A DNA stretch of 64,000 nucleotides from Gammaproteobacteria bacterium (GTDB lineage: Bacteria > Pseudomonadota > Gammaproteobacteria > Eutrophobiales > Eutrophobiaceae). A model generated the notes under the pieces. It was not told the origin of the DNA. It ran no database searches and was given only the letters and a program-made list of their open reading frames with translations. The position numbers and the translations under genes were made by a program. Positions 1 through 64,000 of this stretch are shown one piece after another. The stretch covers positions 3,022,378 through 3,086,377 of the forward strand of contig OZ251218.1 of assembly GCA_965240365.1 (NCBI GenBank). The letters are read 5' to 3'. Within the stretch, counting starts at the first letter, position 1. Each line of letters starts with the position of its first letter.

Positions 1-155
1 TGAATTATATAAAACACTGGATTCCGGCTTTCGCCTGCCTGCGGCAGGCAGGCTGGAATGATGAAATAGATGGGAATGCCGCCCGTTGCCATTGCACCGC
101 ACGCTTTCTGCATTCCCGCTTTCACGATAACAAGCGACCGCGTTAAAATACGGGC

Positions 156-839
156 ATGTTGAATCCTGATGCCGGCGCCTTGCGGGGCAATGATATGTTT
201 GACCCGGATTGCAGGGCCTGTCCGCGCTTGAGCCGTTATCTTGACGCGGTGAAGCTGCAATTTCCCGCCTATCACGCGCGGCCCGTGCCGGCATTTGGGG
301 CGCAAAAGCCCGGCTTGTTGATCGTCGGCCTCGCGCCCGGCCTGCATGGCGCCAATGCCACCGGCCGGCCCTTCACGGGCGATTATGCGGGTATTCTCCT
401 GTACCGGATGCTGTATAAATATGGTTTTAGCAGCCAGCCCGATTCCTCCGGCCCCGCTGACGGCCTGCGCCTGTTGCGATGCCGGATCACCAACGCGGTA
501 AAGTGTCTGCCGCCGCAGAACAAGCCGATCGGCAGCGAGGTCAACCGGTGTAATCCTTATCTTGCCGAAGAGCTTAAATATATTGCCAAAAAGGCGATTA
601 TCCTGTGCCTCGGCCAGATTTCGCACAGGGCGATCATCAAGGCGCTGCGCCTGAAACAAGCCGCGTATCCGTTTAAGCACGCCGCGCTTTATAAACTGGA
701 TGATGGCAGAGCCCTGGTTGATTCCTATCATTGCAGCCGCTATAACATGCACACCGGGCGTCTGACCGAGGCCATGTTTGAGGATATATTCAGGCTGCTC
801 AGAAAACGGCTGGGCCGCCGGGCGCGCCATGTCGTTTGA
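156..839 (+). CDS. Uracil-DNA glycosylase superfamily protein (family 4/5-like)
   Basis: GLAPG...GANATGRPFTGD motif and later H-containing motif typical of UDG superfamily; 227 aa; 3' end overlaps uvrC start by 11 nt. Confidence 0.5.
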   Translation: MLNPDAGALRGNDMFDPDCRACPRLSRYLDAVKLQFPAYHARPVPAFGAQKPGLLIVGLAPGLHGANATGRPFTGDYAGILLYRMLYKYGFSSQPDSSGPADGLRLLRCRITNAVKCLPPQNKPIGSEVNRCNPYLAEELKYIAKKAIILCLGQISHRAIIKALRLKQAAYPFKHAALYKLDDGRALVDSYHCSRYNMHTGRLTEAMFEDIFRLLRKRLGRRARHVV

Positions 840-2652
840 CCCCGCCGCCTTTGTCAAAAATCTGACGCCCCGCCCCGGCGTGTACTGCATGCAGAACGAG
901 GACGGCCAGGTTATCTATGTCGGCAAGGCAAAAAATCTGAAAAAGCGCGTGGCCAGTTATTTCAGCCGCGCCCAGGCCGATTCGCCCAAGACGCGGGTGA
1001 TGGTGAAACAGATCAGAAATATCGAGATCACGGTCACGCATACCGAGAACGAGGCGTTGATCCTGGAAAACAATCTGATAAAAGCCTATAAGCCCCGCTA
1101 CAATATCTATTTTCGTGACGACAAGAGTTACCCCTACCTTTATTTATCCACCGAGCACGGCTTCCCGCTGTTTCGCTATCATCGCGGCGCGCTCAAGGGC
1201 AAGGGCAGATATTTCGGCCCTTATCCAAGCTCGGGTTCTGTCCGGCAGACCCTGAACCTGCTGCAAAAGTTATTTCAGGTGCGTTCCTGTGAAGACAGCG
1301 TCTTTTCCAATCGTTCCAGGCCCTGTCTGCAATATCAAATCAAGCGCTGCTCCGCGCCCTGTGTGGATTATATTTCCAGGCAGGATTACGCGCGGGATAT
1401 CCGGCATGCGGTGTTGTTCCTGGAAGGCAGGAACGAGGCCGTGATCAAGGCCCTGACCCGGCCCATGCAGACCGCATCCGAGCGGCTTGAGTTTGAACTG
1501 GCGGCGCGCTTTCGTGATCAGATCCGCGCCTTGCGCGATATTCAGGAAAAACAGCACCGGGCGGCGGGCGGCGGCGATATGGATATTGTCTGTTGCGCCG
1601 TTGCCGGCAACCAGGCCTGTATTCAGCGGGTGTTCATCCGCGGCGGACTCAATCTCGGCAGCCGCAGTTATTTCCCGCAACATATCTCGGATCAGGCCGA
1701 GGCCGATTTAATCAGGGCCTTTTTAGGGCAGTATTATCTGGGCAAGGCGCGCCAGCATATTGCCGCCGAGATCATCATCAGCCATGATTTTGCCGGGCTT
1801 GAGTTAATGCAGGCGGTATTTAACGAGCATTTCAATAAAAAAATCAGGATCAAGACCCAGGTGCGCGGCGAACGCGCCCGCTGGCTCAAGCTGGCCGTGG
1901 ATAACGCCGCCTTGACGCTGACACAGCGGCTGGCGGCTAACCGGAACCAGCAAAGGCGTATCGCCGACCTGCAACAACTGTTGGGCATAAAAGACGACCT
2001 TGAGCAGATGGAATGTTTCGATATCAGCCACAGTCACGGCGAGGCCGTGACGGGGTCTTGCGTGGTCTTTGGCCGGGACGGGCCGGTCAATTCAAAATAC
2101 CGCCAGTTCAATATAGAAAATGTCACCAAAGGCGATGACTACGCGGCCATGAGCCAGGTCGTGCGCCGCCGTTATACCCGTCAGGTCAAGGAAAATGCAA
2201 GGCTGCCGGATTTGATTATTATAGATGGCGGCAAGGGCCAGATTGAAGTGGCCACGCGCGCGCTGAGCGAATTACAATTGCGGCATATCCCGGTGCTGGG
2301 CGTGGCCAAGGGGCCGGCCCGCAAAGCCGGGCTGGAAAAACTAATCCTGGCCTATGATAATAAAACGCTGAACTGCGGCGCGGATTCCCCGGCCTTGCAT
2401 TTAATACAACATATCCGCGATGAGGCGCACCGCTTTGCCATCAGCGCGCATCGTCAAAAACGCAAGAAAAAACGCGGCCGCTCAAGGCTGGAAGAGATAG
2501 CCGGCATCGGCCATAAACGCAGGCAAAACCTGATAAGACATTTCGGCGGATTGCAGGGCGTGGCCAAGGCCGGCGTTGACGATCTGGCCATGGCGCCCGG
2601 CATCAACAAAAGCCTCGCGGAAAAAATCTACGACGTATTCCATAACCATTAA
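829..2652 (+). CDS. uvrC: Excinuclease ABC subunit C (UvrC)
   Basis: N-terminal GIY-YIG (GVYCMQNEDGQVIYVGKAKNLKKRVASYF), UvrBC and C-terminal HhH; 607 aa from ATG at 829 (ORF track extends upstream to 778). Confidence 0.9.
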   Translation: MSFDPAAFVKNLTPRPGVYCMQNEDGQVIYVGKAKNLKKRVASYFSRAQADSPKTRVMVKQIRNIEITVTHTENEALILENNLIKAYKPRYNIYFRDDKSYPYLYLSTEHGFPLFRYHRGALKGKGRYFGPYPSSGSVRQTLNLLQKLFQVRSCEDSVFSNRSRPCLQYQIKRCSAPCVDYISRQDYARDIRHAVLFLEGRNEAVIKALTRPMQTASERLEFELAARFRDQIRALRDIQEKQHRAAGGGDMDIVCCAVAGNQACIQRVFIRGGLNLGSRSYFPQHISDQAEADLIRAFLGQYYLGKARQHIAAEIIISHDFAGLELMQAVFNEHFNKKIRIKTQVRGERARWLKLAVDNAALTLTQRLAANRNQQRRIADLQQLLGIKDDLEQMECFDISHSHGEAVTGSCVVFGRDGPVNSKYRQFNIENVTKGDDYAAMSQVVRRRYTRQVKENARLPDLIIIDGGKGQIEVATRALSELQLRHIPVLGVAKGPARKAGLEKLILAYDNKTLNCGADSPALHLIQHIRDEAHRFAISAHRQKRKKKRGRSRLEEIAGIGHKRRQNLIRHFGGLQGVAKAGVDDLAMAPGINKSLAEKIYDVFHNH

Positions 2653-3200
2653 TGACCATTCCCAACCAACTCACGCTGCTGCGAGTGGGCCTGATCCCGG
2701 TGTTCGTGCTGGTATTTTACCTGCCCTTTTCCTGGAATAATGAACTGGCCTGCGTCTTTTTTACCCTGGCCGCGTTGACTGACGTGCTGGATGGCTATCT
2801 GGCCAGAAAACTGGGGCAGGTCTCTTCCCTCGGCGCCTTTCTCGATCCCGTGGCCGACAAATTAATGATCGCCGTGGCCCTGGTGCTGCTGGTACAGCAA
2901 AACCCCAGTATCTATCTTGCCCTGCCCGCGGCGGTCATTATCGGGCGCGAAATCACGGTGTCGGCGCTGCGCGAGTGGATGGCCGCGGTGGGGGCGAGCA
3001 GCAGGGTGGCCGTCTCTGTCTGGGGCAAGGTCAAAACCATCGCCCAGATGGTCGCGCTCGGCTTTCTGATATTCCGTGAATCAATCCTGAATCTGCCGGT
3101 TTACACGATCGGCCTGATCCTGCTCTATATTGCCGCGATCCTGACGCTGATCTCCATGCTCCAATATCTGGCCAGCGCTTGGCCCAAACTGAAACAATAG
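2652..3200 (+). CDS. pgsA: CDP-diacylglycerol--glycerol-3-phosphate 3-phosphatidyltransferase
   Basis: CDP-alcohol phosphatidyltransferase motif DVLDGYLARK...GAFLDPVADK; conserved uvrC-pgsA-tRNAGly order of gammaproteobacteria. Confidence 0.85.
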   Translation: MTIPNQLTLLRVGLIPVFVLVFYLPFSWNNELACVFFTLAALTDVLDGYLARKLGQVSSLGAFLDPVADKLMIAVALVLLVQQNPSIYLALPAAVIIGREITVSALREWMAAVGASSRVAVSVWGKVKTIAQMVALGFLIFRESILNLPVYTIGLILLYIAAILTLISMLQYLASAWPKLKQ

Positions 3201-3322
3201 ATGCTGTTAATGTTATTGACAGCCGGATGTTGGCGGCTACAATACCGGTCTTGTGTGGAAATTGTCAGGCAGGCCCTGTGGCGAAGGCAACATTCTGCCG
3301 TATCCATGCAGGCAACAAATGC

Positions 3323-3398
3323 GCGGGAATAGCTCAGTTGGTAGAGCGATACCTTGCCAAGGTATAGGTCGCCGGTTCGAACCCGGTTTCCCGCTCCA
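3323..3398 (+). tRNA. tRNA-Gly (anticodon GCC)
   Basis: GCGGGAATAGCTCAGTTGGTAGAGC...anticodon loop TTGCCAA...TTCGAACCCGGTTTCCCGCTCCA; cloverleaf folds by eye; 76 nt. Confidence 0.9.
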
Positions 3399-3410
3399 GA
3401 TTTGAACTGG

Positions 3411-3440
3411 AAACCCCGGTCTTGCCGGGGTTTTCGTTTT
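3411..3440 (+). terminator. Putative rho-independent terminator after tRNA-Gly
   Basis: AAACCCCGG-TCTTG-CCGGGGTTTTCGTTTT: GC stem followed by T-run. Confidence 0.4.
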
Positions 3441-3460
3441 GAAGCAATGAAAAAACCTTC

Positions 3461-3534
3461 GGCTGAGTGGCAGAGTGGTTATGCAGCGGCCTGCAAAGCC
3501 GTGCACGCCGGTTCGATTCCGACCTCAGCCTCCA
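3461..3534 (+). tRNA. tRNA-Cys (anticodon GCA)
   Basis: GGCTGAG...anticodon loop CTGCAAA...GGTTCGATTCCGACCTCAGCCTCCA; acceptor stem GGCTGAG/CTCAGCC; 74 nt. Confidence 0.85.
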
Positions 3535-3653
3535 TTTTATCGCGGATGAATCCAACCAGGCGGTATTTTACCCGCCACCGAAAAAGTCACCTCCCTCAAA
3601 GTCATTATTGCCAGGCCGGATAACCCGGTCATTTGCGGCACATACGCTATTTT

Positions 3654-4082
3654 TTAACACGGCGGTATCAAAACCGCGCTGTCAAATCTGCTCGCGGCGA
3701 TGGCGTTGCAGAAGCCCCGCCATTCGCAGCCGGCGCAGGCCGAGCGGATCTGCCTGGCCGCGAACGCTTGCCGCAAGCGGTGGAGGAGGCCGGCATGCAG
3801 GGTCAGGCGCGCCCCGGTGTGGACTTCAAGGCCCGGCAAACGGCCCAGATCCCGCGCCGCGGCCCGATCCCGCTCGGCAACACTGGCGCGCTGGCAGTGC
3901 GGATCCGGGCCATCAAGCAGCGGGGCGCAGATATCATCCGGCCCCTCGACGATGCTGATCTTCTCACCAGCGCCAAGGCGACCCGCGATCCGCGTCATAT
4001 TGGCCGTAAAGGCGGGATTGTATCCCTTGCCGGCATAGGTCAGCACGCACAACAGATGATGCGGCCGCAGGCGCACCGTCAT
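3654..4082 (-). CDS. DUF1284-like small protein (RPHHLLC motif, C-terminal CxxC)
   Basis: MTVRLRPHHLLCVLTYAGKGY... 142 aa; start ATG overlaps bioY stop (TAATG) indicating translational coupling; the longer 314-aa ORF in the track is an out-of-frame extension across bioY. Confidence 0.45.
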   Translation of the reverse strand: MTVRLRPHHLLCVLTYAGKGYNPAFTANMTRIAGRLGAGEKISIVEGPDDICAPLLDGPDPHCQRASVAERDRAAARDLGRLPGLEVHTGARLTLHAGLLHRLRQAFAARQIRSACAGCEWRGFCNAIAASRFDSAVLIPPC

Positions 4083-4666
4083 TACGCGGTATGCCTGACG
4101 CCGCGAGTCATCAGCTTTAGCGTCAATGCCCCCAGCCCGGCCTTCAGGACAGCGCCGATCAGGAACGGCGCGATGCCGGCCATGATGGCCTGCTTGACGC
4201 CGATAAGCACCGCGAGCCACGCCCCGCCCAGGATCAGACACAGCCCGTTGCCGATCAACATGCCGGCGAAGGCCAGCCACGGACGATGTCCGTTCCAGCC
4301 GCGCTCGGCCAGCCAGCCCACGGCCATGCCCGCAACGGGAAAGGCGAAGAGATAACCGCCGGTCGGGCCCATAAAGTGGAGCGCGCCCGCCGCGCCGCCC
4401 GCCAGAACCGGCAGGCCAAGCGCGCCCTGGACAAGCCAGGCCACGATTGTAACGCCACCGAGCCGCCAGCCATAGAGCGCCCCCACCAGCGCGACGGCGA
4501 AGGTCTGCATCGTCACCGGAACCGGGACCATCGGCACTTCGATATAGGACGACAAGGTCAGAAAGAGACTGCCGACAACAATCGCGGCGAGTTTCCAACC
4601 CAGCGGGCGGTCTTGAAAATTAATCGGGCTAAAGCCCGGCTTCGGTATCATGCTTGAGGTAATCAT
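4082..4666 (-). CDS. bioY: Biotin transporter BioY
   Basis: 194 aa, 5-6 TM helices, typical BioY core (QTFAVALVGALYGWRLGG...GGYLFAFPVAG). Confidence 0.8.
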   Translation of the reverse strand: MITSSMIPKPGFSPINFQDRPLGWKLAAIVVGSLFLTLSSYIEVPMVPVPVTMQTFAVALVGALYGWRLGGVTIVAWLVQGALGLPVLAGGAAGALHFMGPTGGYLFAFPVAGMAVGWLAERGWNGHRPWLAFAGMLIGNGLCLILGGAWLAVLIGVKQAIMAGIAPFLIGAVLKAGLGALTLKLMTRGVRHTA

Positions 4667-4842
4667 TCGTGGCTCCTTTGCTAAACTTAAAGATAACTTT
4701 TCAGGTGTGGTTTTTACAGATCCCCGCGGGGTTATTTACGGCGCTTTCCCCTTAGAACCCTTAATTATCAGTTTCGGCGCAAGGCCAGACTGAAACGGTC
4801 GTCCGTGTGGTTATTCCCCGTGCTTAATCCTTTGATCAACGG

Positions 4843-4983
4843 CTAATTGTACATAATTACACGGCCGATTCTTGAGGAATTTGTGATTAATTTAACCACC
4901 GGGGCGGGCGAAGCGATACTTGGGGAAGAACACGCCGCGGGCGCATGGGGGCGCCCGGAACGCTTGTTTAAGGACTGGTTCAT
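4843..4983 (-). CDS. Candidate small ORF (46 aa) with strong SD upstream of bioY
   Basis: AAAGGAGGTATA-ATG; no similarity recognised; could be leader peptide or spurious. Confidence 0.2.
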   Translation of the reverse strand: MNQSLNKRSGRPHAPAACSSPSIASPAPVVKLITNSSRIGRVIMYN

Positions 4984-5971
4984 TATACCTCCTTTGTTGT
5001 AATTCCAGTAAGTGTCCGGGTTCAATACCCAGGGTCATCTCATCTAAAATAAGGTGTCAGTTATCCTAGCCACGGTATCTTTAAGTATTGCTCATAATGC
5101 GCCTATTGCCCCCACCGTCATTTATGGACAGGAAGTCCTGTATGCGGCGACCTGCCTGCTGCAGGCAGGGAGGGCACGCCTACAAGGATGTACGCCTACA
5201 GGGACGTAGGTGGTAGAGCGGCGTCTGGAACAAGCCGCCGAGGTGGTAGAGCGGCGCCTGCCTGCAGCAGTCCGGATGAGATGGCCACCTCTTGTTGCGC
5301 GGCGTCTGAAGCGCCAAAATGAAGTTTTTACTTAACCTAAATGCACAAAAGAGGTGTCCGAGATGAAAGTGACTCTAATTGGTATTGATTTGGCAAAGAC
5401 TATTTTTCAGGTATGTGGAGTGAATCAGGTCGGCAAGCCGGTGTTTAACCGGACGATACGGCGTGCGGGTCTGTTGTCCTTTGTGAGCCGTTACCCGGAT
5501 TCGGTAGCCTGCCTGCAGCAGGCAGGTGGCGATGGAGGCGTGCGGGGGGTCGAATTACTGGGGACGTGAGTTGCAGAAGCGGGGCTATGAGGTGAAGCTG
5601 ATTCCGCCGCAGCATGTGAAGCCGTTTGTAAACCTGCCTGCAGCAGGCAGGGGGGAACAAGACCGACCGTCATGATGCTCTGGCGATTTGTGAGGCGGCC
5701 GGTCGTCCTGAGTTGCGGTGTGTTATGCCTCGCAGTGTTGAGCAGACTGACCGGCTGCTGGCGCACCGGCTGCGCCCTGCCTGCAGCAGGCAGGGAGCAG
5801 GCCGTAGGCGGGCGTACCCGGTTGGTGAATCAAATTCGGGGGTTGTTGCGGGAGTATGGCGTGGTGGCCTGCCTGCAGCAGGCAGGTGGCCCGTCGCTAT
5901 CTCGGCATGCCGTGGGCCGAGTGGCAGGCGCTGGATGCGCGTATTGCGGAGTTGGAGGAAGATACTAGTAA

Positions 5972-7063
5972 TTGCATAAGTATTCGCAGTGCATTATAAT
6001 TTGCTGCCATGAGCACAAGAATTGAATTACGTAATCAGAAACGCAAAGATGTTGTTGAAGCAATCGTTATCCGCCAAGAACCTGTTCATTTAGTTCGGCG
6101 GATATACAACCTGCCGGAACGCACGGTTTTCGACTGGCTGTCACGTTATCGGGCCGGCGGATGGGATGCGCTCAAGGAGGGCAAGCGTAGCGGCCGCCCC
6201 AGAAAGCTCAGCGCTGAGGACATGCAGTGGGTTTATAAGGCGGTGACAATGGGCAACCCGATGCACTATCAGTTTGATTTTTGTCTTTGGACTCTGGGCG
6301 TGTTAGGCACCCTGATCAAGCAAGCACGCGGTGTCAAGCTGAGCAAGAGCGCCATTAGTCGCTTATTGAGGCATCTGGGGTTGAGCGCGCAACGTCCGGT
6401 CTACAAGTCGTATAAGCAAGACCCGAAGCAGGTCAAGCGCTATCTTTCCAAGACGTTTCCTGAGGCCGTGGCACAAGCGAAGGCGATGGGCGCGCAACTG
6501 TTCTTTGTTGATGAGGCTTCGGTACGTAGTGATGCGCACCGGGGCGCCACCTGGGGCAAGCGAGGCGAGACACCGGTTATCAGAGACAGCGGTGGACGTT
6601 TTGGGCTTAATATGATGAGTGCCATTTCTCCACGGGGGGAGATGCGTTTCAGTTTCATTGCGGGAGGTATGAACTCAAGCCGGTTTATCCAGTTTCTAAA
6701 AAAGCTCCATAAGGATGCCGGCAAGCCCATTTTGGTCATCGTTGATAACGCCAAATATCACTACAGTAAGGAAACACGGCGCTTCCTTAAGCAACAAGAC
6801 GGCCAGATTTTGCTGACTTTCCTGCCAGCGTACTCACCGGAACTCAATCCTGATGAACAGGTTTGGAATCATGCCAAACACCAACTCAGTCAACGCCCTG
6901 TCTGGGATAAACACGATATGAAAAGGCACTTGTCAGCTATTTTGCATTCTCTTCAGAAACGCACGGGCTTGATCATGAGCTTCTTCAAAATGAAAAATAC
7001 GAAATATATCCTGGAAGTCTTCATATGAACTGCGATTATTTATGCAAGGATTAATATTAAGGC
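5972..7063 (+). mobile_element. IS630-family element nested in IS110 copy 1
   Basis: Imperfect terminal inverted repeats ...ATTGCATAAGTATTCGCAGT / ACTGCGATTATTTATGCAAGG...; inserted at a TA dinucleotide present once in uninterrupted IS110 copy 2. Confidence 0.6.
6009..7028 (+). CDS. IS630-family transposase
   Basis: 339 aa; HTH N-terminus and DDE region (FFVDEASV...VIVDNAKYH...YSPELNPDE). Confidence 0.85.
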   Translation: MSTRIELRNQKRKDVVEAIVIRQEPVHLVRRIYNLPERTVFDWLSRYRAGGWDALKEGKRSGRPRKLSAEDMQWVYKAVTMGNPMHYQFDFCLWTLGVLGTLIKQARGVKLSKSAISRLLRHLGLSAQRPVYKSYKQDPKQVKRYLSKTFPEAVAQAKAMGAQLFFVDEASVRSDAHRGATWGKRGETPVIRDSGGRFGLNMMSAISPRGEMRFSFIAGGMNSSRFIQFLKKLHKDAGKPILVIVDNAKYHYSKETRRFLKQQDGQILLTFLPAYSPELNPDEQVWNHAKHQLSQRPVWDKHDMKRHLSAILHSLQKRTGLIMSFFKMKNTKYILEVFI

Positions 7064-7410
7064 TCAGGTCAAGCAGGATGAGTCGGCGCGGCGTCTGGCG
7101 GGTATCAAGGGGGTGGGCCACTGATTGCCAGTGCGGCCGCCTGCCTGCAGCAGGCAGGCCACTATGCGGCCAATCTGGGACTGGTGCCCAGAGAGCACTC
7201 CAGTGGCGGCCGCCAACGGCTGGGAGGGATTACCAAACAGGGTAACCAGTATCTGCGCCGCCTGCTCGTCCAGGGGGCCTGGTCGGTCTTGCGCTATGCC
7301 GACCGCAGTGAAGACCGGCTGTCACGTTGGGCCAGACAGGTCACCTGCCTGCTGCAGGCAGGTGGCTCGCATCGGCAAGCATAAGGCGGCGGTGGCCGTG
7401 GCCAACAAGC

Positions 7411-7429
7411 CCTGCCTGCTGCAGGCAGG
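7411..7429. repeat. 19-bp hairpin copy present in IS110 copy 1 only
   Basis: copy1 CAAG-CCCTGCCTGCTGCAGGCAGG-TGGCCCGC vs copy2 CAAAC-TGGCCCGC (44296 region). Confidence 0.8.
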
Positions 7430-7567
7430 TGGCCCGCATCATCTGGTCAATGCTGTATCACGGCGCCGAGTACCGGCCGGCTTGAGACACGCGCACCGGC
7501 CCGTTTGAGGCAGAAGTAGAACGTACCCACCATAGGTTGCGATGAAGATATGAAGTAACAGCTTAGA

Positions 7568-7670
7568 CCTGCCTGCAGCAGGCAGGCCGGCCCCTGAAAC
7601 GCTGACTTACCTGCCTGCAGCAGGCAGGCCGGCCCCTGAAACGCTGACTTACCTGCCTGCAGCAGGCAGG
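7568..7670 (+). repeat. Tandem array (2.5 x 42 bp) of hairpin + 23-bp spacer inside IS110 right end
   Basis: Unit CCTGCCTGCAGCAGGCAGGCCGGCCCCTGAAACGCTGACTTA repeated at 7568, 7610, 7652(partial); copy 2 has a single unit. Confidence 0.7.
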
Positions 7671-7887
7671 CCCGACTGGGCTGAAAAGCACGAAGGCACG
7701 ATAGAGCGACAGGGGCGCGGTTCTCATTGAGGCCCGGGGACAATGATTCCCCAACACAGAGGCCGGATAGTCGTATGCAGTCTTATTTTACCGTTATTGA
7801 ATAATCAGCTTGCAAACTACGAGGTGTACATATAGGCCGAAATAACAGAGCGGATTGCCGGCAGTCTGTTTTTCATATACTCCCCGC

Positions 7888-10715
<2,828 letters not shown>

Positions 10716-10897
10716 TTACAACGGTAAACCCGGTTATCGACCATTCAGGATTGAGGGCGGCATGAATATAGACCAAGACGGGTAGTATAATATCTTTTTG
10801 TGGGGATATATTAGCCTGGCGATCAAAACGACTTTAAAGATAAATTGATTCAAGATTTTATTTGATAATTGTGTACAAATGACATACATTTATAATT

Positions 10898-11170
10898 ATG
10901 AATATTGAATGGGATGAAAACAAACGCCGCTCTAATCTGCTCAAACACCGGGTAGACTTTGCAGATGCCGTGGGCGTGTTTTATGACGATAACGCCGTTA
11001 CGGTAGAAGACCCGGAACACTATCGAGAACAGCGGCTTATTACTCTGGGTATGGATTTCAAACTGCAATTGCTGGTGGTAGTCAATACACAAAGAGCCGG
11101 CGATACTATCCGCATAATTTCTGCCCGAAAAGCAAACCGCAAAGAACGCAAACAGTACGAAGGTGATTAA
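10898..11170 (+). CDS. brnT: BrnT-family ribonuclease toxin (DUF497)
   Basis: 90 aa, MNIEWDENKRRSNLLKHRVDFADA...; overlaps downstream antitoxin by 8 nt. Confidence 0.75.
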   Translation: MNIEWDENKRRSNLLKHRVDFADAVGVFYDDNAVTVEDPEHYREQRLITLGMDFKLQLLVVVNTQRAGDTIRIISARKANRKERKQYEGD

Positions 11171-11414
11171 CATGAAAGATAACTACGATTTCAGCGAAGG
11201 CAAGCGCGGCGCCGTAATCAAAACCGCCAAGCAACGTATCACGATTCGCTTGGATCCTGACATTATCCAGTGGTTCAAGGATAAGGTACGGGGAGGCGGC
11301 AACTACCAGTCTTTAGTGAATGAAGCCCTGCGCCAGCATGTTGAACGGCAGGGAGAACCGTTAGAAGATACCTTGCGCCGCGTCATTCGTGAAGAAATAC
11401 AGGCGACGGGATAA
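11163..11414 (+). CDS. brnA: BrnA-family antitoxin
   Basis: 83 aa, FSEGKRGAV...ITIRLDPDIIQWFK... typical BrnA. Confidence 0.7.
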   Translation: MINMKDNYDFSEGKRGAVIKTAKQRITIRLDPDIIQWFKDKVRGGGNYQSLVNEALRQHVERQGEPLEDTLRRVIREEIQATG

Positions 11415-11461
11415 ATGGAGCCTTGATACAGAGAGATAGCCGCCAACTGTCTTTCTACCCT

Positions 11462-12505
11462 CTACAAGTCAAAATCGAGCCACAGCGGCGCGGCGGACAC
11501 CGGCCGCGCCTGGCAGGCCAGCACGAATCCGCGTTCGAGATTGCGCTTCGATAGCGCCCTGGCGCTGGCCATTTGTACCTCGCCCTCGCGCAGCAGCGAC
11601 ATACAGGCGCCGCAATGCCCCTCGGCGCATGAATATGGCGCGTCTATCCCGGCCGCCAGCGCAGCCTCAAGCAGGGTCTGGCCCGCGTTGACGGTTATCG
11701 CGTGATCTATGCCATCCAATGTCATGCGGCATTGCTTTACGGCGACGCCTTTATCATTAGTTTGCGCTTCCGGGTCGACGCCGAGTCTGTCATCGTCAGC
11801 GGGAGAAAGGAATTTTTCGGTTTGAATAGAGACCGCCTCGCCGCAATGCCCGGCGAGTGTTGCTTCGGCCATATCCATCAGAGGCGCGGGGCCGCAAATG
11901 TAAATATCGGCGTTTTCCCAGCCGTTTGATTCCGCAATGATGTCATGCTCAGATATAAAGCCCCTGTCGCTGTCCAGCCAGTGGTGACAGGTAAATCTGT
12001 CCGGGTGGCGGACAGCCAACTGTTGCAGGGCAGCCCGGTAGATAATGGCGTCTTCACGCCGGTTGGCGTAGAGCAGCTTTACCATTCGGCGTGTTTCAGA
12101 GAGCGCCTGCTTTAGCAGGGCAATGCACGGCGTGATGCCACTGCCGCCGGCGATCAAAAACAGGGGCGCCGGCGACTGCCGGATCGTGAAGCGTCCTGCG
12201 GGCGCCTGCGCCTCTATGCGCTCGCCAACGCGCAAGTGATCGTTGAACCAATTCGAGCCGCGCCCGTTTTGCACGCGCTTGACGCATATCGTCATATCCG
12301 GGTCGGCACAAGGCGCGCTGGACAGCGAATAACTGCGTTCGATAAGGCCGGCTTCGTGGGGAATGCGAAAGGTTAAAAACTGGCCCGGAAGATAGCGAAA
12401 ATATTTTGCCTCGCCCCGCTCCGGCGCCAGCACGAAACTGCGCGCGGCGTCCGTTTCATAATGTATCGCCTTAACCGTCAGGCGATAATAAACAGCTTGT
12501 GACAC
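11462..12505 (-). CDS. FNR-like oxidoreductase with C-terminal [2Fe-2S] ferredoxin domain
   Basis: FAD-binding RSYSLSS, NAD-binding LIAGGSGITP, C-terminal CAEGHCGACMS...LAC; probable GTG start 1 nt after the stop of the upstream MOSC gene (track ORF extends further in-frame). Confidence 0.7.
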   Translation of the reverse strand: MSQAVYYRLTVKAIHYETDAARSFVLAPERGEAKYFRYLPGQFLTFRIPHEAGLIERSYSLSSAPCADPDMTICVKRVQNGRGSNWFNDHLRVGERIEAQAPAGRFTIRQSPAPLFLIAGGSGITPCIALLKQALSETRRMVKLLYANRREDAIIYRAALQQLAVRHPDRFTCHHWLDSDRGFISEHDIIAESNGWENADIYICGPAPLMDMAEATLAGHCGEAVSIQTEKFLSPADDDRLGVDPEAQTNDKGVAVKQCRMTLDGIDHAITVNAGQTLLEAALAAGIDAPYSCAEGHCGACMSLLREGEVQMASARALSKRNLERGFVLACQARPVSAAPLWLDFDL

Positions 12506-12506
12506 A

Positions 12507-13289
12507 TTAAGACAAAAAAATCGGGTCACCTGTTTTGACGCGACCCTCCTGCAACACCGCGGCAAACACGCCGGCATCGCCACCGTGCTTGCGGCTGATG
12601 TGCCGCAATACTTTTGGCGATTCTTCCGCGGTGTCGGGGTCAAGCGTAATCATTTTGCAGCGCGGGTCCCGCTCGATAACTGCCACTTCCAGCCTTTCGC
12701 CAATCTTCAGCGTCTTCCCAATCAGTGAAAATTCATAATAGGGATCATCCTGGTTTTCCCATTCCACGTAAAAGTTGGCGCGAAAGCGGCGTTTGTCGAT
12801 GGGCATACCGATTTCTTCCGATAGCGCCTCGGCCGCCGAAGTGGAGAAAATCGACAGCGGCCGGCAATCATGCTGGCCTTTTTGCGTGACATGCACGCGC
12901 AGCTTTCTGCCGGCGGCAGCTTCCAGATCAGCCAGAAACGCGGGATCCTCTATATCGTTGCGGGTTCCATCCGGGGTTTCAACACTCACGCGAAACGCCT
13001 CGGCGTCCGGGTAAACGGGGTTGATGCCGGGGGCAAGTCCCTCGGCGGCGTCCAGGTCTGGCGGTAAAAGCACATCCTGACTCGATTCAAAACTCGCCTT
13101 ATAAAGCACAAACTCCTCCTGATCACGACCCGTATGCCAGGGGAAAGCCGGATCGCCGTCTTCCGCGATCACGCCATAGATACGATCACCCATCAACCCG
13201 CTGTAGGCGGCGTAAACATGGGGGATATGCTCGCCGCGCATACCTTTCACCGGGTAGCGCCAGATACTTTCGATGTTTCCAAGTTTCAT
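12507..13289 (-). CDS. MOSC domain protein (YcbX-like, lacking the ferredoxin domain)
   Basis: MOSC_N beta-barrel + MOSC domain, 260 aa; N-terminus MKLGNIESIWRYPVKGMRGE. Confidence 0.8.
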   Translation of the reverse strand: MKLGNIESIWRYPVKGMRGEHIPHVYAAYSGLMGDRIYGVIAEDGDPAFPWHTGRDQEEFVLYKASFESSQDVLLPPDLDAAEGLAPGINPVYPDAEAFRVSVETPDGTRNDIEDPAFLADLEAAAGRKLRVHVTQKGQHDCRPLSIFSTSAAEALSEEIGMPIDKRRFRANFYVEWENQDDPYYEFSLIGKTLKIGERLEVAVIERDPRCKMITLDPDTAEESPKVLRHISRKHGGDAGVFAAVLQEGRVKTGDPIFLS

Positions 13290-13961
13290 CTCCTGCCTCC
13301 TGTGGTTTGTATTGAGCCGCTATCTGTTTGATCGATAAGCAGGCCTGATTAAGAGACGTTCATAATACGCCTTTTGATTGGAAAGTATAGGCAGAATATT
13401 TGGCGCTTTATCGCTCTTAGACAGAGCGACACCGTCTTTCTGGCGCGGAATCTTCTCGAATCTATCAGGAAGAACAATGCCTGCCAATGCGACAGCTTTG
13501 TTAAATCATTTCTGATAGTGGTGCCGACAGAAAATTATTGTAAGCTGATGATTATCGACTGCATAAACAAGGATGCGAATCAGCCGTTGTTCCTGAAGGG
13601 TCACAAAAATCTGCTCCAGAATGCCCTTATTCGCCCACCAACGAAGACAGTATGTAAATAGTATACCAGTTGCCATATTCTTTCGGTAGATGCCGCCACT
13701 TACAGTCGTTTTCGGCCATATAAAAAAAAGGCATTTAATAACTGCTAGTTATTTATCTTGACGTTACCCCGTTGTGCCGGTAAAAGCCTCGATAGTTGTG
13801 CATATTGAGTATCTGTTAATTTCATATAAACAGGATAGCACATTATCTTTTTTAGCGTAAACAGGCGGTAGCTTCACTTCAAAATTCGATATCCCGAGCT
13901 TGTCTCCCAATTACAAATTTCCTTATATGCTGCCGTTTCTCGAAAAAACTCAAATTCATAT

Positions 13962-15536
13962 GCTAGGAGTCTGTCGGCTTTAACACCTCAATCACCAGCC
14001 GATGGGCCTCCATCAAATGCTGTCTCCAGAGAAACGGAGCCGTCAGCATCCCAAACCCAACTGAATCAAGGCATTTTCTCAAGAGAAATGGCTTCTTCCG
14101 CACATTCAGCCTCACAGGACGTGTAATCGCTTCAGATTCCAGGCCAGACACACCAGAGTCCATTCCCCGCTGGCCGCCTCCTGTCCGCGAAGATGAAATT
14201 GCCGGAATCCCAGGACCGACTTGATAATCCCAAACACCGTCTCCACTGTGGATTTGCGCTTGGCGTAGATCGCTTTACCTTCCGGGGTGCGTAATCGATG
14301 CGCCATCGCCATGACCGCGTCCGCGTCTTCCGGGCACGGTGGAGGCACGGCGAAGCGCTCATCCCAGGGCAGGTTATGCGACTCACGGCTCACAGCAATA
14401 TAGGGCGTGGCGCCAGCGGCTTCACAGTCCTTCACGTTGTCTTCACTAAAATAGCCCGCGTCCGCCAAGACCCCATCGACCGTGCCCAGACGGTCCGCCA
14501 TCGCCTCCAGGGCCTTAAGAGCCGGCTCGATTTCCTGTTTATCGTTCGGGTTCTGCGTCATGTGGTTTTCGACAATCAGATGGGTCTCGACATCCACCGC
14601 CGCCTGGGCATTGTACGCCTGCACAAACCCCTGCGAGGTAGGCATGATGCGCGATTCCTTGTCAGTGAAGTTCACCTGATCCTTAGCGCGCGGCCCCGGT
14701 TGTGGCGCTTTGGGGGGCTTGCCTGGGGTCTTGCGACCCGTTTTCGCTTCCTTGTCCTCACGCTTTTTTAGCTTCGCCTCATAGTCGGCCTGTTCCGCCT
14801 CAAAGCGCTCCTGCGCGCGACGCGCGATCTGTGCTTTGGCCTTCTGGATCGCCGCCAACCGCGCTTCCCGACGCGCCAACTCCTCCGGTATCTCCATACC
14901 GGCATCGTCCTCCGTATCGTCCGCCTGTTGTGCGCGCTTCATCAGTTCCTCGACCTCGCCCTTCAACTGCGCTTCCAGCTTGTTCGCATGCGCCCAACTC
15001 ACCGCCTTGTGCTTGCTCGCGTTGGCTTTGACCTTGGTGCCGTCCAGACTCACGTTGCCCAGCTTGAACAGACCGGCTGTCTTGGCCAGCACCAAAAGCT
15101 GCACGAACAGCCCTTGTAACTCACCCAGAAAGCGTTTGCGAAACGTGGCAATGGTGTCGTGGTCGGGATGGCTGTCCCCAGTGATAAACCGAAACGCCAA
15201 CGAATCGTACGTGGCCTGCTCCAGCTTACGGCTGGAAAACACCCCGGTGGCATAGCCATAAAACAGCAGCGCCAGCAGTACAGCCGGGTGGTAGGGGGGC
15301 TTGCCCACACCGCGGTAAGCACTCTCCAGAACCCTCAGGTCCAGTTGGTCCACCATCTCGACTACAAAACGGGCCAGATGCTTCTGCGGCAACCAGTCCT
15401 GTAAGGAGGGCGGTAACAGATAGGCCGTGTCACGATTGATCGTTCGAAATTTGCCTGACATTGGCTGCTTGATTCTCTATAGTGGAAAACATGACAGTTT
15501 ACCTGATAGAACGCCTAAATCCGACAGACTCCTAGT
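13962..15536 (-). mobile_element. IS5/IS1182-family insertion sequence
   Basis: 15-bp terminal inverted repeats CTAGGAGTCTGTCGG (13962) / CCGACAGACTCCTAG (15522) enclosing one 449-aa transposase. Confidence 0.65.
14112..15461 (-). CDS. IS1182-type (IS5 family) transposase
   Basis: 449 aa; InsH-like N-terminus (LLPPSLQDWLPQKHLARFVVEMVDQLDL), coiled-coil middle, DDE C-terminus. Confidence 0.85.
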   Translation of the reverse strand: MSGKFRTINRDTAYLLPPSLQDWLPQKHLARFVVEMVDQLDLRVLESAYRGVGKPPYHPAVLLALLFYGYATGVFSSRKLEQATYDSLAFRFITGDSHPDHDTIATFRKRFLGELQGLFVQLLVLAKTAGLFKLGNVSLDGTKVKANASKHKAVSWAHANKLEAQLKGEVEELMKRAQQADDTEDDAGMEIPEELARREARLAAIQKAKAQIARRAQERFEAEQADYEAKLKKREDKEAKTGRKTPGKPPKAPQPGPRAKDQVNFTDKESRIMPTSQGFVQAYNAQAAVDVETHLIVENHMTQNPNDKQEIEPALKALEAMADRLGTVDGVLADAGYFSEDNVKDCEAAGATPYIAVSRESHNLPWDERFAVPPPCPEDADAVMAMAHRLRTPEGKAIYAKRKSTVETVFGIIKSVLGFRQFHLRGQEAASGEWTLVCLAWNLKRLHVL

Positions 15537-15544
15537 GCAGTGTA

Positions 15545-16642
15545 TTAAACTGATTGTTGATTTGCAAGTGTCGTCCTTGCCCGATTCACTTTTTCTAAAA
15601 TGACCTCAGCGGATTTTGTCCAAACAAACGGCTTTGACGACCGATTATGCCGGGCAATAAAATCATGGATGGCGGCTTCCAAATCTTTTACCGACGTAAA
15701 CACACCGCGCTTTAATTGTTTTTCTGTCAACAGACCAAAAAATCGTTCAACTAAATTCAGCCACGAGGAACTGGTGGGAATAAAGTGCAGATGAATTCGC
15801 TTGTTCTTCTTCAGCCACTTTTTTACATTTTCATGCTTATGTGTCGCGTAATTGTCGACGATCAAATGCAACTCCTGATCCGCCAGTGTCTGCTTATTGA
15901 CCTCTTTTATAAAAGATAGAAACTCTTCGTTCCTGTGCTTCTTATGGCATTGCCCAATGACTTCCCCTGTTAAGGTGTTCAGCGCGGCAAACAGGGTGCT
16001 TGTGCCATGGCGCTTGTAATCGTGTGTCATTGTTCCACACCGACCCCGCTTCATCGGCAGACCAGGCTGTGTCCTATCCAGTGCTTGAATAGCGCTCTTT
16101 TCGTCCACACAAAACACGACAGCATTTTCTGGCGGTGACAGATAAAGACCAACAACATCACGCAGCTTTTCTTCAAAGCGCGGGTCATTGCTGACTTTAT
16201 AATTCACCGTCAAATGAGGCTTTAAACCCACTTCACGCCACACTCGGTTCACAAAAGAATGGTTGACACTCAGCTTGCGAGCTAAACGTCGTGTCGACCA
16301 GTGGGTAGCCCCTTCTGGTTTTTCCTGTGTCGTGATTCGGATGATCTTAGAGCGAAGCTCGGCTTGTTCGTTACTATTTTTACCACCGTGGTTTGCACCA
16401 CGAGGCAAATCCTTTTCAATGCCTGGAAAACCCTTCTCCACAAAACGGTTTCGCCAACGGCCCACTTTATTGACATCAATGCCCAGCTCTTCTGCAATTT
16501 TGTAGTTGGGCTTTCCTTGCGACGCCAACAAAACGATCTTCGAACGCTCAACCAAACGGGTTGGCGTTGTTCTACTGCGAATGTTTTTTGTTAGGCGTTT
16601 TTGATCTTCTTCTGATAGAATAACTTTTACTTGAGCAGGCAT
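15545..16642 (-). CDS. IS630-family transposase (second, unrelated copy)
   Basis: 365 aa; HTH + DDE (VFCVDEKSAIQALDR...IVDNYATHKHE...SSSWLNLVERFF). Confidence 0.85.
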   Translation of the reverse strand: MPAQVKVILSEEDQKRLTKNIRSRTTPTRLVERSKIVLLASQGKPNYKIAEELGIDVNKVGRWRNRFVEKGFPGIEKDLPRGANHGGKNSNEQAELRSKIIRITTQEKPEGATHWSTRRLARKLSVNHSFVNRVWREVGLKPHLTVNYKVSNDPRFEEKLRDVVGLYLSPPENAVVFCVDEKSAIQALDRTQPGLPMKRGRCGTMTHDYKRHGTSTLFAALNTLTGEVIGQCHKKHRNEEFLSFIKEVNKQTLADQELHLIVDNYATHKHENVKKWLKKNKRIHLHFIPTSSSWLNLVERFFGLLTEKQLKRGVFTSVKDLEAAIHDFIARHNRSSKPFVWTKSAEVILEKVNRARTTLANQQSV

Positions 16643-16674
16643 CGGGCTTCATCATCCTGGTGTGTGAAGCCTCA

Positions 16675-17484
16675 TTATATATCATCAATCAATTTAATAC
16701 AATATACTAGACGCAGGACTCGCTCAAGAGTCTCTGCCCCTTTTGGATTGTTGAACTTATTGGTATTACCTAACTCTCGTTGCAACGCTCGGCCAAGGAT
16801 CCTTACGCAATCGTGGCCACAGCAAAGCGATTTTTTCTCTTCGATCCGATCAAGTTCTATTTTGATCAATTTTAAAATATTAACCTCTGTTTCTTTTGGT
16901 CGCTTCTGAGACCGACTAACAACATGCTGAACGGTTCTAAGCTTGTCCAATTTAAACGAGCTTTGATGATTGAAACGATAAGTCATCCCGCTAAACTTTA
17001 AGTACCAAGAATCTCTTTTCGAGAGATAGCGGAATGCTCCACAGAAAGATGCTGCTTCAAAGATCAGATCACAGACATCTTTGCCCGAAGCCTCTACTGC
17101 ATTCACGCGATCTTTAACTCCAAATTCGCGCAAGACGTTCTCAAGTGCGGGGGAGCATAATATCATTATTTCGATGTCGTTCTCATCTGAGTAAACTACC
17201 GAGCCCTTGTGTGCAGGATATCCAATCAAGTCAGAAAAATCCTTGTCAGCAAGACCCAATGCTCCACGAAATCCCGAATTCTCCAGAATGGTAATTGCTT
17301 CAATAAGGTTCTTACGCCCAATACAGACGATGATTGAGCATCGATCGGCATCGCAGAATTTACGAAATAGATTCGCGTCACTACTGCCTTCTACGAGCAA
17401 GAAGCTACCATCATGCAACGCTCCTTCAAGACGAATTTGGTTAGCCAATGTTGCTCCACTTATCTCAGCGCGGATACTGCTCAT
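16675..17484 (-). CDS. AriB-like DUF4435/TOPRIM nuclease (PARIS-like effector)
   Basis: 269 aa; TOPRIM catalytic layout: conserved Glu (LLVEGSSD) then DxD (GLADKDFSD); 7-nt gap after ATPase gene; low GC (~42%). Confidence 0.6.
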   Translation of the reverse strand: MSSIRAEISGATLANQIRLEGALHDGSFLLVEGSSDANLFRKFCDADRCSIIVCIGRKNLIEAITILENSGFRGALGLADKDFSDLIGYPAHKGSVVYSDENDIEIMILCSPALENVLREFGVKDRVNAVEASGKDVCDLIFEAASFCGAFRYLSKRDSWYLKFSGMTYRFNHQSSFKLDKLRTVQHVVSRSQKRPKETEVNILKLIKIELDRIEEKKSLCCGHDCVRILGRALQRELGNTNKFNNPKGAETLERVLRLVYCIKLIDDI

Positions 17485-17491
17485 GACTTGA

Positions 17492-18865
17492 CTATACCAC
17501 CAGCTCTTGGACCAAATCCCATCTGTCGTGGATAATTTGAGGAGAATGGGTCGCGATAATCACCTTCATTTTCTTAATCTCTTGAATCTTTTGCAGATCA
17601 GAGATGAAATTTTTTTGCCACGCAACATGCAATGACAGCTCTGGCTCATCTACGAGAATCAAAGAATACTCTTCTACTTTGAAGAGTAAGTCGTAGATGA
17701 GCACAAGTTCATGTTGCTCGCCCGATGAAAGATCCGAGAGCGGAATTCCAGCGCCCGTGTTACTGTCTTCAGCTCTGATACCTCTTTTGGGATCAATCGC
17801 AATCTTCTTGAAAGAAAAATGCTCATCCAGAATTTGCTTGAAGAGCCTGATCTTGGCATAGGCTTCATCGAAGATGCCGAGCTTCTTTTCGGTATCTTCG
17901 ACATATATTGCAAGAATTCTTCGGATGCTCTCTTCTTGAAAGATGTCTGAAGGTTGAATTGATTCGCTAATCGTTTGTCCTAGAAGTCCGACAGACACAA
18001 GATCATCTCGTTTTTGGGTCAATTCTTGAAGACTCTCACGAATTTCTGATTCGTCACTGACAGGTTCAGCACGAAATTCAATTATCCTTTTGGGAAAAGT
18101 CTGGTCGAGTTTTTGCGATTCGTTTGCATACTCCTGAAGCAGTCTGCCAATCCTCTCAGCAAGATCAGTTGCGTCTTTTTCCACAACAGGCGGTGGAGTA
18201 AAACGTGCATACCTTCTAGGGCGTCGGTTATCCTCCTGCTCCTCAAGATAAAGCAAACGTTACGTCTCAATCAGATGAGTATCGACAGACGCAATCGCGT
18301 CTTGAAGCCACTCCGGAAGTTTCAATGAATCAAGAAGTTTTTGAGGTAGTCGGTCAGCATATAGCTCGATGATCTGATCTGTTGCAAAGGTTCTACCTTG
18401 ATGGAAGTCATGCCAAAGATCAGGTCCGATCTGTTCTACCGGAAAGCGATGTTCAAAGTATCTCAAATCCGGCAACGAAAAATCTGCAGCAAGCAAATAT
18501 AGCTCTTTGTCAGCGCCAAAACCAGTTGCCTTAATCGACACAGCCCTTTTTTCTCTAATCTCCTCACTATCAATGAGACCACCTTCATCCTTAAGAATTG
18601 ATATTTGCTTTCCAGAAGATAGCTGAAACACGATTTTTTCAAAACTGATCTTCTGGAAGAAACCAAGTTTCCGATTAAAAAACGAGTCTATAATTCTGAG
18701 CAGAACCGTTTTGCCATAACCGTTTGGGGCAGTGATTATTGACACATATTCCTCTTCACCAAATCTCAATTTGTAGTTAAAACGCCGAAATAGGTTTCGA
18801 ACAGTAAGTGACAAGAGTTGCTCTGGTTTCTGGCCATTGATCATTTTGTTGCTCATTTCTCGCAC
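17492..18865 (-). pseudogene. AriA-like ABC/AAA_15-21 ATPase interrupted by in-frame TAA
   Basis: Walker A ITAPNGYGKT (N-half 18263..18865), ABC signature LSDLSSGEQ, Walker B LILVDEPELSLH, H-loop IIATHSP (C-half 17492..18256); both halves in one frame separated only by TAA at 18260..18262. Confidence 0.65.
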
Positions 18866-19098
18866 CGATTAGAGTTCTGATATAAAAGTTTGTCCACTGA
18901 ATGTCGGGAAATCAGCCTCACAGGCCCTAATGAAGGGCCGAAAAGGCTCAAATCGTGATTCTATATATCCAGTGGGTCCAATTCAAGGCTGAGTCTTCTC
19001 CAATGACAGATGAGTCTGAAGGGCTTCGGTGTCAGGGATCATGGGAGCACATCGTGATACTATAAACCCAAGCCCCTCAGACTCTTAAGCAAATCCAA

Positions 19099-19290
19099 GC
19101 CTGCGCGATCCGACGGCGTCTTCAGTTCGAACTCGCCGCTGGTGCTCTTTACCATCTTTTTGGGCTTGCCGCTAAGACGGTTGTCGACAACATTCACCGG
19201 TCATGTGCGAATCGAGTGCGCATTCCAGTATGGCTTCCGTCAACTATTTCACCAACGGCACCAGAACACCGTCCTTACCGGTGATCCCCT
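19099..19290 (-). pseudogene. IS256-family transposase N-terminal remnant
   Basis: Translation ...LVPLVK*LTEAILECALDSHMTGE... and ...KSTSGEFELKTPSDRAG matches the IS256 Tnp N-terminus (compare intact fragment at 21925). Confidence 0.35.
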
Positions 19291-19429
19291 ACCCTGATTG
19301 AATTTGTATCGAAATTCTCGCGATTTGTCAATCCTCCTTTCTTTAAGGATAAAAAAAATGGTCGCTTGCGGCCAAGTTTTTTATCAGAAACGGCATTAGT
19401 TCCCGATCGAGGCTTCCCCATCAAACGAT

Positions 19430-19639
19430 TCAGTTCCTGGCCTCCACCTCCGTGGCGTGCATGCCTTTTGGCCCTTGTTTGGCGTGGTAGGAAACGGGTT
19501 GGCCTTCGTTGAGGGTTTTAAAACCCTCGGATTTTATGGAGGAGTAATGCACGAAAATATCGGCGCCGCCCCCTTCCGGTTCGATAAATCCATAACCCTT
19601 GGCTTCGTTGAACCATTTTACAATACCATTACTCATCAC
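19430..19639 (-). CDS. cspA: Cold-shock protein (CspA family)
   Basis: [15 protein letters not shown]...DIFVHYSSI; 68-69 aa. Confidence 0.85.
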
Positions 19640-19669
19640 AAATATTCTCCTGATTTAATATCCATGCCA

Positions 19670-20149
19670 CTAAGGAATGGACAGTGTGCGGATGATGCGC
19701 CAGTCATCCTGTTGAATATGCACATACCATTTACCCGGCCCGAGCGCGGGCAGATTGCCCTGATAGATGTTTTTTCGGGTGTTGCGCAGTTTTACCTGCC
19801 GGTCCAGGCCCGCGCGGGTGGCATGCAGAAACGAAACGTCAATCTGCACGGGATGACTAAAATTGGCATTGGCGGACAGCCGGATTTTTACTTCTTCCAG
19901 CTTTGCATCGATCTCTATGTCCGCCGCCAGTTGATAGGCCTCGGCCTGCCTGTCTCTTTCCAGGGTGCGGTTGATCTTGAGGCCCTGCTTGTAATAGTCG
20001 CCCACCACCAGTCCGTCATAGGAACTGATCGCCAGGTAAAGCATGTGGACGCCGCCGATAATGGCGACCGCCGGGAAAAAAATCACCAGCCAGACATAAC
20101 GTTCCCGATACCAGGGCCTGGCGGGCCGGGACGGGTTTAAGGGCTTCAT
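19670..20149 (-). CDS. fixH: FixH/CcoH-family cbb3 oxidase maturation protein
   Basis: 159 aa, N-terminal TM, SSYDGLVVGDYYKQGLKINRTL motif; overlaps ccoG stop. Confidence 0.7.
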   Translation of the reverse strand: MKPLNPSRPARPWYRERYVWLVIFFPAVAIIGGVHMLYLAISSYDGLVVGDYYKQGLKINRTLERDRQAEAYQLAADIEIDAKLEEVKIRLSANANFSHPVQIDVSFLHATRAGLDRQVKLRNTRKNIYQGNLPALGPGKWYVHIQQDDWRIIRTLSIP

Positions 20150-21603
20150 GGCAGCGGCCCCAGAAAGCTGGCCTTTTCCTTGACGGATAATTCCGGGTCG
20201 CTGACGGCCGTCAGGCTAAAGTAGAAGACCGTGCTGCGGCCTTTCAGATTATCCTCGCTGGCCCGTATGCGCACCGGCAGGTCGGCCACCGTGCCGGATT
20301 CAACCAGGATGCTCTCCTTGTCCAGCAGCAGCCTTAAGCCCTCGATGCCCTCCGCGCGCAGGGTAAAGCGATGATCCAGATCGTCCTTGTTGATCAGTTT
20401 CAGGGTGTAGATATTCTCTATCAATCCGGCGGTTTCGCGGTAAAGCTGGTTTCTGTCCCGGATCACATCCAGTTCAATTATCTGCCGCTGGCTGAGGCTG
20501 AATAAAAACAGGCCGCTCAGGACGATCAGCAAGATCATGTAAACCACCAGACGGGGGCGGATGATCCGGGCCGGCCGGCCGATCATCGCGTTTTCCGTGG
20601 TGTAGCGGATCAAGCCCTTCGGATAACCCATCTTGTCCATGACGTGATCACAGACATCAATGCAGGCGGAACAGCCGATACATTCGTATTGCAGCCCATC
20701 GCGGATGTCGATGCCGGTCGGGCAGACCTGCACGCACATCGTGCAGTTAATGCAATCACCCAGGCCCTCGGCCTTATAGTCCGTGCCGGGCCGCCGCGAG
20801 CCGCGCGGATCGCCGCGCCCCTTGTCATAGGAGATGATCAGGGTGTCGGGGTCGAACATCGCGCTCTGAAAGCGCGCGTAGGGGCACATATATTTGCAGA
20901 CCTGCTCGCGCATCCAGCCCGCGTTGAGATAGGTGGCCAGGGTGAAAAAGCCGATCCAGAAGGCTTCCCACGGATGCAGATTGAAGCCGGCAAAATCACG
21001 CAGCAGGCGTTCGGCCGGCGAGAAATAGGCCACAAAGGTGAAGGCCGTAAGCAGCGAGATCAGCAGCCAGCAGCCGTGCTTGCCGAGCTTGATGAACAGT
21101 TTGTTGGGGCTGAGGGCGGCCTTGTCCAGCTTCATTTGTTTGGCGCGCGAGCCTGCAAACTTGCGCTCTATCCAGAAAAACACCTCGGTCCAGACCGTCT
21201 GCGGGCAGGCATAGCCGCACCACAAGCGGCCGGCCAGGGCCGTGAAGAAAAACAGGGCAAAGGCGGCCAGGATCAATAAAAAGGCGAGCAGCAGAAAATC
21301 CTGCGGCCAGAAGGTCAGCCAGAAGATATAAAACTTGCGCGCGGGCAGATCAAATAAAACCACTTGCCGCCCGCCCATTTGCAGCCAGGGCAGGATAAAA
21401 AACAGGCCGAGCAGGGCAAACACGGCCGTGGTCCTGAGCACGGCGAAGACGCCATGCACTTCACGCGGATAGATTTTCTGCCGCTTTTCATAGAGCGAAC
21501 TTTCAATGTTTGCGGCCGGCGCGGGCCTGGCCGGCGCCGCCCTGGCGCGCCCGGTCAGCCGGTAATCCGCGCATTGCGGGGCGCCTTTGATCGCTGGAGG
21601 CAT
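20146..21603 (-). CDS. ccoG: Cytochrome c oxidase accessory protein CcoG/FixG (4Fe-4S ferredoxin)
   Basis: 485 aa, 5 TM, two CxxCxxCxxxCP motifs (CINCTMCVQVCPTG...CIGCSACIDVCD). Confidence 0.85.
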   Translation of the reverse strand: MPPAIKGAPQCADYRLTGRARAAPARPAPAANIESSLYEKRQKIYPREVHGVFAVLRTTAVFALLGLFFILPWLQMGGRQVVLFDLPARKFYIFWLTFWPQDFLLLAFLLILAAFALFFFTALAGRLWCGYACPQTVWTEVFFWIERKFAGSRAKQMKLDKAALSPNKLFIKLGKHGCWLLISLLTAFTFVAYFSPAERLLRDFAGFNLHPWEAFWIGFFTLATYLNAGWMREQVCKYMCPYARFQSAMFDPDTLIISYDKGRGDPRGSRRPGTDYKAEGLGDCINCTMCVQVCPTGIDIRDGLQYECIGCSACIDVCDHVMDKMGYPKGLIRYTTENAMIGRPARIIRPRLVVYMILLIVLSGLFLFSLSQRQIIELDVIRDRNQLYRETAGLIENIYTLKLINKDDLDHRFTLRAEGIEGLRLLLDKESILVESGTVADLPVRIRASEDNLKGRSTVFYFSLTAVSDPELSVKEKASFLGPLP

Positions 21604-21609
21604 GGAATA

Positions 21610-21921
21610 ATGACGCTATTGAGTGTCGAACCGTCCGAAGGGTTGATCAGCCCAAGGGTCTCGTTCGCGGCCGGGGGCACCCATGCCCCGCCGATCATGC
21701 ATGTGCCGGGATCGATCCCAGCGGTGTATTCTCCGCGCTTGACACAAAACATTGCGCTCGCCATGGTCTCGTGCGATTGTGCAGAGATCGGCACATCCCT
21801 TGAGGTGGTAATGCCCACGGGTTCAGTGCAGGCGACAGTCGTCGAGAAACCGTTCTATGATCCAAAAAGGTACTGTTCAGAATTCTGTGTCATTTCTTTA
21901 GACTACTGTATCAGGAGGTGA
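21610..21921 (+). pseudogene. C-terminal remnant of an aminomethyltransferase (GcvT-family) gene
   Basis: ...IALAMV...GTSLEVVMPTGSVQATVVEKPFYDPKR matches GcvT C-terminal barrel; N-terminal ~260 codons absent (ccoG occupies the position on the other strand). Confidence 0.45.
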
Positions 21922-21924
21922 TAT

Positions 21925-22341
21925 ATGAAAGACAAACTTGATTTTGATCTGGAAGCGGCCCTACAAGGGCTGCGTGAAGGCAGAAGACTGAGCGGCAAAG
22001 ACGGCCTGTTAACGCCGCTCATCAAGCAGCTTACCGAAGCGGCCATGCAGGCTGAGCTGGATTCGCATCTGGCTGAAGACGATGGCCCCAATCGCAGGAA
22101 CGGGCATTCCACGAAGACGATGAAAAGCCCCGCCGGGGAGTTCGCCTTAAACACGCCCCATGATCGCGCCGGCTCCTTTGAGCCGCAACGGGTCAAAAAG
22201 TATCAAACTCATCTGACCGATGAGCTCGAACGCAAGGTGCTGGGGTTATTTGCGCTAGGGAACAGCTATCAGGACATCCGGGCCCACATCGCCGAGCTGT
22301 ATGATATCAACCTGTCCAATGGTCAGGGGAATCGCACTTAA
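21925..22341 (+). pseudogene. IS256-family transposase, N-terminal 138 aa only
   Basis: LLTPLIKQLTEAAMQAELDSHL...STKTMKSPAGEFALNTPHDRAGSFEPQRVKKYQT...; strong SD AGGAGGTGATATATG; truncated by ISAs1-like element. Confidence 0.65.
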
Positions 22342-22388
22342 ATTTTGATTTTTGGTATAAGCTTGTTTCTTGACCATTCCTCATATAT

Positions 22389-23369
22389 TTGGGCTTCAAG
22401 ATGACAAGTTTAACCAGTTATTTCAATGATATAGATGATCCTCGTTCTGGCAACGCGCCGCGCCACAAGTTTTGCGATCTGATGACAATCCGTCTTTTGT
22501 GCGCCCTGTGTGGTGGGGAGACGGCGGTCGATATGGAAAATTTCGGCAATATGAAGGAGGATTTCTTACGGGAATTTCTCGAATTGCCCCATGGCGTACC
22601 TTGCCATGATGCGTATTCACAATTGTTCAGGTTGATGAAACCGGCGAGCTTCCAGACGTTTTTCGACAAGTTTCGCGCCGACTTCGCCGCCGGGCGTGGA
22701 GAGGAAGCAGCTATCGCGATTGACGGCAAAGAGATGCGGCGCCGCTTCGATAAGGCGATGGAACAGTCGAATCTAAACATGGTAACGGCCTTTGCGCATG
22801 GTGCGCGGCTGACCCTTGGGATCACTCAAAGCGCCAAGGGGGTGGTGAGATATTGGCCCCGCGTGAGTTGGTTGAGATGCTCGATATTCGTGGCATCACT
22901 ATCACCGCTGATGCGTTACATTGCCAGCGTGAGACCTGCGAATTGATCGTAGGGGAAGGGGGAGATTATTGCCTGCAACTCAAAGGCAACCAGGGCGATA
23001 TGCTGGCGGATGTACAGGCCTTTGTCAAAGATCAGAACATTGATTTCATTGATGAATATAAATCAACTGACGCGGATCATGGCCGTATCGAAGAGCGATC
23101 ATATCGCGTTTACGATGTCCCGAACTCTCTGGCCGAGAGGCACGATTGGCCGCACCTGCCTGCTGCAGGCAGGTCTGCAGGCCTTCGTTCAGGTCATCTC
23201 AAAACGTGAGGCAGGCGGCAAAACCAGCCACTCCGAGAGGCTGTATTTGATGTCAAAACGCCCCACAGCTCAACACGCCGCAACTCTAATCCGCGGCCAC
23301 TGGCAGATCGAAAACAGCTTGCACTGGTCGCTCGACGTTGTCATGGCCGATGACCATCACCGTGCCTGA
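22389..23369 (+). pseudogene. ISAs1-family transposase, frameshifted and hairpin-interrupted
   Basis: DIDDPRSGNAPRHKFCDLMTIRLLCALCGGE... (H-repeat/ISAs1 N-term) and ...HWQIENSLHWSLDVVMADD (C-term); frame change near 22850-22946 and 19-bp hairpin at 23155. Confidence 0.6.
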
Positions 23370-23608
23370 AAAGAGCACGCCCCAGCCAATTTCGCCGCCC
23401 TAAGACGCATCGCGCTCAGTATCATAAAGGCAAACACCGATAAGGGATCAAATCGGGGCAAATTCAAAAAGGCAGGATGGAGCAACAATTTCCTCAGAAA
23501 GCTCATAAATGGGTTTTGAAGTGCGATTGCCCTGGACAAATCGCTTGTTAGCGACATGACGCGCAGTTAAAACTTGATCTGGCTTTTCATTTATGTGAAT
23601 ATATTTTC

Positions 23609-24385
23609 ATGATTGTGAACCAGATAAACCATTTTCTGAGCTTCATAGAGCTGTTCTCCCAGCAGCATCGGCCCATGACACTGACGCAAATTGCAGATGC
23701 GCTGGAGCTGGCAAAATCCACGACCTATAACATGATTGAAACCCTCATGGCCCGGGGATATCTCTACGAAGTGCGGGTACGCGGCGGGTATTATCCCAGC
23801 CGTAAACTGCTCTGCGCCGGCAAGAAAATTGCCGAAGGGGATCCGGTCACCACCATCATCCAGGATTTTTTACATAAGCTTGCTTTTGAAACCGGGGAGA
23901 CGGCTCTTCTGGCCACCCGTGACAAAAGCCATGTGATCTATCTTGATGTGGTTGAGTCACGACAACCCATTCGTTATTCCGCTTCCGTAGGTGACCGAAG
24001 GCCGGTTTATGCGACATCCGGCGGGAAAGCGATCTTGTCTAGCTATGCGGATGACGTGTTCGAAAAAACCCTGGCTTCCCTTGATTTCAAAGATGTGCGG
24101 GAGACGACAATCCGCGATGCGCAAGCCCTGCGTGACAATATTGCCGATGGCATACGACGTGGGTTTTTCCTCAATTGTTCGGAATACACGCCCGAGGTCA
24201 CAGGCGTTGGCATCCCGATTGTTGTGGAAGGCCGCACATTGGGGCTGTCGATTGCAGGCCCCAATCATCGCATGCAGGGACGATCTGACAGTATTGCCAC
24301 CGCTCTACACGGTGCTGCTGGCGAGATAGCGGAGGCGCTGGATACGGCCGGAATCGGGCCAAGTTCACATCTTCGCAAAGCCTAA
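23609..24385 (+). CDS. IclR-family transcriptional regulator
   Basis: N-terminal wHTH (MTLTQIADALELAKSTTYNMIETL), C-terminal IclR effector domain. Confidence 0.8.
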   Translation: MIVNQINHFLSFIELFSQQHRPMTLTQIADALELAKSTTYNMIETLMARGYLYEVRVRGGYYPSRKLLCAGKKIAEGDPVTTIIQDFLHKLAFETGETALLATRDKSHVIYLDVVESRQPIRYSASVGDRRPVYATSGGKAILSSYADDVFEKTLASLDFKDVRETTIRDAQALRDNIADGIRRGFFLNCSEYTPEVTGVGIPIVVEGRTLGLSIAGPNHRMQGRSDSIATALHGAAGEIAEALDTAGIGPSSHLRKA

Positions 24386-24430
24386 CTTTGATCAAAAAGA
24401 CTATACATAACCATATGGGAGCCCCAAAAG

Positions 24431-25450
24431 ATGAACTTGACAAAACGAGTAAGTATCGCGGCTACAGCCTTGATGATGACGCTACCGCTTCAAGCGCATG
24501 CTGAAAAAATCACTTTCGCCGATAGTTTTCCATTAAAACACTATCTTTCGAAAGAGGGTATGGTTTGGTACATGAACCGTGCCAGCGAATTGACCGATGG
24601 CGCCATCAAGTTTCAGCATTTTCCGGCCGGGCAGTTGGCAAAAGCCAAGGCGATTTTGCAGAAAGTCCGCGATGGCGCGGTGCAGGCCGGTTATGTCGGC
24701 ATCGGCTATGCCAGTGACCGTCTCCCGCTGAATGGCGTATCCATGATCGCGGGCATGACAGGAAACTCACTGCCCGGAAGCCAAGCCTATTGGAAAATGG
24801 TCAAGGAAGGCCCTTTGAGGCAAGAATTCGATGCCAATGGCATCGTGCCCCTATTTGCGGCTGTTCTGCCAGCCTATCAGCTTGTCTTAAACAGGGGGCC
24901 AGTGAAATCGGTAGATGATCTGAGCGGTCTTAAAATAAGATCGTCAGGCACCTTAAACCTTGCTGTAGAAGCTTTTGGCGGCACACCGGTATCATTATCT
25001 GCCCCCGATATCTATGTCGGGATTCAGCGCGGAACCATTGAAGGTTCGCTCCTGCCGCCGGGCAGTGTCAAACCTTACAATCTGCAAGAAGTGATCAAAT
25101 CCACAAGCACCAATGGCGCGTTTGGTACATTTGCCATCACAGCGGTTATGAACGGGGAGGTATTCAATGCCTTACCCAAAGCGCATCAAGAAGCGCTGAT
25201 GCAAGCAGGCGATGAAACAGTTACCCATTTGGGAACCTATCAGGATGGGGAAGTGTCGAAGGCTTTGAGCGAGTTTAAGGATCTGGGGATTGCCGTTTAT
25301 CAATTTGATGACGCCATGCTTGCTGAATTAGAGCCGGTATTGGCGTCGGTCAAACTCGCTTGGATTAACCGCATGTCCGAGCGCAACCTTGATGGTGCCA
25401 GTATCGTATCAGCCTTTGAAGACGCCGTTGCACGCGCGCAAGCTCAATAA
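24431..25450 (+). CDS. dctP: TRAP transporter substrate-binding protein (DctP family)
   Basis: 339 aa with signal peptide; followed by DctQ and DctM genes. Confidence 0.8.
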   Translation: MNLTKRVSIAATALMMTLPLQAHAEKITFADSFPLKHYLSKEGMVWYMNRASELTDGAIKFQHFPAGQLAKAKAILQKVRDGAVQAGYVGIGYASDRLPLNGVSMIAGMTGNSLPGSQAYWKMVKEGPLRQEFDANGIVPLFAAVLPAYQLVLNRGPVKSVDDLSGLKIRSSGTLNLAVEAFGGTPVSLSAPDIYVGIQRGTIEGSLLPPGSVKPYNLQEVIKSTSTNGAFGTFAITAVMNGEVFNALPKAHQEALMQAGDETVTHLGTYQDGEVSKALSEFKDLGIAVYQFDDAMLAELEPVLASVKLAWINRMSERNLDGASIVSAFEDAVARAQAQ

Positions 25451-25510
25451 ACATGTATAAAGGCTGGGTCACAGCAGGAGCATGCTGTGACCCCTTTGCC
25501 GTGACCACAG

Positions 25511-26038
25511 GTGGATAGCGTCATGTTGAAGAGCTTCGAGGGATTTGAAAATCTGCTGAGCTGGTTTGCAGGCCTTTGTGTGTTTGTCATGATGGCTCTG
25601 GTCAGTTTCGATGCAATCGGAAGATATGTTTTTCAATCACCGCTGACTTTTCAGTTCGATTTCACAACCAATTATCTGATGGTCATCGTCGGCGTCCTGT
25701 CCTTATCTTGGGGGGAACGTGAAGGAGCGATGATCCGCATAAAGGCCGCAACACGCCTCTTACCGGAAAGCACACATGGTTTGCTCTACGCCTTCAATAA
25801 CCTAATAGCAGCAGCTGTCTTTGCGGCGATGACAGTTGCTTCAGGGAAAAGGACACTCGAAACCTATCACGACGGTGATGTCCTGTTCGGCGTGATCGAC
25901 TGGCCCGTCTGGCTATCACATGTCTGGGTGCCGATTGCCGCAGGCACTTTGACTCTGCGGCTGGTGATCCAGGCCTGCCAATATGGCGTGTTCCGTCAAC
26001 CGACTACACCCGTCAATGACAACACTCTGCGGGGTTAA
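25511..26038 (+). CDS. dctQ: TRAP transporter small permease (DctQ)
   Basis: 175 aa, 4 TM. Confidence 0.7.
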   Translation: MDSVMLKSFEGFENLLSWFAGLCVFVMMALVSFDAIGRYVFQSPLTFQFDFTTNYLMVIVGVLSLSWGEREGAMIRIKAATRLLPESTHGLLYAFNNLIAAAVFAAMTVASGKRTLETYHDGDVLFGVIDWPVWLSHVWVPIAAGTLTLRLVIQACQYGVFRQPTTPVNDNTLRG

Positions 26039-26044
26039 GGGATC

Positions 26045-27331
26045 ATGGCTGTTTTCATTGGCATTTTGGCTCTGATCGTGTTGATCGTTTTGGAAATGCC
26101 GATCGCCTTTGCGCTTATGTCTGCGGCGGTTCTCGGCCTTTGGTTGACAGGCGGTGACGTGCTCGTCTTGAGCTTTTTAGGCGACGTATTGCATGAAGAG
26201 GCCGCAAATTATGTCTTGTTGACCATACCGATGTTCGTGCTGATGTCGCAGTTTATGGCCAAATCAGGCATGGCCCGTGATATCGTGGTTTGCTGCGACC
26301 TGTGGCTGGGACGGGTGCGCGGCGGTCTTGCCATGGCCTGTGTAATCGCGAGTGCTTTCATGGCGGCTGTTATCGGCTCTAGCACGGCGTCCACAGCCAC
26401 AATGTCAACGGCTGCCTTCCCGACCATGAAGGAAGTCGGTTACGCCAATAAGCTCGCTGTCGGTGTCATCGCGATATCCGGCACATTGGCAATTATGATA
26501 CCGCCTTCGATTATCTTGATCGTCTACGGAGTCCTAACAGAGGTTTCGATCGGGAAACTGCTGATCGCCGGAATCGGACCCGGCCTGCTTACCATAGTCG
26601 GATATATGACGGCCATTGTGCTGATGGGGCTTTGGCGACCGGAATCCATGCCCGCAAGATCCGAATTCAACCGGGTTCAAGCCGTTGAATCATTAAAGAC
26701 GGTCTGGCCTGTCTTTTTGCTGATGACGGTGGTGATCGGGTCGCTTTACAGCGGCATTGCGACCCCCACCGAGGTAGGAGCGGTCGGATCGCTTTTCGCC
26801 TTCATCATTGTTTTGATGATGCAGCGTATGCGAGGCAAAGCCTTCTTTGCATCCTTACGCGAAACCGTTCGTACCACCGTCATGATCATCGCGATCATCT
26901 CAGGTGCCTTGATGTTCGGTTATTTTTTGACATTCACTCAGGCCACGCAGAACCTGTTATCCACCATCCAGACCTCCAGCCTTCAGCCATGGACGATTAT
27001 GCTGATCCTCGTCTTCATTTATTTGGTGTTGGGGATGTTGATGGACCAGATGGCGATATTGGTTCTTACAGTACCGATCACATTCGCACTCATCTCTCAA
27101 TATGGATTTGATGGGGTCTGGTATGGGATCATCATTACCAAAACCGTGGAAATCGGATTGGTCACGCCCCCCTTGGGCCTCAACATTTTTATGGCTTCAA
27201 GCCTTACCAAAGTACCGGTCGGCGAGTGTTTCAAAGGTGTTGCACCTTTTATTTTGGTTGAGCTGGTTATTCTGGGACTGCTTCTCGCCTTCCCGCAAAT
27301 CTCGCTTTTCTTGCCCTCGCTGATGGATTGA
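26045..27331 (+). CDS. dctM: TRAP transporter large permease (DctM)
   Basis: 428 aa, ~12 TM, typical DctM. Confidence 0.85.
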   Translation: MAVFIGILALIVLIVLEMPIAFALMSAAVLGLWLTGGDVLVLSFLGDVLHEEAANYVLLTIPMFVLMSQFMAKSGMARDIVVCCDLWLGRVRGGLAMACVIASAFMAAVIGSSTASTATMSTAAFPTMKEVGYANKLAVGVIAISGTLAIMIPPSIILIVYGVLTEVSIGKLLIAGIGPGLLTIVGYMTAIVLMGLWRPESMPARSEFNRVQAVESLKTVWPVFLLMTVVIGSLYSGIATPTEVGAVGSLFAFIIVLMMQRMRGKAFFASLRETVRTTVMIIAIISGALMFGYFLTFTQATQNLLSTIQTSSLQPWTIMLILVFIYLVLGMLMDQMAILVLTVPITFALISQYGFDGVWYGIIITKTVEIGLVTPPLGLNIFMASSLTKVPVGECFKGVAPFILVELVILGLLLAFPQISLFLPSLMD

Positions 27332-27360
27332 ACAGACAGAGACAGAGAAGGAAAAATCAC

Positions 27361-28503
27361 ATGTATGATCTTCTCAAAGGCATCCGTGTGCTGGATTTGA
27401 CATCCGTGATACTGGGACCTTTGGCAACCCAGTATTTGGGGGATTTTGGCGCGGATGTCATCAAGGTCGAGCCCCCTACAGGTGATATTTTGCGCCATAT
27501 CCAACCGGCCCGTTCCAAAGGCATGGGTGCCGGATATCTGGCCTTCAATCGTAACAAGCGATCAATAGGGCTAAATTTGAAGGACCCGGCGGATCATGCA
27601 ATTTGTCTGCATCTGCTGGAAGGAGCCGACGTACTGGTCCATAATATGCGTCCCATTGCAGCTAAAAAACTGGGCCTCGACCCGGAAGCGGTGCGCACGC
27701 GCCATCCGAATATCATCTATTGTGTGTCAACCGGCTATGGCAGCCGAGGGCGAAATGCAAATCTGCCCGCTTACGACGATATCATTCAAGCAGCCTGCGG
27801 TATCGCGCATCTGAACCGGGAGTCTTCAGGAGCCCCCAGATTTCTACCAACGGTCCTCTGTGACAAGGTGGGCGGTCTGCATTTGGCCATGGCGGTTCTG
27901 GCCGGTGTGGTGCAGCAGGCGAAAACCGGGCGCGGATGCCTGATCGAAGCACCGATGTTCGAGGGGCTTGTCAGCTTCCTGATGGCGGAACATTTGGCGG
28001 GAGAAACCTTTCGCCCTGCCCAGGGAGGCATGGGGTATGAACGGCTTTTATCGGAACAACGCAAACCTTTCGCGACCCGGGACGGTTACATCGGCGTGCT
28101 GCCCTATAATGGGGAGCATTGGGCATGTTTCTTAAACCTCATAGGGCGCGCCGATTTGGCGGCGGCAAATTGGGTACAGGATGCCGCAGAGCGCAGCAAA
28201 AATATCGGCCAACTTTATGCTATTATTGCCGATGTCATGCCCGAGCGCACAACAGCCGATTGGATGGAAGCGTTAAGAAAGTTGGACATACCCTGTGCCC
28301 CCGTCAGTTCTCTCGAAGAGCTATTGGAGGATGCACATCTGCTTGATGTTGGCTTGTTTGAGGATATTGAACACCCCTCGGAGGGGGCTCTTCAGACCAT
28401 CCGCTCCCCCTTCTGGGTGGACGGGGCCGATCAGCATCCCGATAAGCCCGCCCCCCCCTTATTGCCATCAAAAACCGACATTGAATGGGCGGCGCGGGAA
28501 TGA
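27361..28503 (+). CDS. CoA-transferase family III (CaiB/BaiF-type)
   Basis: MYDLLKGIRVLDLTSVILGPLATQYLGDFGADVIKVEPP; SD GAAGGAAAAATCAC-ATG (track ORF starts earlier at 27328). Confidence 0.8.
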   Translation: MYDLLKGIRVLDLTSVILGPLATQYLGDFGADVIKVEPPTGDILRHIQPARSKGMGAGYLAFNRNKRSIGLNLKDPADHAICLHLLEGADVLVHNMRPIAAKKLGLDPEAVRTRHPNIIYCVSTGYGSRGRNANLPAYDDIIQAACGIAHLNRESSGAPRFLPTVLCDKVGGLHLAMAVLAGVVQQAKTGRGCLIEAPMFEGLVSFLMAEHLAGETFRPAQGGMGYERLLSEQRKPFATRDGYIGVLPYNGEHWACFLNLIGRADLAAANWVQDAAERSKNIGQLYAIIADVMPERTTADWMEALRKLDIPCAPVSSLEELLEDAHLLDVGLFEDIEHPSEGALQTIRSPFWVDGADQHPDKPAPPLLPSKTDIEWAARE

Positions 28504-28579
28504 TCGCAAACTGGTTGAACGGCATATGCGCCATCATTTCCCTCATTATCGTATTACCACAATTACTAAAGGTATTCCT

Positions 28580-28978
28580 ATGACAGATCCTATCCCCCTT
28601 CAGCCCCCTTTTATTGAGCATCTGGATCATCTAGAAAAATACGGACCGCCCGGTCATGCCGGTACCGTTAATGTTCGTTTATGTGAAAAAACCTTCTGCA
28701 AAAGCTTTGAAATGGTGCTGGGAGAGATCGCACCGGGTGGTGAGGCGCACAAACATCACCATGATATCGAACATCAAGCCATTTACGTGCTGCAAGGACA
28801 TGCCCGCGTTACGCTCGCCAATAATCCCGCCGTTGATTGCCCGCCCGGAACAATCATCCGTTTACCTCCCAAACTTGATCATCATGTTCTGTCTCTTGGC
28901 CCTGAGCCCTTAAAACTGATGATCGTATACAGCCCACCGCTCCCTAAACGAGATGATGTTCCCGTTAAAGATGCCTAG
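28580..28978 (+). CDS. Cupin-domain protein
   Basis: 132 aa; H-x-H...E...H cupin motifs (HKHHHDIEHQAIYVLQGHA). Confidence 0.55.
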   Translation: MTDPIPLQPPFIEHLDHLEKYGPPGHAGTVNVRLCEKTFCKSFEMVLGEIAPGGEAHKHHHDIEHQAIYVLQGHARVTLANNPAVDCPPGTIIRLPPKLDHHVLSLGPEPLKLMIVYSPPLPKRDDVPVKDA

Positions 28979-29058
28979 AGACAAGCCCTTTGTGCAAACA
29001 CCGATCGCCTTGTTCGTCAATCCCAGCAATAGCGGGCCAGTACAAATTGTGGGATGGC

Positions 29059-29871
29059 CTAACGCCCTCGGAAACGGGGTGCCCGCTTTTCAATGAATGC
29101 TTTTCGTCCTTCCACAAAGTCTTCTGAATTCAGCGTCCGCTTCCGTTCGTTCACGGCCAGTTCGAGCGAATCATTGATACAGGATGGATTGCCCGCAAGT
29201 AATAATTTCTTGTGGGCGCGCAGCACAAGAGGGGCTTGCGATGCCAGCATGCGCAGGATTTCCGCCGCTCTGGCGCGGATCGCGCCAGTATCGACCACCT
29301 CATGCAGCATTCCGCTCCGTAGCGCCCACTCTGCATCAAGCGGGCCCATATGCAGCAGCAAATAACTGGCGTGAGAATATCCAATCTTTTCGACCAGAAG
29401 CGACGGGAGTTGAACGGCGGAGACGCCAATGCGTACCTCGGTGGTGGCAAACGCCGCGTTGGTGGCTCCGATCCGGATATCCGCGGTAATCGCCAGCGCC
29501 ACACCAAATCCGATGCAATGCCCCTGGATCGCGGCGACAACAGGTTTGCCATTCAGATCGTCCCGGAGAAAATCCAGATCATAGCTCTCCTCGCTGGTGC
29601 CGACCTTCGTCTCTGAGGCGCTCTGGTCTCCTTCGCTGATGTCGAATCCGGCGCTGAAGGCACGATCGCCTGCCGCATCAACCACCATCACCCGCGCGCG
29701 CTCATCCTCCTTGAACGCCACGAATGTGGCGTTCAGCGCGCTGACGAGTTCTGCATTGATCGCATTTAGACGCTGGGGATGGTTCAGCGTCAGATAGGCG
29801 ATGTCGTCCTCGACCCGATATAGGAGCGGGTCGCCCTACCGTTCGGTGCTGTTATCCGTAGCGTTATCCAT
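29059..29871 (-). pseudogene. Enoyl-CoA hydratase/isomerase (crotonase) with in-frame TAG at codon 12
   Basis: MDNATDNSTER*GDPLLYRVEDDIAYLTLNHPQRLNAINAELVSAL...; TAG at 29836..29838; rest of the 270-codon frame intact. Confidence 0.6.
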
Positions 29872-29872
29872 G

Positions 29873-30456
29873 TCAATACTCTCTATCAAATATCTGTTTT
29901 TTCTGGTTTTTGTTTTCCTGAAAGGCCGCGAGCGCGCCCGCTTTAACCAGTTCGATGCAACACTGGAAGCGAAGCTCCCTGGAGATCGTATTCTGCAAAT
30001 CCGTCACCAACCGACCTCTTTCCTCAACCTCCATAGGTCCCGACAACTCGACCCTGACCGGCAAGGGAGGGTCCTGAACCGGCGGAGGGGATTTTAAGAC
30101 CACGCGGGCGTTTCCGGTAAGGCCACGATCGGCGAACCGCTGGATCAGGGCCTGAATCGCACTGGGGAAAACGTTAACCCCACGAACGAGGAGCATGTCA
30201 TCGGTTCGCCCCTGAACGAGAAAACGAATTGTATCGCGCCCGCAGGCGCAACGCCCGAGCCGGATCAGGTACCTGTCTCCAGTACGAAAGCGTATGGCAG
30301 GGGCGCATTCCTTTTCGAGAGCAGTGTAGACAGCTTCTCCGCAAACACCGTCTTCCATCGGAAGAGCCTCCCCGGAGGCCGGATCGATGATCTCCAGATG
30401 TGCTATTTCCTCGGTCAGAAAATGCAATCCTGAGTTATGTTCACAACGTGGATTCA
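29873..30456 (-). pseudogene. Phenylacetate-CoA ligase-like (PaaK family), C-terminal part
   Basis: ...GLHFLTEEIAHLEIIDPASGEALP...GRTDDMLLVRGVNVFPSAIQ; separated from N-part by IS30 insertion. Confidence 0.6.
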
Positions 30457-31387
30457 ACCAGCAAGAGCAACATTAGGATTGATTCCGAAAAATACCTGAT
30501 TAGGTGTTTTCATGCCAAGGCATTTTCGAGGTCGGTTATTTAATTTATCCATAGCCATTTTAATCTCCTGTTCAGTGATGGTGGTAAAGTCTCTGTTCCT
30601 GGGGAAGTATTGGCGTATCAGGCCGTTGGTATTTTCGTTGAGTCCGCGTTGCCAGGAGGCATAGGGGTGAGCGAAATAAAAGGTCGCATTGAGCGCTTTG
30701 GCAATGGCCTGATGGCGCGCAAACTCCCTGCCGTTGTCAGAAGTCAGGGTATGGACATTATCAGACAAGGGAGCAAGCTGTTGCAAAATAGCGGCCTTGA
30801 CCGTATCCGCTTCCTTGCTGGCGACCCTGGCAATCAACGTCAGGCGCGACTTACGCTCAGTCAGGGACACGAGGGCCTGTTTGTGCCCCTTGCCAATAAT
30901 CGTATCCAATTCCCAACCTGCCTGCTGCAGGCAGGTCACCCAATCGGGCACGTCTGTCGACGATGGCGGGTCGCTCATCAATGGAAACGCGGCCAGACCA
31001 CTGGCCACGGCGGCTAAAGTGACCGTAGCGCTTCCTGCGCCGCTTCTGGCAACGCAGGCGACGGTACAGGTCGCCGCCTTGCTGTTTGTCCCGCAGAATA
31101 TAGCGATAAATCCACTCATGGCTAATCCGAAGGCGCTTTTCCTGAGCCAGCCAGAGGCTGACCTGTTCCGGGCTCCAGTCCTCACGCAGCAAGGCTTCAA
31201 CCCAGTCCCAATGGCCGGGTTGAATGCGCACCTTAGCCTTTCCCTGCCGGCGGGTCACGGCCAGCCGTTCGGCCTGCTGCGGACGATAGCCGCAGAGGCC
31301 ACGGTTGCGCCTCAACTCACGGCTTATGGTGGATTTGTGAACCTCAAGGATACGGGCTGTCTCAGTTTGATTATGGCCTGCTTTCAT
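30454..31387 (-). pseudogene. IS30-family transposase (frameshifted)
   Basis: MKAGHNQTETARILEVHKSTISRELRRNRG... HTH, C-terminal ...LNENTNGLIRQYFPRNRDFTTITEQEIKMAMDKLNNRPRKCLGMKTPNQVF; two overlapping ORFs. Confidence 0.65.
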
Positions 31388-31558
31388 AAGGGCGCCTGCC
31401 TGCTGCAGGCAGGTAAATCGGGTATCGTTGCTCCTGGGTGAGCTGTGTGTATTGTCTCATCGATGCTTCTCATTCTTGCCAGAACAAAAAGCAGAGATAC
31501 TACCGCAGCTCGCCTCCTGTTCCGAGTTATGAGTTGCACTTACGAGTTGAATTCACGC
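30457..31558 (-). mobile_element. IS30-family element copy 1 inserted in paaK-like gene
   Basis: Imperfect terminal IRs GTGGATTCAACCAGCAAGAGCAAC... / ...GAGTTGCACTTACGAGTTGAATTCACG; transposase (30454..31387) frameshifted, 2 hairpin copies inside. Confidence 0.6.
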
Positions 31559-32325
31559 AATTTAATAGACGCAATAAAGCTGGTGTGCATGGCTCCGATA
31601 CCGTCATAGATGCGTGCTCCGCCCCAAAGAGCGGAGATACGGTTTCACACTTCGTCGATCGATCCGCCGGGTTCGCCTGCCAGAGAAATCCTCTCAAAAC
31701 CAAGACCTGCCGGATCGACCCCGTGTTTATCGCGCAATTCCTCGCCCATCCAGATGGCGTAGGACGGTGTGCAGTTCAATTGCTTGGGCCTTACCTGCCG
31801 TGCGACAACGGCGAAGTTCTCAGGCCCGCTCTTCCCACCGATCGGCACCACCGTTAATCCCGCATCCTGCATCACATCGGCCCCCGGCATGCCGGCAATC
31901 CACATCGACATGACGAAAGCGTGCATCACCTCCATGCACCGTTTCATAATCTCGGCGCTCAAAACACTGTCCCGGCGGGTATAGCCGGTGAATGTCGGTG
32001 TCCCGGTCGTGCCAGACGTCGAACTGATGTGCGTGACATCACGCGGATCGCACACAATGTGCATGCCTAGCGTATGCAGCCTCTTTTCCCAGGAAGCACG
32101 CTGGCTTTCGCGTTCAATGGATTTATCCATAAACGGCACCGCGCCAAGATCGCCGAAGCTTCGGATCATGTCGGGATGGATACCTGCATCGTCAAAACGT
32201 TTCCGATGGAAATCCGATTTTTCGTAAACAAGATTCAACTGGGTTTTCAACTTGGCGAACCTGTAGTCGTCAAGCCGGGGCCGATCCACGAAACCGCGTT
32301 CAGGGCTGTAAAACGGGCTGAGCAT
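31559..32325 (-). pseudogene. Phenylacetate-CoA ligase-like (PaaK family), N-terminal part with in-frame TGA
   Basis: ...HISSTSGTTGTPTFTGYTRRD...ISLAGEPGGSIDEV*NRISALWGGARIYDGIGAMHTSF then IS30 IR; TGA at 31645..31647. Confidence 0.6.
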
Positions 32326-32410
32326 TGCGTCCTCCAGAACCGCCAGCCCATACCTTTGGTTGACTGACTACGAAGCTTGTGACATAAAATAATAAATATC
32401 ATACTAAAAT

Positions 32411-33760
32411 TCATTGCTGTCCCATTAACAGGGAATAAAAAGGCCTGATTCCACTGAGATTGATATAATGAGTTTGCTAAAAAACGCTGTATCAATAAGG
32501 AGAATCAGGCCGTGGCACATTGTAATACGATTTTTTCACAAATACTAAAGTTTGTTCCGAGACATGAATTTGAATCTCTGGCGAAGCGGCATCACTTGGG
32601 TCGGGCGTTCCGGAAAACTTCGCGTTGGCCTGCCTGCTGCAGGCAGGTCGCAATTTGTGTGGATGGCGATGGCACAATTGTCTGGCCGAATCAGTCTGCG
32701 CGATATTGTGGACAATCTTTCGGCACAGGCCCATCGTTTGTATCATCCAGGCAGTTCGAAGCCATCACATTCTACCTTGGCACGTCTTAACGAAGAGAAG
32801 CCCCATGCGCTTTATGAAGCCCTGTTTGGGAAGTTACTGAGTCGCTGTCAATGTGTTGCTCCGGGGTATAATTTTCGCTTCAAGAATCCGCTGTATTCAT
32901 TGAATGCGTCGATGATTGACCTGTGTCTCGCGGTATTTCCATGGGCGGATTTTCGAACGAGCAAAGGCGCCATTAAGCTGCATATTGGTTTAAACCATCG
33001 GGGTTATTTACCGGAATTTGTGACGATTACGGAAGGGAAAACGCACGACCTGCCTGCAGCAGGCAGGTAAAATGGTCGGTAGGACATTGCAATTTCCAAA
33101 GGGCAGTATTGTGGCAGTGGACCGCGGTTACAATTACTACAGCTGGTATAAGCAACTGAATGCTAAAGGTATCTTTTTCGTAACCCGCTTGAAGTCGAAT
33201 GCGAAGGTGCGTGTTGTTGCGCGCCGACCTGCCTGCTGCAGGCAAGTGTGTGGTCAAGCAGAGGAATGTGACGAGTGACCAGACGATCAAATTCACGGGA
33301 GTGCGTGCCCAAAAGAGGTGTCCGATTGGATTACGTCGAATCGGTTACCGGGAGCCAGTAACGGGCAAACGTTACGTGTTTCTGACGAACAATTTCAAGC
33401 TGTCGGCACAGACGATAGCGGATATATATAAATCACGCTGGCAGGTTGAATTGTTTTATAAATGGGCCTGCCTGCTGCAGGCAGGTCAAGCAAAATTTGA
33501 AGATCAAGGCGTTTATGGGCACGAGTAAGAATGCGGTGTTGACCCAGATATGGATTGCAATGTGTGTTTACTTGTTGCTGGCGTATTTGAAGTTTCAATC
33601 AAAGGTAACGAGAAGCTTGCAACAAATTCTGCGATTGCTACAACTGAATTTGTTCGAGAAACGCGATCTGACCGCCTTGCTTAACGGTGACCCACCCCAG
33701 ACACGCTGGGAAACTGATCGTCAAATAACACTGCTATGAAAGTTAATGGGACAGCAGTGA
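32411..33760 (+). mobile_element. IS4-family element
   Basis: 18-bp terminal IRs CATTGCTGTCCCATTAAC (32411) / GTTAATGGGACAGCAGTG (33743); transposase carries 4 hairpin insertions. Confidence 0.65.
32512..33739 (+). pseudogene. IS4-family DDE transposase broken by four 19-bp hairpin insertions
   Basis: ...VAVDRGYNYYSWYKQLNAKGIFFVTRLK...YKSRWQVELFYKW...GTSKNAVLTQIWIAMCVYLLL; hairpins at 32629, 33049, 33228, 33467 each shift the frame. Confidence 0.65.
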
Positions 33761-33871
33761 CTAAAATTATAATAAATACGACGTCAATAAAAAATAATTG
33801 TGACATCAATGTCAAATTTGTCGACGGACACGGGAGGAAACAGAATGTCGCCGCGATTGAAAAAAGCCTTA

Positions 33872-34748
33872 GGGCGTAGACCTATAAACAAGTAACAGTT
33901 AAAATGGCGGCAAGATAAAAAACTCAGGAGGTTTCAATGTCTCTAAATTTCTGGTTAACGAAAGAGCAGTTCAAAAAAATCCAACCATTGCTACCGAACA
34001 AGCCGCGTGGCGTTGCCCGCGTGTGCGATAGACAAGTCTTGTCAGGCATCATCTATTGTCTTCAGCGGGGATATAGGTGGAGTGATGTTCCCGAGGAATA
34101 CGGCCCGGCCAAGACGCTCTACAATCGCTACAGGCGCTGGTCTGAGGCGGGTGTGTTCGAACGCATATTCAAGGCTTTAGCAGGTGAGGGCGCAGACTTC
34201 AGCACGCTGATGATTGACACGAGCCACATCAAAACCCACCGGATTGCCGCCAATGGTGTAAAAAAAACAACAGTCAGGGGCGAGCCATCGGCAAGACCAG
34301 GGGTGGCTTGAATTCCAAACTGCATCTGGTGTGCGATGGTCAGGGCCGCCCTGTCCATCTGCACCTGACGGCGGGCAACCGGGCTGACCTGCCTGCAGCA
34401 GGCAGGTATTACCCAGGCCCGTCACTGCCTTGAGGGTCATGTGCGTAAGGGCTGCACCGTTATTGCCGACCGTGGATACGATGCCAATCATCCCTGCCTG
34501 CTGCAGGCAGGTGCGTAACTGGCTGCTCAAGGCCGAAGCAACAGCCTGCATCCCACCCCGCAAAAACCGTAAGGTGCAGTTCGAATACGACACCGAGCTC
34601 TATAAAACACGCAACATCATTGAGCGCATGTTCAACCGCATCAGGGACTGGCGCCAGTTGTCCCTTCAAACCTTCCGATGTCCCGAGACGTTCCTCGCTG
34701 CCGCACAACTCGCTGCTATTGTGATCTGGTTATTATGAGTCTACGCCC
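33872..34748 (+). mobile_element. IS5-family (IS427/IS1031-type) element, copy A of tandem dimer (877 bp)
   Basis: IRs GGGCGTAGAC / GTCTACGCCC; orfA 33937..34311 + A8 slippery run + orfB; carries two hairpin copies (34388, 34493). Confidence 0.65.
34493..34511. repeat. 19-bp hairpin copy present in IS5 copy A only
   Basis: copy A AATCAT-CCCTGCCTGCTGCAGGCAGG-TGCGTAACT vs copy B AATCACC-TGCGTAACT. Confidence 0.8.
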
Positions 34749-34750
34749 TA

Positions 34751-35608
34751 GGGCGTAGACCTATAAACGGGTAATAGGTAGAATGACTGTAAGATAAAAA
34801 ACTCAGGAGGTTTCAATGTCTTTAAATTTCTGGCTGACGGAAGAACAGTTCAAAAAAATCCAACCATTGCTACCGAACAAGCCGCGTGGCGTTGCCCGCG
34901 TGTGCGATAGACAAGTCTTGTCAGGCATCATCTATTGTCTTCAGCGGGGATATAGGTGGAGCGATGTTTCCGAGGAATACGGCCCGGCCAAGACGCTCTA
35001 CAATCGCTACAGGCGCTGGTCTGAGGCGGGTGTGTTCGAACGCATATTCAAGGCTTTAGCAGGTGAGGGCGCAGACCTCAGCACGCTGATGATTGACACA
35101 AGCCACATCAAAACCCACCGGATTGCCGCCAATGGTGTAAAAAAAACAACAGTCAGGGGCGAGCCATCGGCAAGACCAGGGGCGGCTTGAATTCCAAACT
35201 GCATCTGGTGTGTGATGGTCAGGGCCGCCCTGTCCATCTGCACCTGACGGCGGGCAACCGGGCTGACCTGCCTGCAGCAGGCAGGTATTACCCAGGCCCG
35301 TCACTGCCTTGAGGGTCATGTTCGTAAGGGCTGCACCGTTATTGCCGACCGCGGATACGATGCCAATCACCTGCGTAACTGGTTACTCAAAGTCAAAGCA
35401 ACAGCCTGCATCCCACCCCGCAAAAACCGCAAAGTGCAGTTCGAATATGACACCGAGCTCTATAAAACACGCAACATCATTGAGCGCATGTTCAACCGCA
35501 TCAGGGACTGGCGCCAGTTGTCCCTTCGAACTTTCCGATGTCCCGAGACGTTCCTCGCTGCCGCACAACTCGCTGCTGTTGTGATCTGGTTATTATGAGT
35601 CTACGCCC
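34751..35608 (+). mobile_element. IS5-family (IS427/IS1031-type) element, copy B of tandem dimer (858 bp)
   Basis: Same IRs; separated from copy A by TA; 19 bp shorter than copy A because it lacks the second hairpin. Confidence 0.65.
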
Positions 35609-35691
35609 TAGTGAGCCCGCTGCTCTTGAGAGACCTCCGCGACTGCGCGTGCTCTAAATCCAGCACGATCTCTCAAACACACTAGGAGTTT

Positions 35692-36483
35692 CTAATTGTA
35701 TAGTCCCGCAGTGTGCTGAAGTGGATTAATGATAAACCGTTCAGGTTCCTTTTGCCACCCTTCAATGACTTTTTCGTAGGGTGTCAGCCCTTTTAAGGTT
35801 TTTAGACGTTTGCCGAAGTTATACGCCTTCAGGAAAGTCTGTAGGTGGGCTTTGAGTTGCGCATGTGCGCCGTAGTGATAGCGCTTGACGGTGGCCTCTT
35901 TGATAGTACGGTTCATGCGTTCCACCTGGCCGTTGGTCCAGGGGTGGTTAATTTTTGTGAGCCGGTGTTCAATGTCATGTTCTTGGCAAACACGGTCAAA
36001 GAGGTGCATAGATGTCGGTTTATCCTGTTTGTGGTGGGTAAATTGAGCGCCGTTATCGGTCAGGAGGGTGTGTATTTTGTAAGGCAGGGCCGCAATGACA
36101 TTTCTCAGGAACTGTACCGCGGTCATCTTCTTTTTATCCGTGTGTAGTTCGGTGTAGGCCAACTTACAGGTGCGGTCGATAGCCACAAAGAGTTGCAGTT
36201 TACCTTGTTATGTTTGCACTTCAGCGATATCGATGTGGACATAGCCAATAGGATATTTCTTGAACTTCTTCTGCACCGGCTTCTCCCCTTCGACCTCGGG
36301 CAGGCGGCTGATACCATGACGTTGCAGGCAGCGATGCAGGGAAGAGCGTGTCAGATGCGGGATCGTGACCTGCAGGGCATACAGGCAGTCATCCAGAGGC
36401 AACAACGTATGCTTGCGGAAGGCCACAACCATAGCCTCCTCTGCCAGCGATAAGCTGGTGGAGCGTGGCTGTTTCGGCCCCAT
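35692..36483 (-). pseudogene. IS481-family transposase with in-frame TAA
   Basis: HTH N-part ...KKYPIGYVHIDIAEVQT*QGKLQLFVAIDRTCKLAYTELH... rve core C-part; TAA at 36208..36210; 5' region additionally carries a degenerate hairpin at 36541. Confidence 0.6.
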
Positions 36484-36694
36484 TTTTGCGTCATGGACAA
36501 AATCACGCCGCTTCCATTTCGCTACCGTTGCGGGGTTCAGGTCTGCCTGCTGCAGGCAGGTTATAGCGCTTCGCCAATTTGGCTATGCTCTCTTGACTAT
36601 TTTGTATTGCTCGACGCACCACCTCAGTCGTTGTGGCGCTGCCGTGTAGTATTTGGCCCATAGCTCCTCCTTTGTTGGTATAGCAGAATAACTT

Positions 36695-37453
36695 ATGTTA
36701 TCACACTGCGGGACCTTACATCTAATGACTTATTATGACGCGCGTCGGGGGCGATTGCCCGGCGTTGCGGGCCTGTGGCTATGCTTGCTGTTCGTGGTGA
36801 TTTCCATGATCATTGCGAGCGGGGCCGCCGCCCATAATGTCACGCCCGGAGATGCGGACTATATCCAGGAAATCTGGGGCATCAAATTCATCCCGTTCAT
36901 GTATTTGGGGGCCAAGCATATGGTCACTGGATACGACCACATCCTGTTCCTGTTCGGGGTGGTGTTCTTTCTCTATAAGCTCAAACATGTCACGCTTTAT
37001 GTGACCTTATTTGCGGTCGGTCATTCCACCACCATGTTAGTGGGCGTGGCATTTGGCTGGGATGTGAATGCCTATATCATCGACGCTATTATCGGCCTGT
37101 CCGTGGTCTATAAGGCGCTCGACAATATGGGGGCCTATCAGCGTTGGTTCGGCTTCCAGCCCCATACCAGGGTGGCGACGTTGATTTTTGGCCTGTTCCA
37201 CGGTTTGGGGTTGGCGACTAAAATCCTCGAATACCGGATTGATCCGGAAGGATTGCTGGTCAATCTGATCGCCTTCAATATCGGTGTCGAAATCGGCCAG
37301 GTTCTGGCCCTTTGCCTGATCCTTATCGTTATGGGGTTCTGGCGACGTACCGACGGTTTTTTCAAACACGCTTATTCCGCCAATGTGGTGATGATGTCCG
37401 CAGGCTTCGTGCTGATGGGCTATCAGATCGCCGGTTACCTGACAGCTACTTAG
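36695..37453 (+). CDS. HupE/UreJ-family Ni/Co transporter
   Basis: Signal peptide then H..GAKHMVTGYDHILF signature; 6 TM; true start may be an internal Met. Confidence 0.65.
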   Translation: MLSHCGTLHLMTYYDARRGRLPGVAGLWLCLLFVVISMIIASGAAAHNVTPGDADYIQEIWGIKFIPFMYLGAKHMVTGYDHILFLFGVVFFLYKLKHVTLYVTLFAVGHSTTMLVGVAFGWDVNAYIIDAIIGLSVVYKALDNMGAYQRWFGFQPHTRVATLIFGLFHGLGLATKILEYRIDPEGLLVNLIAFNIGVEIGQVLALCLILIVMGFWRRTDGFFKHAYSANVVMMSAGFVLMGYQIAGYLTAT

Positions 37454-37537
37454 AAACTGAAGCTTTCAATCGCCACGCAGGCTCTTCGCGTCGGGTGATG
37501 CGATTTGATCGCCTGGCGCTCTAAACGGAGTTTAATC

Positions 37538-38158
37538 ATGTATAATTCTGAAAAACCAAGTAAGGAAGAATTGCCGAGCACCAAGAAGCTCGTGCGGTCT
37601 ACAGTGATCGCTCTGGCCTCGGCCATTGTGATCTTATTCACCGTCATTTTGCCATCGGAATACGGCATTGATCCGACCCGGATCGGGGCCGTGTTGGGAT
37701 TGACCGAAATGGGGGAAATCAAACAGCAGCTTGCCGATGAAGCGGACGCCGATGAGCAAAACGAGGTCCGCAACACCCAACCGTCAAACTGGCTTGCCCA
37801 ACTCGGCTCTTTTCTGATGCCGACGGCCCAAGCGGCTGAACACGCATGGCGTGATGAGGTGAGTTTTTTGCTTGAACCGGGGGAGGGGATCGAGTGGAAA
37901 TTGGTCATGGCAGAAGGGGAGGTGGCGATCTATCGCTGGCAAACTGATGGCGGGCGGGTTAATTTCGACCTGCACGGGGATGGCAGCGGCCGATCCATCG
38001 CTTATGAGAAAGGCCGTGGTTCGCGTGGGGAAGAAGGGACATTGCAAGCCCCTTTTAGCGGCAAGCATGGTTGGTTCTGGCGTAACCGCGACAAGCGCAC
38101 GGTAATGGTGACCTTGCAAATACGCGGCGAATATCAGAGCTTGAAACGCACGGGGTGA
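37538..38158 (+). CDS. Hypothetical membrane-anchored protein
   Basis: Single N-terminal TM (VIALASAIVILFTVILP), soluble C-terminal domain; no family recognised. Confidence 0.4.
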   Translation: MYNSEKPSKEELPSTKKLVRSTVIALASAIVILFTVILPSEYGIDPTRIGAVLGLTEMGEIKQQLADEADADEQNEVRNTQPSNWLAQLGSFLMPTAQAAEHAWRDEVSFLLEPGEGIEWKLVMAEGEVAIYRWQTDGGRVNFDLHGDGSGRSIAYEKGRGSRGEEGTLQAPFSGKHGWFWRNRDKRTVMVTLQIRGEYQSLKRTG

Positions 38159-38298
38159 TGTGCCTCTTTAACCGGACCCCGCGGCCTTGGTCGCGGGGTT
38201 GACAGCACAAATCCAGGCGTTAAGACGGTTAATACTTTGCGAACCCTCTTTGCGCCAAAATAGCCCTCGCATAATAGCGAGTCGTTAGGAAACCTTCC

Positions 38299-38607
38299 GT
38301 GCCGATTGATGATCCAGAGCTTAGAGCAGCGGTTGAAAAACTGAAATCCGGCCATATGGGGGCGGCGGCTGATATCCCTGTGAAAGTCACCACGGTGCTC
38401 GGAAAAGCCTCTATCCAAGTGTCGAAGCTGATGACACTGAACCGCGGCACGATTTTGGAACTGGACCGTAAAGTAGGCGAACCCATCGATATCTACGTCA
38501 ATAACCGCCTCGTCGCCCGAGGTGAGCTTGTGGTCGTTGATGAACTATTAGGTGTGACCGTCACGGAAGTGATCCGCGCCGGCGCCGAAGCCCTGACCCA
38601 TCATTAA
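38299..38607 (+). CDS. Orphan FliN/SpoA-domain protein
   Basis: 102 aa; ...TILELDRKVGEPIDIYVNNRLVARGELVVVDELLGVTVTEVI matches SpoA (FliN/YscQ C-terminal) fold; no other flagellar/T3SS genes nearby. Confidence 0.6.
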   Translation: MPIDDPELRAAVEKLKSGHMGAAADIPVKVTTVLGKASIQVSKLMTLNRGTILELDRKVGEPIDIYVNNRLVARGELVVVDELLGVTVTEVIRAGAEALTHH

Positions 38608-38638
38608 AGATAAGCTATTTTCAGCCATTGCTTATCTT

Positions 38639-38866
38639 ATGCGGACATCACTTAACAGGGCCGGATCAATGAGGTGGTGCTGGGCAAGCGTACGGAGACG
38701 GCGGAGACGGATGTTGCTGGCGCGCTATTTTGGTATTTCGGAGGGCTTATTCCTAGGATTGCAAGCAGATTACGATTTGATGGAAGCTCGGCGATCGATG
38801 GGGACAAGCTGGAGGCCGTTAGACCGCGCGCGGCGTGAGGGTGCCTTTCGGATGGATGACCATTGA
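38639..38866 (+). pseudogene. Possible HigA/XRE-antitoxin C-terminal remnant
   Basis: ...LARYFGISEGLFLGLQADYDLMEARRS resembles HigA C-terminus; no toxin partner. Confidence 0.25.
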
Positions 38867-38892
38867 GAGGATGCCTTCCCAAGGAAATGCTT

Positions 38893-40234
38893 TCAGCCCA
38901 GCATGTCCGGCAAGGCGAGAGAAAGTGCCGGAAAACCGATCAATAGGGCGACAATAACGATATCCGACAGTAGAAAAACCGCTATGCCGCGGAAAATTGT
39001 TTCAAGCGGAACCTTGTCTTCGACAATAGATTTGATGACAAAAACATTGATCCCGATCGGAGGTGTCACAAGCCCCATTTCAAGCAATTTCACGACCACA
39101 ACACCGAACCAGACCAAGCTCATATCAAAGCTATCCATGATCGGCAGTGTCACAGGTAATGTCAGCAAGATAATCCCAATCGGATCTAAGAACATGCCCA
39201 GCAGCAAATACATGATCACTAAAAACACCATGATCCAGAAGAAGCTGACACCTGACTGCGTAATCCAGTTTGTTAGGAAGGAAGAGAGGCCGGTTAAGGC
39301 GATGAAATTTACGAACAGCCAGCCACCAATCGCGATGGTAAAAATCATTGAGGTTTGGGTGGCCGTCTCTTTCATGGCTGCCAGCGTTTTCGAAAAGCTC
39401 AATCTTCCAAGCACCCAGCCCAGAAGTAATGTCGTGATGGTGCCAACGCCGGCCGCTTCCGTTGCGGTGAAAAAGCCGGTATAAATCCCGCCAATGACAG
39501 TGCCGAATATGGCGAGCATGGTCCAACATTTGCTAAGGGCCGACCAACGCTCGGCCGCTGTAATCTCTTCTTTCGGGTTGGGGGCCGCATCGGGATAGGT
39601 TTTTGCCCAAATCGCGATGACAATCAGATATCCTAACAGCGATAAAAGCCCTGGAATGACGGCGGCCATGAACAGTTCCGAAATGGATTGCCGCGCGAAA
39701 ATGCCGTAAAGGATAAAGAAAATCGACGGTGGGATCAGCGATCCTAAAGTGCCGCCAATGGCGACAGAACCCGATGCAAGGGCTTTGGAATAGCCAAATC
39801 TCAGCATTTTCAGGGATCGCAATGCGCCCCATTGCCGCCGCACAAGCGACAGAAGAGCCGGTGATTGCCGAGAATCCGCCGCACCCCACGACCGATGCTG
39901 CAGCCACGCCGCCGGGAACCCGCGTCATCCAAAGCCGCGCGGCCTTGTAAATATCGGTGGTAAACCCTGCCTCAAAAGCCAGATGCCCCATCAGAATAAA
40001 GAGGGGGATTGTCGATAACGTATAAGAAGAGATAAAGGCATATGGGCTGTTGCCCAGTAGCGAAAACGTGGGCCTTAAGGCCCATTGCGGTTGAAAGCTG
40101 CCGCTTTGCCAAGCGTAAATCAGAAAGATCCCGACAACGGCGACTGAGCCCAGCGCAAAGGCGATGGGCACGCGCAAAAACAGCAATACCAGCACAAAAG
40201 CAAGGCTTAGGAAGCCTATCGAGACCGGATCCAT
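38893..40234 (-). pseudogene. dctM: TRAP large permease DctM with +1 frameshift in an A/T run
   Basis: N-part (39533..40234) and C-part (38893..39843) in different frames; shift maps to T4 run 39807..39810 (expected ...IPEMLRFGYSK...). Confidence 0.7.
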
Positions 40235-40246
40235 GGGGAGCGGCCT

Positions 40247-40768
40247 TTAGGAAGGGGTGGCGTTGCTGCGAAATCCGCAGGCATGTTTGAGATTGCGAAC
40301 AAAATCAATGATGAGTCTGACGAGAAACAGACCGACACCCACCGTAAAGACAATCTTCATGGGCCAGACCGGGATATCAAGTTCACCGTCGTAATATGCC
40401 GATGTGGCAATATCACGCGGGACTTTTTGAACCAGAAACCACGCGATTGCGCCAAAGAACGCAAAACCCAGCACATTTCCCAAAATTTTAAGCGCGCTGA
40501 TCACTCGAGCGGGCATCCAATCTGTGGTGACCGTCACTGCGATGTGCCCGTCTTGTGACTGAACCCAGGCCAAAGGTAGAGCGATGATGGGGATCATCAT
40601 GATGCCTGCAATGATAATCATATCGGGGACGCCGGTATTGAAAAATGCGCGCCCAAGCACGGAACCGGTGATCATCGCCCCCATGATCAGGATGACGGCG
40701 GCACCGAAATAAGTAAAGAGACTTTCTAGCCTCGTTACCAGTTTGAAGCTCATGTCAATCAAGGCCAT
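40247..40768 (-). CDS. dctQ: TRAP small permease DctQ
   Basis: 4 TM; start taken at MALIDMSF to avoid overlap with dctP. Confidence 0.65.
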   Translation of the reverse strand: MALIDMSFKLVTRLESLFTYFGAAVILIMGAMITGSVLGRAFFNTGVPDMIIIAGIMMIPIIALPLAWVQSQDGHIAVTVTTDWMPARVISALKILGNVLGFAFFGAIAWFLVQKVPRDIATSAYYDGELDIPVWPMKIVFTVGVGLFLVRLIIDFVRNLKHACGFRSNATPS

Positions 40769-40778
40769 TTTGACACCC

Positions 40779-41849
40779 TCAGCGGTTCCAAGGATAGCCT
40801 TTGGAATCACGTTCTGCGACGTATTTGTCGACCAGTGCCTGGTATGCCGCCATTAGCCGTTCACCCGGCAAGTTTTTGGCATCTGCCTTTTCGATCCATT
40901 TTGCACTGTCTGCATCTGCTATGTCAGCCAGTTTCGGCACAAAAGAAGGATCAGGCGTGTGAATTTGAACGGAATGACCATCCACACCTTTTTGCAATTT
41001 TGTACGGGCTGCTTTGCGTGCATCATGCATGATCTTAGCAAAGTGGTTGCGGGTGAAATCCTCGCCCAATTCCTTAATAACCTGCTGATGCTCCGGCGAT
41101 AGGCTGTCAAATGTGCCTTTATTCATTGCAATGCCAAAGCCCAGATATTGACCCATGTCGATCTCTGTGATGTGGGTGGCTTGCTCGTAGTGTTTATAGG
41201 CCAAAACAGTGTAGTAATAGGTGGTTGAGGCATCAACGGTACCGTTGGAGAACGCCTCGTAAACTTTGGGTTGGCCAAGCGAAACAGTGCTTGCACCATA
41301 CGCTTTAAACGCCGGAACAAACCCCCCTGTGGCACGCACGGTCTTTCCATCCAGATCCGAAAGCGTTTTGATCGGCTCTTTCGACAGAAGCTGCGTGGGA
41401 CCGGTGGTGAAATTACCGAAATAGACGAGACCGGCGGCATCCCATTCTTTTTTGACGTCGTTATTCGTCGTCATCAGGTCGTAAACGGCGTTCATCCCAA
41501 CCCATTCATCTGCATATTGCAGTGCATCGGCAAGCTCATATGTCACTAACTTACCCGGTGCATAGACCGGCACGATAGAGCCCATATCCGCTACGCCATC
41601 GGCGATGCTGTCCACGGCGGTCGTTGCACCGACAAGCGCGCCGCCCCAAACAAAATTAATGCCCAATTTATTGTTGGTTCGGGCGCGGAGCTCTGTGTCC
41701 AGCCACTGCATGGCTTCCGCTCGCGTTCCCCGGTTCGGTCCGAAATCACCATAGCGTAAAAGTCGCGTTTCCGCTGCCGCAGAGACGGTGGTGACGGCTA
41801 AACAAACGCCTGTTAAGGCGCAAAACATTTTGTGGTTGATAAACGACAT
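40779..41849 (-). CDS. dctP: TRAP substrate-binding protein (DctP family)
   Basis: 356 aa with signal peptide (MSFINHKMFCALTGVCLAVTTVSAAA). Confidence 0.8.
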   Translation of the reverse strand: MSFINHKMFCALTGVCLAVTTVSAAAETRLLRYGDFGPNRGTRAEAMQWLDTELRARTNNKLGINFVWGGALVGATTAVDSIADGVADMGSIVPVYAPGKLVTYELADALQYADEWVGMNAVYDLMTTNNDVKKEWDAAGLVYFGNFTTGPTQLLSKEPIKTLSDLDGKTVRATGGFVPAFKAYGASTVSLGQPKVYEAFSNGTVDASTTYYYTVLAYKHYEQATHITEIDMGQYLGFGIAMNKGTFDSLSPEHQQVIKELGEDFTRNHFAKIMHDARKAARTKLQKGVDGHSVQIHTPDPSFVPKLADIADADSAKWIEKADAKNLPGERLMAAYQALVDKYVAERDSKGYPWNR

Positions 41850-42018
41850 GTTTCTCTCCTCAATTCTCGGTCAAAGCTTTGATTGTTCGTGACCTTATTA
41901 TTAACGGTTCAAAACGTTTCACAGGGCTTATAATATGTCAACTGATAAATTATTATTTCATCTAATGACTTATTCTGATGCGTTGTGAAACGTCAATATG
42001 CTGCCCATATCATATGGC

Positions 42019-42500
42019 GTGGATTCAACCAGCAAGTGCAACATTAGGATTGATTCGGAAGCTCTGAATAAATCCATCCTGGACTTACCTGCCTGCAGCA
42101 GGCAGAGCTTCAAAATCAATGACTTACGTCATTAATTTTGGCGGTACGTCCCTGTGCCGCAGGAAGCTCTGATTCAATCAGAGCTTCCGTTCCGAAAAAT
42201 ACCTGATTAGGTGTTTTCATGTCAAGGCATTTTCGGGGTCGGTTATTTAATTTATCCATAGCCATTTTAATCTCCTGTTCAGTGATGGTGGTAAAGTCTC
42301 TGTCCTTGGAGAAGTATTGGCGTATCAGGTCGTTGGTATTTTCGTTGAGTCCACCTGCCTGCAGCAGGCAGGCGTTGCCAGGAGGCATAGGCCTGCCCGC
42401 TGCAGGTGGGGGTGGGCGAAATAAAAGGTCGCATTGAGTGCTTTGGCAATGGTCTGATGGCGCGCAAACTCCCTCATGGACCCCGATGTGCTGGCCAAAC
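42019..42500 (-). pseudogene. IS30-family copy 2, 3' fragment with a 136-bp MITE-like insert
   Basis: IR GTGGATTCAACCAGCAAGTGCAAC; insert 42057..42192 bounded by GGAAGCTCTGA direct/inverted repeats; two extra hairpins at 42354 and 42392 absent from copy 1. Confidence 0.55.
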
Positions 42501-42789
42501 AATCGTGTGATGCGCGTAGCAAAGGTTAGATGCTGTCTCTCAATGACGTTTCCGATGGGCTGTCTGCCCTCGCGGCCCCTATTCTCAATACGAAAGGGGA
42601 CTTAATTGCGGCCGTTTCGCTTGGGGGGCTGACCCCGCAGATAGATACGGGATCACCACCTGATTTGCTGGCACCGCTGTTGGATTGCACCCGTGCTCTG
42701 AGTGCGTTCTACCAGAGTCAGGGGGATAATCTTCCGCTATAGTTCACTTAATGAAATTATAATTGCATATTGACATATTTTCGATGCAC

Positions 42790-43268
42790 TCCTAAATTCT
42801 TACGTGAATTCAACTCGTAAGTGCAACTCATGACTCGGAACAGGAGGCGAGCTGCGTTAGTATCTCTGTTTTTTGTTCTGGCAAGAATGAGAAGCATTGA
42901 TGAGACAAAATACACACAGCTCACCCAGAGGAGCAACGATACCCGATTTACCTGCCTGCAGCAGGCAGGCGCCCTTATGAAAGCAGGTCATAATCAAACT
43001 GAGATAGCCCGTATTCTTGAGGTTCACAAATCCACTATAAGCCGTGAGTTGAGGCGCAACCGTGGCCTGCGCGGCTATCGTCCGCAGCAGACTGAACAGT
43101 TGGCCGTGACCCACCTGCCTGCATTGCCAGAAGCGGCGCAGGAAGCGCTGCGGTCCTTTAGCCGCCGTGGCCAGTGGTCTGGCCGCGTTTCCATTGATGA
43201 GCGACCCGCCATCGTCGACAGGCGTGCCCGATTGGGCGACCTGCCTGCAGCAGGCAGGATGAGATGGT
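42790..43268 (+). pseudogene. IS30-family copy 2, 5' fragment (opposite orientation), truncated by IS110
   Basis: MKAGHNQTEIARILEVHKSTISRELRRNRGLRGYRPQQTEQLAVT...; ~190-bp internal deletion replaced by half-hairpin (43113..43123); ends at hairpin 43250..43268 where IS110 copy 2 begins. Confidence 0.55.
43250..43268. repeat. 19-bp hairpin abutting IS110 copy 2 left end
   Basis: CCTGCCTGCAGCAGGCAGG|ATGAGATGG; the equivalent hairpin (mutated arm) abuts copy 1 at 5257..5275. Confidence 0.8.
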
Positions 43269-44665
43269 CACCTCTTGTTGCGCGGCGTCTGAAGCGCCAA
43301 AATGAAGTTTTTACTTAACCTAAATGCACAAAAGAGGTGTCCGAGATGAAAGTGACTCTAATTGGTATTGATTTGGCAAAGACTATTTTTCAAGTGTGTG
43401 GAGTGAATCAGGCCGGCAAGCCGGTGTTTAACCGGACGATACGGCGTGCGGGGGTTCGAATTACTGGGGACGTGAGTTGCAGAAGCGGGGCTATGAGGTG
43501 AAGCTGATTCCGCCGCAGCATGTGAAGCCGTTTGTAAACCTGCCTGCAGCAGGCAGGGGGGAACAAGACCGACCGTCATGATGCCCTGGCGATTTGTGAG
43601 GCGGCCGGTCGTCCTGAGTTGCGGTGTGTTATGCCTCGCAGTGTTGAGCAGACCGACCGGCTGCTGGCGCACCGGCTGCGCCCTGCCTGCAGCAGGCAGG
43701 GAGCAGGCCGTAGGCGGGCGTACCCGGTTGGTGAATCAAATGCGGGGGTTATTGCAGGAGTATGGCGTGGTGTTGCCCAGGGGAAGGGGGCGCTGGAAAC
43801 GGGCGCTGCCGGCCTTGCTGGAAGACGGTGAGCATGGCTTGACAGTTACCTGCCTGCAGCAGGCAGGGGGGCCGTCGCTATCTCGGCATGCCGTGGGCCG
43901 AGTGGCAGGCGCTGGATGTGCGTATTGCGGAGTTGGAGGAGGATATTAAGGCCTAGGTCAAGCAGGATGAGTCGGCGCGGCGTCTGACGGGCATCAAGGG
44001 GGTGGGGCCACTGATTGCCAGTGCGGCCGCCTGCCTGCAGCAGGCAGGCCACTATGCGGCCAATCTGGGACTGGTGCCCAGAGAGCACTCCAGTGGCGGC
44101 CGCCAACGGCTGGGAGGGATTACCAAACAGGGTAACCAGTATCTGCGCCGCCTGCTCGTCCAGGGGGCCTGGTCGGTCTTGCGCTATGCCGACCGCAGTG
44201 AAGACCGGCTGTCACGTTGAGCCAGACAGGTCACCTGCCTGCAGCAGGCAGGTGGCTCGCATCGGCAAGCATAAGGCGGCGGTGGCCGTGGCCAACAAAC
44301 TGGCCCGCATCATCTGGTCAATGCTGTATCACGGCGCCGAGTACCGGCCGGCCTGAGACACGCTCAGGCCCGTTTGAGACAGGAGTAGAACGTACCCACC
44401 ATAGGTTGCGATGAAGATATGAAGTAACATCTTAGACCTGCCTGCAGCAGGCAGGCCGGCCCCTGAAACGCTGGCTTACCCGACTGCAGCAGGCTTACCC
44501 GACTGGGCTGAAAAGCCCGAAGGCACGATAGAGCGACAGGGGCGCGGTTCTCATTGAGGCCCGGGGACAATGATTCCCCAACACAGAGGCCGGATAGTCG
44601 TATGCAGTCTTATTTTACCGTTACTGAATAATCAGCTTGCAAACTACGAGGTGTACATATAGGTC
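43269..44665 (+). mobile_element. IS110-family element copy 2 (transposase 43346..44340 disrupted)
   Basis: Left end ATGAGATGGTCACC directly after hairpin; same architecture as copy 1 but without IS630, with a different set of hairpins/deletions. Confidence 0.6.
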
Positions 44666-44733
44666 AGGAACAGGCCGCCGAGGAATCCAGTGGTTGATAC
44701 AACACATTCCCGCATCAGCGGGAATGACCATTT

Positions 44734-47588
44734 CTAATAAATCTGTTCAGCATCCTCCCCCCCGGCCAGAACAGGCACCCTGTCTTTCACCTTGTCCGAT
44801 CGCCGTGATGCGACCGGTTTAATCGGCCCCATATCAGCCTTCTTCAAATTAACCGCGCAGAACTTGAACTCGGGTATCTTGCCAAACGGGTCAAGCTCTT
44901 CATTGGTAATCAGATTGGCCGCGGCCTCGTTGAAGCTGAAGGGCATCATCACCACGCCCTCCAGGATATGTTCATCGGCGCGGGTGGCCACCGCGATACT
45001 GCCGCGGCGTGACTGGATCACGAGTTTGTCCCCGGTTGTGAGGCCGAATTTACGCAGATCTTTGGGGGTTGACCATGACGCACGGCCCCGGTTCCAGCGC
45101 GTCCAGCACCCGCGAATGGCGGGTCATTGTGCCCGTGTGCCAGTGTTCAAGCTGACGGCCGGTGACAAACACATAGGGGAAATCGCTGTCGGGCAGTTCG
45201 GCCGCTTCGGTGTATTCGGCCGGCACAAACCGGCCGCGGCCGTCCGCTGTCGGAAAGACGCCATCCTTGAATATCACCGGCTCGCCGGGATCGCCTTCTT
45301 TTTTCAAGGGATAAGTCAGCGAATCTTCCCGTTCCAGCCTGTCCCAGGTCATGCCGGCCATGCTGGGCACGGCCTTTCTGATCTCCGCGAAGACTTCCTC
45401 GGGGCCGGCATAGTCCCAGTCCAGGCCGATGCGCCTGGCCAGTTGCTGGATGATCCAGAGGTCCTGCCTGGCCTCGCCGGGCGGCTTGATGGCCTGCCGG
45501 CCGATTTGCACGCGCCGGTCGGTGTTGGTAAAGGTGCCTGTTTTTTCGGGGAAGGCCGTGGCCGGCAGGATGACATCCGCGTAGCTGCAGGTCTCGGTAA
45601 AAAATATGTCCTGAATCACGCAATGCTCAAGCCGGGCGAGGGCGGCCCGGGCATGGTGCAGGTTGGGATCGGACATGGCCGGGTTTTCACCCATGATATA
45701 CAAGCCCGTCAGATCGCCGTCATGGATGGCGTGCATGATCTCGACCACGGTCTTGCCCGGTTTCGGGTCCAGTTCCGCGCCCCCAAAGCTGCTCGAATTT
45801 TTCCCTGTTCCGGTCAACCGATACGGGCTGGTAGTCGGGGTAAACCATCGGGATCAGGCCCACGTCGGAGGCGCCCTGCACGTTATTCTGCCCGCGCAGC
45901 GGGTGCAGGCCGGTATTGGGCCGGCCGATCTGGCCGGTCAGCAGGGCCAGGGAAATCAGGCAGCGGGCATTGTCGGTGCCATGCGTATGTTGCGAGATGC
46001 CCATGCCCCAGAAGATGATAGCGCTCCCGGCCGTGGCATAGGTCCGGGCGATCTCCTTGATGCGTTCGGCCGCGACACCGCAGATCGGCGCCACCGCCTC
46101 CGGGCTGTACTTGAGCGCGGTTTCCTTGAGGGCTTCAAAGCCGTGTGTATGTTCAGCAATAAATTTTTGATTATGCAGCTTTTCGCTGATGATGGTGTGC
46201 ATCATCGCGTTTAATAACAATACATCCGTGCCGGGCCGAAGCTGAACCAGATAATTGTTGTGCAAATACATCTCGGAGCCGTAGGGTTCGATCAGGATCA
46301 GGCGGCTGCCCCGCTCAACGGCATTTTTCATAAAGGTCGCCGCGACCGGATGGTTATCGTTCGGGCGCGCGCCGATGACGATAATGACTTCCGCCCGGGC
46401 GCCGTCGGCGACCTGGTTGGACACCGCGGCCGAACCGATGGTCTCCAACAGCGCGGCGACGGAAGAGGCGTGACAAAGGCGCGTGCAGTGATCCACGTTA
46501 TTGGTGCCAAACCCGGCGCGCACCAGCTTTTGCACCAGATACGCCTCTTCATTGCTGCCCTTGGCGCAGCCAAAGCCGGCCAGCGCCCGCGGCCCCTGCT
46601 TATCCCGAATGCGTTTGAGGCCGCCGGCGGCAAAATCCAGCGCCTCGTCCCAGTCAGCTTCACGAAAATAGCGGGACACGTCCGCGGGCTTGATCAGGGC
46701 CGGCGTCTTGGCCGCGTCCCTGCGCCTGATCAGGGGCCGGGTCAGGCGATCCGAATGATGCACATAATCGAAACCGTAACGGCCCTTGACACACAAGCGG
46801 CTCTTGTTGGCCGGCCCGTCGCGCCCCTCGACATACTGAATCCGGTTGTTTTTGACATTAAAACTCAACAGGCAACCCACCCCGCAATAGGGACAGGCCG
46901 ATTCCACCTTTTTATCCGGCTTGACCAGGCCCACCTTGCCGGCCGGCATCAGCGCCCCGGTCGGGCACGCCTGCACGCATTCACCGCAGGCCACGCAGGT
47001 GCTCTCGCCCATCGGCGCGGCCATATCGAACACGATTTTTGATTTATTGCCGCGAAAGGCATAGCCGATCACGTTATTGACCTGTTCCTCGCGGCAGGCC
47101 CGGACACAGCGGGTGCATTGAATACAGGCGTCCAGATTGACGGCGATGGCCGGATGGGAGAGATCGGGTTCAAGCGGTTTGCGCTGTTCAAAGCGCGGCT
47201 TGTGAACCTTGAGCCGGCCCGCCCAGTAGTCCAGTTCCGATTGCAGGCGGTAAGGCGACTTGCCCTGCTCCGGCATATCGGCCAGCAATAGCTCAATGAC
47301 CATCTTCTGCGAGCGCAGCGCCCGTTCATTATTACTTTCGACCTTCATCCCCGCCGTCGGCTGCCGACAGCAGGAGGGCGCCAGCGCCCGTTCGCCTTCA
47401 ATCTCGACCATACAGGCGCGGCAATTACCGTCAGGGCGGTAGCCTTCCTTGTAGCATAAGTGAGGAATATCGATCCCGTTACGCTTTGCGGCCTGCAATA
47501 TCGTCTCTTCTTCATAGGCCAGGATGTCGCGGCCGTTGAGGCTGAAACGTGTGAGCGCGTCATACATGAACTTCGGATTTGCAGCCAT
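44734..47588 (-). CDS. fdsA: NAD-dependent formate dehydrogenase alpha subunit (FdsA); two apparent +1 frameshifts in G5 runs
   Basis: N-terminal 2Fe-2S/4Fe-4S (CYKEGYRPDGNCRACMVEIEG, CIQCTRCVRAC, CVACGECVQACPTGA), Mo-bisMGD domain (CPYCGVGC...HCTRLCHASS, Cys not Sec); three track ORFs (45720..47588, 45050..45817, 44734..45021) join if single G is removed at 45780..45784 and 45064..45068. Confidence 0.7.
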
Positions 47589-47713
47589 TTAGTCATACCT
47601 CCGAAAACAGCTTGTTTGAGTGGGCGCGGCCGGTAATTCCGTTGCGATGGGTCCGGTTTTGAGCGCGCGGGCGGCGTCACTATCCGGGCAAAAGACGGGT
47701 CGGGCCGGGCGCT

Positions 47714-49375
47714 TCATTTGAATTCCTGTGGAAAATACTTGATCGCGCAACGCAGCGGATTGGCCGCGGCCTGACCCAGGCCGCAGATAGAGGCGTCCTG
47801 CATGGCCCCGGCCAGTTCCAGCAGCAGTTCGGTATCCCATTCTTCGCGCTGCATCAGCCGCGCCGCCTTCTCCGTGCCGACCCGGCACGGCGTGCATTGA
47901 CCGCAGGATTCATGCTCGAAAAAACGCATGGCATTCAAGGCGGCGGCCCTAGCGCTGTCCTGGTCGGACAACACGATGATGGCGGCCGAGCCGATAAAGC
48001 AGCCATAGGGTTGCAGTGTGTCGAAGTCCAGCGGGATATTGTCCAGCGAGGCGGGCAGGATGCCGCCGGAGGCCCCGCCCGGGAAATAACCGTAGAATTC
48101 ATGTCCGACCAGCATGCCGCCGCAATATTCATCGATCAGTTCACGGATGGTGATCCCGGCCGGGGCCGGGTGTACGCCCGGTTTTTGCACGCGCCCGCTG
48201 ACGGAAAAGGAGCGCAACCCGGTGCGATCATGCCGCCCGTGGCGCGTGAACCAGCGCGCCCCGTTTTCGATGATGGCCCGGACCCAGTACATGCTTTCCA
48301 TGTTCTGTTCCAGGGTCGGGCGGCCAAACAGCCCGACCTCGGCCACGTAGGGCGGGCGTAATCTGGGCATGCCGCGCTTGCCTTCAATGGACTCGATCAT
48401 GGCCGATTCCTCGCCGCAGATATAGGCCCCCGCGCCGCGGCGCAGATGGATCTCCGGCAGATCACAAGGCGGATCCCGCGCCAGCAGTTCAAGCTCCCGT
48501 TCAAGCATCTTGCGGCAACCGGCATACTCATCCCGCAAATACAGATAAATCCTGTCGGCCTCAATGGCCCAGCGCGCGATCAAGGCGCCTTCAAGGAAGC
48601 GATGCGGGTCGCGTTCGAGATAATAGCGATCCTTAAAGGTGCCGGGTTCGCCTTCATCAATATTGATCGCGATCATGCGCGGTCTGGCCTGTTTGCTCAG
48701 GATGCGCCACTTTTTGCCGGTCGGGAAACCGGCGCCGCCCAGCCCCCGCAGATTCGAGTCTTCCAGTATCGAGATGATCTGCTCGCGTGAATAGTCGCCC
48801 CGAATACATTTCAACAATGTTTCATAACCGCCTTTTGCGCGGTATTCGGCATAGCCGGTGCAGGCGGGCGGGGAATCTTCAAAGTGGTTTTGATCAATGG
48901 CCGTCCTTATTTTGTCCAGATCAGCATGCTCAATCGGCCGGGTGCCGGCCACGGCCACGGGCGCAGCCGGGCAGCGGCCCACGCAGGGCACGGGCTGGAT
49001 ACGGACATTATCGAAATTTTCCGACTGAAGCCGCCGGATGAGTTGTTTGGCGCCGAACATCTCGCAGGTGACGGAATCACAGACGCGCACGGTACGGGGC
49101 GGGGGCGGCGGGTCATTTTCCCGCAGGACATCAAAATGATGATAAAAGGTGGCGGTTTCGTAGATTTCCGCCACGGGCAGGCTCATTTCCAGCGACAGGG
49201 CCTGTATATTGCGGCTGGAGATGGCGTGATAGCGGTCCTGGATTTTATGCAGATGCTCAATCAGAAACTCGCGGTCGCGCGGCGCGTCACCCAGCAGGGC
49301 CTTGATTTCCGCAACGGACTCGTGCGGAATAGTGCGGCCCTTGAGGCGGCCTTTTTTTCCTCTGGTGCGTTTCAT
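47714..49375 (-). CDS. fdsB: NAD-dependent formate dehydrogenase beta subunit (NuoF-like with NuoE-like N-terminus)
   Basis: 553 aa; NADH/FMN site GLRGLGGAGFPTGKKW, 4Fe-4S ESCGQCTPCRVG. Confidence 0.85.
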   Translation of the reverse strand: MKRTRGKKGRLKGRTIPHESVAEIKALLGDAPRDREFLIEHLHKIQDRYHAISSRNIQALSLEMSLPVAEIYETATFYHHFDVLRENDPPPPPRTVRVCDSVTCEMFGAKQLIRRLQSENFDNVRIQPVPCVGRCPAAPVAVAGTRPIEHADLDKIRTAIDQNHFEDSPPACTGYAEYRAKGGYETLLKCIRGDYSREQIISILEDSNLRGLGGAGFPTGKKWRILSKQARPRMIAINIDEGEPGTFKDRYYLERDPHRFLEGALIARWAIEADRIYLYLRDEYAGCRKMLERELELLARDPPCDLPEIHLRRGAGAYICGEESAMIESIEGKRGMPRLRPPYVAEVGLFGRPTLEQNMESMYWVRAIIENGARWFTRHGRHDRTGLRSFSVSGRVQKPGVHPAPAGITIRELIDEYCGGMLVGHEFYGYFPGGASGGILPASLDNIPLDFDTLQPYGCFIGSAAIIVLSDQDSARAAALNAMRFFEHESCGQCTPCRVGTEKAARLMQREEWDTELLLELAGAMQDASICGLGQAAANPLRCAIKYFPQEFK

Positions 49376-49559
49376 GCGCCGTGTTTATTTCACCCCTATC
49401 GTTAATGGTTATGAATTATGACCACAACGTCATCATAATTTCAGGCCGCCTGTTTTTAATTCAGTATTCGGCGGACAACCGATAGAAACGAACACCATCC
49501 GCAATCCTATCTGGCGTCAATTTGTATTGACGCCCATTAAGACTTCATTTTTGTAATTA

Positions 49560-50340
49560 TAACCGATTTGGCATGTATTGCTTGATTTTGTTGCGTCATT
49601 TATCCAACGCCGTCATTCCGGCCCATCGCAGAGGCAGGCGAAAGTCGGAATTCCAACCGGCACGGTAGGGCAGGCAGAGCCGGAATCTATTTCACATCCC
49701 GGCAGACCTTTCCTGGATTCCAGCTTTCGCTGGAATGACGACGGGGGCAGGAATGAAAAGACAGCAGGGAGTCAAAAGGAGCGGGAATAACAGAGGCCAG
49801 AATAACTTTGAAGGTCAACGGGCCGTATCTATCACCTACGTCGTCATTCCGGCGAAGGCCGGAATCCAGTGGCTTATGTCATACATTCCCGCTTAAGCGG
49901 GAATGACAATCAAATGCGTTATTTCAACCGGCACGGTAAAGCAGACAGAGCCAGAATCCATATCACATCCCGGCAGACCTTTCCTGGATTCCGGCCTTCG
50001 CCGGAATGACGACGAGGGAGTAAATAACAGAGGGGGTCTGAAAGATACCCGGCTACGCCCCTGCCGTCATTCCGGCCGGCACGGTAAGGCAGGCAGAGCC
50101 GGATTGCATTTCGCCCCCCGGCCCCGCCCTCCTGGATTCCAGTTTCCGCTGGAATGACTACGGGGGTGGAATGGAAAAGAGGGCAGAGGACCAAAAGGAG
50201 CGGCAGTGACAGAAGCCGGAATAACATTGAAGACCAACGAGCCGTATCTATCACCTACGTCGTCATTCCAGCGAAAGCTGGAATCCAGTGGTTTATATAC
50301 TACATTCCCGCGCAGCGGGAATGACAACAGAGGAGGGCGG
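49560..50340. repeat. Composite intergenic repeat array (two ~419-bp higher-order units)
   Basis: Hairpins of three kinds: ATTCCCGC-N4-GCGGGAAT, TCATTCC(A/G)GCGAAAGC(T/C)GGAATCCAGTGG, TGGATTCCAGCTTTCGCTGGAATGACG. Confidence 0.7.
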
Positions 50341-50352
50341 GAATAACGAACC

Positions 50353-51174
50353 TCAACGAGGTTGCAATATCAATATCTCCCCCTTCCCATTCAGGGCCAG
50401 ATCGCCGCTATAACGGTGTGCGACCGGCTGTTGCCGGCTGAATAACGCCAACTCGCCGCCCATATTCGCCAATTGGGTAAATAACAGGCGCAGAAACTGC
50501 ATTTTCAGATGACCGCAGCTTTTGAAGGTGGCGGACAGGCTGGCCGGTTTTTTGGCGAGTATCAGGCTGCCCCGGCGCATCCCGGCGGCCGGGTAGCGGC
50601 CGGCCTTGTCGAGGATAATCACCGTGCCGGCATGCATACGGCTGGCGCAATAGTCGCCCGCCTTGCCGCGGATGATAATGATCCCGCGCCGCATGCGATC
50701 CGCCACGCGATCACCGGCGCGGCCGCCGATATTTATCATGCCGCCGCTCATGCCAAACAAATCCCCCGGCCGTCCGGCGCCGGCATAGTCCCCGGCATTG
50801 CCGTCTATATCAATCCGCCCGCCGGCCAGCCCGCTGCCCGCCCAGGCCCCGGCGTCGCCCCTGACGCGGATACATCCGCCCGCCATGCCCCGGCCGAGCA
50901 AATCACCCACGTCGCCTTCCACCTCGATGCCGCCGCTTTGCATCCCCTGGCCCACGCCGCTCAATTTGTCACAGCTTTTTGCTATCTTGATCCGGCCGCC
51001 GGGCCGCCCCGTGAGCTTAAATAAATCCGCAACGCGGGCCGTTTCTCCGCCGTAAACCAGCCTGATGCCTTTGATCGCGGCCAGTGTCTGGCCTGCCAGC
51101 TTATCCGGTGTCAGCACCGACATATCCAGCCGGTATTGCGGCGCGTGTTTCAGGCTAAGGGTCAGCGCCGTCAT
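50353..51174 (-). CDS. fhcC: Formyltransferase/hydrolase complex subunit C (FwdC-like)
   Basis: 273 aa; tandem GxxGxxxG beta-helix repeats. Confidence 0.8.
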   Translation of the reverse strand: MTALTLSLKHAPQYRLDMSVLTPDKLAGQTLAAIKGIRLVYGGETARVADLFKLTGRPGGRIKIAKSCDKLSGVGQGMQSGGIEVEGDVGDLLGRGMAGGCIRVRGDAGAWAGSGLAGGRIDIDGNAGDYAGAGRPGDLFGMSGGMINIGGRAGDRVADRMRRGIIIIRGKAGDYCASRMHAGTVIILDKAGRYPAAGMRRGSLILAKKPASLSATFKSCGHLKMQFLRLLFTQLANMGGELALFSRQQPVAHRYSGDLALNGKGEILILQPR

Positions 51175-52067
51175 TTTAACAACGCCCGCAGATGGAACAG
51201 ATGCGGCCCCAGATGCCCGCCATAGTGGCCCGCGCTGATGCGATAAATGCCTTTGGCGGGGCCAAACGAGCAGGCGGCGCGAATCCCGGCGCGCATTGCC
51301 CTGTTGATGGCCGCCTCGTCAAGACCGTCAATCACGATCTCAAGCACCGAGCCGATCTCGGGGCTTAACGCCGTTTTAACCTGTCCCTTGAGGGTAGGGC
51401 AGTAGGCCTCGTTGGTTGAAGCCGTGAGGAATTTATATTTTGAGCCGACTTTTGAGCCGGAACCGACCACCCCGCCGGGGAAGGCCGTGATCACGCCCGG
51501 CACCTGGCGGATGGCGGCAACGGCCTTTTCACAGGCCGCGAGGCCATGCCGGGCGGTTTTGGCCAGCACCAGAAAATTACCGCCGCCGATGGCGCCGGTC
51601 ACGCCGGTGGATTCTTCACAGATAAATTCGCCGTGCATGACCGGGATCCGCCAGTAACGCCGGCCATTAATGAGCTTTGAAATCTGGTAGCCGTCGCCGA
51701 AAAAACGCAGGTGTTTGCCCATGGGGATCTGTTTTTCACTGTCGAGGCCGGAGTAGCAGGCCGTGGTGGCCGTGGTCATTACCGACTGCCCGACCCGCGT
51801 GGGCACCTGTTTTTCCAGATCTTTGGTGGACATGGTAAACAGCATGACCGCGATGCCCGGCCGCCCGTCCGGGGTCTCGGCCGGTTTTAATTCCCGCTCA
51901 ATATCGGCCTCAATGCCGCAGGCGATGACCGAGGAGGCAAAACCGCGAATGGCATTGGCCGCCAGATAGGCCCATTTTAAGGTCATCGCGGTAATGATGA
52001 TGCGCGTGGCCTTCATCGGGAAGGCTTCGGCAAAGGTGTCATCAATGACTACGCCGTTGATCTTCAT
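51171..52067 (-). CDS. fhcD: Formylmethanofuran--tetrahydromethanopterin formyltransferase (Ftr-like) FhcD
   Basis: Start at MKINGVVIDDTFAEAF; ~298 aa typical Ftr. Confidence 0.85.
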   Translation of the reverse strand: MKINGVVIDDTFAEAFPMKATRIIITAMTLKWAYLAANAIRGFASSVIACGIEADIERELKPAETPDGRPGIAVMLFTMSTKDLEKQVPTRVGQSVMTTATTACYSGLDSEKQIPMGKHLRFFGDGYQISKLINGRRYWRIPVMHGEFICEESTGVTGAIGGGNFLVLAKTARHGLAACEKAVAAIRQVPGVITAFPGGVVGSGSKVGSKYKFLTASTNEAYCPTLKGQVKTALSPEIGSVLEIVIDGLDEAAINRAMRAGIRAACSFGPAKGIYRISAGHYGGHLGPHLFHLRALLK

Positions 52068-52071
52068 GCCT

Positions 52072-53727
52072 TCACGCGCAGGGTTGAACGATGACCCGGC
52101 TGTTGCCATGTTCCATGATTTCAGCCTCATCAATCTTGAAATTAGCCAGCGAAACGGTCTGGTAATCGGCAAAATAACGCTTTAACGATCGCTCTATGCC
52201 GCGGTCGAATTCCGGCCGCAAGGTATGCGTCGCGCCATTGACCACCCGGCTGATCCTGCCGTTGCGCACGATCAATTCCCCGTCCTTGAACACATAATCC
52301 GGCCGGCCAAACATCTTCTCCTTATCGGCCTGTTCGCTGTAAACCGTAATATCGGCCACGGCCCCGGCCCCCAGATGCCCGCGGCTCCTGAGTCCCAGGC
52401 TCCTGGCCGGCGCGGCCCGGGTCATAATGGCGATCTCGTACAGGGAATATTCACGATCAATACCGGCCAGTGTGCTGGCCCGGGCGGCGGCCGGGTTTAT
52501 CGTGCCCAGCATCTCGTTTCTGAAATGGCGATCCATGAGCAGGCGGATCAAATGCGGGTAACTGGTAAAAGGGGCGCCGTTCGGGTGATCGGTGGTCAGG
52601 AACACGCGCCACGGGTCATCCACCAGCAGGAACAACTCCAGGCCAATGGCCCATTGCAGCGCATTCACAAAATTTTTGTCGCGGTACTTGAACGGCACGA
52701 CCCCGCAACCCGCCTCGCATTCAATATCCATAATGAGCCATTTGTCCGGGTGGGCATGTTCATGGCCGGCGTATTGCAACATCGAGTCGCCGGATACCGT
52801 CACCGTTTGCCCGAACAGGATTTGCCCCACATCAATGGAAATATTCGGGTTTTTATTCACCGCCTCGGCAATCCCGGCGGCGGCGGATGAAAACTTTCTG
52901 TCACCCTCGCTGCCGTAGCTGTGAAACTGGATATGGGTCAGGTGCAGCGGCCTGCCCTCGGCCGCGGCAATGGTGGCCAGCGTGGTGGCGGCATTGCCGG
53001 GCACGCCCAGGTTGCAGCCGTGCACATGCAGGGGGTGAGGAATGCCCAGTTCGGTCACGGCCCGGCTGAGCGCGATCACGATTTCCCTGGGCGATACGCC
53101 GTAATGCGGGTTGCGTTCATCCAGGTCCAGCCGCCGCTGATTAAACTTGAACGCGCTGATGCCGCCCGGATTCACCACCTTGATCGCCAAAGCCTGGGTC
53201 GCGTTGATGATCCAGCCCACGTAATCGTTGATCAGGGCCTGATCTTTCTTTGCCGCCAGCAGCCGCAGAAAAAAATCATCATTGCCCAGCATGGCATAAG
53301 CCCCCTTGTCAACCATCGGCGTGTCGGCCATTTCCATATGCGTCTGCCTGGCGTTGGCGGGCAGCATGGCAGGTTCGAAACAGGCCGTATAGCCCATCTC
53401 GGCATAACGATAACCGGCGGTGAAGGTTGAAGGCGCGGCATGGCCGCAGCCCGAGCGCGTGAGTTTTGTCCGGTTGACCGGGTCAGCCGCGTGGTCCTCC
53501 GGCAACATCATGCGCGCCAGATTGACCTTGCCGCCGCCGATATGGGTGTGGATATCAATGGCCCCGGCCATGACGATCCTGCCCTTGAGATCAAGCCGCC
53601 GGCCTATCCTGGCCCCGGCCGCGGGCTCAGGGCAGATAAGGCCGTCCCGGATATACAGATCCCGCCGCTCGCCGTTAATACCGTGCGCCGGGTCATAGAC
53701 CCGCCCGTTCGCCAGTTTGGTGTACAT
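52072..53727 (-). CDS. fhcA: Formyltransferase/hydrolase complex subunit A (FwdA-like amidohydrolase)
   Basis: 551 aa from MYTKLANGRVYDP; metal-dependent hydrolase fold (DIHTHIGGG); start overlaps fhcB stop (TAATG). Confidence 0.85.
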   Translation of the reverse strand: MYTKLANGRVYDPAHGINGERRDLYIRDGLICPEPAAGARIGRRLDLKGRIVMAGAIDIHTHIGGGKVNLARMMLPEDHAADPVNRTKLTRSGCGHAAPSTFTAGYRYAEMGYTACFEPAMLPANARQTHMEMADTPMVDKGAYAMLGNDDFFLRLLAAKKDQALINDYVGWIINATQALAIKVVNPGGISAFKFNQRRLDLDERNPHYGVSPREIVIALSRAVTELGIPHPLHVHGCNLGVPGNAATTLATIAAAEGRPLHLTHIQFHSYGSEGDRKFSSAAAGIAEAVNKNPNISIDVGQILFGQTVTVSGDSMLQYAGHEHAHPDKWLIMDIECEAGCGVVPFKYRDKNFVNALQWAIGLELFLLVDDPWRVFLTTDHPNGAPFTSYPHLIRLLMDRHFRNEMLGTINPAAARASTLAGIDREYSLYEIAIMTRAAPARSLGLRSRGHLGAGAVADITVYSEQADKEKMFGRPDYVFKDGELIVRNGRISRVVNGATHTLRPEFDRGIERSLKRYFADYQTVSLANFKIDEAEIMEHGNSRVIVQPCA

Positions 53728-55013
53728 TATGCCTTTGCCCCGAGGCCGTCCGTCACCCTGGCCAGCAGCGCGCTGACGCTGAGGCAATCCGAATGCCGGA
53801 CCTGCTTCAGCGGCAGGGCCACCACATTATCCATGCGAAACAACTGCCCGCCGTGATCCACGCCGGGGGTGGCGACCGGGACAAACACCTCGGGCGTGAA
53901 ATCGAGCCGGGTATCCGGGGTCGCCAGCACGATCACGGGCATATCCGCGCGCGGCAGATCATGGGCCGGGCTAAAACTGGATACCCAGACAAGCGCGTCG
54001 GCCTCCCGGTTTTTCAGCACATTATCTATTGAGTAGCGGTGCGCGTCATAATCCGGGTAACCCTTATTAAAACTGACCCGGAGCGGGTAGCCGCTTTGCC
54101 ACGCGCAGATCGTATTGGCCGTTACAGCGCCATCCGCGCCGCTCAACGGCAGGCCGGCAAAGCGGGTGAACCGCGTCAGACACTTCACCAGCCCGCAAAG
54201 ACTCTGAATCGTGAGTTCGGCATGAGGAATATCCAGATCGGCGGCCGACCAGACGAGGACGCCATAACGCGCGGCCTTCATTTTTTCCGCGAGAGCGCGC
54301 AGGGCTTCCAGTTTTACCCCGGCCACTGCATCGGCGTCAATATCAGCGCCCGCGACCAGGGCGCGCAGGGTCGAGACAAGCTCGCCAATCTGCCCGGTCC
54401 TGCACGGCAACAGGGCAGGGGGCCGGCCGTTCGGGCCGATGCCGGGCCGGGTATTCAGCCCGGCGCCGATATAGACCAGCTCGCGCTTCTTTCCGGTCTT
54501 AAACAGCGCCTTCTGATTCCAGACCAGCCGTTCATAAAAACGCGGATAACGGTCGGCATCGGCGCCGGCAAAAACGATCAAATCGGCCCGGTTCCTGATC
54601 TCGGCCAGACTGGTGGTAATCCAGCCCTGCTCCTGCAAGACCAGGGTATTGCGGCTCAACGCGGCGCCGTGCATGTGGTCCAGTATGGCCCCGGTCCGGT
54701 CCGCGAGCCGCATCACCTGACGCATCCCGGCGGCGTCAACGCCAAGCCCGGCGATGAGCGGCGTGCGGGCATTTTTCAGGATCCGTTTTATTTCAGCAAC
54801 GGCCGCCCTGGTTGACGCCTTCTTGCCTTTAATTTGCGGATAATTCTCAACGGGCGCCTTCTGAAAACCGGCCCTGGCCTGCTGGCAGCCGTTTTCCAAC
54901 ACCACAAGCCGCCCGCGCTCATTCCGGACTGTCAGATCATCACACAGCATGGCGCAAAAAGGGCAAGTCACGCCACGGCTGATCTCCGGGATGCTGTTTA
55001 CTGTCTTCTCCAA
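53727..55013 (-). CDS. fhcB: Formyltransferase/hydrolase complex subunit B (FwdB-like)
   Basis: 428 aa; N-terminal Cys cluster CPFCAMLCDD; molybdopterin-oxidoreductase-like fold. Confidence 0.8.
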   Translation of the reverse strand: MEKTVNSIPEISRGVTCPFCAMLCDDLTVRNERGRLVVLENGCQQARAGFQKAPVENYPQIKGKKASTRAAVAEIKRILKNARTPLIAGLGVDAAGMRQVMRLADRTGAILDHMHGAALSRNTLVLQEQGWITTSLAEIRNRADLIVFAGADADRYPRFYERLVWNQKALFKTGKKRELVYIGAGLNTRPGIGPNGRPPALLPCRTGQIGELVSTLRALVAGADIDADAVAGVKLEALRALAEKMKAARYGVLVWSAADLDIPHAELTIQSLCGLVKCLTRFTRFAGLPLSGADGAVTANTICAWQSGYPLRVSFNKGYPDYDAHRYSIDNVLKNREADALVWVSSFSPAHDLPRADMPVIVLATPDTRLDFTPEVFVPVATPGVDHGGQLFRMDNVVALPLKQVRHSDCLSVSALLARVTDGLGAKA

Positions 55014-55199
55014 TGGAAATACCTTCCTTATTATTTTTCACACCCGACCGGCCGGGCCACCTCTCCGGCGACAGATATAAATTGAGATCGGTATGAAATG
55101 CAAGAAGAAATAGTAAAGTATTTGCGAAATCGGGGGGTGGCAGATAGGTGGGTCGGAATGATAGGGCGGCAGGAAGGCGTTAAAGGCTGCCGGGATTTA

Positions 55200-56110
55200 C
55201 CTATTGCCTACGCCGGAATGACGACGAAGGAGTAAATAACAGAGGGGGGTCTGAAAGATACCTGGCTATGCCCCCACCGTCATTCCAGCGAAAGCTCGCC
55301 TGCATGGATGCAGGTGGTAGAGCGGCGTCAGGAACAGGCCGCCGAGGAATCCAGTGGTTTATACAATCCATTCCCGCAAAGCCCTGCCTGCAGCAGGCAG
55401 GGGGAATGCCATTTTGACTGGTTTGGTACACGCAGACAGGGCCGGATTCTATTTCGCTCCCCGGCATCGCCTCCCTGGATTCCAGCTTTCGCTGGAATGA
55501 CGTCAGGGGCGGGAATGAAAGAGATGGAAGAGTACCTAAAAGGAGTGGCAAGAAACAAAAAGCCTCGTCATTCCGGCCTTCGCCGGAATGACGACGAGGG
55601 AATAAACAACAGAGGGGAGTCTGAAAGATACTTGGCTACGCCCCCACCGTCATTCCAGCGAAAGCTGGAATCCAGTGGTTTATACAATCCATTCCCGCAA
55701 AGCGGGAATGCCATTGTGGTTGGTTTGGTACAGGCAGACAGGGCCAGATTCTATTTCGCTCCCCGGCATCGCCTTCCTGGATTCCAGCTTTCGCTGGAAT
55801 GACGTCAGGGGCGGGAATGAAAGAGATGGAAGAGTACCTGAAAGGAGTGGCAAGAAACAAAAAGCCTCGTCATTCCGACCTTCGCCGGGCGGCTACGGGC
55901 ATCCTGCCCTCACGCCACATACAGGACATCCTGTCCATAAATGACGACGAGGGAGTAAACAACAGAGGGGGGTCTGAAAGATACCTGGCTACGCCTCCAC
56001 CGTCATTCCAGCGAAAGCTCGCCTGCATGGATGCAGGTGGTAGAGCGGCGTCAGGAACAGGCCGCCGAGGAATCCAGTGGTTTATACAATCCATTCCCGC
56101 AAGGCGGGAA
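55200..56110. repeat. Composite intergenic repeat array between fhcB and autotransporter
   Basis: Same unit families as 49560..50340, ~300-bp higher-order periodicity; one ATTCCC..GGGAAT hairpin carries the 19-bp palindrome in its loop (55383..55401). Confidence 0.7.
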
Positions 56111-56115
56111 TGACA

Positions 56116-59100
56116 TCAAAACTCCCACATAAACCCAACTTGCGCATGCACCCCCAGATCCGCCTTCGAGCCGTAGCGGGCCTCAATATTGGCGCTGAAG
56201 GTCAGCTTCAGGGCCGGCACGACATAGTCGAAGCCCGCCCCCATAAAGCCCGTCACGGCCTTGCCGCCGCCGGCCCTGAACTTGACATCCTGGCCGTCAA
56301 GCAGGCCGCGCACCGTGTCCCCGCTAAGGCGGGCGCGGCCCTCGGCTCCGACCCGGAGTTCGCCGCTAAGCTGGCCCCCGTGAGCGTTCGCGGGAAAGCT
56401 CAGCGGCAAACCCAGGCTGGCGCGCGCGATGCCGATGTGTAAAGCCCGCTCGTTTATCCTGAACGCGGCGGCGCCCTCGGCCCGGCCTTCCGGCTGATAG
56501 GCATAGGCTTCTGTAAACAGGCCCAGATAACGCAGCCGCAACGCCGGGCGCAGCGTCACGCCATTGAAATCAAAGCGGGTGGCAAGCCCCACTTCAGGGT
56601 TGATAAAGAGGCCCGAGTAATCGGTCTGTATGCGTTCGGTCCCGTCTATAGCCCGGTTATTGGCCTGTTGCCACGTGGAGCGGAACTTGCTCCGGCCGAG
56701 CATCAGGGCCACGTTCAGGTCAAGGTTATCCCGGCGGGTGGCGGCCCAGACGCCCGTGAATATGCTCTCGCTGTCTTCATCGCGGGCCGGGCCGCTGACC
56801 TCGACCACGCTGCGGGCCGCGCCCAGAAAGAACCCGGCCCCGGCCTCCGCGCCAATGGTCGAGACGCCCGCCAGACCGCCCCCGTAACGATGCCGGGCGG
56901 GCGGCATGAAGCGCCCGTCCCGTTTGAACCGGTGCAGACCGCCAAAGGGCCTGGCCCAGAGCGCCCTGCGCTTGTCCCCGTCCTCGCCTTGCCCCGGGCT
57001 GTTGATATGACTTTGCCCCTGATGAGTGAGCGCCTCCGAGACCGCGCCCGTCCACTGACTCAGAGCCGCATCGCCGAGCGTGTGGATGGTCGGGTCCAGG
57101 ATGGCCACGGTCGTTTCCGCCTTCCCGAACTGGTTTGAGCGGCGGGTGCCGCGGAGCACGGGCCGGGGGCCGGCTTCAATGGCAAAGCGCGTGGGTTCGG
57201 TCCCGGCCGGGGCGTCGTTGTCGGTCAAGGTAAACTGGGCCGCGCGCGCGGGGATGTATTGCAGGGTATCGCCCGCGCCGTCCCAGTGGATATTCCCTAT
57301 CAGGGTGAAGTTATCGCGCAGGATCAGGCGATCCCGGCCCTGGCCTCTGAGCATCAGGGCGTCGCCCGCCGTGCCATCCAGCGAGCGCAATATACCGGCG
57401 TGATCAATCGTCGTGTCGCCGGCCCGCGCGCGCTCGACCAGGATGCCGGTCTTGCCCTCGATCGTGCCGCCTTTTTTATTAAGCAGCAGCTCAATGGCCC
57501 CGCGCGCGAAAATGCCGCGCGCGGTCTTGCCACCCGCGATGCGGCCGCTGTTCTCAAGCCGCCCGCCGGCGCCGAGCGAGAGGCCCGCGCCGGTCTTGCC
57601 CTCGATCGTGCCGCTGTTAGTCAGCGTGTTGATCGCGCCGCGCGCCAGAATGCCGTTGTCTCCGCCCGCGATCCTGCCGGTATTATCAAGGTTGCCGATA
57701 GAGGCGGCCATGACGCCGTTGCCTTTGGCAGATTCAATCGTGCCGCTATTGTCAAGCCGGGTAATCGGCCCGGCCGCGAGGCCCGCGCCCGTGCCGCCCG
57801 CGATGCGGCCGCTGTTTTCCGCGAGGCGGATGGTGTTTGGGCCATAATCCGCCCCGGCCGCGCCGCCTTCGATCGTGCCCGTGTTTTTCAGCGTGGCGAG
57901 GCCGGAGACCATGCCGCTGAGTTTGATGCCTTCATTGGCCTCGCCGCGGATCGTGCCGCTGTTGTCAAGATTCAGGATGTTGGCGGCCTCAATGCCCACG
58001 GCGCCGCTGGTAATGGCCGCGCGGCGGCCGTTATTTTGCAGGCGGGTGATCAGCCCGGCCTTGAGCGCCGCGCCGCGGCCGCCGCGGATTGTGCCGCTGT
58101 TGTTCAGGGTGTTGACCGCGCCGCGCGCCAGAATGCCGTTGTCCCCGCCCGCGATCCTGCCGGCGTTGTCGAGGCGGCCGATGGAGGCGGCCATGACGCC
58201 GTTGCCTGCCGTAGATTCAATCGTGCCGCCCGCCTTGTTGTCGAGCCGGGTAATCGGCCCGGCCGCGAGGCCCGCGTCCGCGCCGCCCGCGATGCGGCCG
58301 CTGTTTTCGGCCAGGAGGATGGCGTTTTGGCCATAATCCGCCCCGATCGTGCCGCCCTCGATCGTGCCCGTGTTTTCCAGCGTGACAGGGTCGGGGGCCG
58401 TGCTGCTGAGTCTGATGCCTTCACTGGCCGCGGCGCCCCTGGGGATGGCCGCGCGCCGGCCGTTATTCGGCCCGGCCTTGAGCGCCGCGCCGCGGCCGCC
58501 GCGGATTGTGCCGCTGTTGTTCAGGGTGTTGACCGCGCCGCGCGCCAGAATGCCGTTGTCTCCGCCTTCGATCCTGCCGGCGTTGTCGAGGCGGCCGATG
58601 GAGGCGGCCATGAGGCCGTTGCCCGCGGTGGATTCAATCGTGCCGCCCGCCTTGTTGTCGAGCCGGGTAATCGGCCCGGCCGTGAGGCCCGCGCCCGTGC
58701 CGCCCGTGATGCGGCCGTTGTTTTCGGCGAGGCGGATGGCGTTTTGGCCATAATCCGCCCCGGCCGCGCCGCCCTTGATCGTGCCTGTATTTTTCAGCGT
58801 GACGGGGCCGGGGGCCGTGCCGCTGAGCTTGATGCCGTTGTCTCCGCCTTCGATCCTGCCGGCGTTGTCGAGGCGGCCGATAGAGGCGGCCATGACGCCA
58901 TTGCTTGCGGTGGATTCAATCGTACCGCCCGCCTTGTTGTCGAGTCGGGTAATCGGCCCGGCCGTGAGGCCCGCGCCCGTGCCGCCCGCGATGCGGCCGC
59001 TGTTTTCGGCGAGGCGGATGGCGTTTTGGCCATAATCTGCCCCGATCGTGCCGCCCTCGATCGTGCCCGTGTTTTCCAGCGTGACGGGGCCGGGGGCCGT

Positions 59101-61554
59101 GCCGTTGAGCTTGATGCCTGTACTGGCCGCGCCGCGGATTGTGCCGCTGTTGTTCAGGGTGTTGACCGCGCCGCGCGCCAGAATGCCGTTGTCTCCGCCT
59201 TCGATCCTGCCGGCGTTGTCGAGGCGGCCGATAGAGGCGGCCATGAGGCCGTTGCCTGCCGTGGATTCAATCGTGCCGCCCGCCTTGTTGTCGAGCCGGG
59301 TAATCGGCCCGGCCGTGAGGCCCGCGCCCGTGCCGCCCGCGATGCGGCCGCTGTTTTCCGCGAGGCGGATGGTGTTTTGGCCATAATCCACCCCGGCCGC
59401 GCCGCCCTTGATCGTGCCCGTGTTTTTCAGCGTGACGGGGCCGGGGGCCGTGCCGCTGAGCTTGATGCCTTCATTGGCCGTGCCGCGGATCGTGGCGCTG
59501 TTGTCCAGGCGGCCGATGGAACCGGCCTGGATGCCGCGCTTCCTGCCCGCGATTTCGCCGCGGCCGGTGTTGGCCAGGGTTCTGATATGGCCCGAGACAT
59601 TCAGCCCCTCACTGTTTGTTCCCGACCCTTCGCTTTCGATCCTGCCGCTGTTGTTCAGGTCGCCAATCGACGCGGCCCTGACGCCGCTCTGAACGCCCTT
59701 AATGACGCCTTTGTTTGTCAGTTCGTCGATTGCGCCATCCGCGCGGACGCCGTCCGGGCCGCTCCCGGAGATCTCGCCATCGTTCTCAAGCCTGCCGATC
59801 CGGTTTTCGGCATGAACGCCAAGATTGCCCGAGATCGTGCCGTCTTTTTTATTGATCAGGGTATTGATAGTCCTGGCCTTAACCCCCCCATTGCCGCCCG
59901 AGATCTCACCGTTGTTCTCCAGGCCGCCGAGTTCAGACCCGCCGATCCGGTCTTCGGCATGAACGCCAAAATTGCGCGAACCCGAGATCGTGCCGTCTTT
60001 TTTATTGATCAAGGTATTGATAATGCTGGCCTTAACCCCGCTATCGCCGCCCGAGATCTCACCGCTGTTCTCCAAAACCCCGTTATCACCATTTGAGATT
60101 TTACCGCTCTCCAGGCGGCCGAATGCAAGCGTGCCGATCCGGTCTTCGGCGTGAACGCCAAAATTGCGCGAACCCGAGATCGTGCCGCCTTTTTTATTGT
60201 TTAAGGTGGTGATAACCTTCGCCTTAACCCCGCCATCGCCACCCGAGATTTCGCCGCTGTTCTCCAGCCGGCCGAGCGTTTCTGTTACCGTGACGCCCCT
60301 GTTGCTGGTGCTCTCCCCGGCGGCGGCGCCCTGAATTTTACCGCCCGCCTTGTTCTTCAGCAGGTCGATGGCGTTTGCGAATACGCCGGTTTGGCCTTCA
60401 ATCTGGCCGCTGTTGTCCAGCTCGGCGATGGAGGAAGCGGCATGGAGGCCGTGAGCGCCGCCCTTGATCGTGCCGCTGTTCGTCAGTTTTTCGCTGGCTA
60501 TGGTCCCAGAAGTGAGGCGGATGCCGGCATGACCGGCGCCGCCCTCGATCCGGCCGCTTTTTTTATTGCTCAGTTCCGTGCCGATAGAACCCGCCCTGAT
60601 GCCGTCACGCGGGCCCTGAATGAGGCCAGTTGCCTCATTGGTCAATGTGTCGATGGCGCCGCTGCCTATCAGGCCGAAGCCCTTCCCTGCCTCAGGGTCG
60701 CCGGTATTGGTTCGGCCGAGTATTTTACCGGCGTTGCTAAGCGTGCCGATGCTGCCGAAAACGATGCCGTTTCCGGATGTCGATGTAATTTCGGCGTCCT
60801 TTTCGTTGCTCAGCTTGTCGATTTTGCCACCCGTGGAGATGGCCGCCTCAATATTGCCGATTAGCTCGCCCTGGTTGGTCAATGTGCCGATGGAGGCGGC
60901 TTTAACGCCGAAAGTAATTCCCGTGATGGTCGCAGTCGCTGTCCCGGTCGCTTCGTTGCTCAGGTTTTCAATACGGCCGCGGGCCAGAATAGCGCGTTCG
61001 GATTCAATCTTGCCGCTGTTGGTCAGCGTGGTTATACTGCCTGTAGTGTTAATACCGAAATCAGTAGCGTCAATCGTGCCGCTGTTTTTCACCTCGCTAG
61101 ATGGAATTGGCGAAAAAACCGACAGTCCCTTTCAAAGTGCCCCTGTTGTCCAGTCCAGATATTGCTGGCGTTCCCAGAGACAGCAATTATTTTCTCTCAC
61201 GCCAAAGACGGGGCCTCCAACTGCAGTAATTGTAACGCCGGGCAACACGATCAGGGTTTCGTTATCTTTGAGAGTATTTATTTGCCTTCCGTCTTTATCT
61301 ATCGTGATATTTTTACGCTCCACCGCTAACGGGGACAGAGGCAGCGCCAGCAGCAGCGCCAGAGACAGCGGGCAGAGACAGCGCCCGGCGGCGCGCCCGG
61401 GCCGGCCATGCCCCGGCCTCTGTCCCCCTGCCTGTCGTCGGATTTGAATCAATAGGGCCTGCAACATCATCTCTCTCGCATATGGCCGGAAGGCGTTATG
61501 TGGATAGTTTGTATCGGTCAAGCGCCACGGTCCGCGCTTCATTTCCGGGCGCAA
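56116..61554 (-). pseudogene. Giant autotransporter adhesin (1812 codons) with in-frame TGA near N-terminus
   Basis: C-terminal autotransporter beta-barrel ending ...AQVGFMWEF; passenger with >=6 near-identical ~115-135-aa tandem repeats (...LDNKAGGTIESTAGNG(L/V)MAASIGRLDNAGRIEGGDNG...); signal-peptide-bearing N-part (61135..61554) in same frame, separated only by TGA at 61132..61134. Confidence 0.75.
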
Positions 61555-61589
61555 GCATAAACATTCCGCGCTTGCCGGGCAAGCATTCT

Positions 61590-61940
61590 TTTGACCCCCG
61601 CCGCCCGTTGCTACGCCACCCCCACCGTTACGTTGCCTGGTTTGGTGTTGGCGGGTAAAAAGAACGTCATTCTAACTGGCACGGTGAGGCAGAAAGCGCC
61701 GGGTTCCGTTTCACACCCCGGCGCCGCCCTCCTGGATTCCAGCTTTCGCTGGAATGACGACGGGGCGGAAATGAAAAAACGGAAGAGTATCTAAAAGGGG
61801 TGGCATTGAACAAAAAGCCCCGTCATTCCAGCGAAAGATGGAATCCAGTGGTTTATACAATCCATTCCCGCAAAGCGGGAATGCCATTTTTCCCATGAGT
61901 CCCTCCGTCCTGTCATACCTGCCTGCTTACAACAGGCAGG
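61590..61940. repeat. Intergenic repeat array
   Basis: TCATTCCAGCGAAAGATGGAATCCAGTGG, ATTCCCGCAAAGCGGGAAT and a long-loop hairpin variant CCTGCCTGC-TTACAA-CAGGCAGG. Confidence 0.6.
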
Positions 61941-61970
61941 CGCAAGCGGGCATAACAATTCAGGCTTGCT

Positions 61971-62783
61971 TCATTTCCCAACATACAAAAGAATTTCGCC
62001 CCGGTTTAATTCAACGGCGTCGCCGCACCAGCGTTCGAAGCGGCCATCAAGCAGGCGTTCGCCGGTATGGATGCCAAGCGCGTTCAGGTAATGGCAGAAA
62101 TGCCTTAGAAAGGTGGGCCGGTATTGGCAACTGAGGCCGAAACTGGGCAGCATTTCGGCCTTGTTCAGGCAGATAATGGAGCCGCGCTTCATCCCGGCGC
62201 CGGCGCGAATGCCCATTTCACCCAGGACAATAATGGTGCCGGCCAGCATATTGACCCCGGTAAAATCGCCGCTGTTGCCGCCCACCACGATCAGGCCGCG
62301 GCGCATGACATGGCCGGTCTCGTTTTTGACATTGCCATGCACGATGATCTCGCCGCCCTGCATGCCCGCCGCGCTGCCGCGGTAGCCGCTGCCGGTCATG
62401 TGCCCGGCATTGCCCCGGACGGTGATCCGGCCGCCCTGCATCTCCGCCCCGAGCCAGTCTCCGGCGTTGCCCTCGACCACGATCTCGCCGCCGCGCATGA
62501 CCGCCCCGGTATGCAGCCCGACATCCCCCGCGATGGTTATTTGGCCGCAGGACATGGTTGCGCCGATATGCTTGACCGCGGACAGATCGCCGTCAATCTC
62601 GATATGGCCGTCAAAATGGCCCCGGCAATCGAAAAAATCGCCCAATTCAGCCTGACGGTTGCCATGCAGGACGGCGAGCCTGGCAATGGCCGGGTTATCC
62701 AGCGGCTTGAACCGGTCCGGGCAGATACAATCCGCTTCCAGCGGCGCCTCCGGCCTGGTATGCAGTTTGAGTTTCAGGGTCAT
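61971..62783 (-). CDS. Second, divergent FwdC/FhcC-like beta-helix protein
   Basis: 270 aa, GxxGxxxG repeats; ~35% identity by eye to fhcC at 50353. Confidence 0.7.
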   Translation of the reverse strand: MTLKLKLHTRPEAPLEADCICPDRFKPLDNPAIARLAVLHGNRQAELGDFFDCRGHFDGHIEIDGDLSAVKHIGATMSCGQITIAGDVGLHTGAVMRGGEIVVEGNAGDWLGAEMQGGRITVRGNAGHMTGSGYRGSAAGMQGGEIIVHGNVKNETGHVMRRGLIVVGGNSGDFTGVNMLAGTIIVLGEMGIRAGAGMKRGSIICLNKAEMLPSFGLSCQYRPTFLRHFCHYLNALGIHTGERLLDGRFERWCGDAVELNRGEILLYVGK

Positions 62784-62789
62784 GTCGTG

Positions 62790-63140
62790 GGTTTCAGGAT
62801 TTGGTTGATGACGGGTATTTTATTCTGTCTGGCACAGTACAGACAGACAGAACCGGGTTTCATTCCAATCCCCGGCATAGCCTTCCTGGATTCCAGCTTT
62901 CGCTGGACGGCTACGGGCATCCTGCCCTCTCGCCGCATACAGGACATCCTGTCCATAAATGACGACGGGGGTAGCAGGTGTATTCCGGCAATCTTCAATG
63001 TTATTGTCAACCGACCCGTTGTTCCAGCCCGCCGATGTTCTCACCAACCCGTCATTCCGGCGAAGGCCGGAATCCAGTGGTTTTTTTCAATACATTCCCG
63101 CGTAAGCCCTGCCTGCAGCAGGCAGGGGGAATGACAATTA
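62790..63140. repeat. Intergenic repeat array
   Basis: ATTCCCGCGTAAG[19-bp palindrome]GGGAATGAC at 63090..63135 plus GGAATCCAGTGG hairpins. Confidence 0.6.
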
Positions 63141-63150
63141 AGCAGACATC

Positions 63151-64000
63151 TTAAGCCAGCAGTTTTTGCAAGTGAATCTGATACTGCCCCAAACCGCCAC
63201 CGTAGTTGCCGGCCGCGATCTTTTTCAGGCCGGGGCGGGCCGCGGCCCGCATGCCGGCGCGCATGGCCTTTTGCACGGCTTCCAGTGTGAGACCGTCAAT
63301 GACGATTTCCAGCACGCTGTTAATGCCCGCTTCCAGCCGGCTGTCCGCGGTCACGCCGCGCAGGGTCGGGCACCAGGCCTCGTTGGTTGAGGCAATGAGC
63401 GCCTTGTAGCGCGAACCCACCTTGCTGCCGCTGCGCACCACGCCATTCGGAAAGGGCAGGATAATATCCCGGATCGACCGCATTGCTTTAACGGCGGCCG
63501 CGGCCGCGCGCAGGGCGGTGGTTTGATCTTTGGCCAGGAGCAGCAGGTTGCCGCCGCCCACGGCGTCTTGCAACTTGAATTCATCATCGACCAGAAATTC
63601 GCCGTCCATAACCGGGATCCGCCAGAGCCGCCGGCCGGCGATGACCTTGCTCTGTTGCCAGCCATCGCCAAAGTAGCGCAGTTGGCCGCCGACCGTGACG
63701 GCCGCGCCCTCGGTCAGCCCGTTGTAGCAGGCCGTAGAGGGACAGGTCATCACGCATTGACCGACGCGCTCGACCAGGCGTTTGCCGAGGCTTGCGGGAT
63801 CCATCGCAAACAACAACACGGAAACGGCCGGCCTGAGATCCGGCGAGGCGTCTGCCGGCAGTTCGCATTCTATGCCGGCCTCGCATTTACAGCCGATCAC
63901 CGAGGTGGCAAAGCCGGTCATGGAGCGGCCCGCGGCCCGGGCCCATTCCCTGGTCGCGGCCGTGATGATGACGCGCGCGGCGACCATCTTGAAGGCTTCG
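63151..64000 (-). CDS. Second Ftr-like formyltransferase (5'-partial; N-terminus beyond window)
   Basis: Aligns with fhcD from residue ~55 (…IIITAATREWARAAG…LEIVIDGL…); continues to window edge. Confidence 0.75.
   Translation of the reverse strand, partial: EAFKMVAARVIITAATREWARAAGRSMTGFATSVIGCKCEAGIECELPADASPDLRPAVSVLLFAMDPASLGKRLVERVGQCVMTCPSTACYNGLTEGAAVTVGGQLRYFGDGWQQSKVIAGRRLWRIPVMDGEFLVDDEFKLQDAVGGGNLLLLAKDQTTALRAAAAAVKAMRSIRDIILPFPNGVVRSGSKVGSRYKALIASTNEAWCPTLRGVTADSRLEAGINSVLEIVIDGLTLEAVQKAMRAGMRAAARPGLKKIAAGNYGGGLGQYQIHLQKLLA

Follow-up and report, generated by a model that had tools for sequence, protein, structure and literature searches.

Known Y1 transposases require a target or cleavage word of 4-5 nt together with guide sequences beside the hairpin, and REP/RAYT pairs are lineage-specific. 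Elements of the IS605 type can shrink to 52-bp forms that retain only the terminal palindromes and are apparently still mobile (PMC3119063), and CGTC-tagged REPs also occur without a dedicated transposase (PMC3733652). The 19-bp DNA hairpin described here, which we call E, behaves similarly to REP, PATE and SDR sequences, yet it cannot be assigned to any of them. In contrast to Y1 systems, E shows a preference for a single base, a target rule too weak for Y1, and leaves no space for guides, and it is identical across phyla whereas REP/RAYT pairs are not.

E (CCTGCCTGC-A/T-GCAGGCAGG; full motif CCTGCCTGCWGCAGGCAGG) consists of one central base flanked by 9-bp arms, (CCTG)2C and G(CAGG)2, and forms a hairpin with an 8-bp stem and a 3-nt loop (-8 kcal/mol when folded as single-stranded DNA). 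Its orientation is read from the central base, the A- and T-centred forms being mutual reverse complements; because this base can flip in place (T at 7344, A at the same site at 44234), arguments from orientation are weaker for any single site. In the window, by which we mean the whole 64-kb stretch of DNA analysed, we found 31 exact matches to the motif, compared with 0 in 100 dinucleotide shuffles. Seven near copies (34, 5257, 33228, 36542, 42088, 42392 and 61918-61940) bring the total to about 38 (Table 1), and E makes up approximately one third of all window hairpins with a stem of at least 7 bp. The abundant hairpin reported in the initial annotation is real, but its figure of about 45 copies was an overcount (its own list held 39 entries), and a few of its positions were off by 1-10 nt (5632 becomes 5633, 35277 becomes 35267, 36541 becomes 36542, 43113 becomes 43114 and 43250 becomes 43240). 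The "half" copy at 43114 is a chance product of a deletion inside an IS30 fragment and lies outside the 38.

Table 1. Copies of E and the elements that carry them in the window.
Position	Strand	Feature	Remark
34..52	.	E, centre G, in CGTC-type REP hairpin	matching empty REP at 50256-50287
5151..5169	+	E, exact, centre T	non-IS non-coding DNA
5257..5275	-	degenerate E, 2 mismatches	abuts left end of IS110-like copy 1
5276..7836	+	IS110-like copy 1 (DEDD_Tnp_IS110 + Transposase_20)	10 E copies
5508..5526	-	E, exact, in IS110-like copy 1 transposase frame	removal helps restore frame
5633..5651	-	E, exact, IS110-like copy 1	same site as 43539 in copy 2
5776..5794	-	E, exact, IS110-like copy 1	same site as 43682 in copy 2
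5868..5886	-	E, exact, IS110-like copy 1	adjoins 75-bp deletion relative to copy 2 (43849)
~5960-7050		intact IS630-like insertion	within IS110-like copy 1
7140..7158	-	E, exact, IS110-like copy 1	same site as 44030 in copy 2
7344..7362	+	E, centre T, IS110-like copy 1	same site in copy 2 (44234) has centre A
7411..7429	+	E, filled site, IS110-like copy 1 only	empty in copy 2 within 44285-44316
7568..7670	-	3 exact E (7568, 7610, 7652)	42-bp tandem repeat (E + 23 bp), 2.5 units
23155..23173	+	E, exact, ISAs1/IS4-like transposase fragment	DDE_Tnp_1
30458..31560	-	IS30-like copy 1	removing 2 E restores 325-aa ORF
30917..30935	+	E, exact, IS30-like copy 1	same site as 43240
31395..31413	+	E, exact, IS30-like copy 1	same site as 42951
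32464..33736	+	IS4-like element	removing 4 E restores 399-aa ORF with DUF4372 + DDE_Tnp_1
32629..32647	+	E, exact, IS4-like transposase	
33049..33067	-	E, exact, IS4-like transposase	
33228..33246	+	E, 1 mismatch, IS4-like transposase	
33467..33485	+	E, exact, IS4-like transposase	
33866..35611	+	two neighbouring IS5-like copies (A, B)	94% identical
34388..34406	-	E, exact, IS5-like copy A	same site as 35267 in copy B
34493..34511	+	E, filled site, IS5-like copy A only	empty in copy B within 35356-35387
35267..35285	-	E, exact, IS5-like copy B	
36542..36560	+	E, 1 mismatch (first base T for C), IS481/IS3-like gene	
42088..42106	-	E, 1 mismatch (last base A for G)	a different 37-nt hairpin stands at that place in the close relative L107
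42354..42372	-	E, filled site, IS30-like fragment only	empty in IS30-like copy 1 within 30631-30662
42392..42410	+	degenerate E, 3 mismatches, filled site	empty within 30652-30681
42951..42969	-	E, exact, reversed IS30-like fragment	
43240..43258	-	E at junction of IS30-like fragment and left end of IS110-like copy 2	
43259..44663	+	IS110-like copy 2	6 E copies
43539..43557	-	E, exact, IS110-like copy 2	
43682..43700	-	E, exact, IS110-like copy 2	
43849..43867	-	E, exact, IS110-like copy 2	
44030..44048	-	E, exact, IS110-like copy 2	
44234..44252	-	E, centre A, IS110-like copy 2	same site as 7344 (centre T) in copy 1
44437..44455	-	E, exact, 3' non-coding part of IS110-like copy 2	
55383..55401	-	E, filled site, in REP hairpin cattcccgcaaagc^gggaatg	empty paralogues 55688-55719, 61861-61892; boundaries unambiguous
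61918..61940	.	family variant of E	same 8-bp arms, 7-nt loop CTTACAA
63108..63126	-	E in REP hairpin between two fhc-paralogue genes	empty paralogue 49883-49914

Six filled/empty pairs inside the window differ by exactly 19 bp, without target duplication. In-silico excision of exactly 19 bp per site restores the transposase frames of the IS4, IS30, IS110 and IS5 elements, in several cases across two to four sites at once (IS4, 399 aa, four sites; IS30, 325 aa, two sites; IS110 ORFs, four and three sites), and the restored IS4, IS30 and IS110 ORFs all have significant Pfam transposase matches. E is a discrete insert whose entry adds exactly 19 bp to the DNA; it duplicates no target bases, follows no conserved target word and frameshifts any ORF that it enters. 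Insertions of this kind have happened repeatedly, both in the source genome and in five or more other bacterial lineages. Its movement is suggested by the filled/empty polymorphism, data in which insertion and excision look alike. The initial annotation had correctly described the addition of exactly 19 bp without duplication, the frameshifting of hosts and the presence/absence differences between duplicated IS copies, which we confirmed at 7411, 34493, 42354 and 42392. The junctions that it gave also hold in the window, as C|TG (7411, 34493) and C|G (55383, 63108, 42354); outside the source genome the rule is R|B.

E is not specific to the source genome, a point overlooked in that annotation, but is found in many bacterial phyla, where it is polymorphic too. 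The identical 19-mer occurs at no fewer than 226 loci, spanning many phyla as well as viral contigs (at least 106 in genomes and at least 120 in metagenomes), and apical variants similar to the copy at 61918-61940 are also present in other phyla. Viral contigs contained seven loci with centre W and six with centre S, compared with 1, 3 and 0 for three control palindromes. A flank-joining search for empty sites listed 28 filled/empty matches, representing about 20 distinct filled sites, in Gammaproteobacteria MC-11, Thiotrichaceae, Desulfobacteraceae, Latescibacterota, Bacteroidota, Brocadiaceae, viral contigs and the close relative L107. Filled/empty pairs were found in five other lineages, some of them within transposase or integrase genes. 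Approximately 80% of the copies elsewhere have no long ORF across the site, and these copies look intergenic and often lie in REP-type hairpins.

When the window was classed by DNA type from its annotation, 32 copies of E (31 without the junction copy at 5257) fell in 10.5 kb of defective IS DNA and 6 (6-7 depending on that copy) in 9.2 kb of other non-coding DNA, while there were none in 40.5 kb of non-IS coding sequence or in 3.8 kb of intact IS (two IS630-like, one IS5/IS1182-like). Surviving copies in the window are confined to spare DNA, namely dead IS copies, REP-type hairpins and spacers, in agreement with the earlier statement that intact genes are free of them and that they cluster in dead transposase genes. 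Counted as independent events, the enrichment is 4.4-fold (21 events across 7.3 kb of unique DNA from defective IS, 6 across the 9.2 kb of remaining non-coding DNA; p = 6.5e-4). Much of this bias can arise through tolerance and hitch-hiking. Hitch-hiking is indicated by the two IS110 copies, which have at least six insert sites in common by descent though their flanks differ. An IS copy that is defective but still moved in trans would multiply the inserts it carries, and this, together with tolerance, would explain the greater part of the excess in IS DNA.

The flank preference at 221 unique sites from other genomes follows the strand carrying the central T. The -1 base is G in 69% of these sites (71% and 67% in two independent collections), and comparison of -1 with the complemented +1 base shows an asymmetry that is significant in both collections (p = 1e-5 and 9e-5). 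The flanks in the window are likewise polar, with T at +1 in 73% of cases and A in 0%. Insertion points fall in hairpins of at least 6 bp at 20% of sites and 4.5% of controls, and in hairpins of at least 8 bp at 7.3% and 0.7%, respectively, making insertion into hairpin loops 4-10-fold commoner than at control positions; the targets include CGTC-type REPs and a tRNA T-arm remnant. The strand-linked polarity and the preference for hairpin loops strengthen the earlier idea of a single-strand hairpin mechanism.

Membership in REP/RAYT or IS200/IS605, to which the initial annotation had likened the mechanism, is unsupported, as E has no GTAG/CGTC tag, conserved 4-5-nt target, doublets or linked Y1 gene. 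None of the 67 window ORFs scanned, four of which lack any family match, encodes an HUH, RAYT or reverse-transcriptase protein, in line with the earlier report that the window holds no such transposase. Among approximately 245 loci no gene family was common to the neighbourhoods of E, and Y1_Tnp ORFs occurred at only three; in the closest case (L021), E is a mere insert in the Y1_Tnp gene's own, different REP. The reading that we favor, with a probability of roughly one half, is that E is a single-strand hairpin element that is non-autonomous and relies on movement in trans, a mechanism that we infer. E would move as one defined single strand folded into the hairpin with an 8-bp stem and a 3-nt loop, as suggested by the link between flank preference and the strand with the central T, which has a purine, mostly G, directly 5′ and avoids A directly 3′. 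It would favor transiently single-stranded DNA, for example where an extruded hairpin exposes its loop or a stem-loop junction, and would depend on an enzyme supplied in trans, perhaps a single-strand nickase-ligase of HUH/Y1 type like those of IS200/IS605 or RAYT, or another enzyme with a similar function. Against this reading stand the lack of a linked enzyme gene in the window ORFs and loci above, the majority of insertion sites (approximately 70-80%) that have no obvious hairpin, and the difference in flank preference between the window (T at +1) and other genomes (G at -1). Four filled/empty pairs in coding sequence (7411, 34493, 42354 and L056), each with a substitution no more than 2 nt from the junction, also count against it, as do the weak target rule and the identity across phyla described at the outset.

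The identity of E across phyla might mean either that broad-host-range mobile DNA carries the enzyme or that the enzyme belongs to the conserved functions of the host. E is among the smallest mobile DNA elements so far recognisable.

An exact pattern search (CCTGCCTGCWGCAGGCAGG) for the 19-mer hairpin, here called E, whose 9-bp arms (CCTG)2C and G(CAGG)2 surround one central base (the same unit can be written CCTGCCTGCNGCAGGCAGG), found 31 copies in the 64-kb window and none in 100 dinucleotide-preserving shuffles. Seven more copies appeared once mismatches were allowed, for a total of 38; single copies are named below by their start positions. The initial annotation was right about the abundance of the hairpin, while its figure of about 45 copies drops to 38 even with mismatches counted. 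Five of its copy positions were wrong by 1-10 nt, and its "half" copy (43114) is no element, having been made by a deletion within the IS30 fragment. E generates the spurious peptides LPAAGR, CLQQAG and PACCRQ, as had been noticed, and makes up about one third of the window hairpins with a stem of at least 7 bp. As single-stranded DNA it is predicted to fold into an 8-bp stem with a 3-nt loop (-8 kcal/mol). A-centred E is the reverse complement of T-centred E, so the central base shows the orientation of each copy. At one site shared by the two IS110-like copies the centre is T in one (7344) and A in the other (44234), which could reflect an inversion between the arms or a transversion. The constant part of E consists of the basal arms only, CCTGCCTG(C)/(G)CAGGCAGG; variants in the window (61918) and at four loci from other genomes or metagenomes (L045, L046, L152 and L226) carry apical parts of 7-15 nt on the same arms. 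A unit shifted by 1 nt (ACCTGCCTGCWGCAGGCAG; A plus the first 18 nt) fits copies 42354, 42088 and 36542, the last two being one-mismatch copies that each differ at a terminal base only, but fails at 55383, 7411 and 34493, and these sites exclude the shift. In the close relative L107, the place of copy 42088 is occupied by a different 37-nt hairpin. E has neither the U-tract of an intrinsic terminator nor a match to a curated RNA family: no T-run was found in the flanks of the window copies or in the flank logo of the 221 unique sites listed, and an Rfam search of the window returned two tRNAs only and no family matching E.

Alignment of paralogous IS copies showed that sites with and without E (filled and empty sites) differ by exactly 19 bp, with the target bases unduplicated. 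Polymorphism of this kind between IS paralogues, as first proposed, was seen at 34493, 7411, 42354 and 42392. The boundaries of the insert are unambiguous at 55383 (cattcccgcaaagc / E / gggaatg). Flanks are identical between filled and empty sites in the REP-hosted pairs, and four coding-sequence pairs (7411, 34493, 42354 and the Bacteroidota locus L056) each have a base substituted no more than 2 nt from the junction. As a second, independent test of discreteness, exactly 19 bp were removed in silico at every copy and the result was scanned with Pfam; long ORFs with significant domains then ran across several former sites. The alignments and the excision agree on an insert of exactly 19 bp without target duplication, which upholds the original claim. 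Translational bypass or frameshifting that would keep E-bearing transposases functional was considered and rejected as unlikely, because each insert would require a +1 shift, a gene may hold up to nine inserts, and take-off and landing codons that match are absent. An adapter, linker or vector origin was also rejected, since none of the common adapters we know matches E, since isolates as well as assemblies made on different platforms contain it, and since reading frames are recovered once it is taken out.

We classified the DNA of the window from Pfam scans, and the resulting counts bear out the claim that E is missing from intact genes. One of the copies assigned to defective IS DNA, 5257, sits just beyond the IS110 left end. 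About 24 of the 38 copies fall inside transposase reading frames that can be restored by excision, and six IS families have been invaded within this one window. At least six insert sites are common to both IS110 copies by descent, although the flanks of these copies differ, so a riddled IS copy was duplicated or mobilised in trans with its inserts carried along; we infer that E hitch-hikes with IS copies. After sites shared by descent were collapsed, the unique dead-IS DNA (7.3 kb) retained 21 independent events and the other non-coding DNA (9.2 kb) 6, a 4.4-fold difference in density (Fisher p = 6.5e-4). Tolerance explains the absence of E from genes; it explains the excess over other non-coding DNA only in part, although some of that DNA is probably constrained. 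An intact IS630-like element lies inside the riddled IS110 copy 1, and either came after most E insertions or stayed clean through selection for activity. The TRAP transporter gene DctM is frameshifted with no involvement of E, so some pseudogenes of the window have causes other than the hairpin.

Copies of E, insertion sites, restored reading frames and associated features (window positions unless a locus is named).
Feature	Position or extent	Counterpart or count	Remark
Near copy of E	34		centre G
Degenerate copies of E	5257, 33228, 36542, 42088, 42392		mismatch search
Variant of E	61918-61940		same 8-bp arms, 7-nt loop
Filled site, IS5 pair	34493	empty within 35356-35387	
Filled site, IS110 pair	7411	empty within 44285-44316	
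Filled sites, IS30	42354 and 42392	empty 30631-30681	
Filled site, REP hairpin	55383	empty 55688-55719 and 61861-61892	
Filled site, REP hairpin	63108	empty 49883-49914	
Filled site, REP hairpin	34	empty 50256-50287	
Restored ORF	399 aa	4 sites spanned	DUF4372 + DDE_Tnp_1 (IS4)
Restored ORF	325 aa	2 sites spanned	HTH_38 + rve (IS30)
Restored ORF	195 aa	4 sites spanned	DEDD_Tnp_IS110
Restored ORF	144 aa	3 sites spanned	Transposase_20
Restored ORF	160 aa	2 sites spanned	DDE_Tnp_1 (IS5)
Defective IS DNA	10.5 kb	32 E copies	
Other non-coding DNA	9.2 kb	6 E copies	
Non-IS coding sequence	40.5 kb	0 E copies	
Intact IS genes	3.8 kb	0 E copies	IS630-like 6009-7028 and 15545-16642; IS5/IS1182-like 14112-15461
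IS630-like element in IS110-like copy 1	5960-7050	0 E copies	intact; 339-aa DDE_3 transposase
DctM gene	38893-40234		frameshift giving two overlapping ORFs
L045 (Latescibacterota)			E in DDE_Tnp_1_4 transposase (E-value 1e-135)
L046 (Latescibacterota)		three E copies	IS256-type gene
L056 (Bacteroidota)			E in DDE_Tnp_1_6 gene
L060 (Desulfobacteraceae)			E in tyrosine recombinase gene
tRNA 3' remnants (Algoriphagus-type)	L008 3150-3260; L103 240-340		E at T-arm stem-loop junction, gcggg^ttcgattcccgc...cca
Left ends of IS110-like copies	5257-5276; 43240-43259		directly against an E copy
Right end of IS110-like copy 2	44663/44664		right flank tcaggaacaggccgccgag
GTAG-tagged repeat of relative, uninterrupted	L107 8552		tcaggaacaggccgccgag directly follows E
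Perfect 42-bp tandem repeat	7567-7672	2.5 units	E + 23 bp; 3' end of IS110-like copy 1
CGTC-tagged REP arrays	49600-50350; 55150-56110; 61660-61890; 62820-63100		cgtcATTCCNGC-GAAA-GCNGGAATcca
49-bp nested insert, cgcctgcatggatgcaggtGGTAGagcggcgtcaggaacaggccgccgag	55290-55340; 56018-56068	empty at ~55660	GTAG tag, two hairpins; inside CGTC REP hairpin
49-bp element carrying E	L107 8527-8600		three levels of nesting
PARIS-like defence pair	16675-18865		AriB (DUF4435, PADLOC 7.7e-12) beside AriA-type ATPase
AriA-type ATPase	17492-18256; 18260-18865		split into two ORFs
AT-rich island	16-20 kb		G+C 0.45; holds PARIS-like pair
Internal direct repeats	56116-61092		66-68% G+C; units ~350-700 bp, 78-94% identical
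Paralogous fhc pairs	50353-52172; 61971-63987		GXGXG-motif subunit + formyltransferase FTR

Beyond this genome, a scan of 185,579 species-representative genomes found the exact 19-mer at at least 106 loci, and it was present at at least 120 metagenome loci; by our own rough estimate, about 4-30 loci would be expected by chance in the whole genome collection. The hosts among the genome matches listed include Bacteroidota, Desulfobacterota, Brocadiaceae, Acidobacteriota, Ignavibacteriota, Latescibacterota, Dehalococcoidia, Nitrospirales, Gammaproteobacteria and others, and the Bacteroidota include isolates of Algoriphagus, Belliella, Pedobacter, Robertkochia and Perlabentimonas. OZ240239.1, OZ220733.1, OZ240221.1 and OZ244941.1 are complete chromosomes with E. 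Viral contigs held E at 7 loci with an A or T centre and at 6 with a C or G centre, compared with 1, 3 and 0 loci for three control palindromes of like composition. The flanks of E across genomes are unrelated and often AT-rich. Empty sites were sought by fusing the left and right flanks of every copy into one query sequence. The 28 filled/empty matches listed, representing about 20 distinct filled sites, always differed by exactly 19 bp and spanned MC-11, Thiotrichaceae, Desulfobacteraceae, Latescibacterota, Bacteroidota, Brocadiaceae, viral contigs and L107. As in the window, E lies within reading frames at L045, L046, L056 and L060, and four of the six long spanning ORFs tested were mobile-element genes. 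A cured ORF of at least 110 aa crossed the site at only 50 of the 245 loci listed (the other 195 had no long ORF), and copies elsewhere look mostly intergenic. L107 (ENA ERZ25067561 ctg50782) covers 22 kb around ligA, with a LigA 98% identical to that of the window; these 22 kb hold one exact copy with an A or T centre, two exact copies with a C or G centre and about eight degenerate ones. Synteny with the window is confined to 7855-13352 (5.5 kb), which contains no E site to compare. The scarcity of perfect copies in L107 suggests that those of the window may have arisen in a recent burst within its lineage.

When copies were oriented with a T centre, the flank logo of the 221 unique sites listed (positions -20 to +20) carried a marked preference at -1 (G 69%, A 19%, C 9%, T 3%), a scarcity of A at +1 (6%) and no information at any other position; a logo of 26 window sites was likewise informative only at -1/+1. 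The G at -1 was replicated in the genome set (71%) and the metagenome set (67%), with asymmetry p-values of 1e-5 and 9e-5. The preferred G is found in empty sites too, which makes it part of the target. The polarity in the window is of a somewhat different kind, with T at 73% and A at 0% of +1 positions. As the central base is the sole asymmetry of E, a double-stranded insert would not give such a flank correlation, and we infer that one defined strand is inserted. The insertion point was located within or beside a hairpin loop at 20% of sites and 4.5% of random positions when hairpins of at least 6 bp were counted, and at 7.3% and 0.7%, respectively, when at least 8 bp was required. Typical hairpin hosts are CGTC-tagged REPs (cgtcATTCCNGC-loop-GCNGGAATcca) that fit the description in PMC3733652. 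Another is the T-arm of a tRNA 3' remnant, as at L008 and L103, where small GIY-YIG ORFs adjoin the remnants and a complete tRNA was not predicted even with E removed.

No gene for a Y1/HUH enzyme, a reverse transcriptase or an unexplained recombinase was found among the ORFs scanned in the window. All-against-all clustering of ORFs, performed on 106 loci first and then on the approximately 245 loci listed, revealed no protein family recurring within 1.5 kb of E other than unrelated housekeeping genes. Probing with IS608 TnpA and E. coli RAYT sequences and confirming the matches with Pfam gave Y1_Tnp ORFs at only 3 of the approximately 245 loci listed, each flanked by its own, different REP; at one of them (L021), E is a mere insert in the REP of the RAYT itself. 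The insertions had been called compatible at the outset with a REP/RAYT or IS200/IS605 TnpA-like mechanism; membership in these systems was not supported, as E has no tag, doublets or target word and no Y1 gene is linked to it at these loci.

Among known systems, E is close to the REPs and REPINs mobilised by RAYT (TnpA_REP, HUH-Y1) and the CGTC-tagged REPs, which have no dedicated transposase (PMC3116915, PMC3733652, PMC8266576). Like them, E is a short, G+C-rich, non-coding hairpin with high copy number, no target duplication and presumed single-strand handling; the CGTC-tagged REPs also occur in several phyla with no linked enzyme, and in the window they host E. However, E is half the size or less, is a perfect palindrome but for one base, lacks a tail, and is identical across phyla, whereas REP families are lineage-specific. 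A GTAG or CGTC tag is absent from the hairpin foot (only copy 5508 follows GTAG). Where REPs stand in inverted doublets (REPIN/BIME), E copies are single and irregularly spaced, the only array being a 42-bp direct tandem, and the extragenic location expected of a REP does not hold for the copies within transposase frames. PATEs, terminal-only derivatives of IS200/IS605-type elements and the Haloquadratum SMRs are likewise transposase-free palindrome elements without target duplication, as short as 52-80 bp, and palindrome-only derivatives are known down to 52 bp (PMC3119063). SMRs also favour other mobile elements, and no mode of movement is known for them. E resembles the IS200/IS605 PATEs in that all filled/empty pairs differ by 19 bp only, but it is about 3-fold shorter, consists of a single hairpin, and is bacterial and spread across phyla where PATEs and SMRs are archaeal and strain-level. 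In place of a flanking guide or a 4-6-nt target/left-cleavage word it has only the G at -1 (69%), positions -2 to -20 being uninformative. No full-length TnpA/TnpB IS sharing the palindromes of E was found in the window or in the 1.6 Mb of E-bearing loci listed.

In size class, E is close to the small dispersed repeats SDR1-8 (21-27 nt) of Nostoc punctiforme and relatives, reportedly described by Elhai and co-workers in 2008 (Genome Res 18:1484) as perhaps the smallest mobile elements. By description, SDRs also share its hairpin fold, its precise nesting in small repeats or mini-transposons and the lack of a known enzyme, but they differ in sequence and are reported to be limited to a single cyanobacterial subgroup. 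E, the shorter of the two, is found in many phyla, with no cyanobacteria among the hosts listed, and riddles transposase genes in this genome. Tiny G+C-rich hairpins that enter both genes and spacers also occur in organelles (yeast mitochondrial GC clusters, 'byp' elements, Allomyces double-hairpin elements, Neurospora PstI palindromes), some with PstI sites, as in E (CTGCAG), and we know of no identified activity that mobilises them. Unlike E, they belong to eukaryotic organelles, are mostly 18-80 nt long with other sequences, and some duplicate their target; byps are skipped by ribosomes, and nothing suggests bypass of E. MITEs and Rickettsia palindromic elements are non-autonomous repeats too. 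MITEs make target duplications and have terminal inverted repeats that match a parent IS; E has neither, and its arms match the ends of no IS copy in the window. The Rickettsia elements are 100-150 bp long and insert in frame into protein-coding genes, in contrast to E. A search by exact sequence and by description found no paper with E or a similar element in the library covered. We would file it among the small transposase-free palindromic repeats, where its size, its cross-phylum identity and the riddled transposase genes distinguish it.

The results above show that E is discrete, precisely inserted, polymorphic and widespread, and that it has a polarity and a preference for loops. It could be the remnant of a larger element inserting without duplication (e.g., of IS605 or IS110 type with identical terminal palindromes) and then lost, one palindrome staying behind through recombination between the two or imprecise excision, like a solo LTR. 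There is a precedent in Haloquadratum, where a deletion between 19-22-bp repeats resembling terminal palindromes turned a 1500-bp IS605-type element into a 52-bp terminal-only one (PMC3119063). The family of variants with longer apical parts would suit such an origin, as would the abutment of E to the IS110-like left end in two contexts (5257/5276 and 43240/43259), one of these E sites being present also in a paralogous IS30 without IS110. However, no parent was found: in the 1.6 Mb of E-bearing DNA listed no E or half-arm pair brackets a coding segment, and no transposase family recurs beside E. Moreover, 4 sites in 1.2 kb or 9 in 1.4 kb would take many independent visits and clean losses, and the target sites of E lack IS110-like specificity. 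We consider this origin unlikely. The IS110 junctions can also be read in terms of a core site for a site-specific recombinase (6-bp inverted arms, 7-bp overlap TGCWGCA), spread by the enzyme or by RecA-independent exchange: at 43240, E forms the link between the IS30 fragment and an IS110, the opposite flank of which belongs to a different repeat, as expected from exchange between two E copies. Recombined flanks around E in Desulfobacteraceae, including a perfectly palindromic X-E-X' product, a 75-bp deletion ending at copy 5868, a tandem array built on E, and the copy inside a tyrosine-recombinase gene at L060 are in keeping with this. Yet exchange cannot fill empty sites that hold no part of E, and about 20 filled sites among those listed have such counterparts. 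The arms of 6-9 bp fall short of those that known recombinases bind, a double-stranded circle of 19 bp is not feasible as an intermediate, and no recombinase gene was linked to E at the loci listed; a core site appears improbable.

Strand polarity fits any single-strand intermediate, including RNA, and the nesting of E in other small repeats and mobile elements resembles that of the Nostoc repeats, for which a route through RNA is said to have been proposed (Elhai and co-workers, 2008). A hairpin RNA or transcript segment would be reverse-transcribed and its 19-nt product patched into DNA. We give this little credence: no reverse transcriptase was found among the ORFs scanned in the window and none is enriched near E at the loci listed, tRNAs account for all Rfam matches of the window, and no template locus was found. 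We know of no mechanism that pastes 19-nt reverse transcripts cleanly, with bases neither added nor lost. It would be still more surprising if E were the tool of a host anti-transposon defence that writes frameshifting hairpins into transposase genes, an analogue in outcome being repeat-induced point mutation in fungi. The 4.4-fold density of independent insertions in dead IS, the six IS families struck in one window and the transposase/integrase genes struck in Latescibacterota, Bacteroidota and Desulfobacteraceae speak for it. Against these stand the 195 of 245 listed loci (~80%) without a long ORF across the site, the finding that only four of six spanning ORFs tested were mobile-element genes, and the intact IS630 and IS5/IS1182 elements of the window, untouched although one sits in an already riddled IS110; tolerance and hitch-hiking account for most of the bias, and no candidate system was found. 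An immobile E, produced by local slippage or template switching at quasi-palindromes or by sequencing or assembly artefacts, is hardly credible. Palindromes are prone to template switching and the central base flips in place (7344 vs. 44234), but local copying cannot account for a single 19-mer whose flanks are unrelated and include AT-rich Bacteroidota spacers. Isolates and MAGs from several assemblers and read types contain E, frames are restored solely by removing exactly 19 bp, and shuffles yield no copies.

E is most likely, at about even odds, a non-autonomous element moving as a single-stranded hairpin. It would enter transiently single-stranded DNA just 3' of a purine by means of an enzyme supplied in trans, and would persist only where the frameshift is harmless; dead IS copies would tolerate it and, once mobilised in trans, replicate it. 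The single-strand intermediate is suggested by the polarity at -1. The nearest chemistry may, speculatively, be that of HUH/Y1 enzymes (IS200/IS605 TnpA, RAYT); points against such a driver are the lack of a 4-5-nt target or guide, the occurrence of the same E across phyla when REP/RAYT pairs are lineage-specific, and the absence of a linked Y1 gene at the loci listed. In its boldest form, which we hold tentatively at about three chances in ten, the proposal is that E is a self-contained 19-nt single-stranded hairpin unit, the smallest transposable DNA known, moved, in bacteria of at least six phyla and in their phages, either by a conserved enzyme new to transposition or by one that mobile elements broadly share, and that it is a hyper-parasite preferring transposons and REPs and progressively killing transposase genes.

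Several further features of the window and of other loci concern the surroundings of E. IS621 inserts at the edge of REPs. The left-end adjacency of both IS110-like copies, together with the L107 repeat in which the right flank of copy 2 directly follows E, indicates that the IS110-like element appears to insert at the edge of E (putative target GCAGGCAGG/TCAGG), or else that flanks were swapped by E-to-E exchange; the adjacency was seen in the window only and at none of the other listed loci. Where copy 1 has the 42-bp tandem, copy 2 has one unit and then a scrambled remnant. In eight Desulfobacteraceae MAGs (L009, L026, L027, L041, L061, L073, L088 and L104), a single repeat family bears E between left and right flanks that are combined in several ways, one version being a perfect palindrome of the form flank-E-flank'; this suggests exchange or template switching at E. 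The CGTC-tagged REP hairpins of the window correspond to those that Di Nocera et al. described in 2013, and the same family hosts E in Ignavibacteriota and other phyla (L022, L082, L127, L221 and L231). Elsewhere in the window, the island with the PARIS-like pair is flanked by IS630-like and IS5/IS1182-like elements. The G+C-rich region of long direct repeats contains two large ORFs on opposite strands, of 1658 and 945 aa, both without a Pfam match, and the spacer of the second fhc pair contains E at 63108.

If a 19-nt hairpin without flanking signals moves precisely, the minimal substrate for transposition would be far below MITE, REPIN and PATE models, and some enzyme must recognise little beyond an 8-9-bp stem. 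Identical E from Gammaproteobacteria to Bacteroidota, Planctomycetota, Desulfobacterota and Latescibacterota points to a widely shared enzyme or efficient horizontal spread. With the exact sequence known, either could be traced by phylogenetic profiling. E is also a marker of recent genome change, usable for telling strains apart, and a probable hotspot for IS110 insertion and rearrangements. As a cause of transposase pseudogenes that has gone unrecognised, it bears on how transposons are eroded by genomes or by other selfish elements.

What the first reader, a model, noticed from the sequence alone, without database searches (positions are those of the whole stretch)
5257..5290. Both IS110-family copies abut the 19-bp hairpin at their left end, suggesting hairpin-targeted insertion
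- Copy 1: CCTGCCTGCAGCAGtccGG|ATGAGATGGCCACC.
- Copy 2 (43250..43280): CCTGCCTGCAGCAGGCAGG|ATGAGATGGTCACC.
The flanks beyond the hairpin are unrelated; copy 2 lies inside an IS30 element. IS110/IS1111 elements are known to target REP-like palindromes and, in recent work, to use a bridge RNA encoded in their non-coding ends. The ~85-bp left end and the ~380-bp right end (7460..7845) are candidate guide regions.
Basis: partly seen in the sequence, partly recalled or inferred. Interest (0 to 1): 0.6.

Follow-up and report, generated by a model that had tools for sequence, protein, structure and literature searches.

The report
RNA-guided IS110 lands on mobile palindrome
Two dead copies of an RNA-guided (IS110/IS1111-type) insertion sequence sit exactly against a 19-bp palindrome because the element's own guide RNA is tuned to the palindrome's last bases; the more surprising thing is the palindrome itself, a tiny 19-bp insert that has peppered this genome's insertion sequences, these two copies included.

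Summary
Both copies (5276-7834, 43259-44661) start directly after the palindrome CCTGCCTGCWGCAGGCAGG. So do 6 of 7 further copies fetched from related assemblies. The seventh sits at a palindrome-like site.

The transposase is an IS110-family DEDD enzyme. The ~270-nt region downstream of it folds, with covariation across 51 relatives, into a bridge/seekRNA-like RNA.
- One loop segment (GAAGGCACG) repeats the palindrome's end AGGCA-GG.
- The other (CCCGACCG and variants) is complementary to the right flank GG-TCGGG.
- These segments change with the target across at least four target classes, and within this element's own subfamily.
- The 87-bp left end holds no guide.

A three-state series (repeat, repeat + palindrome, repeat + palindrome + IS) shows that the palindrome comes first and that a GG core is duplicated.

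Each copy is an exact 19-bp insertion with no target duplication. It lies only in IS relics, small repeats and intergenic DNA. It has broken the transposase genes and guide RNAs of both window copies. How it spreads is unknown.

The parts
5257..5275 (.). Degenerate copy of the 19-bp palindrome (CCTGCCTGCAGCAGTCCGG). It forms the left target of IS copy 1, and its last GG (5274-5275) is the core dinucleotide.
   Evidence: Read; compared with the other junctions.
5276..7834 (+). IS110/IS1111-type element, copy 1 (a dead relic). Left end 5276-5362. The transposase pseudogene runs 5363-7485 and is broken by palindromes at 5508, 5633, 5776, 5868, 7140, 7344 and 7411, by 75-bp and 40-bp deletions, and by an IS630-family insertion. 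The right non-coding region is 7486-7834.
   Evidence: The intact reference is P0001 in L001 and L108-L113.
5965..7053 (+). Intact IS630-family element (ORF 6009-7028, DDE_3) inserted into IS copy 1. It carries no palindrome.
7556..7775 (+). Relic of the guide (bridge/seekRNA-like) RNA of copy 1. P1 5' strand 7556-7567; palindrome insertions 7568-7586, 7610-7628 and 7652-7670; right-flank guide X CCCGACTG 7671-7678; capping stem-loop 7678-7691; left-flank guide Y GAAGGCACG 7692-7700; P1 3' strand 7710-7722; donor guide X' CTCAT 7723-7732; donor guide Y' 7761-7775 (mutated).
   Evidence: Coordinates; architecture and covariation.
7835..7836 (.). Duplicated GG core at the right junction of copy 1.
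   Evidence: three-state comparison.
43240..43258 (.). Perfect 19-bp palindrome forming the left target of IS copy 2. It lies in an IS30 fragment (42760-43258).
43259..44661 (+). IS110/IS1111-type element, copy 2 (a dead relic). The transposase pseudogene runs 43346-44356 and carries palindromes at 43539, 43682, 43849, 44030 and 44234 plus a 77-bp deletion after 43452. The guide-RNA relic is 44357-44661: palindrome 44437-44455, a flank-templated palindrome variant 44479-44497, X 44498-44505, Y 44519-44527. The GG core follows at 44662-44663.
30917..30935 (.). The same palindrome at the same position of the other IS30 copy (30457-31469, minus strand), with no IS110 beside it. This is a palindrome-bearing site not occupied by the IS.
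   Evidence: (inverted repeat I3).
55310..55345 (+). Member of the repeat family GGTGGTAGAGCGGCG|TCAGGAACAGGCC with neither palindrome nor IS. This is the ground state of the three-state series; a second example lies at 56033-56068.
   Evidence: compared with L218 and L113.
32464..33736 (+). IS4-like transposase gene broken by four palindromes (32629, 33049, 33228, 33467). Deleting them restores a 399-aa ORF. It is an example of palindrome insertion into other IS families.
55383..55401 (.). Palindrome inserted into the loop of a dRS3-like small repeat (ATTCCCGCAAAGC|GGGAAT). The same arrangement occurs at 63108-63126, and in a related repeat at 34-52.

Best explanation
**The element.** It is a 1,348-bp IS110-family insertion sequence organised like the IS1111 group. 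It has an 87-bp left end, a 337-aa DEDD transposase gene, and a ~270-nt downstream non-coding region that encodes a bridge/seekRNA-like guide RNA.

**The guide RNA.** It has two guide-bearing loops.
- Target loop: segment X (CCCGACCG, with subfamily variants) base-pairs with the top strand of the right flank, GG-TCGGG. Segment Y (GAAGGCACG) has the same sequence as the end of the left flank, AGGCA-GG, so it pairs with the bottom strand.
- Donor loop: CTCAT is complementary to the left end ATGAG. GGATATACG resembles the right end ACATATA plus core.

**Why the IS abuts the palindrome.** AGGCAGG is the last 7 nt of the palindrome CCTGCCTGCWGCAGGCAGG. The IS therefore recombines at the GG that ends the palindrome wherever a YCGGR-like flank follows. 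This leaves a whole palindrome on its left and a duplicated GG on its right.

**The palindrome is an independent, older insert.** It enters DNA as an exact 19-bp unit with no target duplication and accumulates in insertion sequences and small repeats. It has since inserted 6 to 10 times into each of the two window copies. Those insertions broke the transposase frame and the guide RNA (stem P1 and guide X), and recombination between neighbouring palindromes produced local deletions and duplications.

**Shown versus inferred.**
- Shown: the junctions, the empty sites, the domain content, the RNA covariation and the guide-flank covariation.
- Inferred: that the RNA is made and bound by the transposase, that transposition passes through a circle, and that the joined ends form a promoter (TTGCAA-17 nt-TAGGAT).
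- Unknown: how the palindrome moves.
For: **Protein.** Deleting the 19-mers restores an IS110 transposase reading frame. The intact 337-aa homologue P0001 has PF01548 + PF02371, matches NCBIfam NF033542 'IS110 family RNA-guided transposase' at 346 bits against a cut-off of 140, and shows distant similarity to the IS621 and ISCro4 transposase structures.

**Junctions.** Nine junctions were compared. Eight have ...GCAGGCAGG| or a degenerate form on the left, and the right flank after CATATA is GG + YCGGAAT-like.

**Three-state series in one repeat family.** No palindrome (window 55310-55345); palindrome only (L218 8552-8570); palindrome + IS + duplicated GG (L113). L109 is a simple insertion into a palindrome-bearing repeat of the kind seen unoccupied at window 34-52.

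**Relatives.** 73 junctions of relatives with 60-69% protein identity have the same ends but other targets.

**Guide-flank covariation.**

| Y segment | left flank | X segment | right flank |
|---|---|---|---|
| AGGGA(C/T)G | ACAGGGATG | CAAGTACA | TGTACTTG |
| AAGGACCG | CAGGACTG | CTCGTACG | CGTACGAG |
| GAGAGTG | AAAGAGTG | GGACACAC | GTGTGTCC |
| AAGGCACG (this IS) | CAGGCAGG | (subfamily variants, below) | |

Within this IS's own subfamily, three X variants each match their own right flank:
- CCCGACC matches GGTCGGG.
- CCCGCC matches GGCGGG.
- CCGGCT matches GGCCGG.

**Permutation test.** The mean longest match of the right flank to the loop is 5.86 nt, against 4.60 +/- 0.11 when flanks are permuted (maximum 4.93 in 500 permutations). 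For the left flank it is 5.57 against 4.95 +/- 0.12.

**RNA structure.** 28 pairs; 95.7% of cells are paired against 88.0% in shuffles; 115 cells carry double changes against 32; the covariation score is 0.264 against 0.121, with 0 of 500 shuffles reaching it; slid controls score 0.08 or less.

**Palindrome in the right end.** It is absent from intact copies L108, L109 and L111-113 and is an exact 19-bp insertion in L110.
Against: - No transcript, circle or transposition was observed. Everything rests on sequence comparison.
- The guide matches are short (5-8 nt) and imperfect. Y differs from the left flank at 2 of 9 positions, and its CG sits where the core is GG or TG.
- Copy 1's palindrome arm next to the IS is degenerate (GTCCGG in place of GGCAGG).
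- L108's left flank matches Y poorly (3 of the 5 central bases).
- The right flanks of L111, L001 and copy 1 match X only partly.
- Rfam has no family covering this RNA, so the comparison with bridge RNA/seekRNA rests on layout and not on a model hit.
- The subterminal inverted repeats are shorter than described for IS1111 elements, and the terminal extensions are longer.
- Several of the 9 junctions lie in members of one repeat family, so they are not fully independent samples of sequence space.
Confidence: 0.82

Rival explanations
1. The order is the reverse: the 19-bp palindrome inserts next to the left end of the IS after the IS has arrived. On this view the IS end attracts the palindrome and the IS has no preference for it.
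For: The palindrome does insert into this IS many times: at least 9 sites inside it. It also favours IS DNA in general.
Against: - Palindrome-bearing sites without the IS exist at the same positions: IS30 at 30917 against 43240, and L218 8552 against L113.
- The GG core is duplicated on the right of the IS, as expected if the IS recombined at the palindrome's end.
- Guide Y carries AGGCA where relatives with other targets carry their own left-flank sequence.
- Relatives insert at equally precise positions in other palindromic repeats that lack this 19-mer.
Confidence: 0.04
2. The palindrome is part of the element: it is the true left terminus and is carried along when the IS moves.
For: It is immediately adjacent in 8 of 9 copies.
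Against: - L108 has no palindrome at its left end.
- The adjacent palindromes differ between copies: centre A, T, C or G, with 0 to 4 mismatches.
- The same palindrome occurs about 30 times elsewhere in the window with no IS next to it.
- Relatives share the terminus ATGAGATG but not the palindrome.
Confidence: 0.02
3. The adjacency reflects homologous or illegitimate recombination at abundant palindromes. The IS copies would then have been brought next to palindromes by rearrangement, with no targeted transposition.
For: - Copy 2 has chimeric flanks, and the second IS30 is scrambled, with palindromes at the breakpoints.
- Deletions and duplications inside the IS are bounded by palindromes.
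Against: - The junction is at the same base in all copies, with the IS terminus intact.
- L109 and L113 are simple insertions with collinear flanks and a GG duplication.
- The guide-flank covariation is not explained by rearrangement.
Confidence: 0.05
4. The 19-mers are a sequencing or assembly artefact, such as an adapter or chimera sequence.
For: - An identical short palindrome appears in assemblies of many unrelated organisms.
- It contains a PstI site.
Against: - In the window it occurs only in IS relics, repeats and intergenic DNA, never in housekeeping genes.
- The same sites are shared between separate loci and separate assemblies, with nested gain, point variants and palindrome-bounded deletions.
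- It is found in assemblies made with different technologies and assemblers (record titles).
- The IS guide RNA has evolved to match it.
Confidence: 0.02

Closest known systems
IS1111-group elements with a downstream seekRNA (ISEc11, ISXne4 and others; Siddiquee et al. 2024, PMC11187229)
   Same: - A DEDD transposase with the long non-coding region downstream of it.
- A short RNA carrying one segment complementary to the target's top strand, followed by one complementary to the bottom strand, in that order.
- Subterminal inverted repeats.
- Natural reprogramming between relatives (paper read).
   Different: - The subterminal repeats are only about 9-10 bp, with terminal extensions of about 9 and 6-7 bp. 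The paper describes 11-13 bp repeats with 7 and 3 bp extensions.
- The target is the end of a 19-bp palindromic insert.
- No experimental RNA or transposition data exist for this element.
IS621 and its bridge RNA (IS110 group; Durrant et al. 2024 from my own knowledge; PDB 8wt6)
   Same: - A two-loop guide RNA, with a target loop and a donor loop.
- Each loop carries one guide for the left half-site and one for the right half-site around a 2-nt core, and the core ends up on both sides of the inserted element.
   Different: - Here the RNA is encoded 3' of the transposase gene, not in the left end.
- Protein similarity is distant (E = 2e-7 over the C-terminal half).
- The core is GG, or TG in relatives, not CT.
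IS110-family elements that target REP sequences (ISPpu9, ISPpu10, ISPa11; PMC12288879 abstract seen; Tobes and Pareja 2006 from my own knowledge)
   Same: An IS110-family element that inserts at a fixed position of a short, abundant palindromic repeat. Relatives of this IS also sit in REP-like palindromes (ACAnGGATG|TGTAC).
   Different: - The palindrome targeted here is not confined to extragenic space.
- It is itself inserted inside other insertion sequences, including this one.
REP/REPIN elements mobilised by RAYT (Y1) transposases (PMC3116915 and PMC3733652, listed)
   Same: For the palindrome: a short GC-rich palindromic repeat in high copy number, often at or in other hairpins, with no coding capacity.
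   Different: - It is 19 bp and perfectly palindromic, with a single-base centre.
- There is no GTAG or CGTC tag.
- It is not arranged as doublets.
- It inserts exactly, without duplication, inside transposase genes.
- No RAYT gene flanked by it was found in the sequence available. The only Y1 gene seen (L001 1590-2030) has its own, different hairpins.
Rickettsia palindromic elements and mitochondrial GC clusters (from my own knowledge)
   Same: Small palindromic inserts found inside coding sequences.
   Different: - Those are longer and, in Rickettsia, inserted in frame into functional genes.
- The 19-mer shifts the reading frame and is seen only in already dispensable DNA.

Membership tests
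IS110 family (RNA-guided DEDD transposases) | Transposase with an N-terminal DEDD/RuvC-like domain (PF01548) and a C-terminal Transposase_20 domain (PF02371). | tested here: met
   The reconstructed window protein and the intact P0001 both hit the two Pfam families. NCBIfam NF033542 scores 346 bits against a cut-off of 140.
IS110 family (RNA-guided DEDD transposases) | No long terminal inverted repeats and no multi-bp target duplication; only a 2-nt core is repeated at both junctions. | tested here: met
   The ends are ATGAGATGG... and ...GTACATATA, flanked by GG on both sides. The palindrome-only site in L218 shows a single GG before insertion. In some relatives the first core base differs between the two sides.
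IS110 family (RNA-guided DEDD transposases) | A non-coding RNA with loops that match both target half-sites and both element ends. | tested here: met
   Met at the sequence level only. Guides X and Y covary with the flanks, X' and Y' match the element ends, and the structure is supported by compensatory changes. Expression and protein binding were not tested.
IS110 family (RNA-guided DEDD transposases) | A circular intermediate whose joined ends form a promoter. | not testable with these tools
   Joining the right end, GG and the left end would give TTGCAA-17 nt-TAGGAT. TTGCAA is conserved in relatives (alignment). No circle junction is present in the data.
IS1111 subgroup | [quoted passage not shown] | tested here: met
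   87 nt lie upstream and about 270 nt downstream. X (complement of the top strand) precedes Y (identical to the top strand) (criterion from PMC11187229).
IS1111 subgroup | Subterminal inverted repeats of 11-13 bp, with terminal extensions of 7 bp (left) and 3 bp (right). | tested here: not met
   The repeats are ACACCTC(TT) / (AA)GAGGTGT, about 8-10 bp long. They are preceded by about 9 nt at the left end (ATGAGATGG) and followed by 6-7 nt at the right end ((C)ATATA). Read.
Rfam-curated RNA families | A match to a curated covariance model. | tested here: not met
   Only two tRNAs reach gathering scores in the window. Nothing credible appears on an intact copy at E up to 5.
REP/REPIN elements (for the palindrome) | A short palindromic repeat in high copy number. 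| tested here: met
   35 copies in 64 kb against 0 expected.
REP/REPIN elements (for the palindrome) | Extragenic location, a GTAG or CGTC tag at one end, and frequent inverted doublets. | tested here: not met
   Most copies lie inside IS coding sequence. The flanks show no GTAG or CGTC tag. No regular doublets were seen; the only tandem array is a 42-bp triplication inside the IS.
REP/REPIN elements (for the palindrome) | A cognate RAYT (Y1 transposase) gene flanked by the repeats. | tested here: inconclusive
   None was found in the window, in 53 kb of related loci, or in 741 kb around palindromes in other phyla. The complete source genome could not be searched.

The most novel reading that the evidence does not exclude
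The 19-bp palindrome would be a new kind of ultra-small mobile DNA.
- It is a perfect 9+1+9 palindrome that enters DNA as an exact unit with no target duplication.
- Its insertion rate is within an order of magnitude of the total point-substitution rate: the two window copies differ by 2-3 insertions against roughly 40 substitutions.
- It is mobilised by an unknown enzyme or by a host replication or repair route, and it preferentially ends up in insertion sequences and other repeats.

In effect it would disable transposons. An RNA-guided IS110 has in turn retuned its guide to use the palindrome as a landing pad. The strongest form of this reading is that palindrome insertion is a host-directed way of silencing insertion sequences.
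Probability: 0.3. Interest if true: 0.85.

Novelty: new variant of a known kind. Interest (0 to 1): 0.62.

Why it matters
**For the IS.** It is a natural, well-resolved example of guide reprogramming in the IS1111-like branch.
- It offers a ready set of about 50 related guide RNAs with known targets. These define which loop positions read which flank positions.
- That is useful for engineering 3'-encoded bridge/seekRNA recombinases.
- It also shows an RNA-guided IS adopting a second repetitive element as its safe harbour.

**For the palindrome.** An exact 19-bp insert that saturates and inactivates insertion sequences is not something I could find described.
- Examples here are at least 9 sites in a 1.35-kb IS and 4 in an IS4-like gene.
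- If it is mobilised by a dedicated enzyme, that enzyme is unknown.
- If it spreads by a host replication or repair route, it is a new source of frameshift mutation and of local deletion and duplication.
- Either way, it shapes which transposons stay alive in this genome.

Tried and rejected
1. **Palindrome in the right non-coding end as the guide.** Rejected. Intact copies lack it, and in L110 it is a clean 19-bp insertion into stem P1.
2. **Left 87-bp end as the guide region.** No segment covaries with the flanks. It holds the subterminal repeat, a small hairpin and the ribosome-binding site.
3. **Y1/RAYT mobilisation of the palindrome.** The Y1 gene near the IS in L001 is an ordinary IS200-like gene with unrelated hairpins. 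No Y1 homologue lies near any palindrome in the loci held.
4. **A gene family shared next to palindromes in other phyla.** Clustering 1,570 ORFs from 106 loci gave only housekeeping families.
5. **Insertion into DNA hairpin loops as a rule.** This holds for the dRS3-like repeats, but the 11 IS110 sites show no common predicted fold.
6. **Strand or orientation bias.** The centre base is roughly balanced on the + strand. It even differs between copies at one shared site (7344 T against 44234 A).
7. **Removal at the RNA level, restoring function.** Not supported. Both copies also carry palindrome-bounded deletions, and one palindrome is read through in frame by chance.
8. **Cross-phylum spread as proof of horizontal mobility.** The 19-mer occurs in more than 106 GTDB species. 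However, two composition-matched control palindromes also occur in IMG/VR, at 1 and 3 contigs against 7 for the 19-mer, so much of this could be convergent GC-rich hairpins.
9. **Empty site for copy 1 in a sister strain (L218).** The region downstream of ligA is rearranged there, so no direct comparison was possible.
10. **Searches that returned nothing useful.** The IS left end gave no match in GTDB representative genomes. Literature searches for the palindrome sequence, or for 19-bp palindromic inserts, found nothing relevant.
Full report
**1. The observation**

Copy 1 reads ...GCGGCGCCTGCCTGCAGCAGTCCGG|ATGAGATGGCCACC, with the IS starting at 5276. Copy 2 reads ...GGGCGACCTGCCTGCAGCAGGCAGG|ATGAGATGGTCACC, with the IS starting at 43259.

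The two copies align from these points to ...GGTGTACATATA at 7834 and 44661, at 94-98% identity, apart from insertions and deletions.

The 19-mer CCTGCCTGCWGCAGGCAGG is not special to these junctions. With up to one mismatch it occurs 35 times in the 64-kb window, against 0.00 expected from dinucleotide-preserving shuffles. Even at that density an arbitrary position coincides with a palindrome edge only about once in a thousand. So the adjacency needs an explanation.

**2. The two copies are dead relics**

Neither copy has an intact reading frame.
- Deleting the 19-mers from copy 1 restores 184 uninterrupted residues of an IS110-type transposase.
- A protein rebuilt from both copies finds an intact 337-aa homologue, P0001, at 92% identity with PF01548 + PF02371.
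- P0001 matches NCBIfam 'IS110 family RNA-guided transposase' at 346 bits against a cut-off of 140. It is distantly similar to the solved IS621 and ISCro4 transposases.

Seven intact copies were fetched from ENA assemblies of the same or a closely related organism: L001 and L108-L113. Using one of them (L111) as the reference shows what happened to the window copies.
- Exact 19-bp insertions, with no target duplication, lie at IS positions 232, 338, 462, 610, 997, 1045, 1160 and 1183.
- Deletions of 75 bp, 40 bp and 23 bp are each bounded by a palindrome.
- Copy 1 has a 42-bp triplication at 7568-7670.
- Copy 1 also carries an intact IS630-family element at 5965-7053.

**3. Does the IS target the palindrome?**

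Nine junctions can be compared.
- Perfect palindrome on the left: copy 2, L109, L111, L113.
- Degenerate palindrome on the left: copy 1, L001, L110, L112.
- No palindrome, but AAGCTGGTAGG|, which matches CAGCAGGCAGG at 8 of 11 positions: L108.
- In every case the right flank after CATATA begins GG and continues YCGGAAT-like.

One repeat family supplies all three states.
- Neither insert: GGTGGTAGAGCGGCG|TCAGGAACAGGCC in the window at 55310-55345 and 56033-56068.
- Palindrome only: L218 8552-8570.
- Palindrome, then the IS, then GG-TCGGGAACAGG: L113.

So the palindrome arrives first. The IS recombines at the GG that ends it, and that GG is present on both sides afterwards.

The IS30 copy at 30457-31469 carries the palindrome at 30917-30935. 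That is the same position as the one next to copy 2, but with no IS beside it. L109 is a simple insertion into a palindrome-bearing small repeat of the kind seen unoccupied at window 34-52.

Copy 2's right flank is not IS30. It is the right half of the repeat that flanks L113. Copy 2 is therefore a recombinant between two IS copies, or its surroundings were otherwise rearranged.

**4. The guide RNA**

Relatives with 60-69% protein identity were collected from Shewanella denitrificans and from many metagenomes. They give 73 distinct junctions.
- All share the ends ATGAGATG(A/G)ACACCTC and GAGGTGTACATATA.
- Most sit in another REP-like palindrome, ...ACAnGGATG|TGTAC....
- Smaller groups sit at CAGGACTG|CGTACGAGG, CAGGGACTG|CGTTTGAAAC or AAAGAGTG|TGTCTGTCC.

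Their downstream non-coding regions align well and fold into a common structure.
- A long stem P1 encloses an internal loop capped by a small hairpin. A second module follows, made of a GGCC/GGCC stem with a variable hairpin.
- 95.7% of cells are paired, against 88.0% in shuffles.
- 115 cells carry changes on both sides, against 32 in shuffles.
- The covariation score is 0.264 against 0.121, reached by 0 of 500 shuffles. Sliding the 3' partners gives 0.08 or less.

The two strands of the internal loop are the variable parts, and they track the flanks. The 5' strand (X) is the reverse complement of the right flank, counted from the first base after CATATA. The 3' strand (Y) repeats the last bases of the left flank.

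| Segment | Sequence | Flank it tracks |
|---|---|---|
| X | CTCGTACG | right flank CGTACGAG |
| X | GGACACAC | right flank GTGTGTCC |
| X | GCAAGCAC | right flank GTGCTTGC |
| Y | CAGGGATG | left flank CAGGGATG |
| Y | AAGGACCG | left flank CAGGACTG |
| Y | GAGAGTG | left flank AAAGAGTG |

In this IS, Y is GAAGGCACG against the left flank GCAGGCAGG. X comes in three variants, and each matches the flank of the copy that carries it:
- CCCGACC matches GGTCGGG (L113).
- CCCGCC matches GGCGGG (L108).
- CCGGCT matches GGCCGG (L110).

A crude permutation test agrees. The longest match between the right flank and the loop averages 5.86 nt, against 4.60 +/- 0.11 when flanks are swapped among elements (maximum 4.93 in 500). 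For the left flank the figures are 5.57 against 4.95 +/- 0.12.

The second module carries CTCAT, complementary to the left end ATGAG. It also carries GGATATACG, which resembles the right end ACATATA plus core. Both are conserved in all relatives.

This is the layout of a bridge RNA or seekRNA: a target loop and a donor loop, each reading two half-sites around a 2-nt core. The top-strand complement comes first, as reported for IS1111-type elements (PMC11187229).

The 87-bp left end shows no flank-tracking segment. Joining the ends would give TTGCAA-17 nt-TAGGAT. That is a plausible junction promoter, but it is only an inference from the sequence.

**5. The palindrome inside the right end**

It is not a guide.
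- Intact copies L108, L109 and L111-113 lack it.
- L110 has it as a clean 19-bp insertion between TTAGA and CCGGCC, inside stem P1.
- L001 and the window copies show further insertions, and recombination between insertions at positions 1160 and 1183. Position 1183 lies within guide X.

In both window copies the guide RNA is therefore disrupted, as is the gene.

**6. The palindrome as a phenomenon**

Every palindrome in the window lies in one of three contexts.
- An IS relic:
  - the IS110 copies;
  - two IS30 copies;
  - an IS4-like gene with four insertions, whose removal restores a 399-aa ORF;
  - IS5-like genes;
  - an ISAs1-like gene;
  - one more putative transposase ORF (36211-36697) with no Pfam match.
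- A small dRS3-like repeat, where it sits at the loop-stem boundary.
- Intergenic DNA.

None lies in the housekeeping genes: uvrC, pgsA, ligA, zipA, the TRAP transporters and the C1-metabolism genes. The intact IS630-type and IS5/IS1182-type elements carry none either.

The IS110 copies show a nested gain:
- none in five intact copies;
- one in L110;
- the recombined pair in L001;
- six or seven in copy 2;
- nine or more in copy 1.

The simplest reading has three parts.
- Insertion is frequent and largely indiscriminate.
- It is purged from useful genes and from IS lineages that must stay active in order to spread.
- It accumulates in dead copies.

The density in dead ISs, one per 120-300 bp, is higher than in other non-coding DNA of the window. 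A preference for IS or repeated DNA is therefore not excluded.

Two flank features stand out.
- When sites are oriented by the centre base A, the base before the insert is A in 25 of 35 window sites.
- Several insertion points show a substitution within 1-3 nt when compared with L111.

One variant in copy 2 (44479-44497) has both arms replaced by copies of its own flanks, which suggests a templated event.

No mobilising enzyme was found. There is no Y1/RAYT gene near any palindrome and no gene family shared around palindromes in other genomes. The papers searched hold nothing on this sequence or on 19-bp palindromic inserts of this kind.

The same 19-mer occurs in more than 106 species genomes from many phyla, often at the tip of other palindromic repeats. 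In at least three of these loci it lies within transposase or integrase genes whose ORFs are restored on its removal. Composition-matched control palindromes are only 2-7 times rarer in viral contigs. I therefore treat the wide distribution as suggestive, not as proof of horizontal spread.

**7. Host**

The window is chromosomal DNA of an uncultured gammaproteobacterium. Its LigA is 98% identical to one in an ENA assembly but only about 65% identical to any named relative. The genes of the tetrahydromethanopterin C1 pathway point to a methylotrophic lifestyle.

**8. Verdict**

The guide is localised to the right non-coding region, and the target is defined as AGGCA-GG-TCGGG.
- The IS is a new member of a known kind.
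- Its target is a 19-bp palindromic insert that also destroys the IS. That insert is the unusual and unexplained part, and it is why I rate the whole as a new variant and not as a routine member.

Noticed in passing
window 34-52, 5151-5169, 23155-23173, 30917-36560, 42088-42969, 55383-55401, 63108-63126 (all 35 listed): The 19-bp palindrome is an exact insert with no target duplication. It saturates IS relics of at least five families as well as small repeats, but is absent from housekeeping genes and from the intact IS630-like and IS5-like elements. How it spreads is unknown.
   Followed up: partly
window 44479-44497: A palindrome variant, CCCGACTGCAGCAGGCTTA, whose two arms have been replaced by copies of its own flanks (GGCTTA|CCCGAC). 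Five substitutions all point toward flank identity, which suggests a templated repair or conversion event.
   Followed up: partly
window 7344-7362 versus 44234-44252: The same insertion site in the two IS copies has centre base T in one and A in the other. The centre of the palindrome can therefore flip or mutate after insertion.
   Followed up: no
window 7568-7670: A 42-bp unit (palindrome + 23 nt) is triplicated in copy 1, present about twice in copy 2, and collapsed in L001. Neighbouring palindromes appear to drive local duplication and deletion, and also account for the 75-bp and 40-bp deletions in the transposase gene.
   Followed up: partly
window 16675-18865 (minus strand): A PARIS-like defence pair. 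AriB (DUF4435) is at 16675-17484. The AriA ATPase is split into two ORFs (17492-18256 and 18260-18865), so it may be disrupted.
   Followed up: partly
window 49600-50330, 55200-56120, 61650-63130: Dense clusters of small palindromic repeats resembling Neisseria dRS3 (ATTCCCGCnnnGCGGGAAT, TTCCAGCGAAAGCTGGAA), together with the GGTGGTAGAGCGGCG/TCAGGAACAGGCCGCCGAGG repeat. These supply the preferred contexts for both the palindrome and the IS.
   Followed up: partly
window 42119-43258: The second IS30 copy is scrambled. Its C-terminal piece (42119-42473) is on the minus strand and its N-terminal piece (42760-43258) on the plus strand, with palindromes at or near the breakpoints (42088, 42354, 42392).
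   Followed up: no
window 56116-61092 (minus strand): A 1,658-aa ORF with about five tandem repeats of roughly 300-420 nt (57555-59535), probably a repetitive surface protein.
   Followed up: no
window 45720-55013 and 63151-63987; L113: Genes for formate dehydrogenase-like proteins, formylmethanofuran dehydrogenase-like proteins (GXGXG, Amidohydro_3) and formyltransferase (Ftr), plus methenyl-H4MPT cyclohydrolase in L113. The host looks like an uncultured methylotrophic or methanotrophic gammaproteobacterium.
   Followed up: partly
window 5286-5295 with 5346-5357 (and 43269-43278 with 43329-43340): The left end of the IS holds an inverted repeat, CACCTCTTGT...ACAAAAGAGGTG, that overlaps the ribosome-binding site. 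It could hide the start codon in read-through transcripts.
   Followed up: no
L114-L217 (relatives): Most relatives of this IS, from marine and sediment metagenomes and from Shewanella denitrificans, sit at one conserved position of another REP-like palindrome (...ACAnGGATG|TGTACTCGTG...). The whole clade therefore appears specialised on palindromic repeats.
   Followed up: partly
L218 1246, 4285, 6090, 9020, 12144, 18061, 18814: In a sister strain (LigA 98% identical) most palindrome copies carry variant centres (GCGGC, GCCGC) or single arm mismatches. The family diversifies within the species.
   Followed up: no

What the first reader, a model, noticed from the sequence alone, without database searches (positions are those of the whole stretch)
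16675..18865. PARIS-like AriA/AriB defence pair in a low-GC islet, ATPase split by a single in-frame TAA
This islet is a likely horizontally acquired defence module.
- Gene pair: a ~457-codon ABC-type ATPase (Walker A APNGYGKT, signature LSSGEQ, Walker B LILVDEPE, H-loop ATHSP) is followed after a 7-nt gap by a 269-aa protein with a TOPRIM Glu...DxD layout (VEGSSD...DKD). This matches the AriA-then-AriB order of PARIS anti-phage systems.
- Composition: the block is ~42% GC in a ~62% GC genome.
- Flanks: it is bracketed by an IS630 transposase on one side and an IS256 remnant on the other.
- Disruption: the ATPase reading frame is continuous across 18257..18865 except for one TAA (18260..18262). 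The system is therefore either freshly inactivated, subject to read-through, or carries a sequencing error.
Basis: partly seen in the sequence, partly recalled or inferred. Interest (0 to 1): 0.75.

Follow-up and report, generated by a model that had tools for sequence, protein, structure and literature searches.

The report
Decayed PARIS anti-phage gene pair

Summary
The PARIS assignment holds.

The "269-aa AriB" is a truncated chimera.
- Homologues are 289-299 aa.
- Homology stops at Leu259, and the last 10 codons are read from the IS630 terminal repeat.
- The true last 29 codons lie 2.7 kb away (13963-13874).
- In between sit an IS630-family and an IS1182-family element, both inserted at one CTAG.

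The TAA replaces a Gln conserved in 13 of 14 homologues (ETQRLL), so it is CAA>TAA.

Six loci from closely related strains (97-99% identical flanks) lack ariAB. This bounds a 5,981-bp strain-specific islet (13399-19379; ariAB 42.7% GC, window 55.6%, not 62%).

Verdict: a recently decayed member of a known defence family. It is ordinary, of low interest and almost certainly non-functional.

The parts
13399..19379 (.). Strain-specific islet of 5,981 bp between the cold-shock gene (19430-19639) and the MOSC-domain gene (12507-13289).
   Evidence: Six loci from related strains (L005-L010) are 97-99% identical in the flanks. Homology breaks at about 19380 and at about 13398-13413. L005 holds 88 bp at this site. 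None of the six encodes AriA or AriB. No terminal repeat of 7 nt or more, no integrase and no nearby tRNA gene.
19099..19303 (-). IS256-family transposase remnant, covering only about residues 16-83, with in-frame stops and a frameshift.
   Evidence: tblastn with the IS256-type fragment from 21925-22338: 50-57% identity in two frames with stop codons. That fragment scores 63.5 bits against the NCBIfam IS256 model.
17492..18865 (-). ariA pseudogene, an ABC/SMC-type ATPase. The likely native start is the ATG at 18844, giving 450 codons.
18260..18262 (-). Premature TAA in ariA, replacing a conserved Gln (ETQRLL). It separates Walker A from the signature, Walker B and H-loop motifs.
   Evidence: The column is Q in 13 of 14 homologues and at least 90% conserved across 52. 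A single CAA>TAA transition explains it.
16708..17484 (-). ariB 5' part, codons 1-259, holding the TOPRIM/DUF4435 core with E32, D36, D80, D82, D103 and E105.
   Evidence: Pfam DUF4435 29.9 bits against a cut-off of 27. PADLOC AriB 7.7e-12. Alignment to homologues of 289-299 aa loses homology after LRL259.
15535..16707 (-). IS630-family insertion sequence of 1,173 bp (transposase 16642..15545). It is flanked by duplicated TA at 16708-16709 and 15533-15534, within a CTAG target.
   Evidence: NCBIfam IS630 265.6 bits against a cut-off of 100. 30-nt terminal inverted repeats. Three other copies in a related strain share sequence exactly up to the flanking TA on both sides.
13967..15531 (-). IS1182-family insertion sequence of 1,565 bp (transposase 15461..14112). 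Terminal repeats are GAGTCTGTCGG...CCGACAGACTC, flanked by CTAG on both sides.
   Evidence: NCBIfam IS1182 378.9 bits against a cut-off of 270. Pfam DDE_Tnp_1, DUF772 and DDE_Tnp_1_6. Junction sequences. GC is 57.8%, like the host DNA.
13874..13963 (-). ariB 3' part, codons 260-288 (AYEFEFFRETAAYKEICNWETSSGYRILK) plus the TGA stop, displaced 2.74 kb from the rest of the gene.
   Evidence: tblastn with the C-terminal tails of 11 homologues hits 13966..13877, with E down to 6e-10. Sequence read. Joining the two parts at the CTAG restores a 288-aa ORF that aligns end to end with homologues.
13399..13873 (.). Low-GC tail of the islet (about 41%) downstream of ariB, with no recognisable gene.
   Evidence: Composition. 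The only ORF (13374..13661, 95 aa) has no significant Pfam hit. No Rfam family matched.

Best explanation
The locus is a relic of a PARIS-type abortive-infection system (ariA-ariB). It sits on a 6-kb strain-specific islet that entered a variable site between a cold-shock gene and a MOSC-domain gene.

**How the intact system works** (inferred from the E. coli B185 system)
- An AriA ATPase hexamer holds AriB monomers inactive.
- A phage protein binds AriA, and ATP hydrolysis releases AriB.
- AriB dimerises, and its TOPRIM site cuts host tRNAs. Translation stops and the infection aborts.

**What this copy can do**
- Neither gene is intact, so it cannot do this.
- ariA carries CAA>TAA at a conserved Gln. 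The stop splits Walker A from the signature, Walker B and H-loop motifs.
- ariB is cut after codon 259 by an IS630-family and an IS1182-family element at the same CTAG. This removes two conserved C-terminal helices and adds 10 IS-encoded residues.

**Shown versus inferred**
- Shown: family membership, the three lesions, and the islet boundaries.
- Inferred: the biochemical mechanism, the loss of function, and that the decay is recent.
For: **Family**
- Repaired ariA scores AAA_15 74.1 bits and AAA_21 72.6 bits. ariB scores DUF4435 29.9 bits, above the cut-off of 27. These are the thresholds Rousset et al. 2022 used to detect PARIS.
- PADLOC's best hits are AriA and AriB.
- AriA is the best PDB sequence hit.
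- Intact, adjacent ariA-ariB pairs occur in five other loci. Some sit beside CBASS genes, a KAP NTPase or an integrase.

**Lesions**
- TAA at the conserved Gln.
- ariB truncation, with its tail recovered at 13963-13874.
- IS ends confirmed against three other IS630 copies.

**Acquisition**
- Empty or differently filled site in six related loci.
- GC of 42.7% against 55.6%.

**Requirement for both genes and for AriB dimerisation**
-.
Against: - DUF4435 passes its threshold only narrowly. Sequence-only searches of the PDB with AriB or with its family profile do not find AriB. Membership of AriB therefore rests on the Pfam and PADLOC models plus the fold.
- Identity to E. coli AriB is only 12%, so the trigger and the RNA target may differ.
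- The AriA fold test used a homologue, not the window protein.
- No reads were available. The TAA and the IS insertions are taken from the assembly as given.
- Loss of function of the truncated AriB is inferred, not measured.
Confidence: 0.9

Rival explanations
1. The system is still functional. On this reading the TAA is a sequencing error or is read through, and the 269-aa AriB works as encoded.
For: - Apart from the stop, ariA departs from columns conserved in at least 90% of homologues at only 2 of 123 positions, and ariB at 2 of 24. There are no frameshifts.
- The truncated ORF keeps the whole Pfam DUF4435 span (residues 28-243) and all the TOPRIM acidic residues.
Against: - ariB lacks its last 29 residues. 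These include the nearly invariant F266 and W278 and two helices modelled at pLDDT 97-98.
- In E. coli AriB, a residue near the C-terminus (E285 of about 306) lies in the dimer interface that defence requires.
- The IS630 end is identical to other copies of the element, so the ORF's last 10 codons are IS sequence.
- TAA is an efficient bacterial stop codon (general knowledge).
- The related contigs are named in the style of long-read metagenome assemblers, where substitution errors are rare (inference).
Confidence: 0.04
2. The pair is not PARIS but another ABC-ATPase plus nuclease defence system, such as Septu (PtuAB), Gabija, an OLD-family nuclease or a retron effector.
For: - Many PADLOC PtuA models hit the C-terminal ATPase motifs, with E-values of 1e-22 to 1e-11.
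- NCBIfam gives weak PtuA and retron-effector matches.
- PtuA and the retron ATPases are the next-best folds after AriA.
Against: - The PtuA hits cover only the shared signature, Walker B and H-loop region. NCBIfam PtuA scores 39 bits against a cut-off of 500.
- The partner gene is a DUF4435/TOPRIM protein, not an HNH nuclease (PtuB) or a helicase (GajB).
- ATPase and TOPRIM are separate proteins here, unlike in OLD or GajA.
Confidence: 0.04
3. The apparent double IS insertion or the TAA is an assembly artefact, for example a chimeric join through repeated IS copies.
For: - The IS630 element is multi-copy in this lineage. Repeats of this kind can mislead assemblers.
- No reads could be inspected.
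Against: - Both ariB halves are present in the same orientation.
- The junctions are exactly what transposition into one CTAG predicts: C-TA[IS630]TA-G[IS1182]CTAG.
- A misjoin would not reproduce these target-site duplications or restore a perfect reading frame on excision.
Confidence: 0.02

Closest known systems
PARIS (AriA/AriB) of E. coli B185, on a P4-like satellite; structures 8ux9 and 8v45-8v49
   Same: - A two-gene ariA-then-ariB cassette.
- AriA is of similar size (450 against 464 aa) with the same Walker A, signature, Walker B and H-loop layout, and is the best PDB sequence hit.
- The TOPRIM acidic set E...D, DxD, D/E is present.
- It lies on mobile, horizontally acquired DNA.
   Different: - Very divergent: 12% identity for AriB and 19% for AriA in the structural alignments.
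- The host is an unnamed marine-type proteobacterial lineage, and the islet is not a P4/P2 hotspot.
- Trigger and tRNA target are unknown.
- This copy is a pseudogenised pair: a nonsense codon plus two IS insertions.
Class 1 and class 2 OLD-family nucleases, and Gabija GajA
   Different: - ATPase and TOPRIM are fused in one polypeptide in OLD and GajA, but are separate proteins here.
- The fold scores are much lower than for AriA and AriB.
- There is no GajB-like helicase partner.
Septu PtuA and the retron-associated PtuA ATPases
   Different: - The partner is an HNH nuclease (PtuB) or a retron, not DUF4435/TOPRIM.
- The NCBIfam PtuA score (39 bits) is far below its cut-off of 500.

Membership tests
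PARIS (AriA/AriB) | An ATPase matching Pfam AAA_15 (at least 32 bits) or AAA_21 (at least 27 bits). This is the detection rule of Rousset et al. 2022. | tested here: met
   With the stop read as Gln: AAA_15 74.1 bits and AAA_21 72.6 bits. As encoded, the N-terminal fragment scores 28.1 (below cut-off) and the C-terminal fragment 57.7 (AAA_21) and 49.3 (AAA_15).
PARIS (AriA/AriB) | A partner protein matching Pfam DUF4435 (at least 27 bits). | tested here: met
   29.9 bits for the truncated ORF and 29.6 bits for the repaired 288-aa protein, so the margin is narrow. PADLOC AriB E 7.7e-12.
PARIS (AriA/AriB) | Adjacent, co-oriented ariA-then-ariB cassette. | tested here: met
   A 7-nt gap in the window. 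The genes overlap or abut in L001-L004 and L012.
PARIS (AriA/AriB) | AriA fold: an SMC/Rad50-like head with helical insertions. | tested here: met
PARIS (AriA/AriB) | AriB fold: a TOPRIM core within DUF4435. | tested here: met
PARIS (AriA/AriB) | TOPRIM metal-binding acidic residues (E26, D30, D88, E90 and E122 in E. coli AriB). | tested here: met
   E32, D80 and D103 are invariant, and D36, D82 and E105 are at least 90% conserved, across 60 family members. All six are present in the window protein. The correspondence is by motif order, not by residue-level superposition.
PARIS (AriA/AriB) | Both genes intact. Deleting either one abolishes defence. | tested here: not met
   ariA carries TAA at 18260-18262. 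ariB is interrupted after codon 259 by IS630 and IS1182. The locus is a pseudogenised member of the family, not a working system.
PARIS (AriA/AriB) | AriA6:AriB3 complex, activation by an anti-restriction protein (Ocr, Ptr1/2), and tRNA cleavage by the AriB dimer. | not testable with these tools
   Known only for the E. coli system. This needs biochemistry on a repaired pair.
Septu (PtuA/PtuB) | A PtuA equivalog ATPase with an HNH nuclease partner, PtuB. | tested here: not met
   NCBIfam PtuA scores 39.4 bits against a cut-off of 500. The partner is DUF4435/TOPRIM.
OLD-family nucleases / Gabija GajA | ATPase and TOPRIM fused in one protein (GajA also has the helicase partner GajB). | tested here: not met
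IS630 family | A DDE_3 transposase, terminal inverted repeats and a TA target duplication. | tested here: met
   NCBIfam 265.6 bits against a cut-off of 100. 30-nt inverted repeats. TA on both sides here and in three other copies.
IS1182 family | An IS1182-type DDE transposase with terminal inverted repeats. | tested here: met
   NCBIfam 378.9 bits against a cut-off of 270. 11-nt perfect terminal repeats flanked by CTAG.

The most novel reading that the evidence does not exclude
The broken locus might not be inert. The N-terminal AriA fragment (Walker A) and a C-terminal fragment re-initiated at the TTG at 18256 could reassemble into a split ATPase. Together with the AriB-IS630 chimera, this could retain some defence or toxin-antitoxin activity.
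Probability: 0.02. Interest if true: 0.5.

Novelty: new member of a known kind. Interest (0 to 1): 0.2.

Why it matters
- For annotation, both genes should be called pseudogenes. The public gene calls for this genome list a 254-aa and a 257-aa protein as if they were real, and model-based defence finders may still count the pair as a PARIS system.
- It is a clean small example of how defence cargo arrives at a variable chromosomal site and is quickly lost in an IS-rich lineage. Three independent hits have accumulated in otherwise well-preserved genes.
- The intact relatives form a PARIS clade very distant from the characterised E. coli system. They are the better candidates for experiments on alternative triggers or tRNA targets.

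Tried and rejected
- **Sequence-only PDB searches with AriB.** The single protein found nothing. A 34-sequence family profile gave only weak TOPRIM-type hits (1t6t, RNase M5) and did not find AriB. The fold comparison was needed.
- **NCBIfam** has no model matching AriB.
- **Genome-collection scan with the AriB alignment.** It found only four loci and not the source genome. I ran no further search on taxonomy.
I used the closest intact homologue instead.
- **How the islet inserted.** There are no direct or inverted repeats of 7 nt or more at its ends, no tRNA gene nearby, no integrase, and no significant Rfam family.
- **IS256 as the carrier of ariAB.** Another broken ariAB (L011) sits beside IS256-family transposases, but those transposases do not match the window remnant. 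I dropped the idea.
- **Order of the two IS insertions.** It cannot be resolved. Either order gives the observed C-TA[IS630]TA-G[IS1182]CTAG.

Full report

Mostly yes.
- On the minus strand the frame 18865..17492 reads through 458 codons with one internal stop. That stop is TAA at 18260-18262, in the context ACG TAA CGT.
- The next ORF starts 7 nt after the ariA stop and carries VEGSSD...DKD.
- An IS630-family transposase (16642..15545) and a degenerate IS256-type remnant (19303..19099, with stops and a frameshift) are present.

Two details differ. ariAB is 42.7% GC, but the window is 55.6% (56.5% outside the islet), not about 62%. Alignment with homologues favours the ATG at 18844 as the start, giving 450 aa.

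**2. What are the two proteins?**

*AriA.*
- With the stop read as Gln, the ATPase scores AAA_15 74.1 bits and AAA_21 72.6 bits.
- PADLOC's best model is AriA.
- The best solved-structure relative by sequence is AriA of the PARIS complex (8ux9/8v45, 464 aa, E 1.9e-13).
- The database holds many intact homologues of 445-455 aa at up to 66% identity.

*AriB.*
- The downstream protein passes DUF4435 narrowly (29.9 bits, cut-off 27) and PADLOC AriB (7.7e-12).
- Sequence searches against the PDB did not reach AriB, even with a family profile. I therefore modelled the repaired protein (pLDDT 94.5).
- Foldseek finds only the two AriB chains at E<1e-3.
- The family's conserved acidic residues (E32, D36, D80, D82, D103, E105) match in order the E26/D30/D88/E90/E122 metal site described for E. 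coli AriB.

*Gene pair.* Intact ariA-ariB pairs, overlapping or abutting, occur in Arenicellales, Rariloculaceae and other proteobacterial MAGs. In those genomes they sit next to CBASS type III genes, a KAP NTPase or a P4-type integrase. The pair therefore meets the published operational definition of PARIS and the fold tests.

**3.
- Homologues are 289-299 aa. The window ORF is 269 aa and loses homology after ...LRL259.
- tblastn with the C-terminal tails of 11 homologues finds the missing end at 13966..13877 on the same strand. It reads AYEFEFFRETAAYKEICNWETSSGYRILK, followed by TGA at 13876-13874.
- Two insertion sequences lie between the two halves:
  - an IS630-family element (16707..15535; NCBIfam 265.6 bits; 30-nt terminal repeats);
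  - an IS1182-family element (15531..13967; 378.9 bits; terminal repeats GAGTCTGTCGG/CCGACAGACTC).
- On the minus strand the junctions read cgt-C-TA[IS630]TA-G[IS1182]CTAG-cat. This is the expected product of both elements hitting the same CTAG, in either order.
- Removing them restores CGT CTA GCA and a 288-aa ORF that aligns end to end with homologues.
- Three other copies of the same IS630 element in a related strain share sequence exactly up to the flanking TA on both sides. The last 10 codons of the "269-aa protein" (VYCIKLIDDI) are therefore transposon sequence.

**4. The ariA stop.**
- The TAA column is Gln in 13 of 14 aligned homologues (ETQRLL) and at least 90% conserved across 52. 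One C>T change (CAA>TAA) explains it.
- It follows a beta-strand in the homologue model. This is where ABC ATPases carry the Q-loop; that assignment is my inference.
- The stop separates Walker A (N-terminal fragment) from the signature, Walker B and H-loop motifs (C-terminal fragment).

**5. The islet and its origin.**
- Exact and near-exact look-ups of the flanking genes recovered six loci from closely related strains, 97-99% identical in the flanks.
- None of them encodes AriA or AriB. In the four that still carry the cold-shock gene, homology to the window breaks at about 19380. In all six it resumes at about 13398-13413.
- L005 has 88 bp there. L006 and L007 have a few hundred bp. L010 has a 9-kb sugar-transport and catabolism cluster at the same spot.
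- So 13399-19379 (5,981 bp) is a strain-specific islet in a variable site between the cold-shock gene and the MOSC-domain gene.
- I found no terminal repeats, integrase or tRNA gene that would explain how it inserted.

**6. Mechanism and state.**

In E. coli B185 an AriA hexamer sequesters AriB. Ocr or other phage proteins bind AriA, and ATP-dependent release lets AriB dimerise and cleave tRNA-Lys, -Thr and -Asn, which arrests translation. Both genes and AriB dimerisation are required, and a residue near the AriB C-terminus (E285) lies in the dimer interface.

By homology I take this as the ancestral mode of action of the window pair. At 12% AriB identity, its trigger and target are unknown.

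As encoded, the system should be dead.
- ariA is split at the conserved Gln.
- AriB lacks two conserved C-terminal helices, including the nearly invariant F266 and W278.

Otherwise the genes are well preserved. The window sequences depart from columns conserved in at least 90% of homologues at only 3 of 123 positions in AriA (one of them the stop) and 2 of 24 in AriB, and there are no frameshifts. The decay therefore looks recent.

Deep et al. describe AriB as a toxin neutralised by AriA. On that model, inactivating ariB first would make the later loss of ariA harmless. This ordering is inference only.

**7. Rivals.**
- Read-through or a sequencing error at the TAA cannot rescue the system, because ariB is independently interrupted.
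- Septu, OLD, Gabija and retron-effector assignments fail on partner type, domain fusion, curated cut-offs and fold ranking.
- An assembly artefact is unlikely, given the exact target-site duplications.

**8. Verdict.**

This is a divergent but recognisable member of a known defence family, pseudogenised by three events, on a small horizontally acquired islet. It is useful for annotation and as an example of defence-gene turnover. It is not surprising, and I score interest at 0.2.

Noticed in passing
window 10898-11414 (+): A BrnT toxin / BrnA antitoxin pair (Pfam 98 and 49 bits) in a separate low-GC patch of about 41% GC. Unlike the PARIS islet, it is conserved in the related strains.
   Followed up: partly
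window 21620-23400: A cluster of IS fragments: an IS256-family N-terminal fragment (21925-22341) followed by ISAs1-family fragments (22389-23369). In related strains (L005-L007) the ccoNOQP genes lie directly upstream of ccoG/fixG. Window homology to those strains stops at 21620, so the cbb3 oxidase genes have been displaced from this position.
   Followed up: partly
window 13290-19429 (csp-MOSC intergenic site); L005, L006, L007, L010: The same intergenic site holds different content in related strains: 88 bp, about 400-490 bp, or a 9-kb sugar ABC transporter and rhamnose-type catabolic cluster (L010 1189-9765). This suggests a recombination or insertion hotspot with no obvious integrase.
   Followed up: partly
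L002 9525-11955; L004 3305-4702; L003 3797-4999: Intact relatives of this ariAB pair sit beside CBASS type III genes (SMODS cyclase, bacterial HORMA, AAA ATPase), a KAP-family NTPase and a P4-type integrase respectively. These are defence-island or mobile-element contexts.
   Followed up: partly
L013, L014, L015 (related strain, 1.5-Mb contig): At least three near-identical copies of the window's IS630-family element lie at different sites, each flanked by TA. The related strains look IS-rich, with IS110, IS200/IS605-type and DDE_Tnp_1 transposases nearby.
   Followed up: partly
L011 1-1978: Another broken ariAB copy, 64% identical in AriA, with apparent frameshifts in both genes. It sits next to two IS256-family transposases that are unrelated to the window's IS256 remnant. 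The frameshifts could be assembly errors.
   Followed up: partly
window 19352-19700 (-): A sub-threshold Rfam match to the cspA thermoregulator (40 bits, gathering score 78), overlapping the cold-shock gene and running about 30 nt into the islet. A terminator-like hairpin at 19359-19374 lies just inside the islet boundary.
   Followed up: no
window 18958-19088 (-): Two sigma-70-like promoter matches upstream of ariA (TTAAGA-18-TATAGT and TTGAAT-17-TAGAAT). These are consensus matches only.
   Followed up: no

Follow-up and report, generated by a model that had tools for sequence, protein, structure and literature searches.

Layout and divergence of the tandem IS5-family pair

Two adjacent insertion sequence (IS) copies in the window, by which we mean the whole 64-kb stretch of DNA analyzed, differ in length by one short hairpin, and the locus raises the question of what this hairpin is and how it came to be present in one copy and missing from the other. 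The copies had been described as 877 and 858 bp long and joined head to tail through TA, and their coordinates and the TA positions were confirmed as follows.

33872..34748, + strand: IS5-family copy A, 877 bp, with hairpins hp1 and hp2
33872..33881, + strand: left terminal inverted repeat of A, GGGCGTAGAC, read from the sequence
34749..34750: TA between copies A and B, common to both, read from the sequence
34751..35608, + strand: IS5-family copy B, 858 bp, with hp1 as its sole hairpin

TA also stands at the outer flanks of the pair (33870-33871 and 35609-35610). The terminal inverted repeats of A and B are GGGCGTAGAC / GTCTACGCCC, perfect at 10/10 positions and matching at 14/16 when extended; the repeats corresponding to the left end of A lie at 34739-34748 (right end of A), 34751-34760 (left end of B), and 35599-35608 (right end of B). 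Related IS5 copies are flanked by YTAG/CTAR-type sites (CTAG, TTAG, or CTAA), and with TA on each side of each copy, a target duplication of either 2 or 4 bp is possible for A and B.

The alignment of A with B contained a single indel, the 19-mer CCTGCCTGCTGCAGGCAGG at 34493-34511 of A, which does not lie within any larger indel, in agreement with the sequence-only reading that one exact 19-bp insertion distinguishes the copies. Besides this indel, the copies differ by 33 substitutions in 839 positions when the hairpins are stripped (96.1% identity, 3.9% divergence), with 18 synonymous and 7 non-synonymous coding changes, which points to evolution under purifying selection. The copies of this IS5 subfamily (A, B, L136, and L139) are mosaics. 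A and B are therefore diverged mosaic copies of one IS5-family IS and not recent duplicates, and the proposal that the hairpin was inserted after duplication of the IS is not supported. The tandem most likely arose when a second copy entered the TA/CTAG target that the first copy regenerates at its own end. An active IS dimer, the (IS)2-type intermediate with two identical copies and abutted ends, was rejected in view of the 33 differing sites and the mosaicism. The junction promoter of such a dimer was also rejected; promoter-like sites lie wholly within each left end, and none lies across the A/B junction.

The transposase gene and its two hairpins

The features of the transposase gene in the two copies are listed below; the slash marks the site of insertion.

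33937-34311: orfA of copy A
34260..34267, + strand: A8 run, putative -1 programmed frameshift site leading from orfA into the DDE frame, where a -1 slip gives a continuous 254-aa protein
35139-35146: equivalent of the A8 run in copy B
34388..34406: hp1 of copy A, 19-bp palindrome centred on A, within an Asp codon (GA/T), frame broken
35267..35285: hp1 in copy B, site and centre base identical to A
34493..34511: hp2, 19-bp palindrome with centre T, within a Leu codon (C/TG), present in A, L136, and L139
35371..35372: empty hp2 site of copy B, …AATCACC/TGCGTAAC…

The shared hairpin had been placed at 34388 in A, which is correct, and at 35277 in B, which is 10 bases off the true start at 35267. 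Stripping the hairpins from A and allowing a -1 slip at the A8 run gave an intact 254-aa transposase with DUF4096 (1.8e-22) and DDE_Tnp_1 (3.1e-19) domains, and hairpin stripping likewise gave an intact 254-aa transposase from B. The hairpins are the sole lesions in both genes. A and B belong to the IS5 family according to these domains, the terminal repeats, and the TA/YTAR-type target; homologues carry IS5 family annotation, and the closest named relative is ISKpn12-like. Judging from the arrangement of the reading frames, the gene probably consists of two frames joined by a putative -1 frameshift at the A8 run, and plasmid homologues all match in two pieces. The copies may belong to the IS5 subgroup with two ORFs and a -1 frameshift, such as IS427.

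For comparison, sister-strain assemblies were found through a 98%-identical LigA; the sister assemblies are ERZ25067561, ERZ25067570, and ERZ25878402. Seven outgroup IS copies (72–83% amino acid identity) read through both the hp1 and hp2 sites uninterrupted, and deletion of hp1 gives back GAT-ATT as in relatives. Because none of the seven outgroups carries either hairpin, hp1 and hp2 are insertions relative to the ancestral state of the family; the 19 bp had likewise been read as an insertion. The empty-site sequence of B also occurs in the outgroups L109 and L110, and the other outgroups are empty with nearby substitutions. The A/B alignment provides the clean filled/empty pair that had been claimed to define the 19-bp unit. 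The frame-breaking hp1 was found in 4/4 sampled copies of this IS (A, B, L136, and L139), and hp2 in 3/4 with the same centre base, L136 and L139 being sister-strain copies from two further sites in the genome; B is the exception. Around hp2, the haplotype of L139 equals B at 5/7 of the sites from 583 to 626 that vary between A and B, as well as at all bases within about 19 nt of the hp2 junction, so the same nearby flanks occur both filled and empty. L139 has two private hairpins in orfA, and both L139 and L136 carry further stops and deletions. The A/B difference at 34493 is a filled/empty polymorphism, and copy B may have been without hp2 from the start, may have lost it later, or may owe its empty site to conversion.

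In all six pairwise comparisons of the four hp1-bearing copies sampled, synonymous changes exceeded non-synonymous ones by about 2–2.5 : 1. Such a pattern is not what simple descent from a single dead copy with hp1 would predict; it requires hot-spot re-insertion, conversion, or retained function.

The sequence-only reading had also noted a base change 2 nt upstream of the hp2 junction as accompanying the insertion. The difference itself is real (T at 34491, C at 35370), as is the A/G difference at the IS110-family pair (filled at 7411 and empty in the copy near 44300). The link to the insertion fails: L139 is filled with the ancestral C, the outgroup L113 is empty with T, no such change occurs at hp1 or at IS110 sites S1–S3, and at IS110 site S4 the position varies among empty copies. 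Both changes (C/T at hp2 and A/G at IS110) are synonymous third-codon-position transitions, and the C/T change is wobble variation unrelated to the insertion.

A family of 19-bp palindromes in the window

The hairpins belong to a family, HP, with the perfect 19-bp palindrome CCTGCCTGC-W-GCAGGCAGG. HP has 36 matches (≤2 mismatches) in the window and 0 in each of 100 shuffled sequences. As single-stranded DNA it has an 8-bp stem (-8 kcal/mol), and the empty site is without structure. In near-identical IS copies from this genome and its sister strains, more than 10 sites occur in both filled and empty versions; HP inserts as exactly 19 bp, without target-site duplication or loss of target bases, and every difference is a single 19-mer and not an inverted doublet. 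An A at -1 or a T at +1 was present in 19/21 events (P = 1.7e-6), and the identity of the centre base is correlated with the side of the flank (P = 0.03); copies in other phyla show no clear sign of this A/T flank rule. Neither the 36 window copies nor 112 other HP copies share a conserved tag, and their flanks are variable. HP also lies in intergenic repeats and repeat mosaics of the window, and the intergenic repeat GGTAGAGCGGCG/TCAGGAAC was found in both empty and HP-filled versions. An assembly artefact was rejected, as independent assemblies have HP at the same sites and reading frames return on stripping. An Rfam search gave nothing at the HP hairpins and two tRNAs only, and a literature search for the exact 19-mer found no paper.

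In the window, six IS types have transposase genes broken up by HP, and removing it restores their frames; in other phyla, HP interrupts those of further IS types. About 31/36 window copies are in IS DNA, up to 7–8 per element. Besides the IS5 pair, the following elements are affected, and the IS110 and ISAs1-like frames are likewise restored by stripping of the 19-mer.

32400..33870, + strand: IS4-like element (DUF4372 + DDE_Tnp_1), hairpins at 32629, 33049, 33228, and 33467; stripping gives a 399-aa frame
29873..31450, - strand: IS30-like element (HTH_38 + rve), hairpins at 30917 and 31395; stripping gives a 325-aa frame

The hairpins are the sole lesions in the IS4-like and IS30-like genes, and HP occurs in IS genes of sister strains as in the window. 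Three window IS copies are intact and HP-free. No HP was found in any long intact housekeeping ORF of the window, and about 40 kb of ordinary genes are HP-free. By a rough count, HP density is about 2–3 fold higher in IS DNA than in other non-essential DNA; with this modest enrichment, tolerance and targeting are inseparable.

HP in and beside IS110-family copies

Two IS110-family copies of the window are associated with HP.

5276..7836, + strand: IS110-family copy 1, split by an IS630-like element (ORF 6009-7028)
43259..44663, + strand: IS110-family copy 2, with the HP at 43240-43258 immediately 5' of it

Copy 1 has hairpins at 5508, 5633, 5776, 5868, 7140, 7344, 7411, and 7568-7670, and a degenerate HP at 5257-5275 lies directly 5' of it. 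Most hairpin sites are common to both copies, and the 7411 site is empty in copy 2. Among the window copies and the sister-strain copies L126–L128, sites S1–S4 and S6–S8 vary in being filled or empty; each difference is exactly 19 bp with no duplication, and the pattern at S7 misfits a simple tree. The IS110 copies carry additional stops and deletions. Ectopic conversion was considered for the TGGCCCG flank at 5868 and rejected, since the sister copies show TGGCCCG to be ancestral and GGGGCCG of copy 2 to be derived.

An HP-type palindrome adjoins the left end of each of the five IS110 copies examined, in at least three different left contexts, and one repeat unit was seen empty, with solo HP, and with HP + IS110. 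The left-end palindromes have the centres CAG, TAC, CGG, or a degenerate one, and the IS bodies are 96–99% identical.

HP in other phyla and the search for a mobilizing enzyme

The HP 19-mer was found in at least 106 loci of many phyla. Its removal restores IS1380-like, IS256-like, and IS1182-like transposases and a tyrosine recombinase in other genomes, including IS genes of Latescibacterota and Bacteroidetes. Stripping restores an ORF in 8/112 HP copies of other genomes, most of which are not in IS genes. HP is nested at the centre of other palindromes 5 times more often than the control.

Pfam searches, and tblastn with approximate query sequences, detected no Y1/HUH gene in the window, and tblastn with approximate RAYT and IS200 transposase queries gave nothing convincing near HP. 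A Y1_Tnp gene lies near HP in 1/106 loci (L021), where HP occupies the loop of a different hairpin repeat, the one that flanks the gene. An IS110 relative is absent from all 106 HP loci of other genomes. Carriage of HP by phages was rejected, as HP was found in seven viral contigs only.

Explanations for the spread of HP

We lean, with somewhat more belief than doubt, towards HP being a REP/SDR-like non-autonomous micro-transposon that is moved in trans, shuffled by conversion, and kept where disruption is tolerated. A putative trans-acting enzyme would recognize HP folded into a hairpin on single-stranded DNA, cutting and joining at the hairpin foot, similar to the 'peel-and-paste' transposition of HUH/Y1 enzymes. 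Filled and empty alleles may then be exchanged between paralogous IS copies by gene conversion, which is suggested for the IS5 copies because they are mosaics. HP would build up in IS copies, where a 19-nt frameshift is tolerated, and would be purged from ordinary genes. A counterpoint to an IS200/IS605-like route is that HP has a target preference of one base only, and known IS200/IS605 elements need a 4–5-nt target.

It is possible, although we rather doubt it, that the empty hp2 site of B is secondary, an ancestral hp2 having been lost by precise excision or by conversion from an empty copy. The same centre base of hp2 in three of the four subfamily copies, the largely B-like haplotype around hp2 in L139, the activity of conversion indicated by the mosaic copies, and the misfit at IS110 S7 all fit such a loss. 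However, the seven empty outgroups make the empty site of B the simple ancestral state as well, HP excision itself was not directly sighted in these sequences, and no flanking direct repeats that could promote precise slippage deletion are present. HP may also be directed at ISs, either as a hyperparasite preferring IS DNA or intermediates or as a host means of transposase inactivation. This we consider unlikely. The concentration of window copies in IS DNA, the IS4-like, IS30-like, and IS5 genes with no other lesion, and the recurrence of the pattern both in sister strains and among IS genes from other phyla would be expected from targeting, but the purging of frameshifts from essential genes suffices to explain the bias, and targeting fits poorly with the three intact, HP-free IS copies, with HP in intergenic repeats, and with matches in other genomes that are mostly outside IS genes.

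The constant contact between IS110 copies and HP-type palindromes in different left contexts, together with the repeat unit seen in three states, would suit a solo HP that is an IS110 footprint, that is, the left end of the element left behind after its body excises. We consider this very improbable, since the centres of the left palindromes vary far more than the IS bodies, as fits target DNA and not element DNA. IS110-family elements have narrow targets, whereas solo HP sites are very diverse, and the 106 loci of other genomes are without an IS110 relative. Least credible of all is that the hairpins leave the transposase functional, whether expression bypasses or removes them or they leave the DNA reversibly. 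The excess of synonymous changes in 6/6 comparisons and the lack of other lesions in A and B favour retained function, but 19 nt is not divisible by three, HP-free ordinary genes over about 40 kb are unexpected if HP is harmless, the IS110 copies, L139, and L136 bear extra stops and deletions, and mosaicism is a simpler source of the selection signature. Translational bypass was rejected because no matching take-off/landing codons or slippery sites were found around hp1 or hp2.

Beyond the micro-transposon that we favour, HP could be the smallest self-propagating DNA element described, at 19 bp and identical in sequence across bacterial phyla, moved by a hairpin-specific enzyme and either homing preferentially into transposase genes or removed during expression, which we regard as rather unlikely. 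If homing is true, HP would parasitize other parasites or serve the host against ISs; if removal during expression is true, the frame-breaking hairpin in all sampled IS5 copies and the purifying selection would both be explained. The spread of REPs, SDRs, and similar short palindromes has long been debated, largely since clean before/after sites are rare. The more than 10 exact 19-bp filled/empty pairs and the same behavior in other phyla define the mobile unit to the base, and sites with a target bias and no target duplication offer natural substrates for biochemical and population-genomic tests. IS elements can be disabled and rearranged stepwise by a far smaller element, which bears on IS annotation, pseudogene calls, and the genome plasticity of IS-rich bacteria.

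Comparison with known short repeats

REPs and REPINs are short, abundant, non-autonomous hairpin palindromes whose movement is attributed to RAYT transposases (Y1/HUH) acting in trans, and REPs serve as targets of IS110-family and other IS elements (PMC3116915, PMC3733652, PMC1525189). HP resembles them in its occurrence in intergenic repeat mosaics and in the insertion of an IS110-family element beside it. A REP is defined by a GTAG or CGTC tag at one end of an imperfect 20–40-bp palindrome (PMC3733652), whereas HP has neither tag and is a perfect palindrome of only 19 bp. The mobile unit of REPINs is an inverted doublet of REPs (PMC3116915), but HP moves as a single unit. Also unlike the predominantly extragenic REPs, HP here is mostly inside IS reading frames (about 31/36), and its sequence is identical across many phyla. 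A REPtron contains a RAYT (Y1_Tnp) gene flanked by its cognate repeat; no RAYT gene with HP in that role was found in the window or the 106 loci.

In 2008, Elhai et al. reportedly described SDR4-6 of Nostocaceae as hairpin repeats of 21–27 nt that are mobile by filled/empty comparison, and SDRs are said to be often nested in other repeated elements. As far as the account in PMC5861425 extends, SDRs are reported from Nostocaceae only. By description, SDRs and HP are alike as very small hairpin repeats that are mobile by filled/empty sites; HP differs in being shorter and a perfect palindrome, in occurring in a gammaproteobacterium and many phyla, and in lying inside transposase coding sequences.

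The lack of target duplication, the DNA hairpins, the seamless junctions, and the flanking-base polarity recall IS200/IS605 elements (PMC6006769). Those elements have distinct left and right hairpins with guide sequences and insert 3' of a fixed 4–5-nt target, whereas HP consists of one 19-nt hairpin, shows only an A/T preference, and has no linked Y1 gene. MITEs are 70–300 bp with terminal inverted repeats and target duplication, in contrast to the 19 bp of HP and its lack of duplication at more than 10 sites. Fungal mitochondria contain mobile GC-rich palindromic clusters and 'byp' elements that spread into genes and other mobile elements. Like HP, these are tiny GC-rich hairpin elements spreading within a genome, but they are eukaryotic organelle systems, and byp is translationally bypassed, of which HP gives no sign. 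The dRS3/NIME repeats of Neisseria contain 20-bp palindromes of the ATTCCC…GGGAAT type that serve as integration sites for IS110-like recombinases. The likeness lies in the IS110 element of the window landing next to HP and in the presence of ATTCCCGC…GCGGGAAT repeats; HP differs in its sequence and in its clean 19-bp filled/empty polymorphism, and to our knowledge dRS3 does not insert itself into coding sequences. Some of the ATTCCCGC…GCGGGAAT repeats in the window have HP nested inside.

Layout of the tandem IS5-family pair

The sequence of 33700-35800 was read and the two IS5-family copies in it, A and B, were aligned, giving the following layout. HP denotes the family of 19-bp perfect palindromes with A or T at the centre, of which hp1 and hp2 are members.

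33872-34748: IS5-family copy A, 877 bp, head-to-tail with B
34751-35608: IS5-family copy B, 858 bp, head-to-tail with A
Ends of A and of B: GGGCGTAGAC…GTCTACGCCC at each copy's ends
33870-71, 34749-50, 35609-10: TA dinucleotides to the left, between the copies and to the right
34388-34406 (A) and 35267-35285 (B): hp1, A centre
34493-34511 (A): hp2, CCTGCCTGCTGCAGGCAGG; empty site in B between 35371 and 35372
35139-35146: A8 run in B, putative -1 slip site

The sequence-only reading that the copies differ by one 19-bp hairpin insertion held in the alignment, where CCTGCCTGCTGCAGGCAGG at 34493-34511 is the only indel; A (filled) and B (empty) form the clean pair it described, defining a unit of exactly 19 bp. 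It had placed the shared hairpin at 34388 and 35277; the position in A is right, and the hairpin in B starts at 35267, 35277 being a slip.

An uninterrupted 254-aa protein with DUF4096 and DDE_Tnp_1 domains results when one 19-mer is taken out of B and the frame slips by -1 within the A8 run. Homologues sharing about 50% identity with it carry the annotation IS5-family transposase, the closest named one being ISKpn12-like, and every plasmid homologue aligns as two separate segments, as a gene with two frames should. Related IS5 copies are flanked by CTAG, TTAG or CTAA, so an inserted copy regenerates CTAG at its own end; a second insertion into the TA of that CTAG would give exactly TA-A-TA-B-TA. 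Predicted promoter-like sites lie within each left end and do not span the A/B junction. The dimer itself is ordinary, and the hairpin is the object of interest.

Polarity and occupancy of the hairpin sites

In close protein relatives (72-81% identity), …TAGNRADITQAR… and …DRGYDANHLRDW… run without interruption at the hairpin sites, and seven related DNA copies (L107-L111, L113, L114) are hairpin-free throughout. Removal of hp1 leaves GA^T-ATT (^, insertion point), matching the relatives' GAT-ATT, and removal of hp2 leaves CAC-C^TG; target bases were neither duplicated nor deleted at either site. Judged from these comparisons, both hp1 and hp2 are insertions.

Further copies of this element were found at other genomic sites in sister strains: L139, full-length and within an IS110 copy, and L136, truncated by an IS110 insertion. 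All four sampled copies (A, B, L136, L139) have hp1 filled, and B is the only one with hp2 empty; orfA of L139 carries two private hairpins.

Codon at -2 of hp2 and occupancy of the site
A: CAT, filled
L136: CAT, filled
L139: CAC, filled
B: CAC, empty
L113 (outgroup): CAT, empty
Other outgroups: CAC, empty (L114 is without this region)

Since hp2 is filled in sister copies at other sites, it is older than, or independent of, the present tandem arrangement. This, together with the diverged, mosaic state of A and B, speaks against the earlier proposal that insertion followed IS duplication. For B, the possibilities are that hp2 never arrived, that it was lost, or that conversion took place. Nor does a base change accompany insertion, as had been proposed: L139 is filled with CAC, L113 is empty with CAT, and hp1 and IS110 sites S1-S3 show no flanking change between filled and empty sites. 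The codon distribution indicates that C at -2 is ancestral and the C/T change independent of insertion. Both supposed accompanying changes, His CAC/CAT here and the A to G change cited at IS110 position 7411 (Lys AAA/AAG), are synonymous third-position transitions, and at S4 the position equivalent to -2 varies among empty IS110 copies.

Divergence of A and B

Stripped of hairpins, A and B differ at 33 of 839 positions and each encodes an intact transposase. There are 18 synonymous and 7 non-synonymous changes, so low a non-synonymous share having P ~1e-6 under neutrality. The differences are concentrated at the 5' end and just past hp2, and when further copies were compared, every one of the set proved to be a mosaic. 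The pair is not a recent duplication.

The four sampled hp1-bearing copies gave about 2-2.5 synonymous changes per non-synonymous change in all six pairwise comparisons, whereas hp1 breaks the frame in all four. Repeated insertion at a hot spot is one option; another is gene conversion spreading the filled allele among diverged functional copies, which the mosaicism favours. Retained function is also an option; about 40 kb of ordinary genes are free of HP, which speaks against a harmless HP.

Filled and empty sites in IS110 and repeats

Searching with LigA led to an ENA assembly with a 98%-identical protein, and searching with IS110 led to copies of 96-97% identity in sister assemblies. The sister contigs are low-coverage long-read assemblies whose single-base indels are unreliable. 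Sequencing error was rejected as the source of HP, as independently made assemblies have the 19-bp perfect palindrome in an identical position. Against these copies and each other, IS110 copy 1 (5276-7836, +) and copy 2 (43259-44663, +) have the following sites, at each of which some copies are filled and others empty.

S1: 5508
S2: 5633
S3: 5776
S4: 5868/43849
S6: 7344/44234
S7: 7411
S8: 7568

At all of these (S1-S4, S6-S8), filled and empty copies differ by precisely 19 bp, and nothing is duplicated. The sister-strain copies L127 and L128 have no internal hairpins, versus seven or more in the window copies. An intergenic repeat unit, GGTAGAGCGGCG^TC(A/T)GGAAC…, was seen empty five times and filled once. 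At S6, the same insertion site holds a T-centred palindrome in one copy (7344-7362) and an A-centred one in the other (44234-44252); either the centre flips or the site was struck twice. The 3' end of copy 1 (7568-7670) has 2.5 tandem copies of a 42-bp unit, HP plus CCGGCCCCTGAAACGCTGACTTA; the unit is single in copy 2 and the sister-strain copies, and copy 2 has a degenerate CCCGACTGCAGCAGGCTTA at that place.

The HP family in the window and in other genomes

The 64 kb contain 36 HP copies (≤2 mismatches), compared with none in 100 shuffles, and about 31 of them lie within IS DNA. The window is chromosomal (uvrC, pgsA, ligA, zipA, ccoG, TRAP transporters, formate dehydrogenase, Ftr/Fhc genes), and none of its long intact housekeeping ORFs contains HP. 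Deleting exact 19-mers extends the IS4-like frame from at most 173 to 399 aa (four hairpins) and the IS30-like frame from 266 to 325 aa (two hairpins); longer frames likewise result in the IS110-family, ISAs1-like and rve-type elements. The domains of these elements were confirmed by Pfam except for the rve-type fragment, whose HTH matches were below Pfam thresholds. The following elements are intact and hairpin-free.

6009-7028: IS630-like
15545-16642: IS630-like
14112-15461: IS1182-like

HP, sometimes G/C-centred, is also nested in ATTCC(C/G)G…C(G/C)GGAAT-type intergenic palindromes at 34-52, 55383-55401 and 63108-63126, at several L125 sites and in L013, L022 and L082, including Ignavibacteriota and Thermodesulfobacteriota. 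These palindromes resemble Neisseria dRS3.

The exact 19-mer occurs at no fewer than 106 loci of a species-representative genome set, with about 4 expected under uniform base composition. Bacteroidota, Ignavibacteriota, Acidobacteriota, Latescibacterota, Desulfobacteraceae, Brocadiaceae, Gammaproteobacteria and others are among the matches listed; several MAGs have multi-copy families, and only 7 viral contigs carry HP. About 19% of copies in other genomes centre a longer palindrome, versus 4% in the control. HP removal restores IS1380-like, IS256-like and IS1182-like transposases and a tyrosine recombinase (L045, L046, L056, L060). In Desulfobacteraceae MAGs (L002, L009, L026, L027, L041, L061, L073, L088, L104), HP centres long palindromes with arms of types X and Y, combined as X-HP-X', X-HP-Y' and Y-HP-X', and contigs often end there; this suggests a high-copy element exchanging arms at HP.

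Target preference, classification and possible mechanism

Of the window events, 21 are independent, and 19 of these are flanked by A at -1 or T at +1 (39% expected; P = 1.7e-6). In events with one of the two flanks, A-centred palindromes go with A on the 5' side and T-centred ones with T on the 3' side (Fisher P = 0.03), and ^TGGC is common to four IS110 sites. The A/T flank rule is not evident at HP copies in other phyla. As ssDNA, HP forms an 8-bp stem (-8 kcal/mol).

HP is very likely an exact 19-bp unit, inserted without duplication next to A/T and polymorphic, filled or empty, between sister strains. It behaves like REP/SDR-type micro-repeats. However, it has no GTAG/CGTC tag and lies here mostly inside IS genes, unlike REPs; it moves as a single unit, unlike REPINs, and shows no duplication, unlike MITEs. 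It is best filed among small palindromic mobile repeats, failing the definitions of all three.

Seamless hairpin insertion without target duplication is the signature of "peel-and-paste", and our best guess, a tentative one, is an HUH-like mechanism, in which HP would move by single-strand HUH/Y1 transposition. REPs are thought to move in this way (PMC3116915, PMC6006769). No HUH/Y1 gene lies within the 64-kb window, and at the only Y1_Tnp gene near HP elsewhere (at least 106 loci), HP is nested within that gene's own flanking repeat. This gene is RAYT-like (L021:640-1700, Algoriphagus MAG; gene 921-1475) and lies between GGCGCAAG…CTTGTGCC hairpin repeats; HP is inserted in the loop of the upstream one, a palindrome nested inside another system's repeat.

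HP as a possible landing site and as a breakpoint mark

The IS110-family element invariably abuts the 3' side of an HP-type palindrome whose centre is CAG, TAC, CGG or degenerate, and its left contexts are of at least three kinds (5257-7836, 43240-44663, L126-L128, L125:8540). One and the same repeat unit is found empty, with HP alone, and with HP and IS110 together, which suggests that HP serves the element as a landing site. The adjacency resembles that of REPs, which are known IS targets (PMC1525189). In L126, an internal pseudo-target (CCCAGG^TCAAGCAGG) of one IS110 copy has received a second copy.

Hairpins are also found at deletions and at the breakpoints of rearrangements. At 7140-7158/44030-44048, about 40 bp are replaced in both IS110 copies, 75 bp are lost directly left of 5868, and copy 2 has a 77-bp deletion across the HP at 5508 (5460-5536), between GGCGTGCGGG direct repeats. 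A scrambled rve-IS remnant (42000-43260) has hairpins at its breakpoints.

Other features of the window

A PARIS-like defence pair (16675-18865, minus strand) lies in a low-GC island (~16-20 kb; 44-47% GC) adjoining intact IS630-like and IS1182-like elements.

16675-17484, minus: AriB (DUF4435)
17492-18256 and 18260-18865, minus: AriA (AAA_15/AAA_21), split in two ORFs

Rfam matches in the window are limited to two tRNA genes downstream of pgsA (3323-3395, 3461-3531). The region 56116-61092 has 66-68% GC, a strong AT skew, diverged tandem units of ~300 nt (57555-59535), and ORFs of 1658 aa (minus strand, no Pfam domain) and 945 aa (plus strand). Paralogous pairs of a GXGXG-motif protein and formylmethanofuran:H4MPT formyltransferase (Ftr) lie at 50353-52172 and 61971-63987. 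NAD-linked formate dehydrogenase subunits are encoded nearby (45720-49375), and these genes point to a gammaproteobacterium with C1 metabolism.
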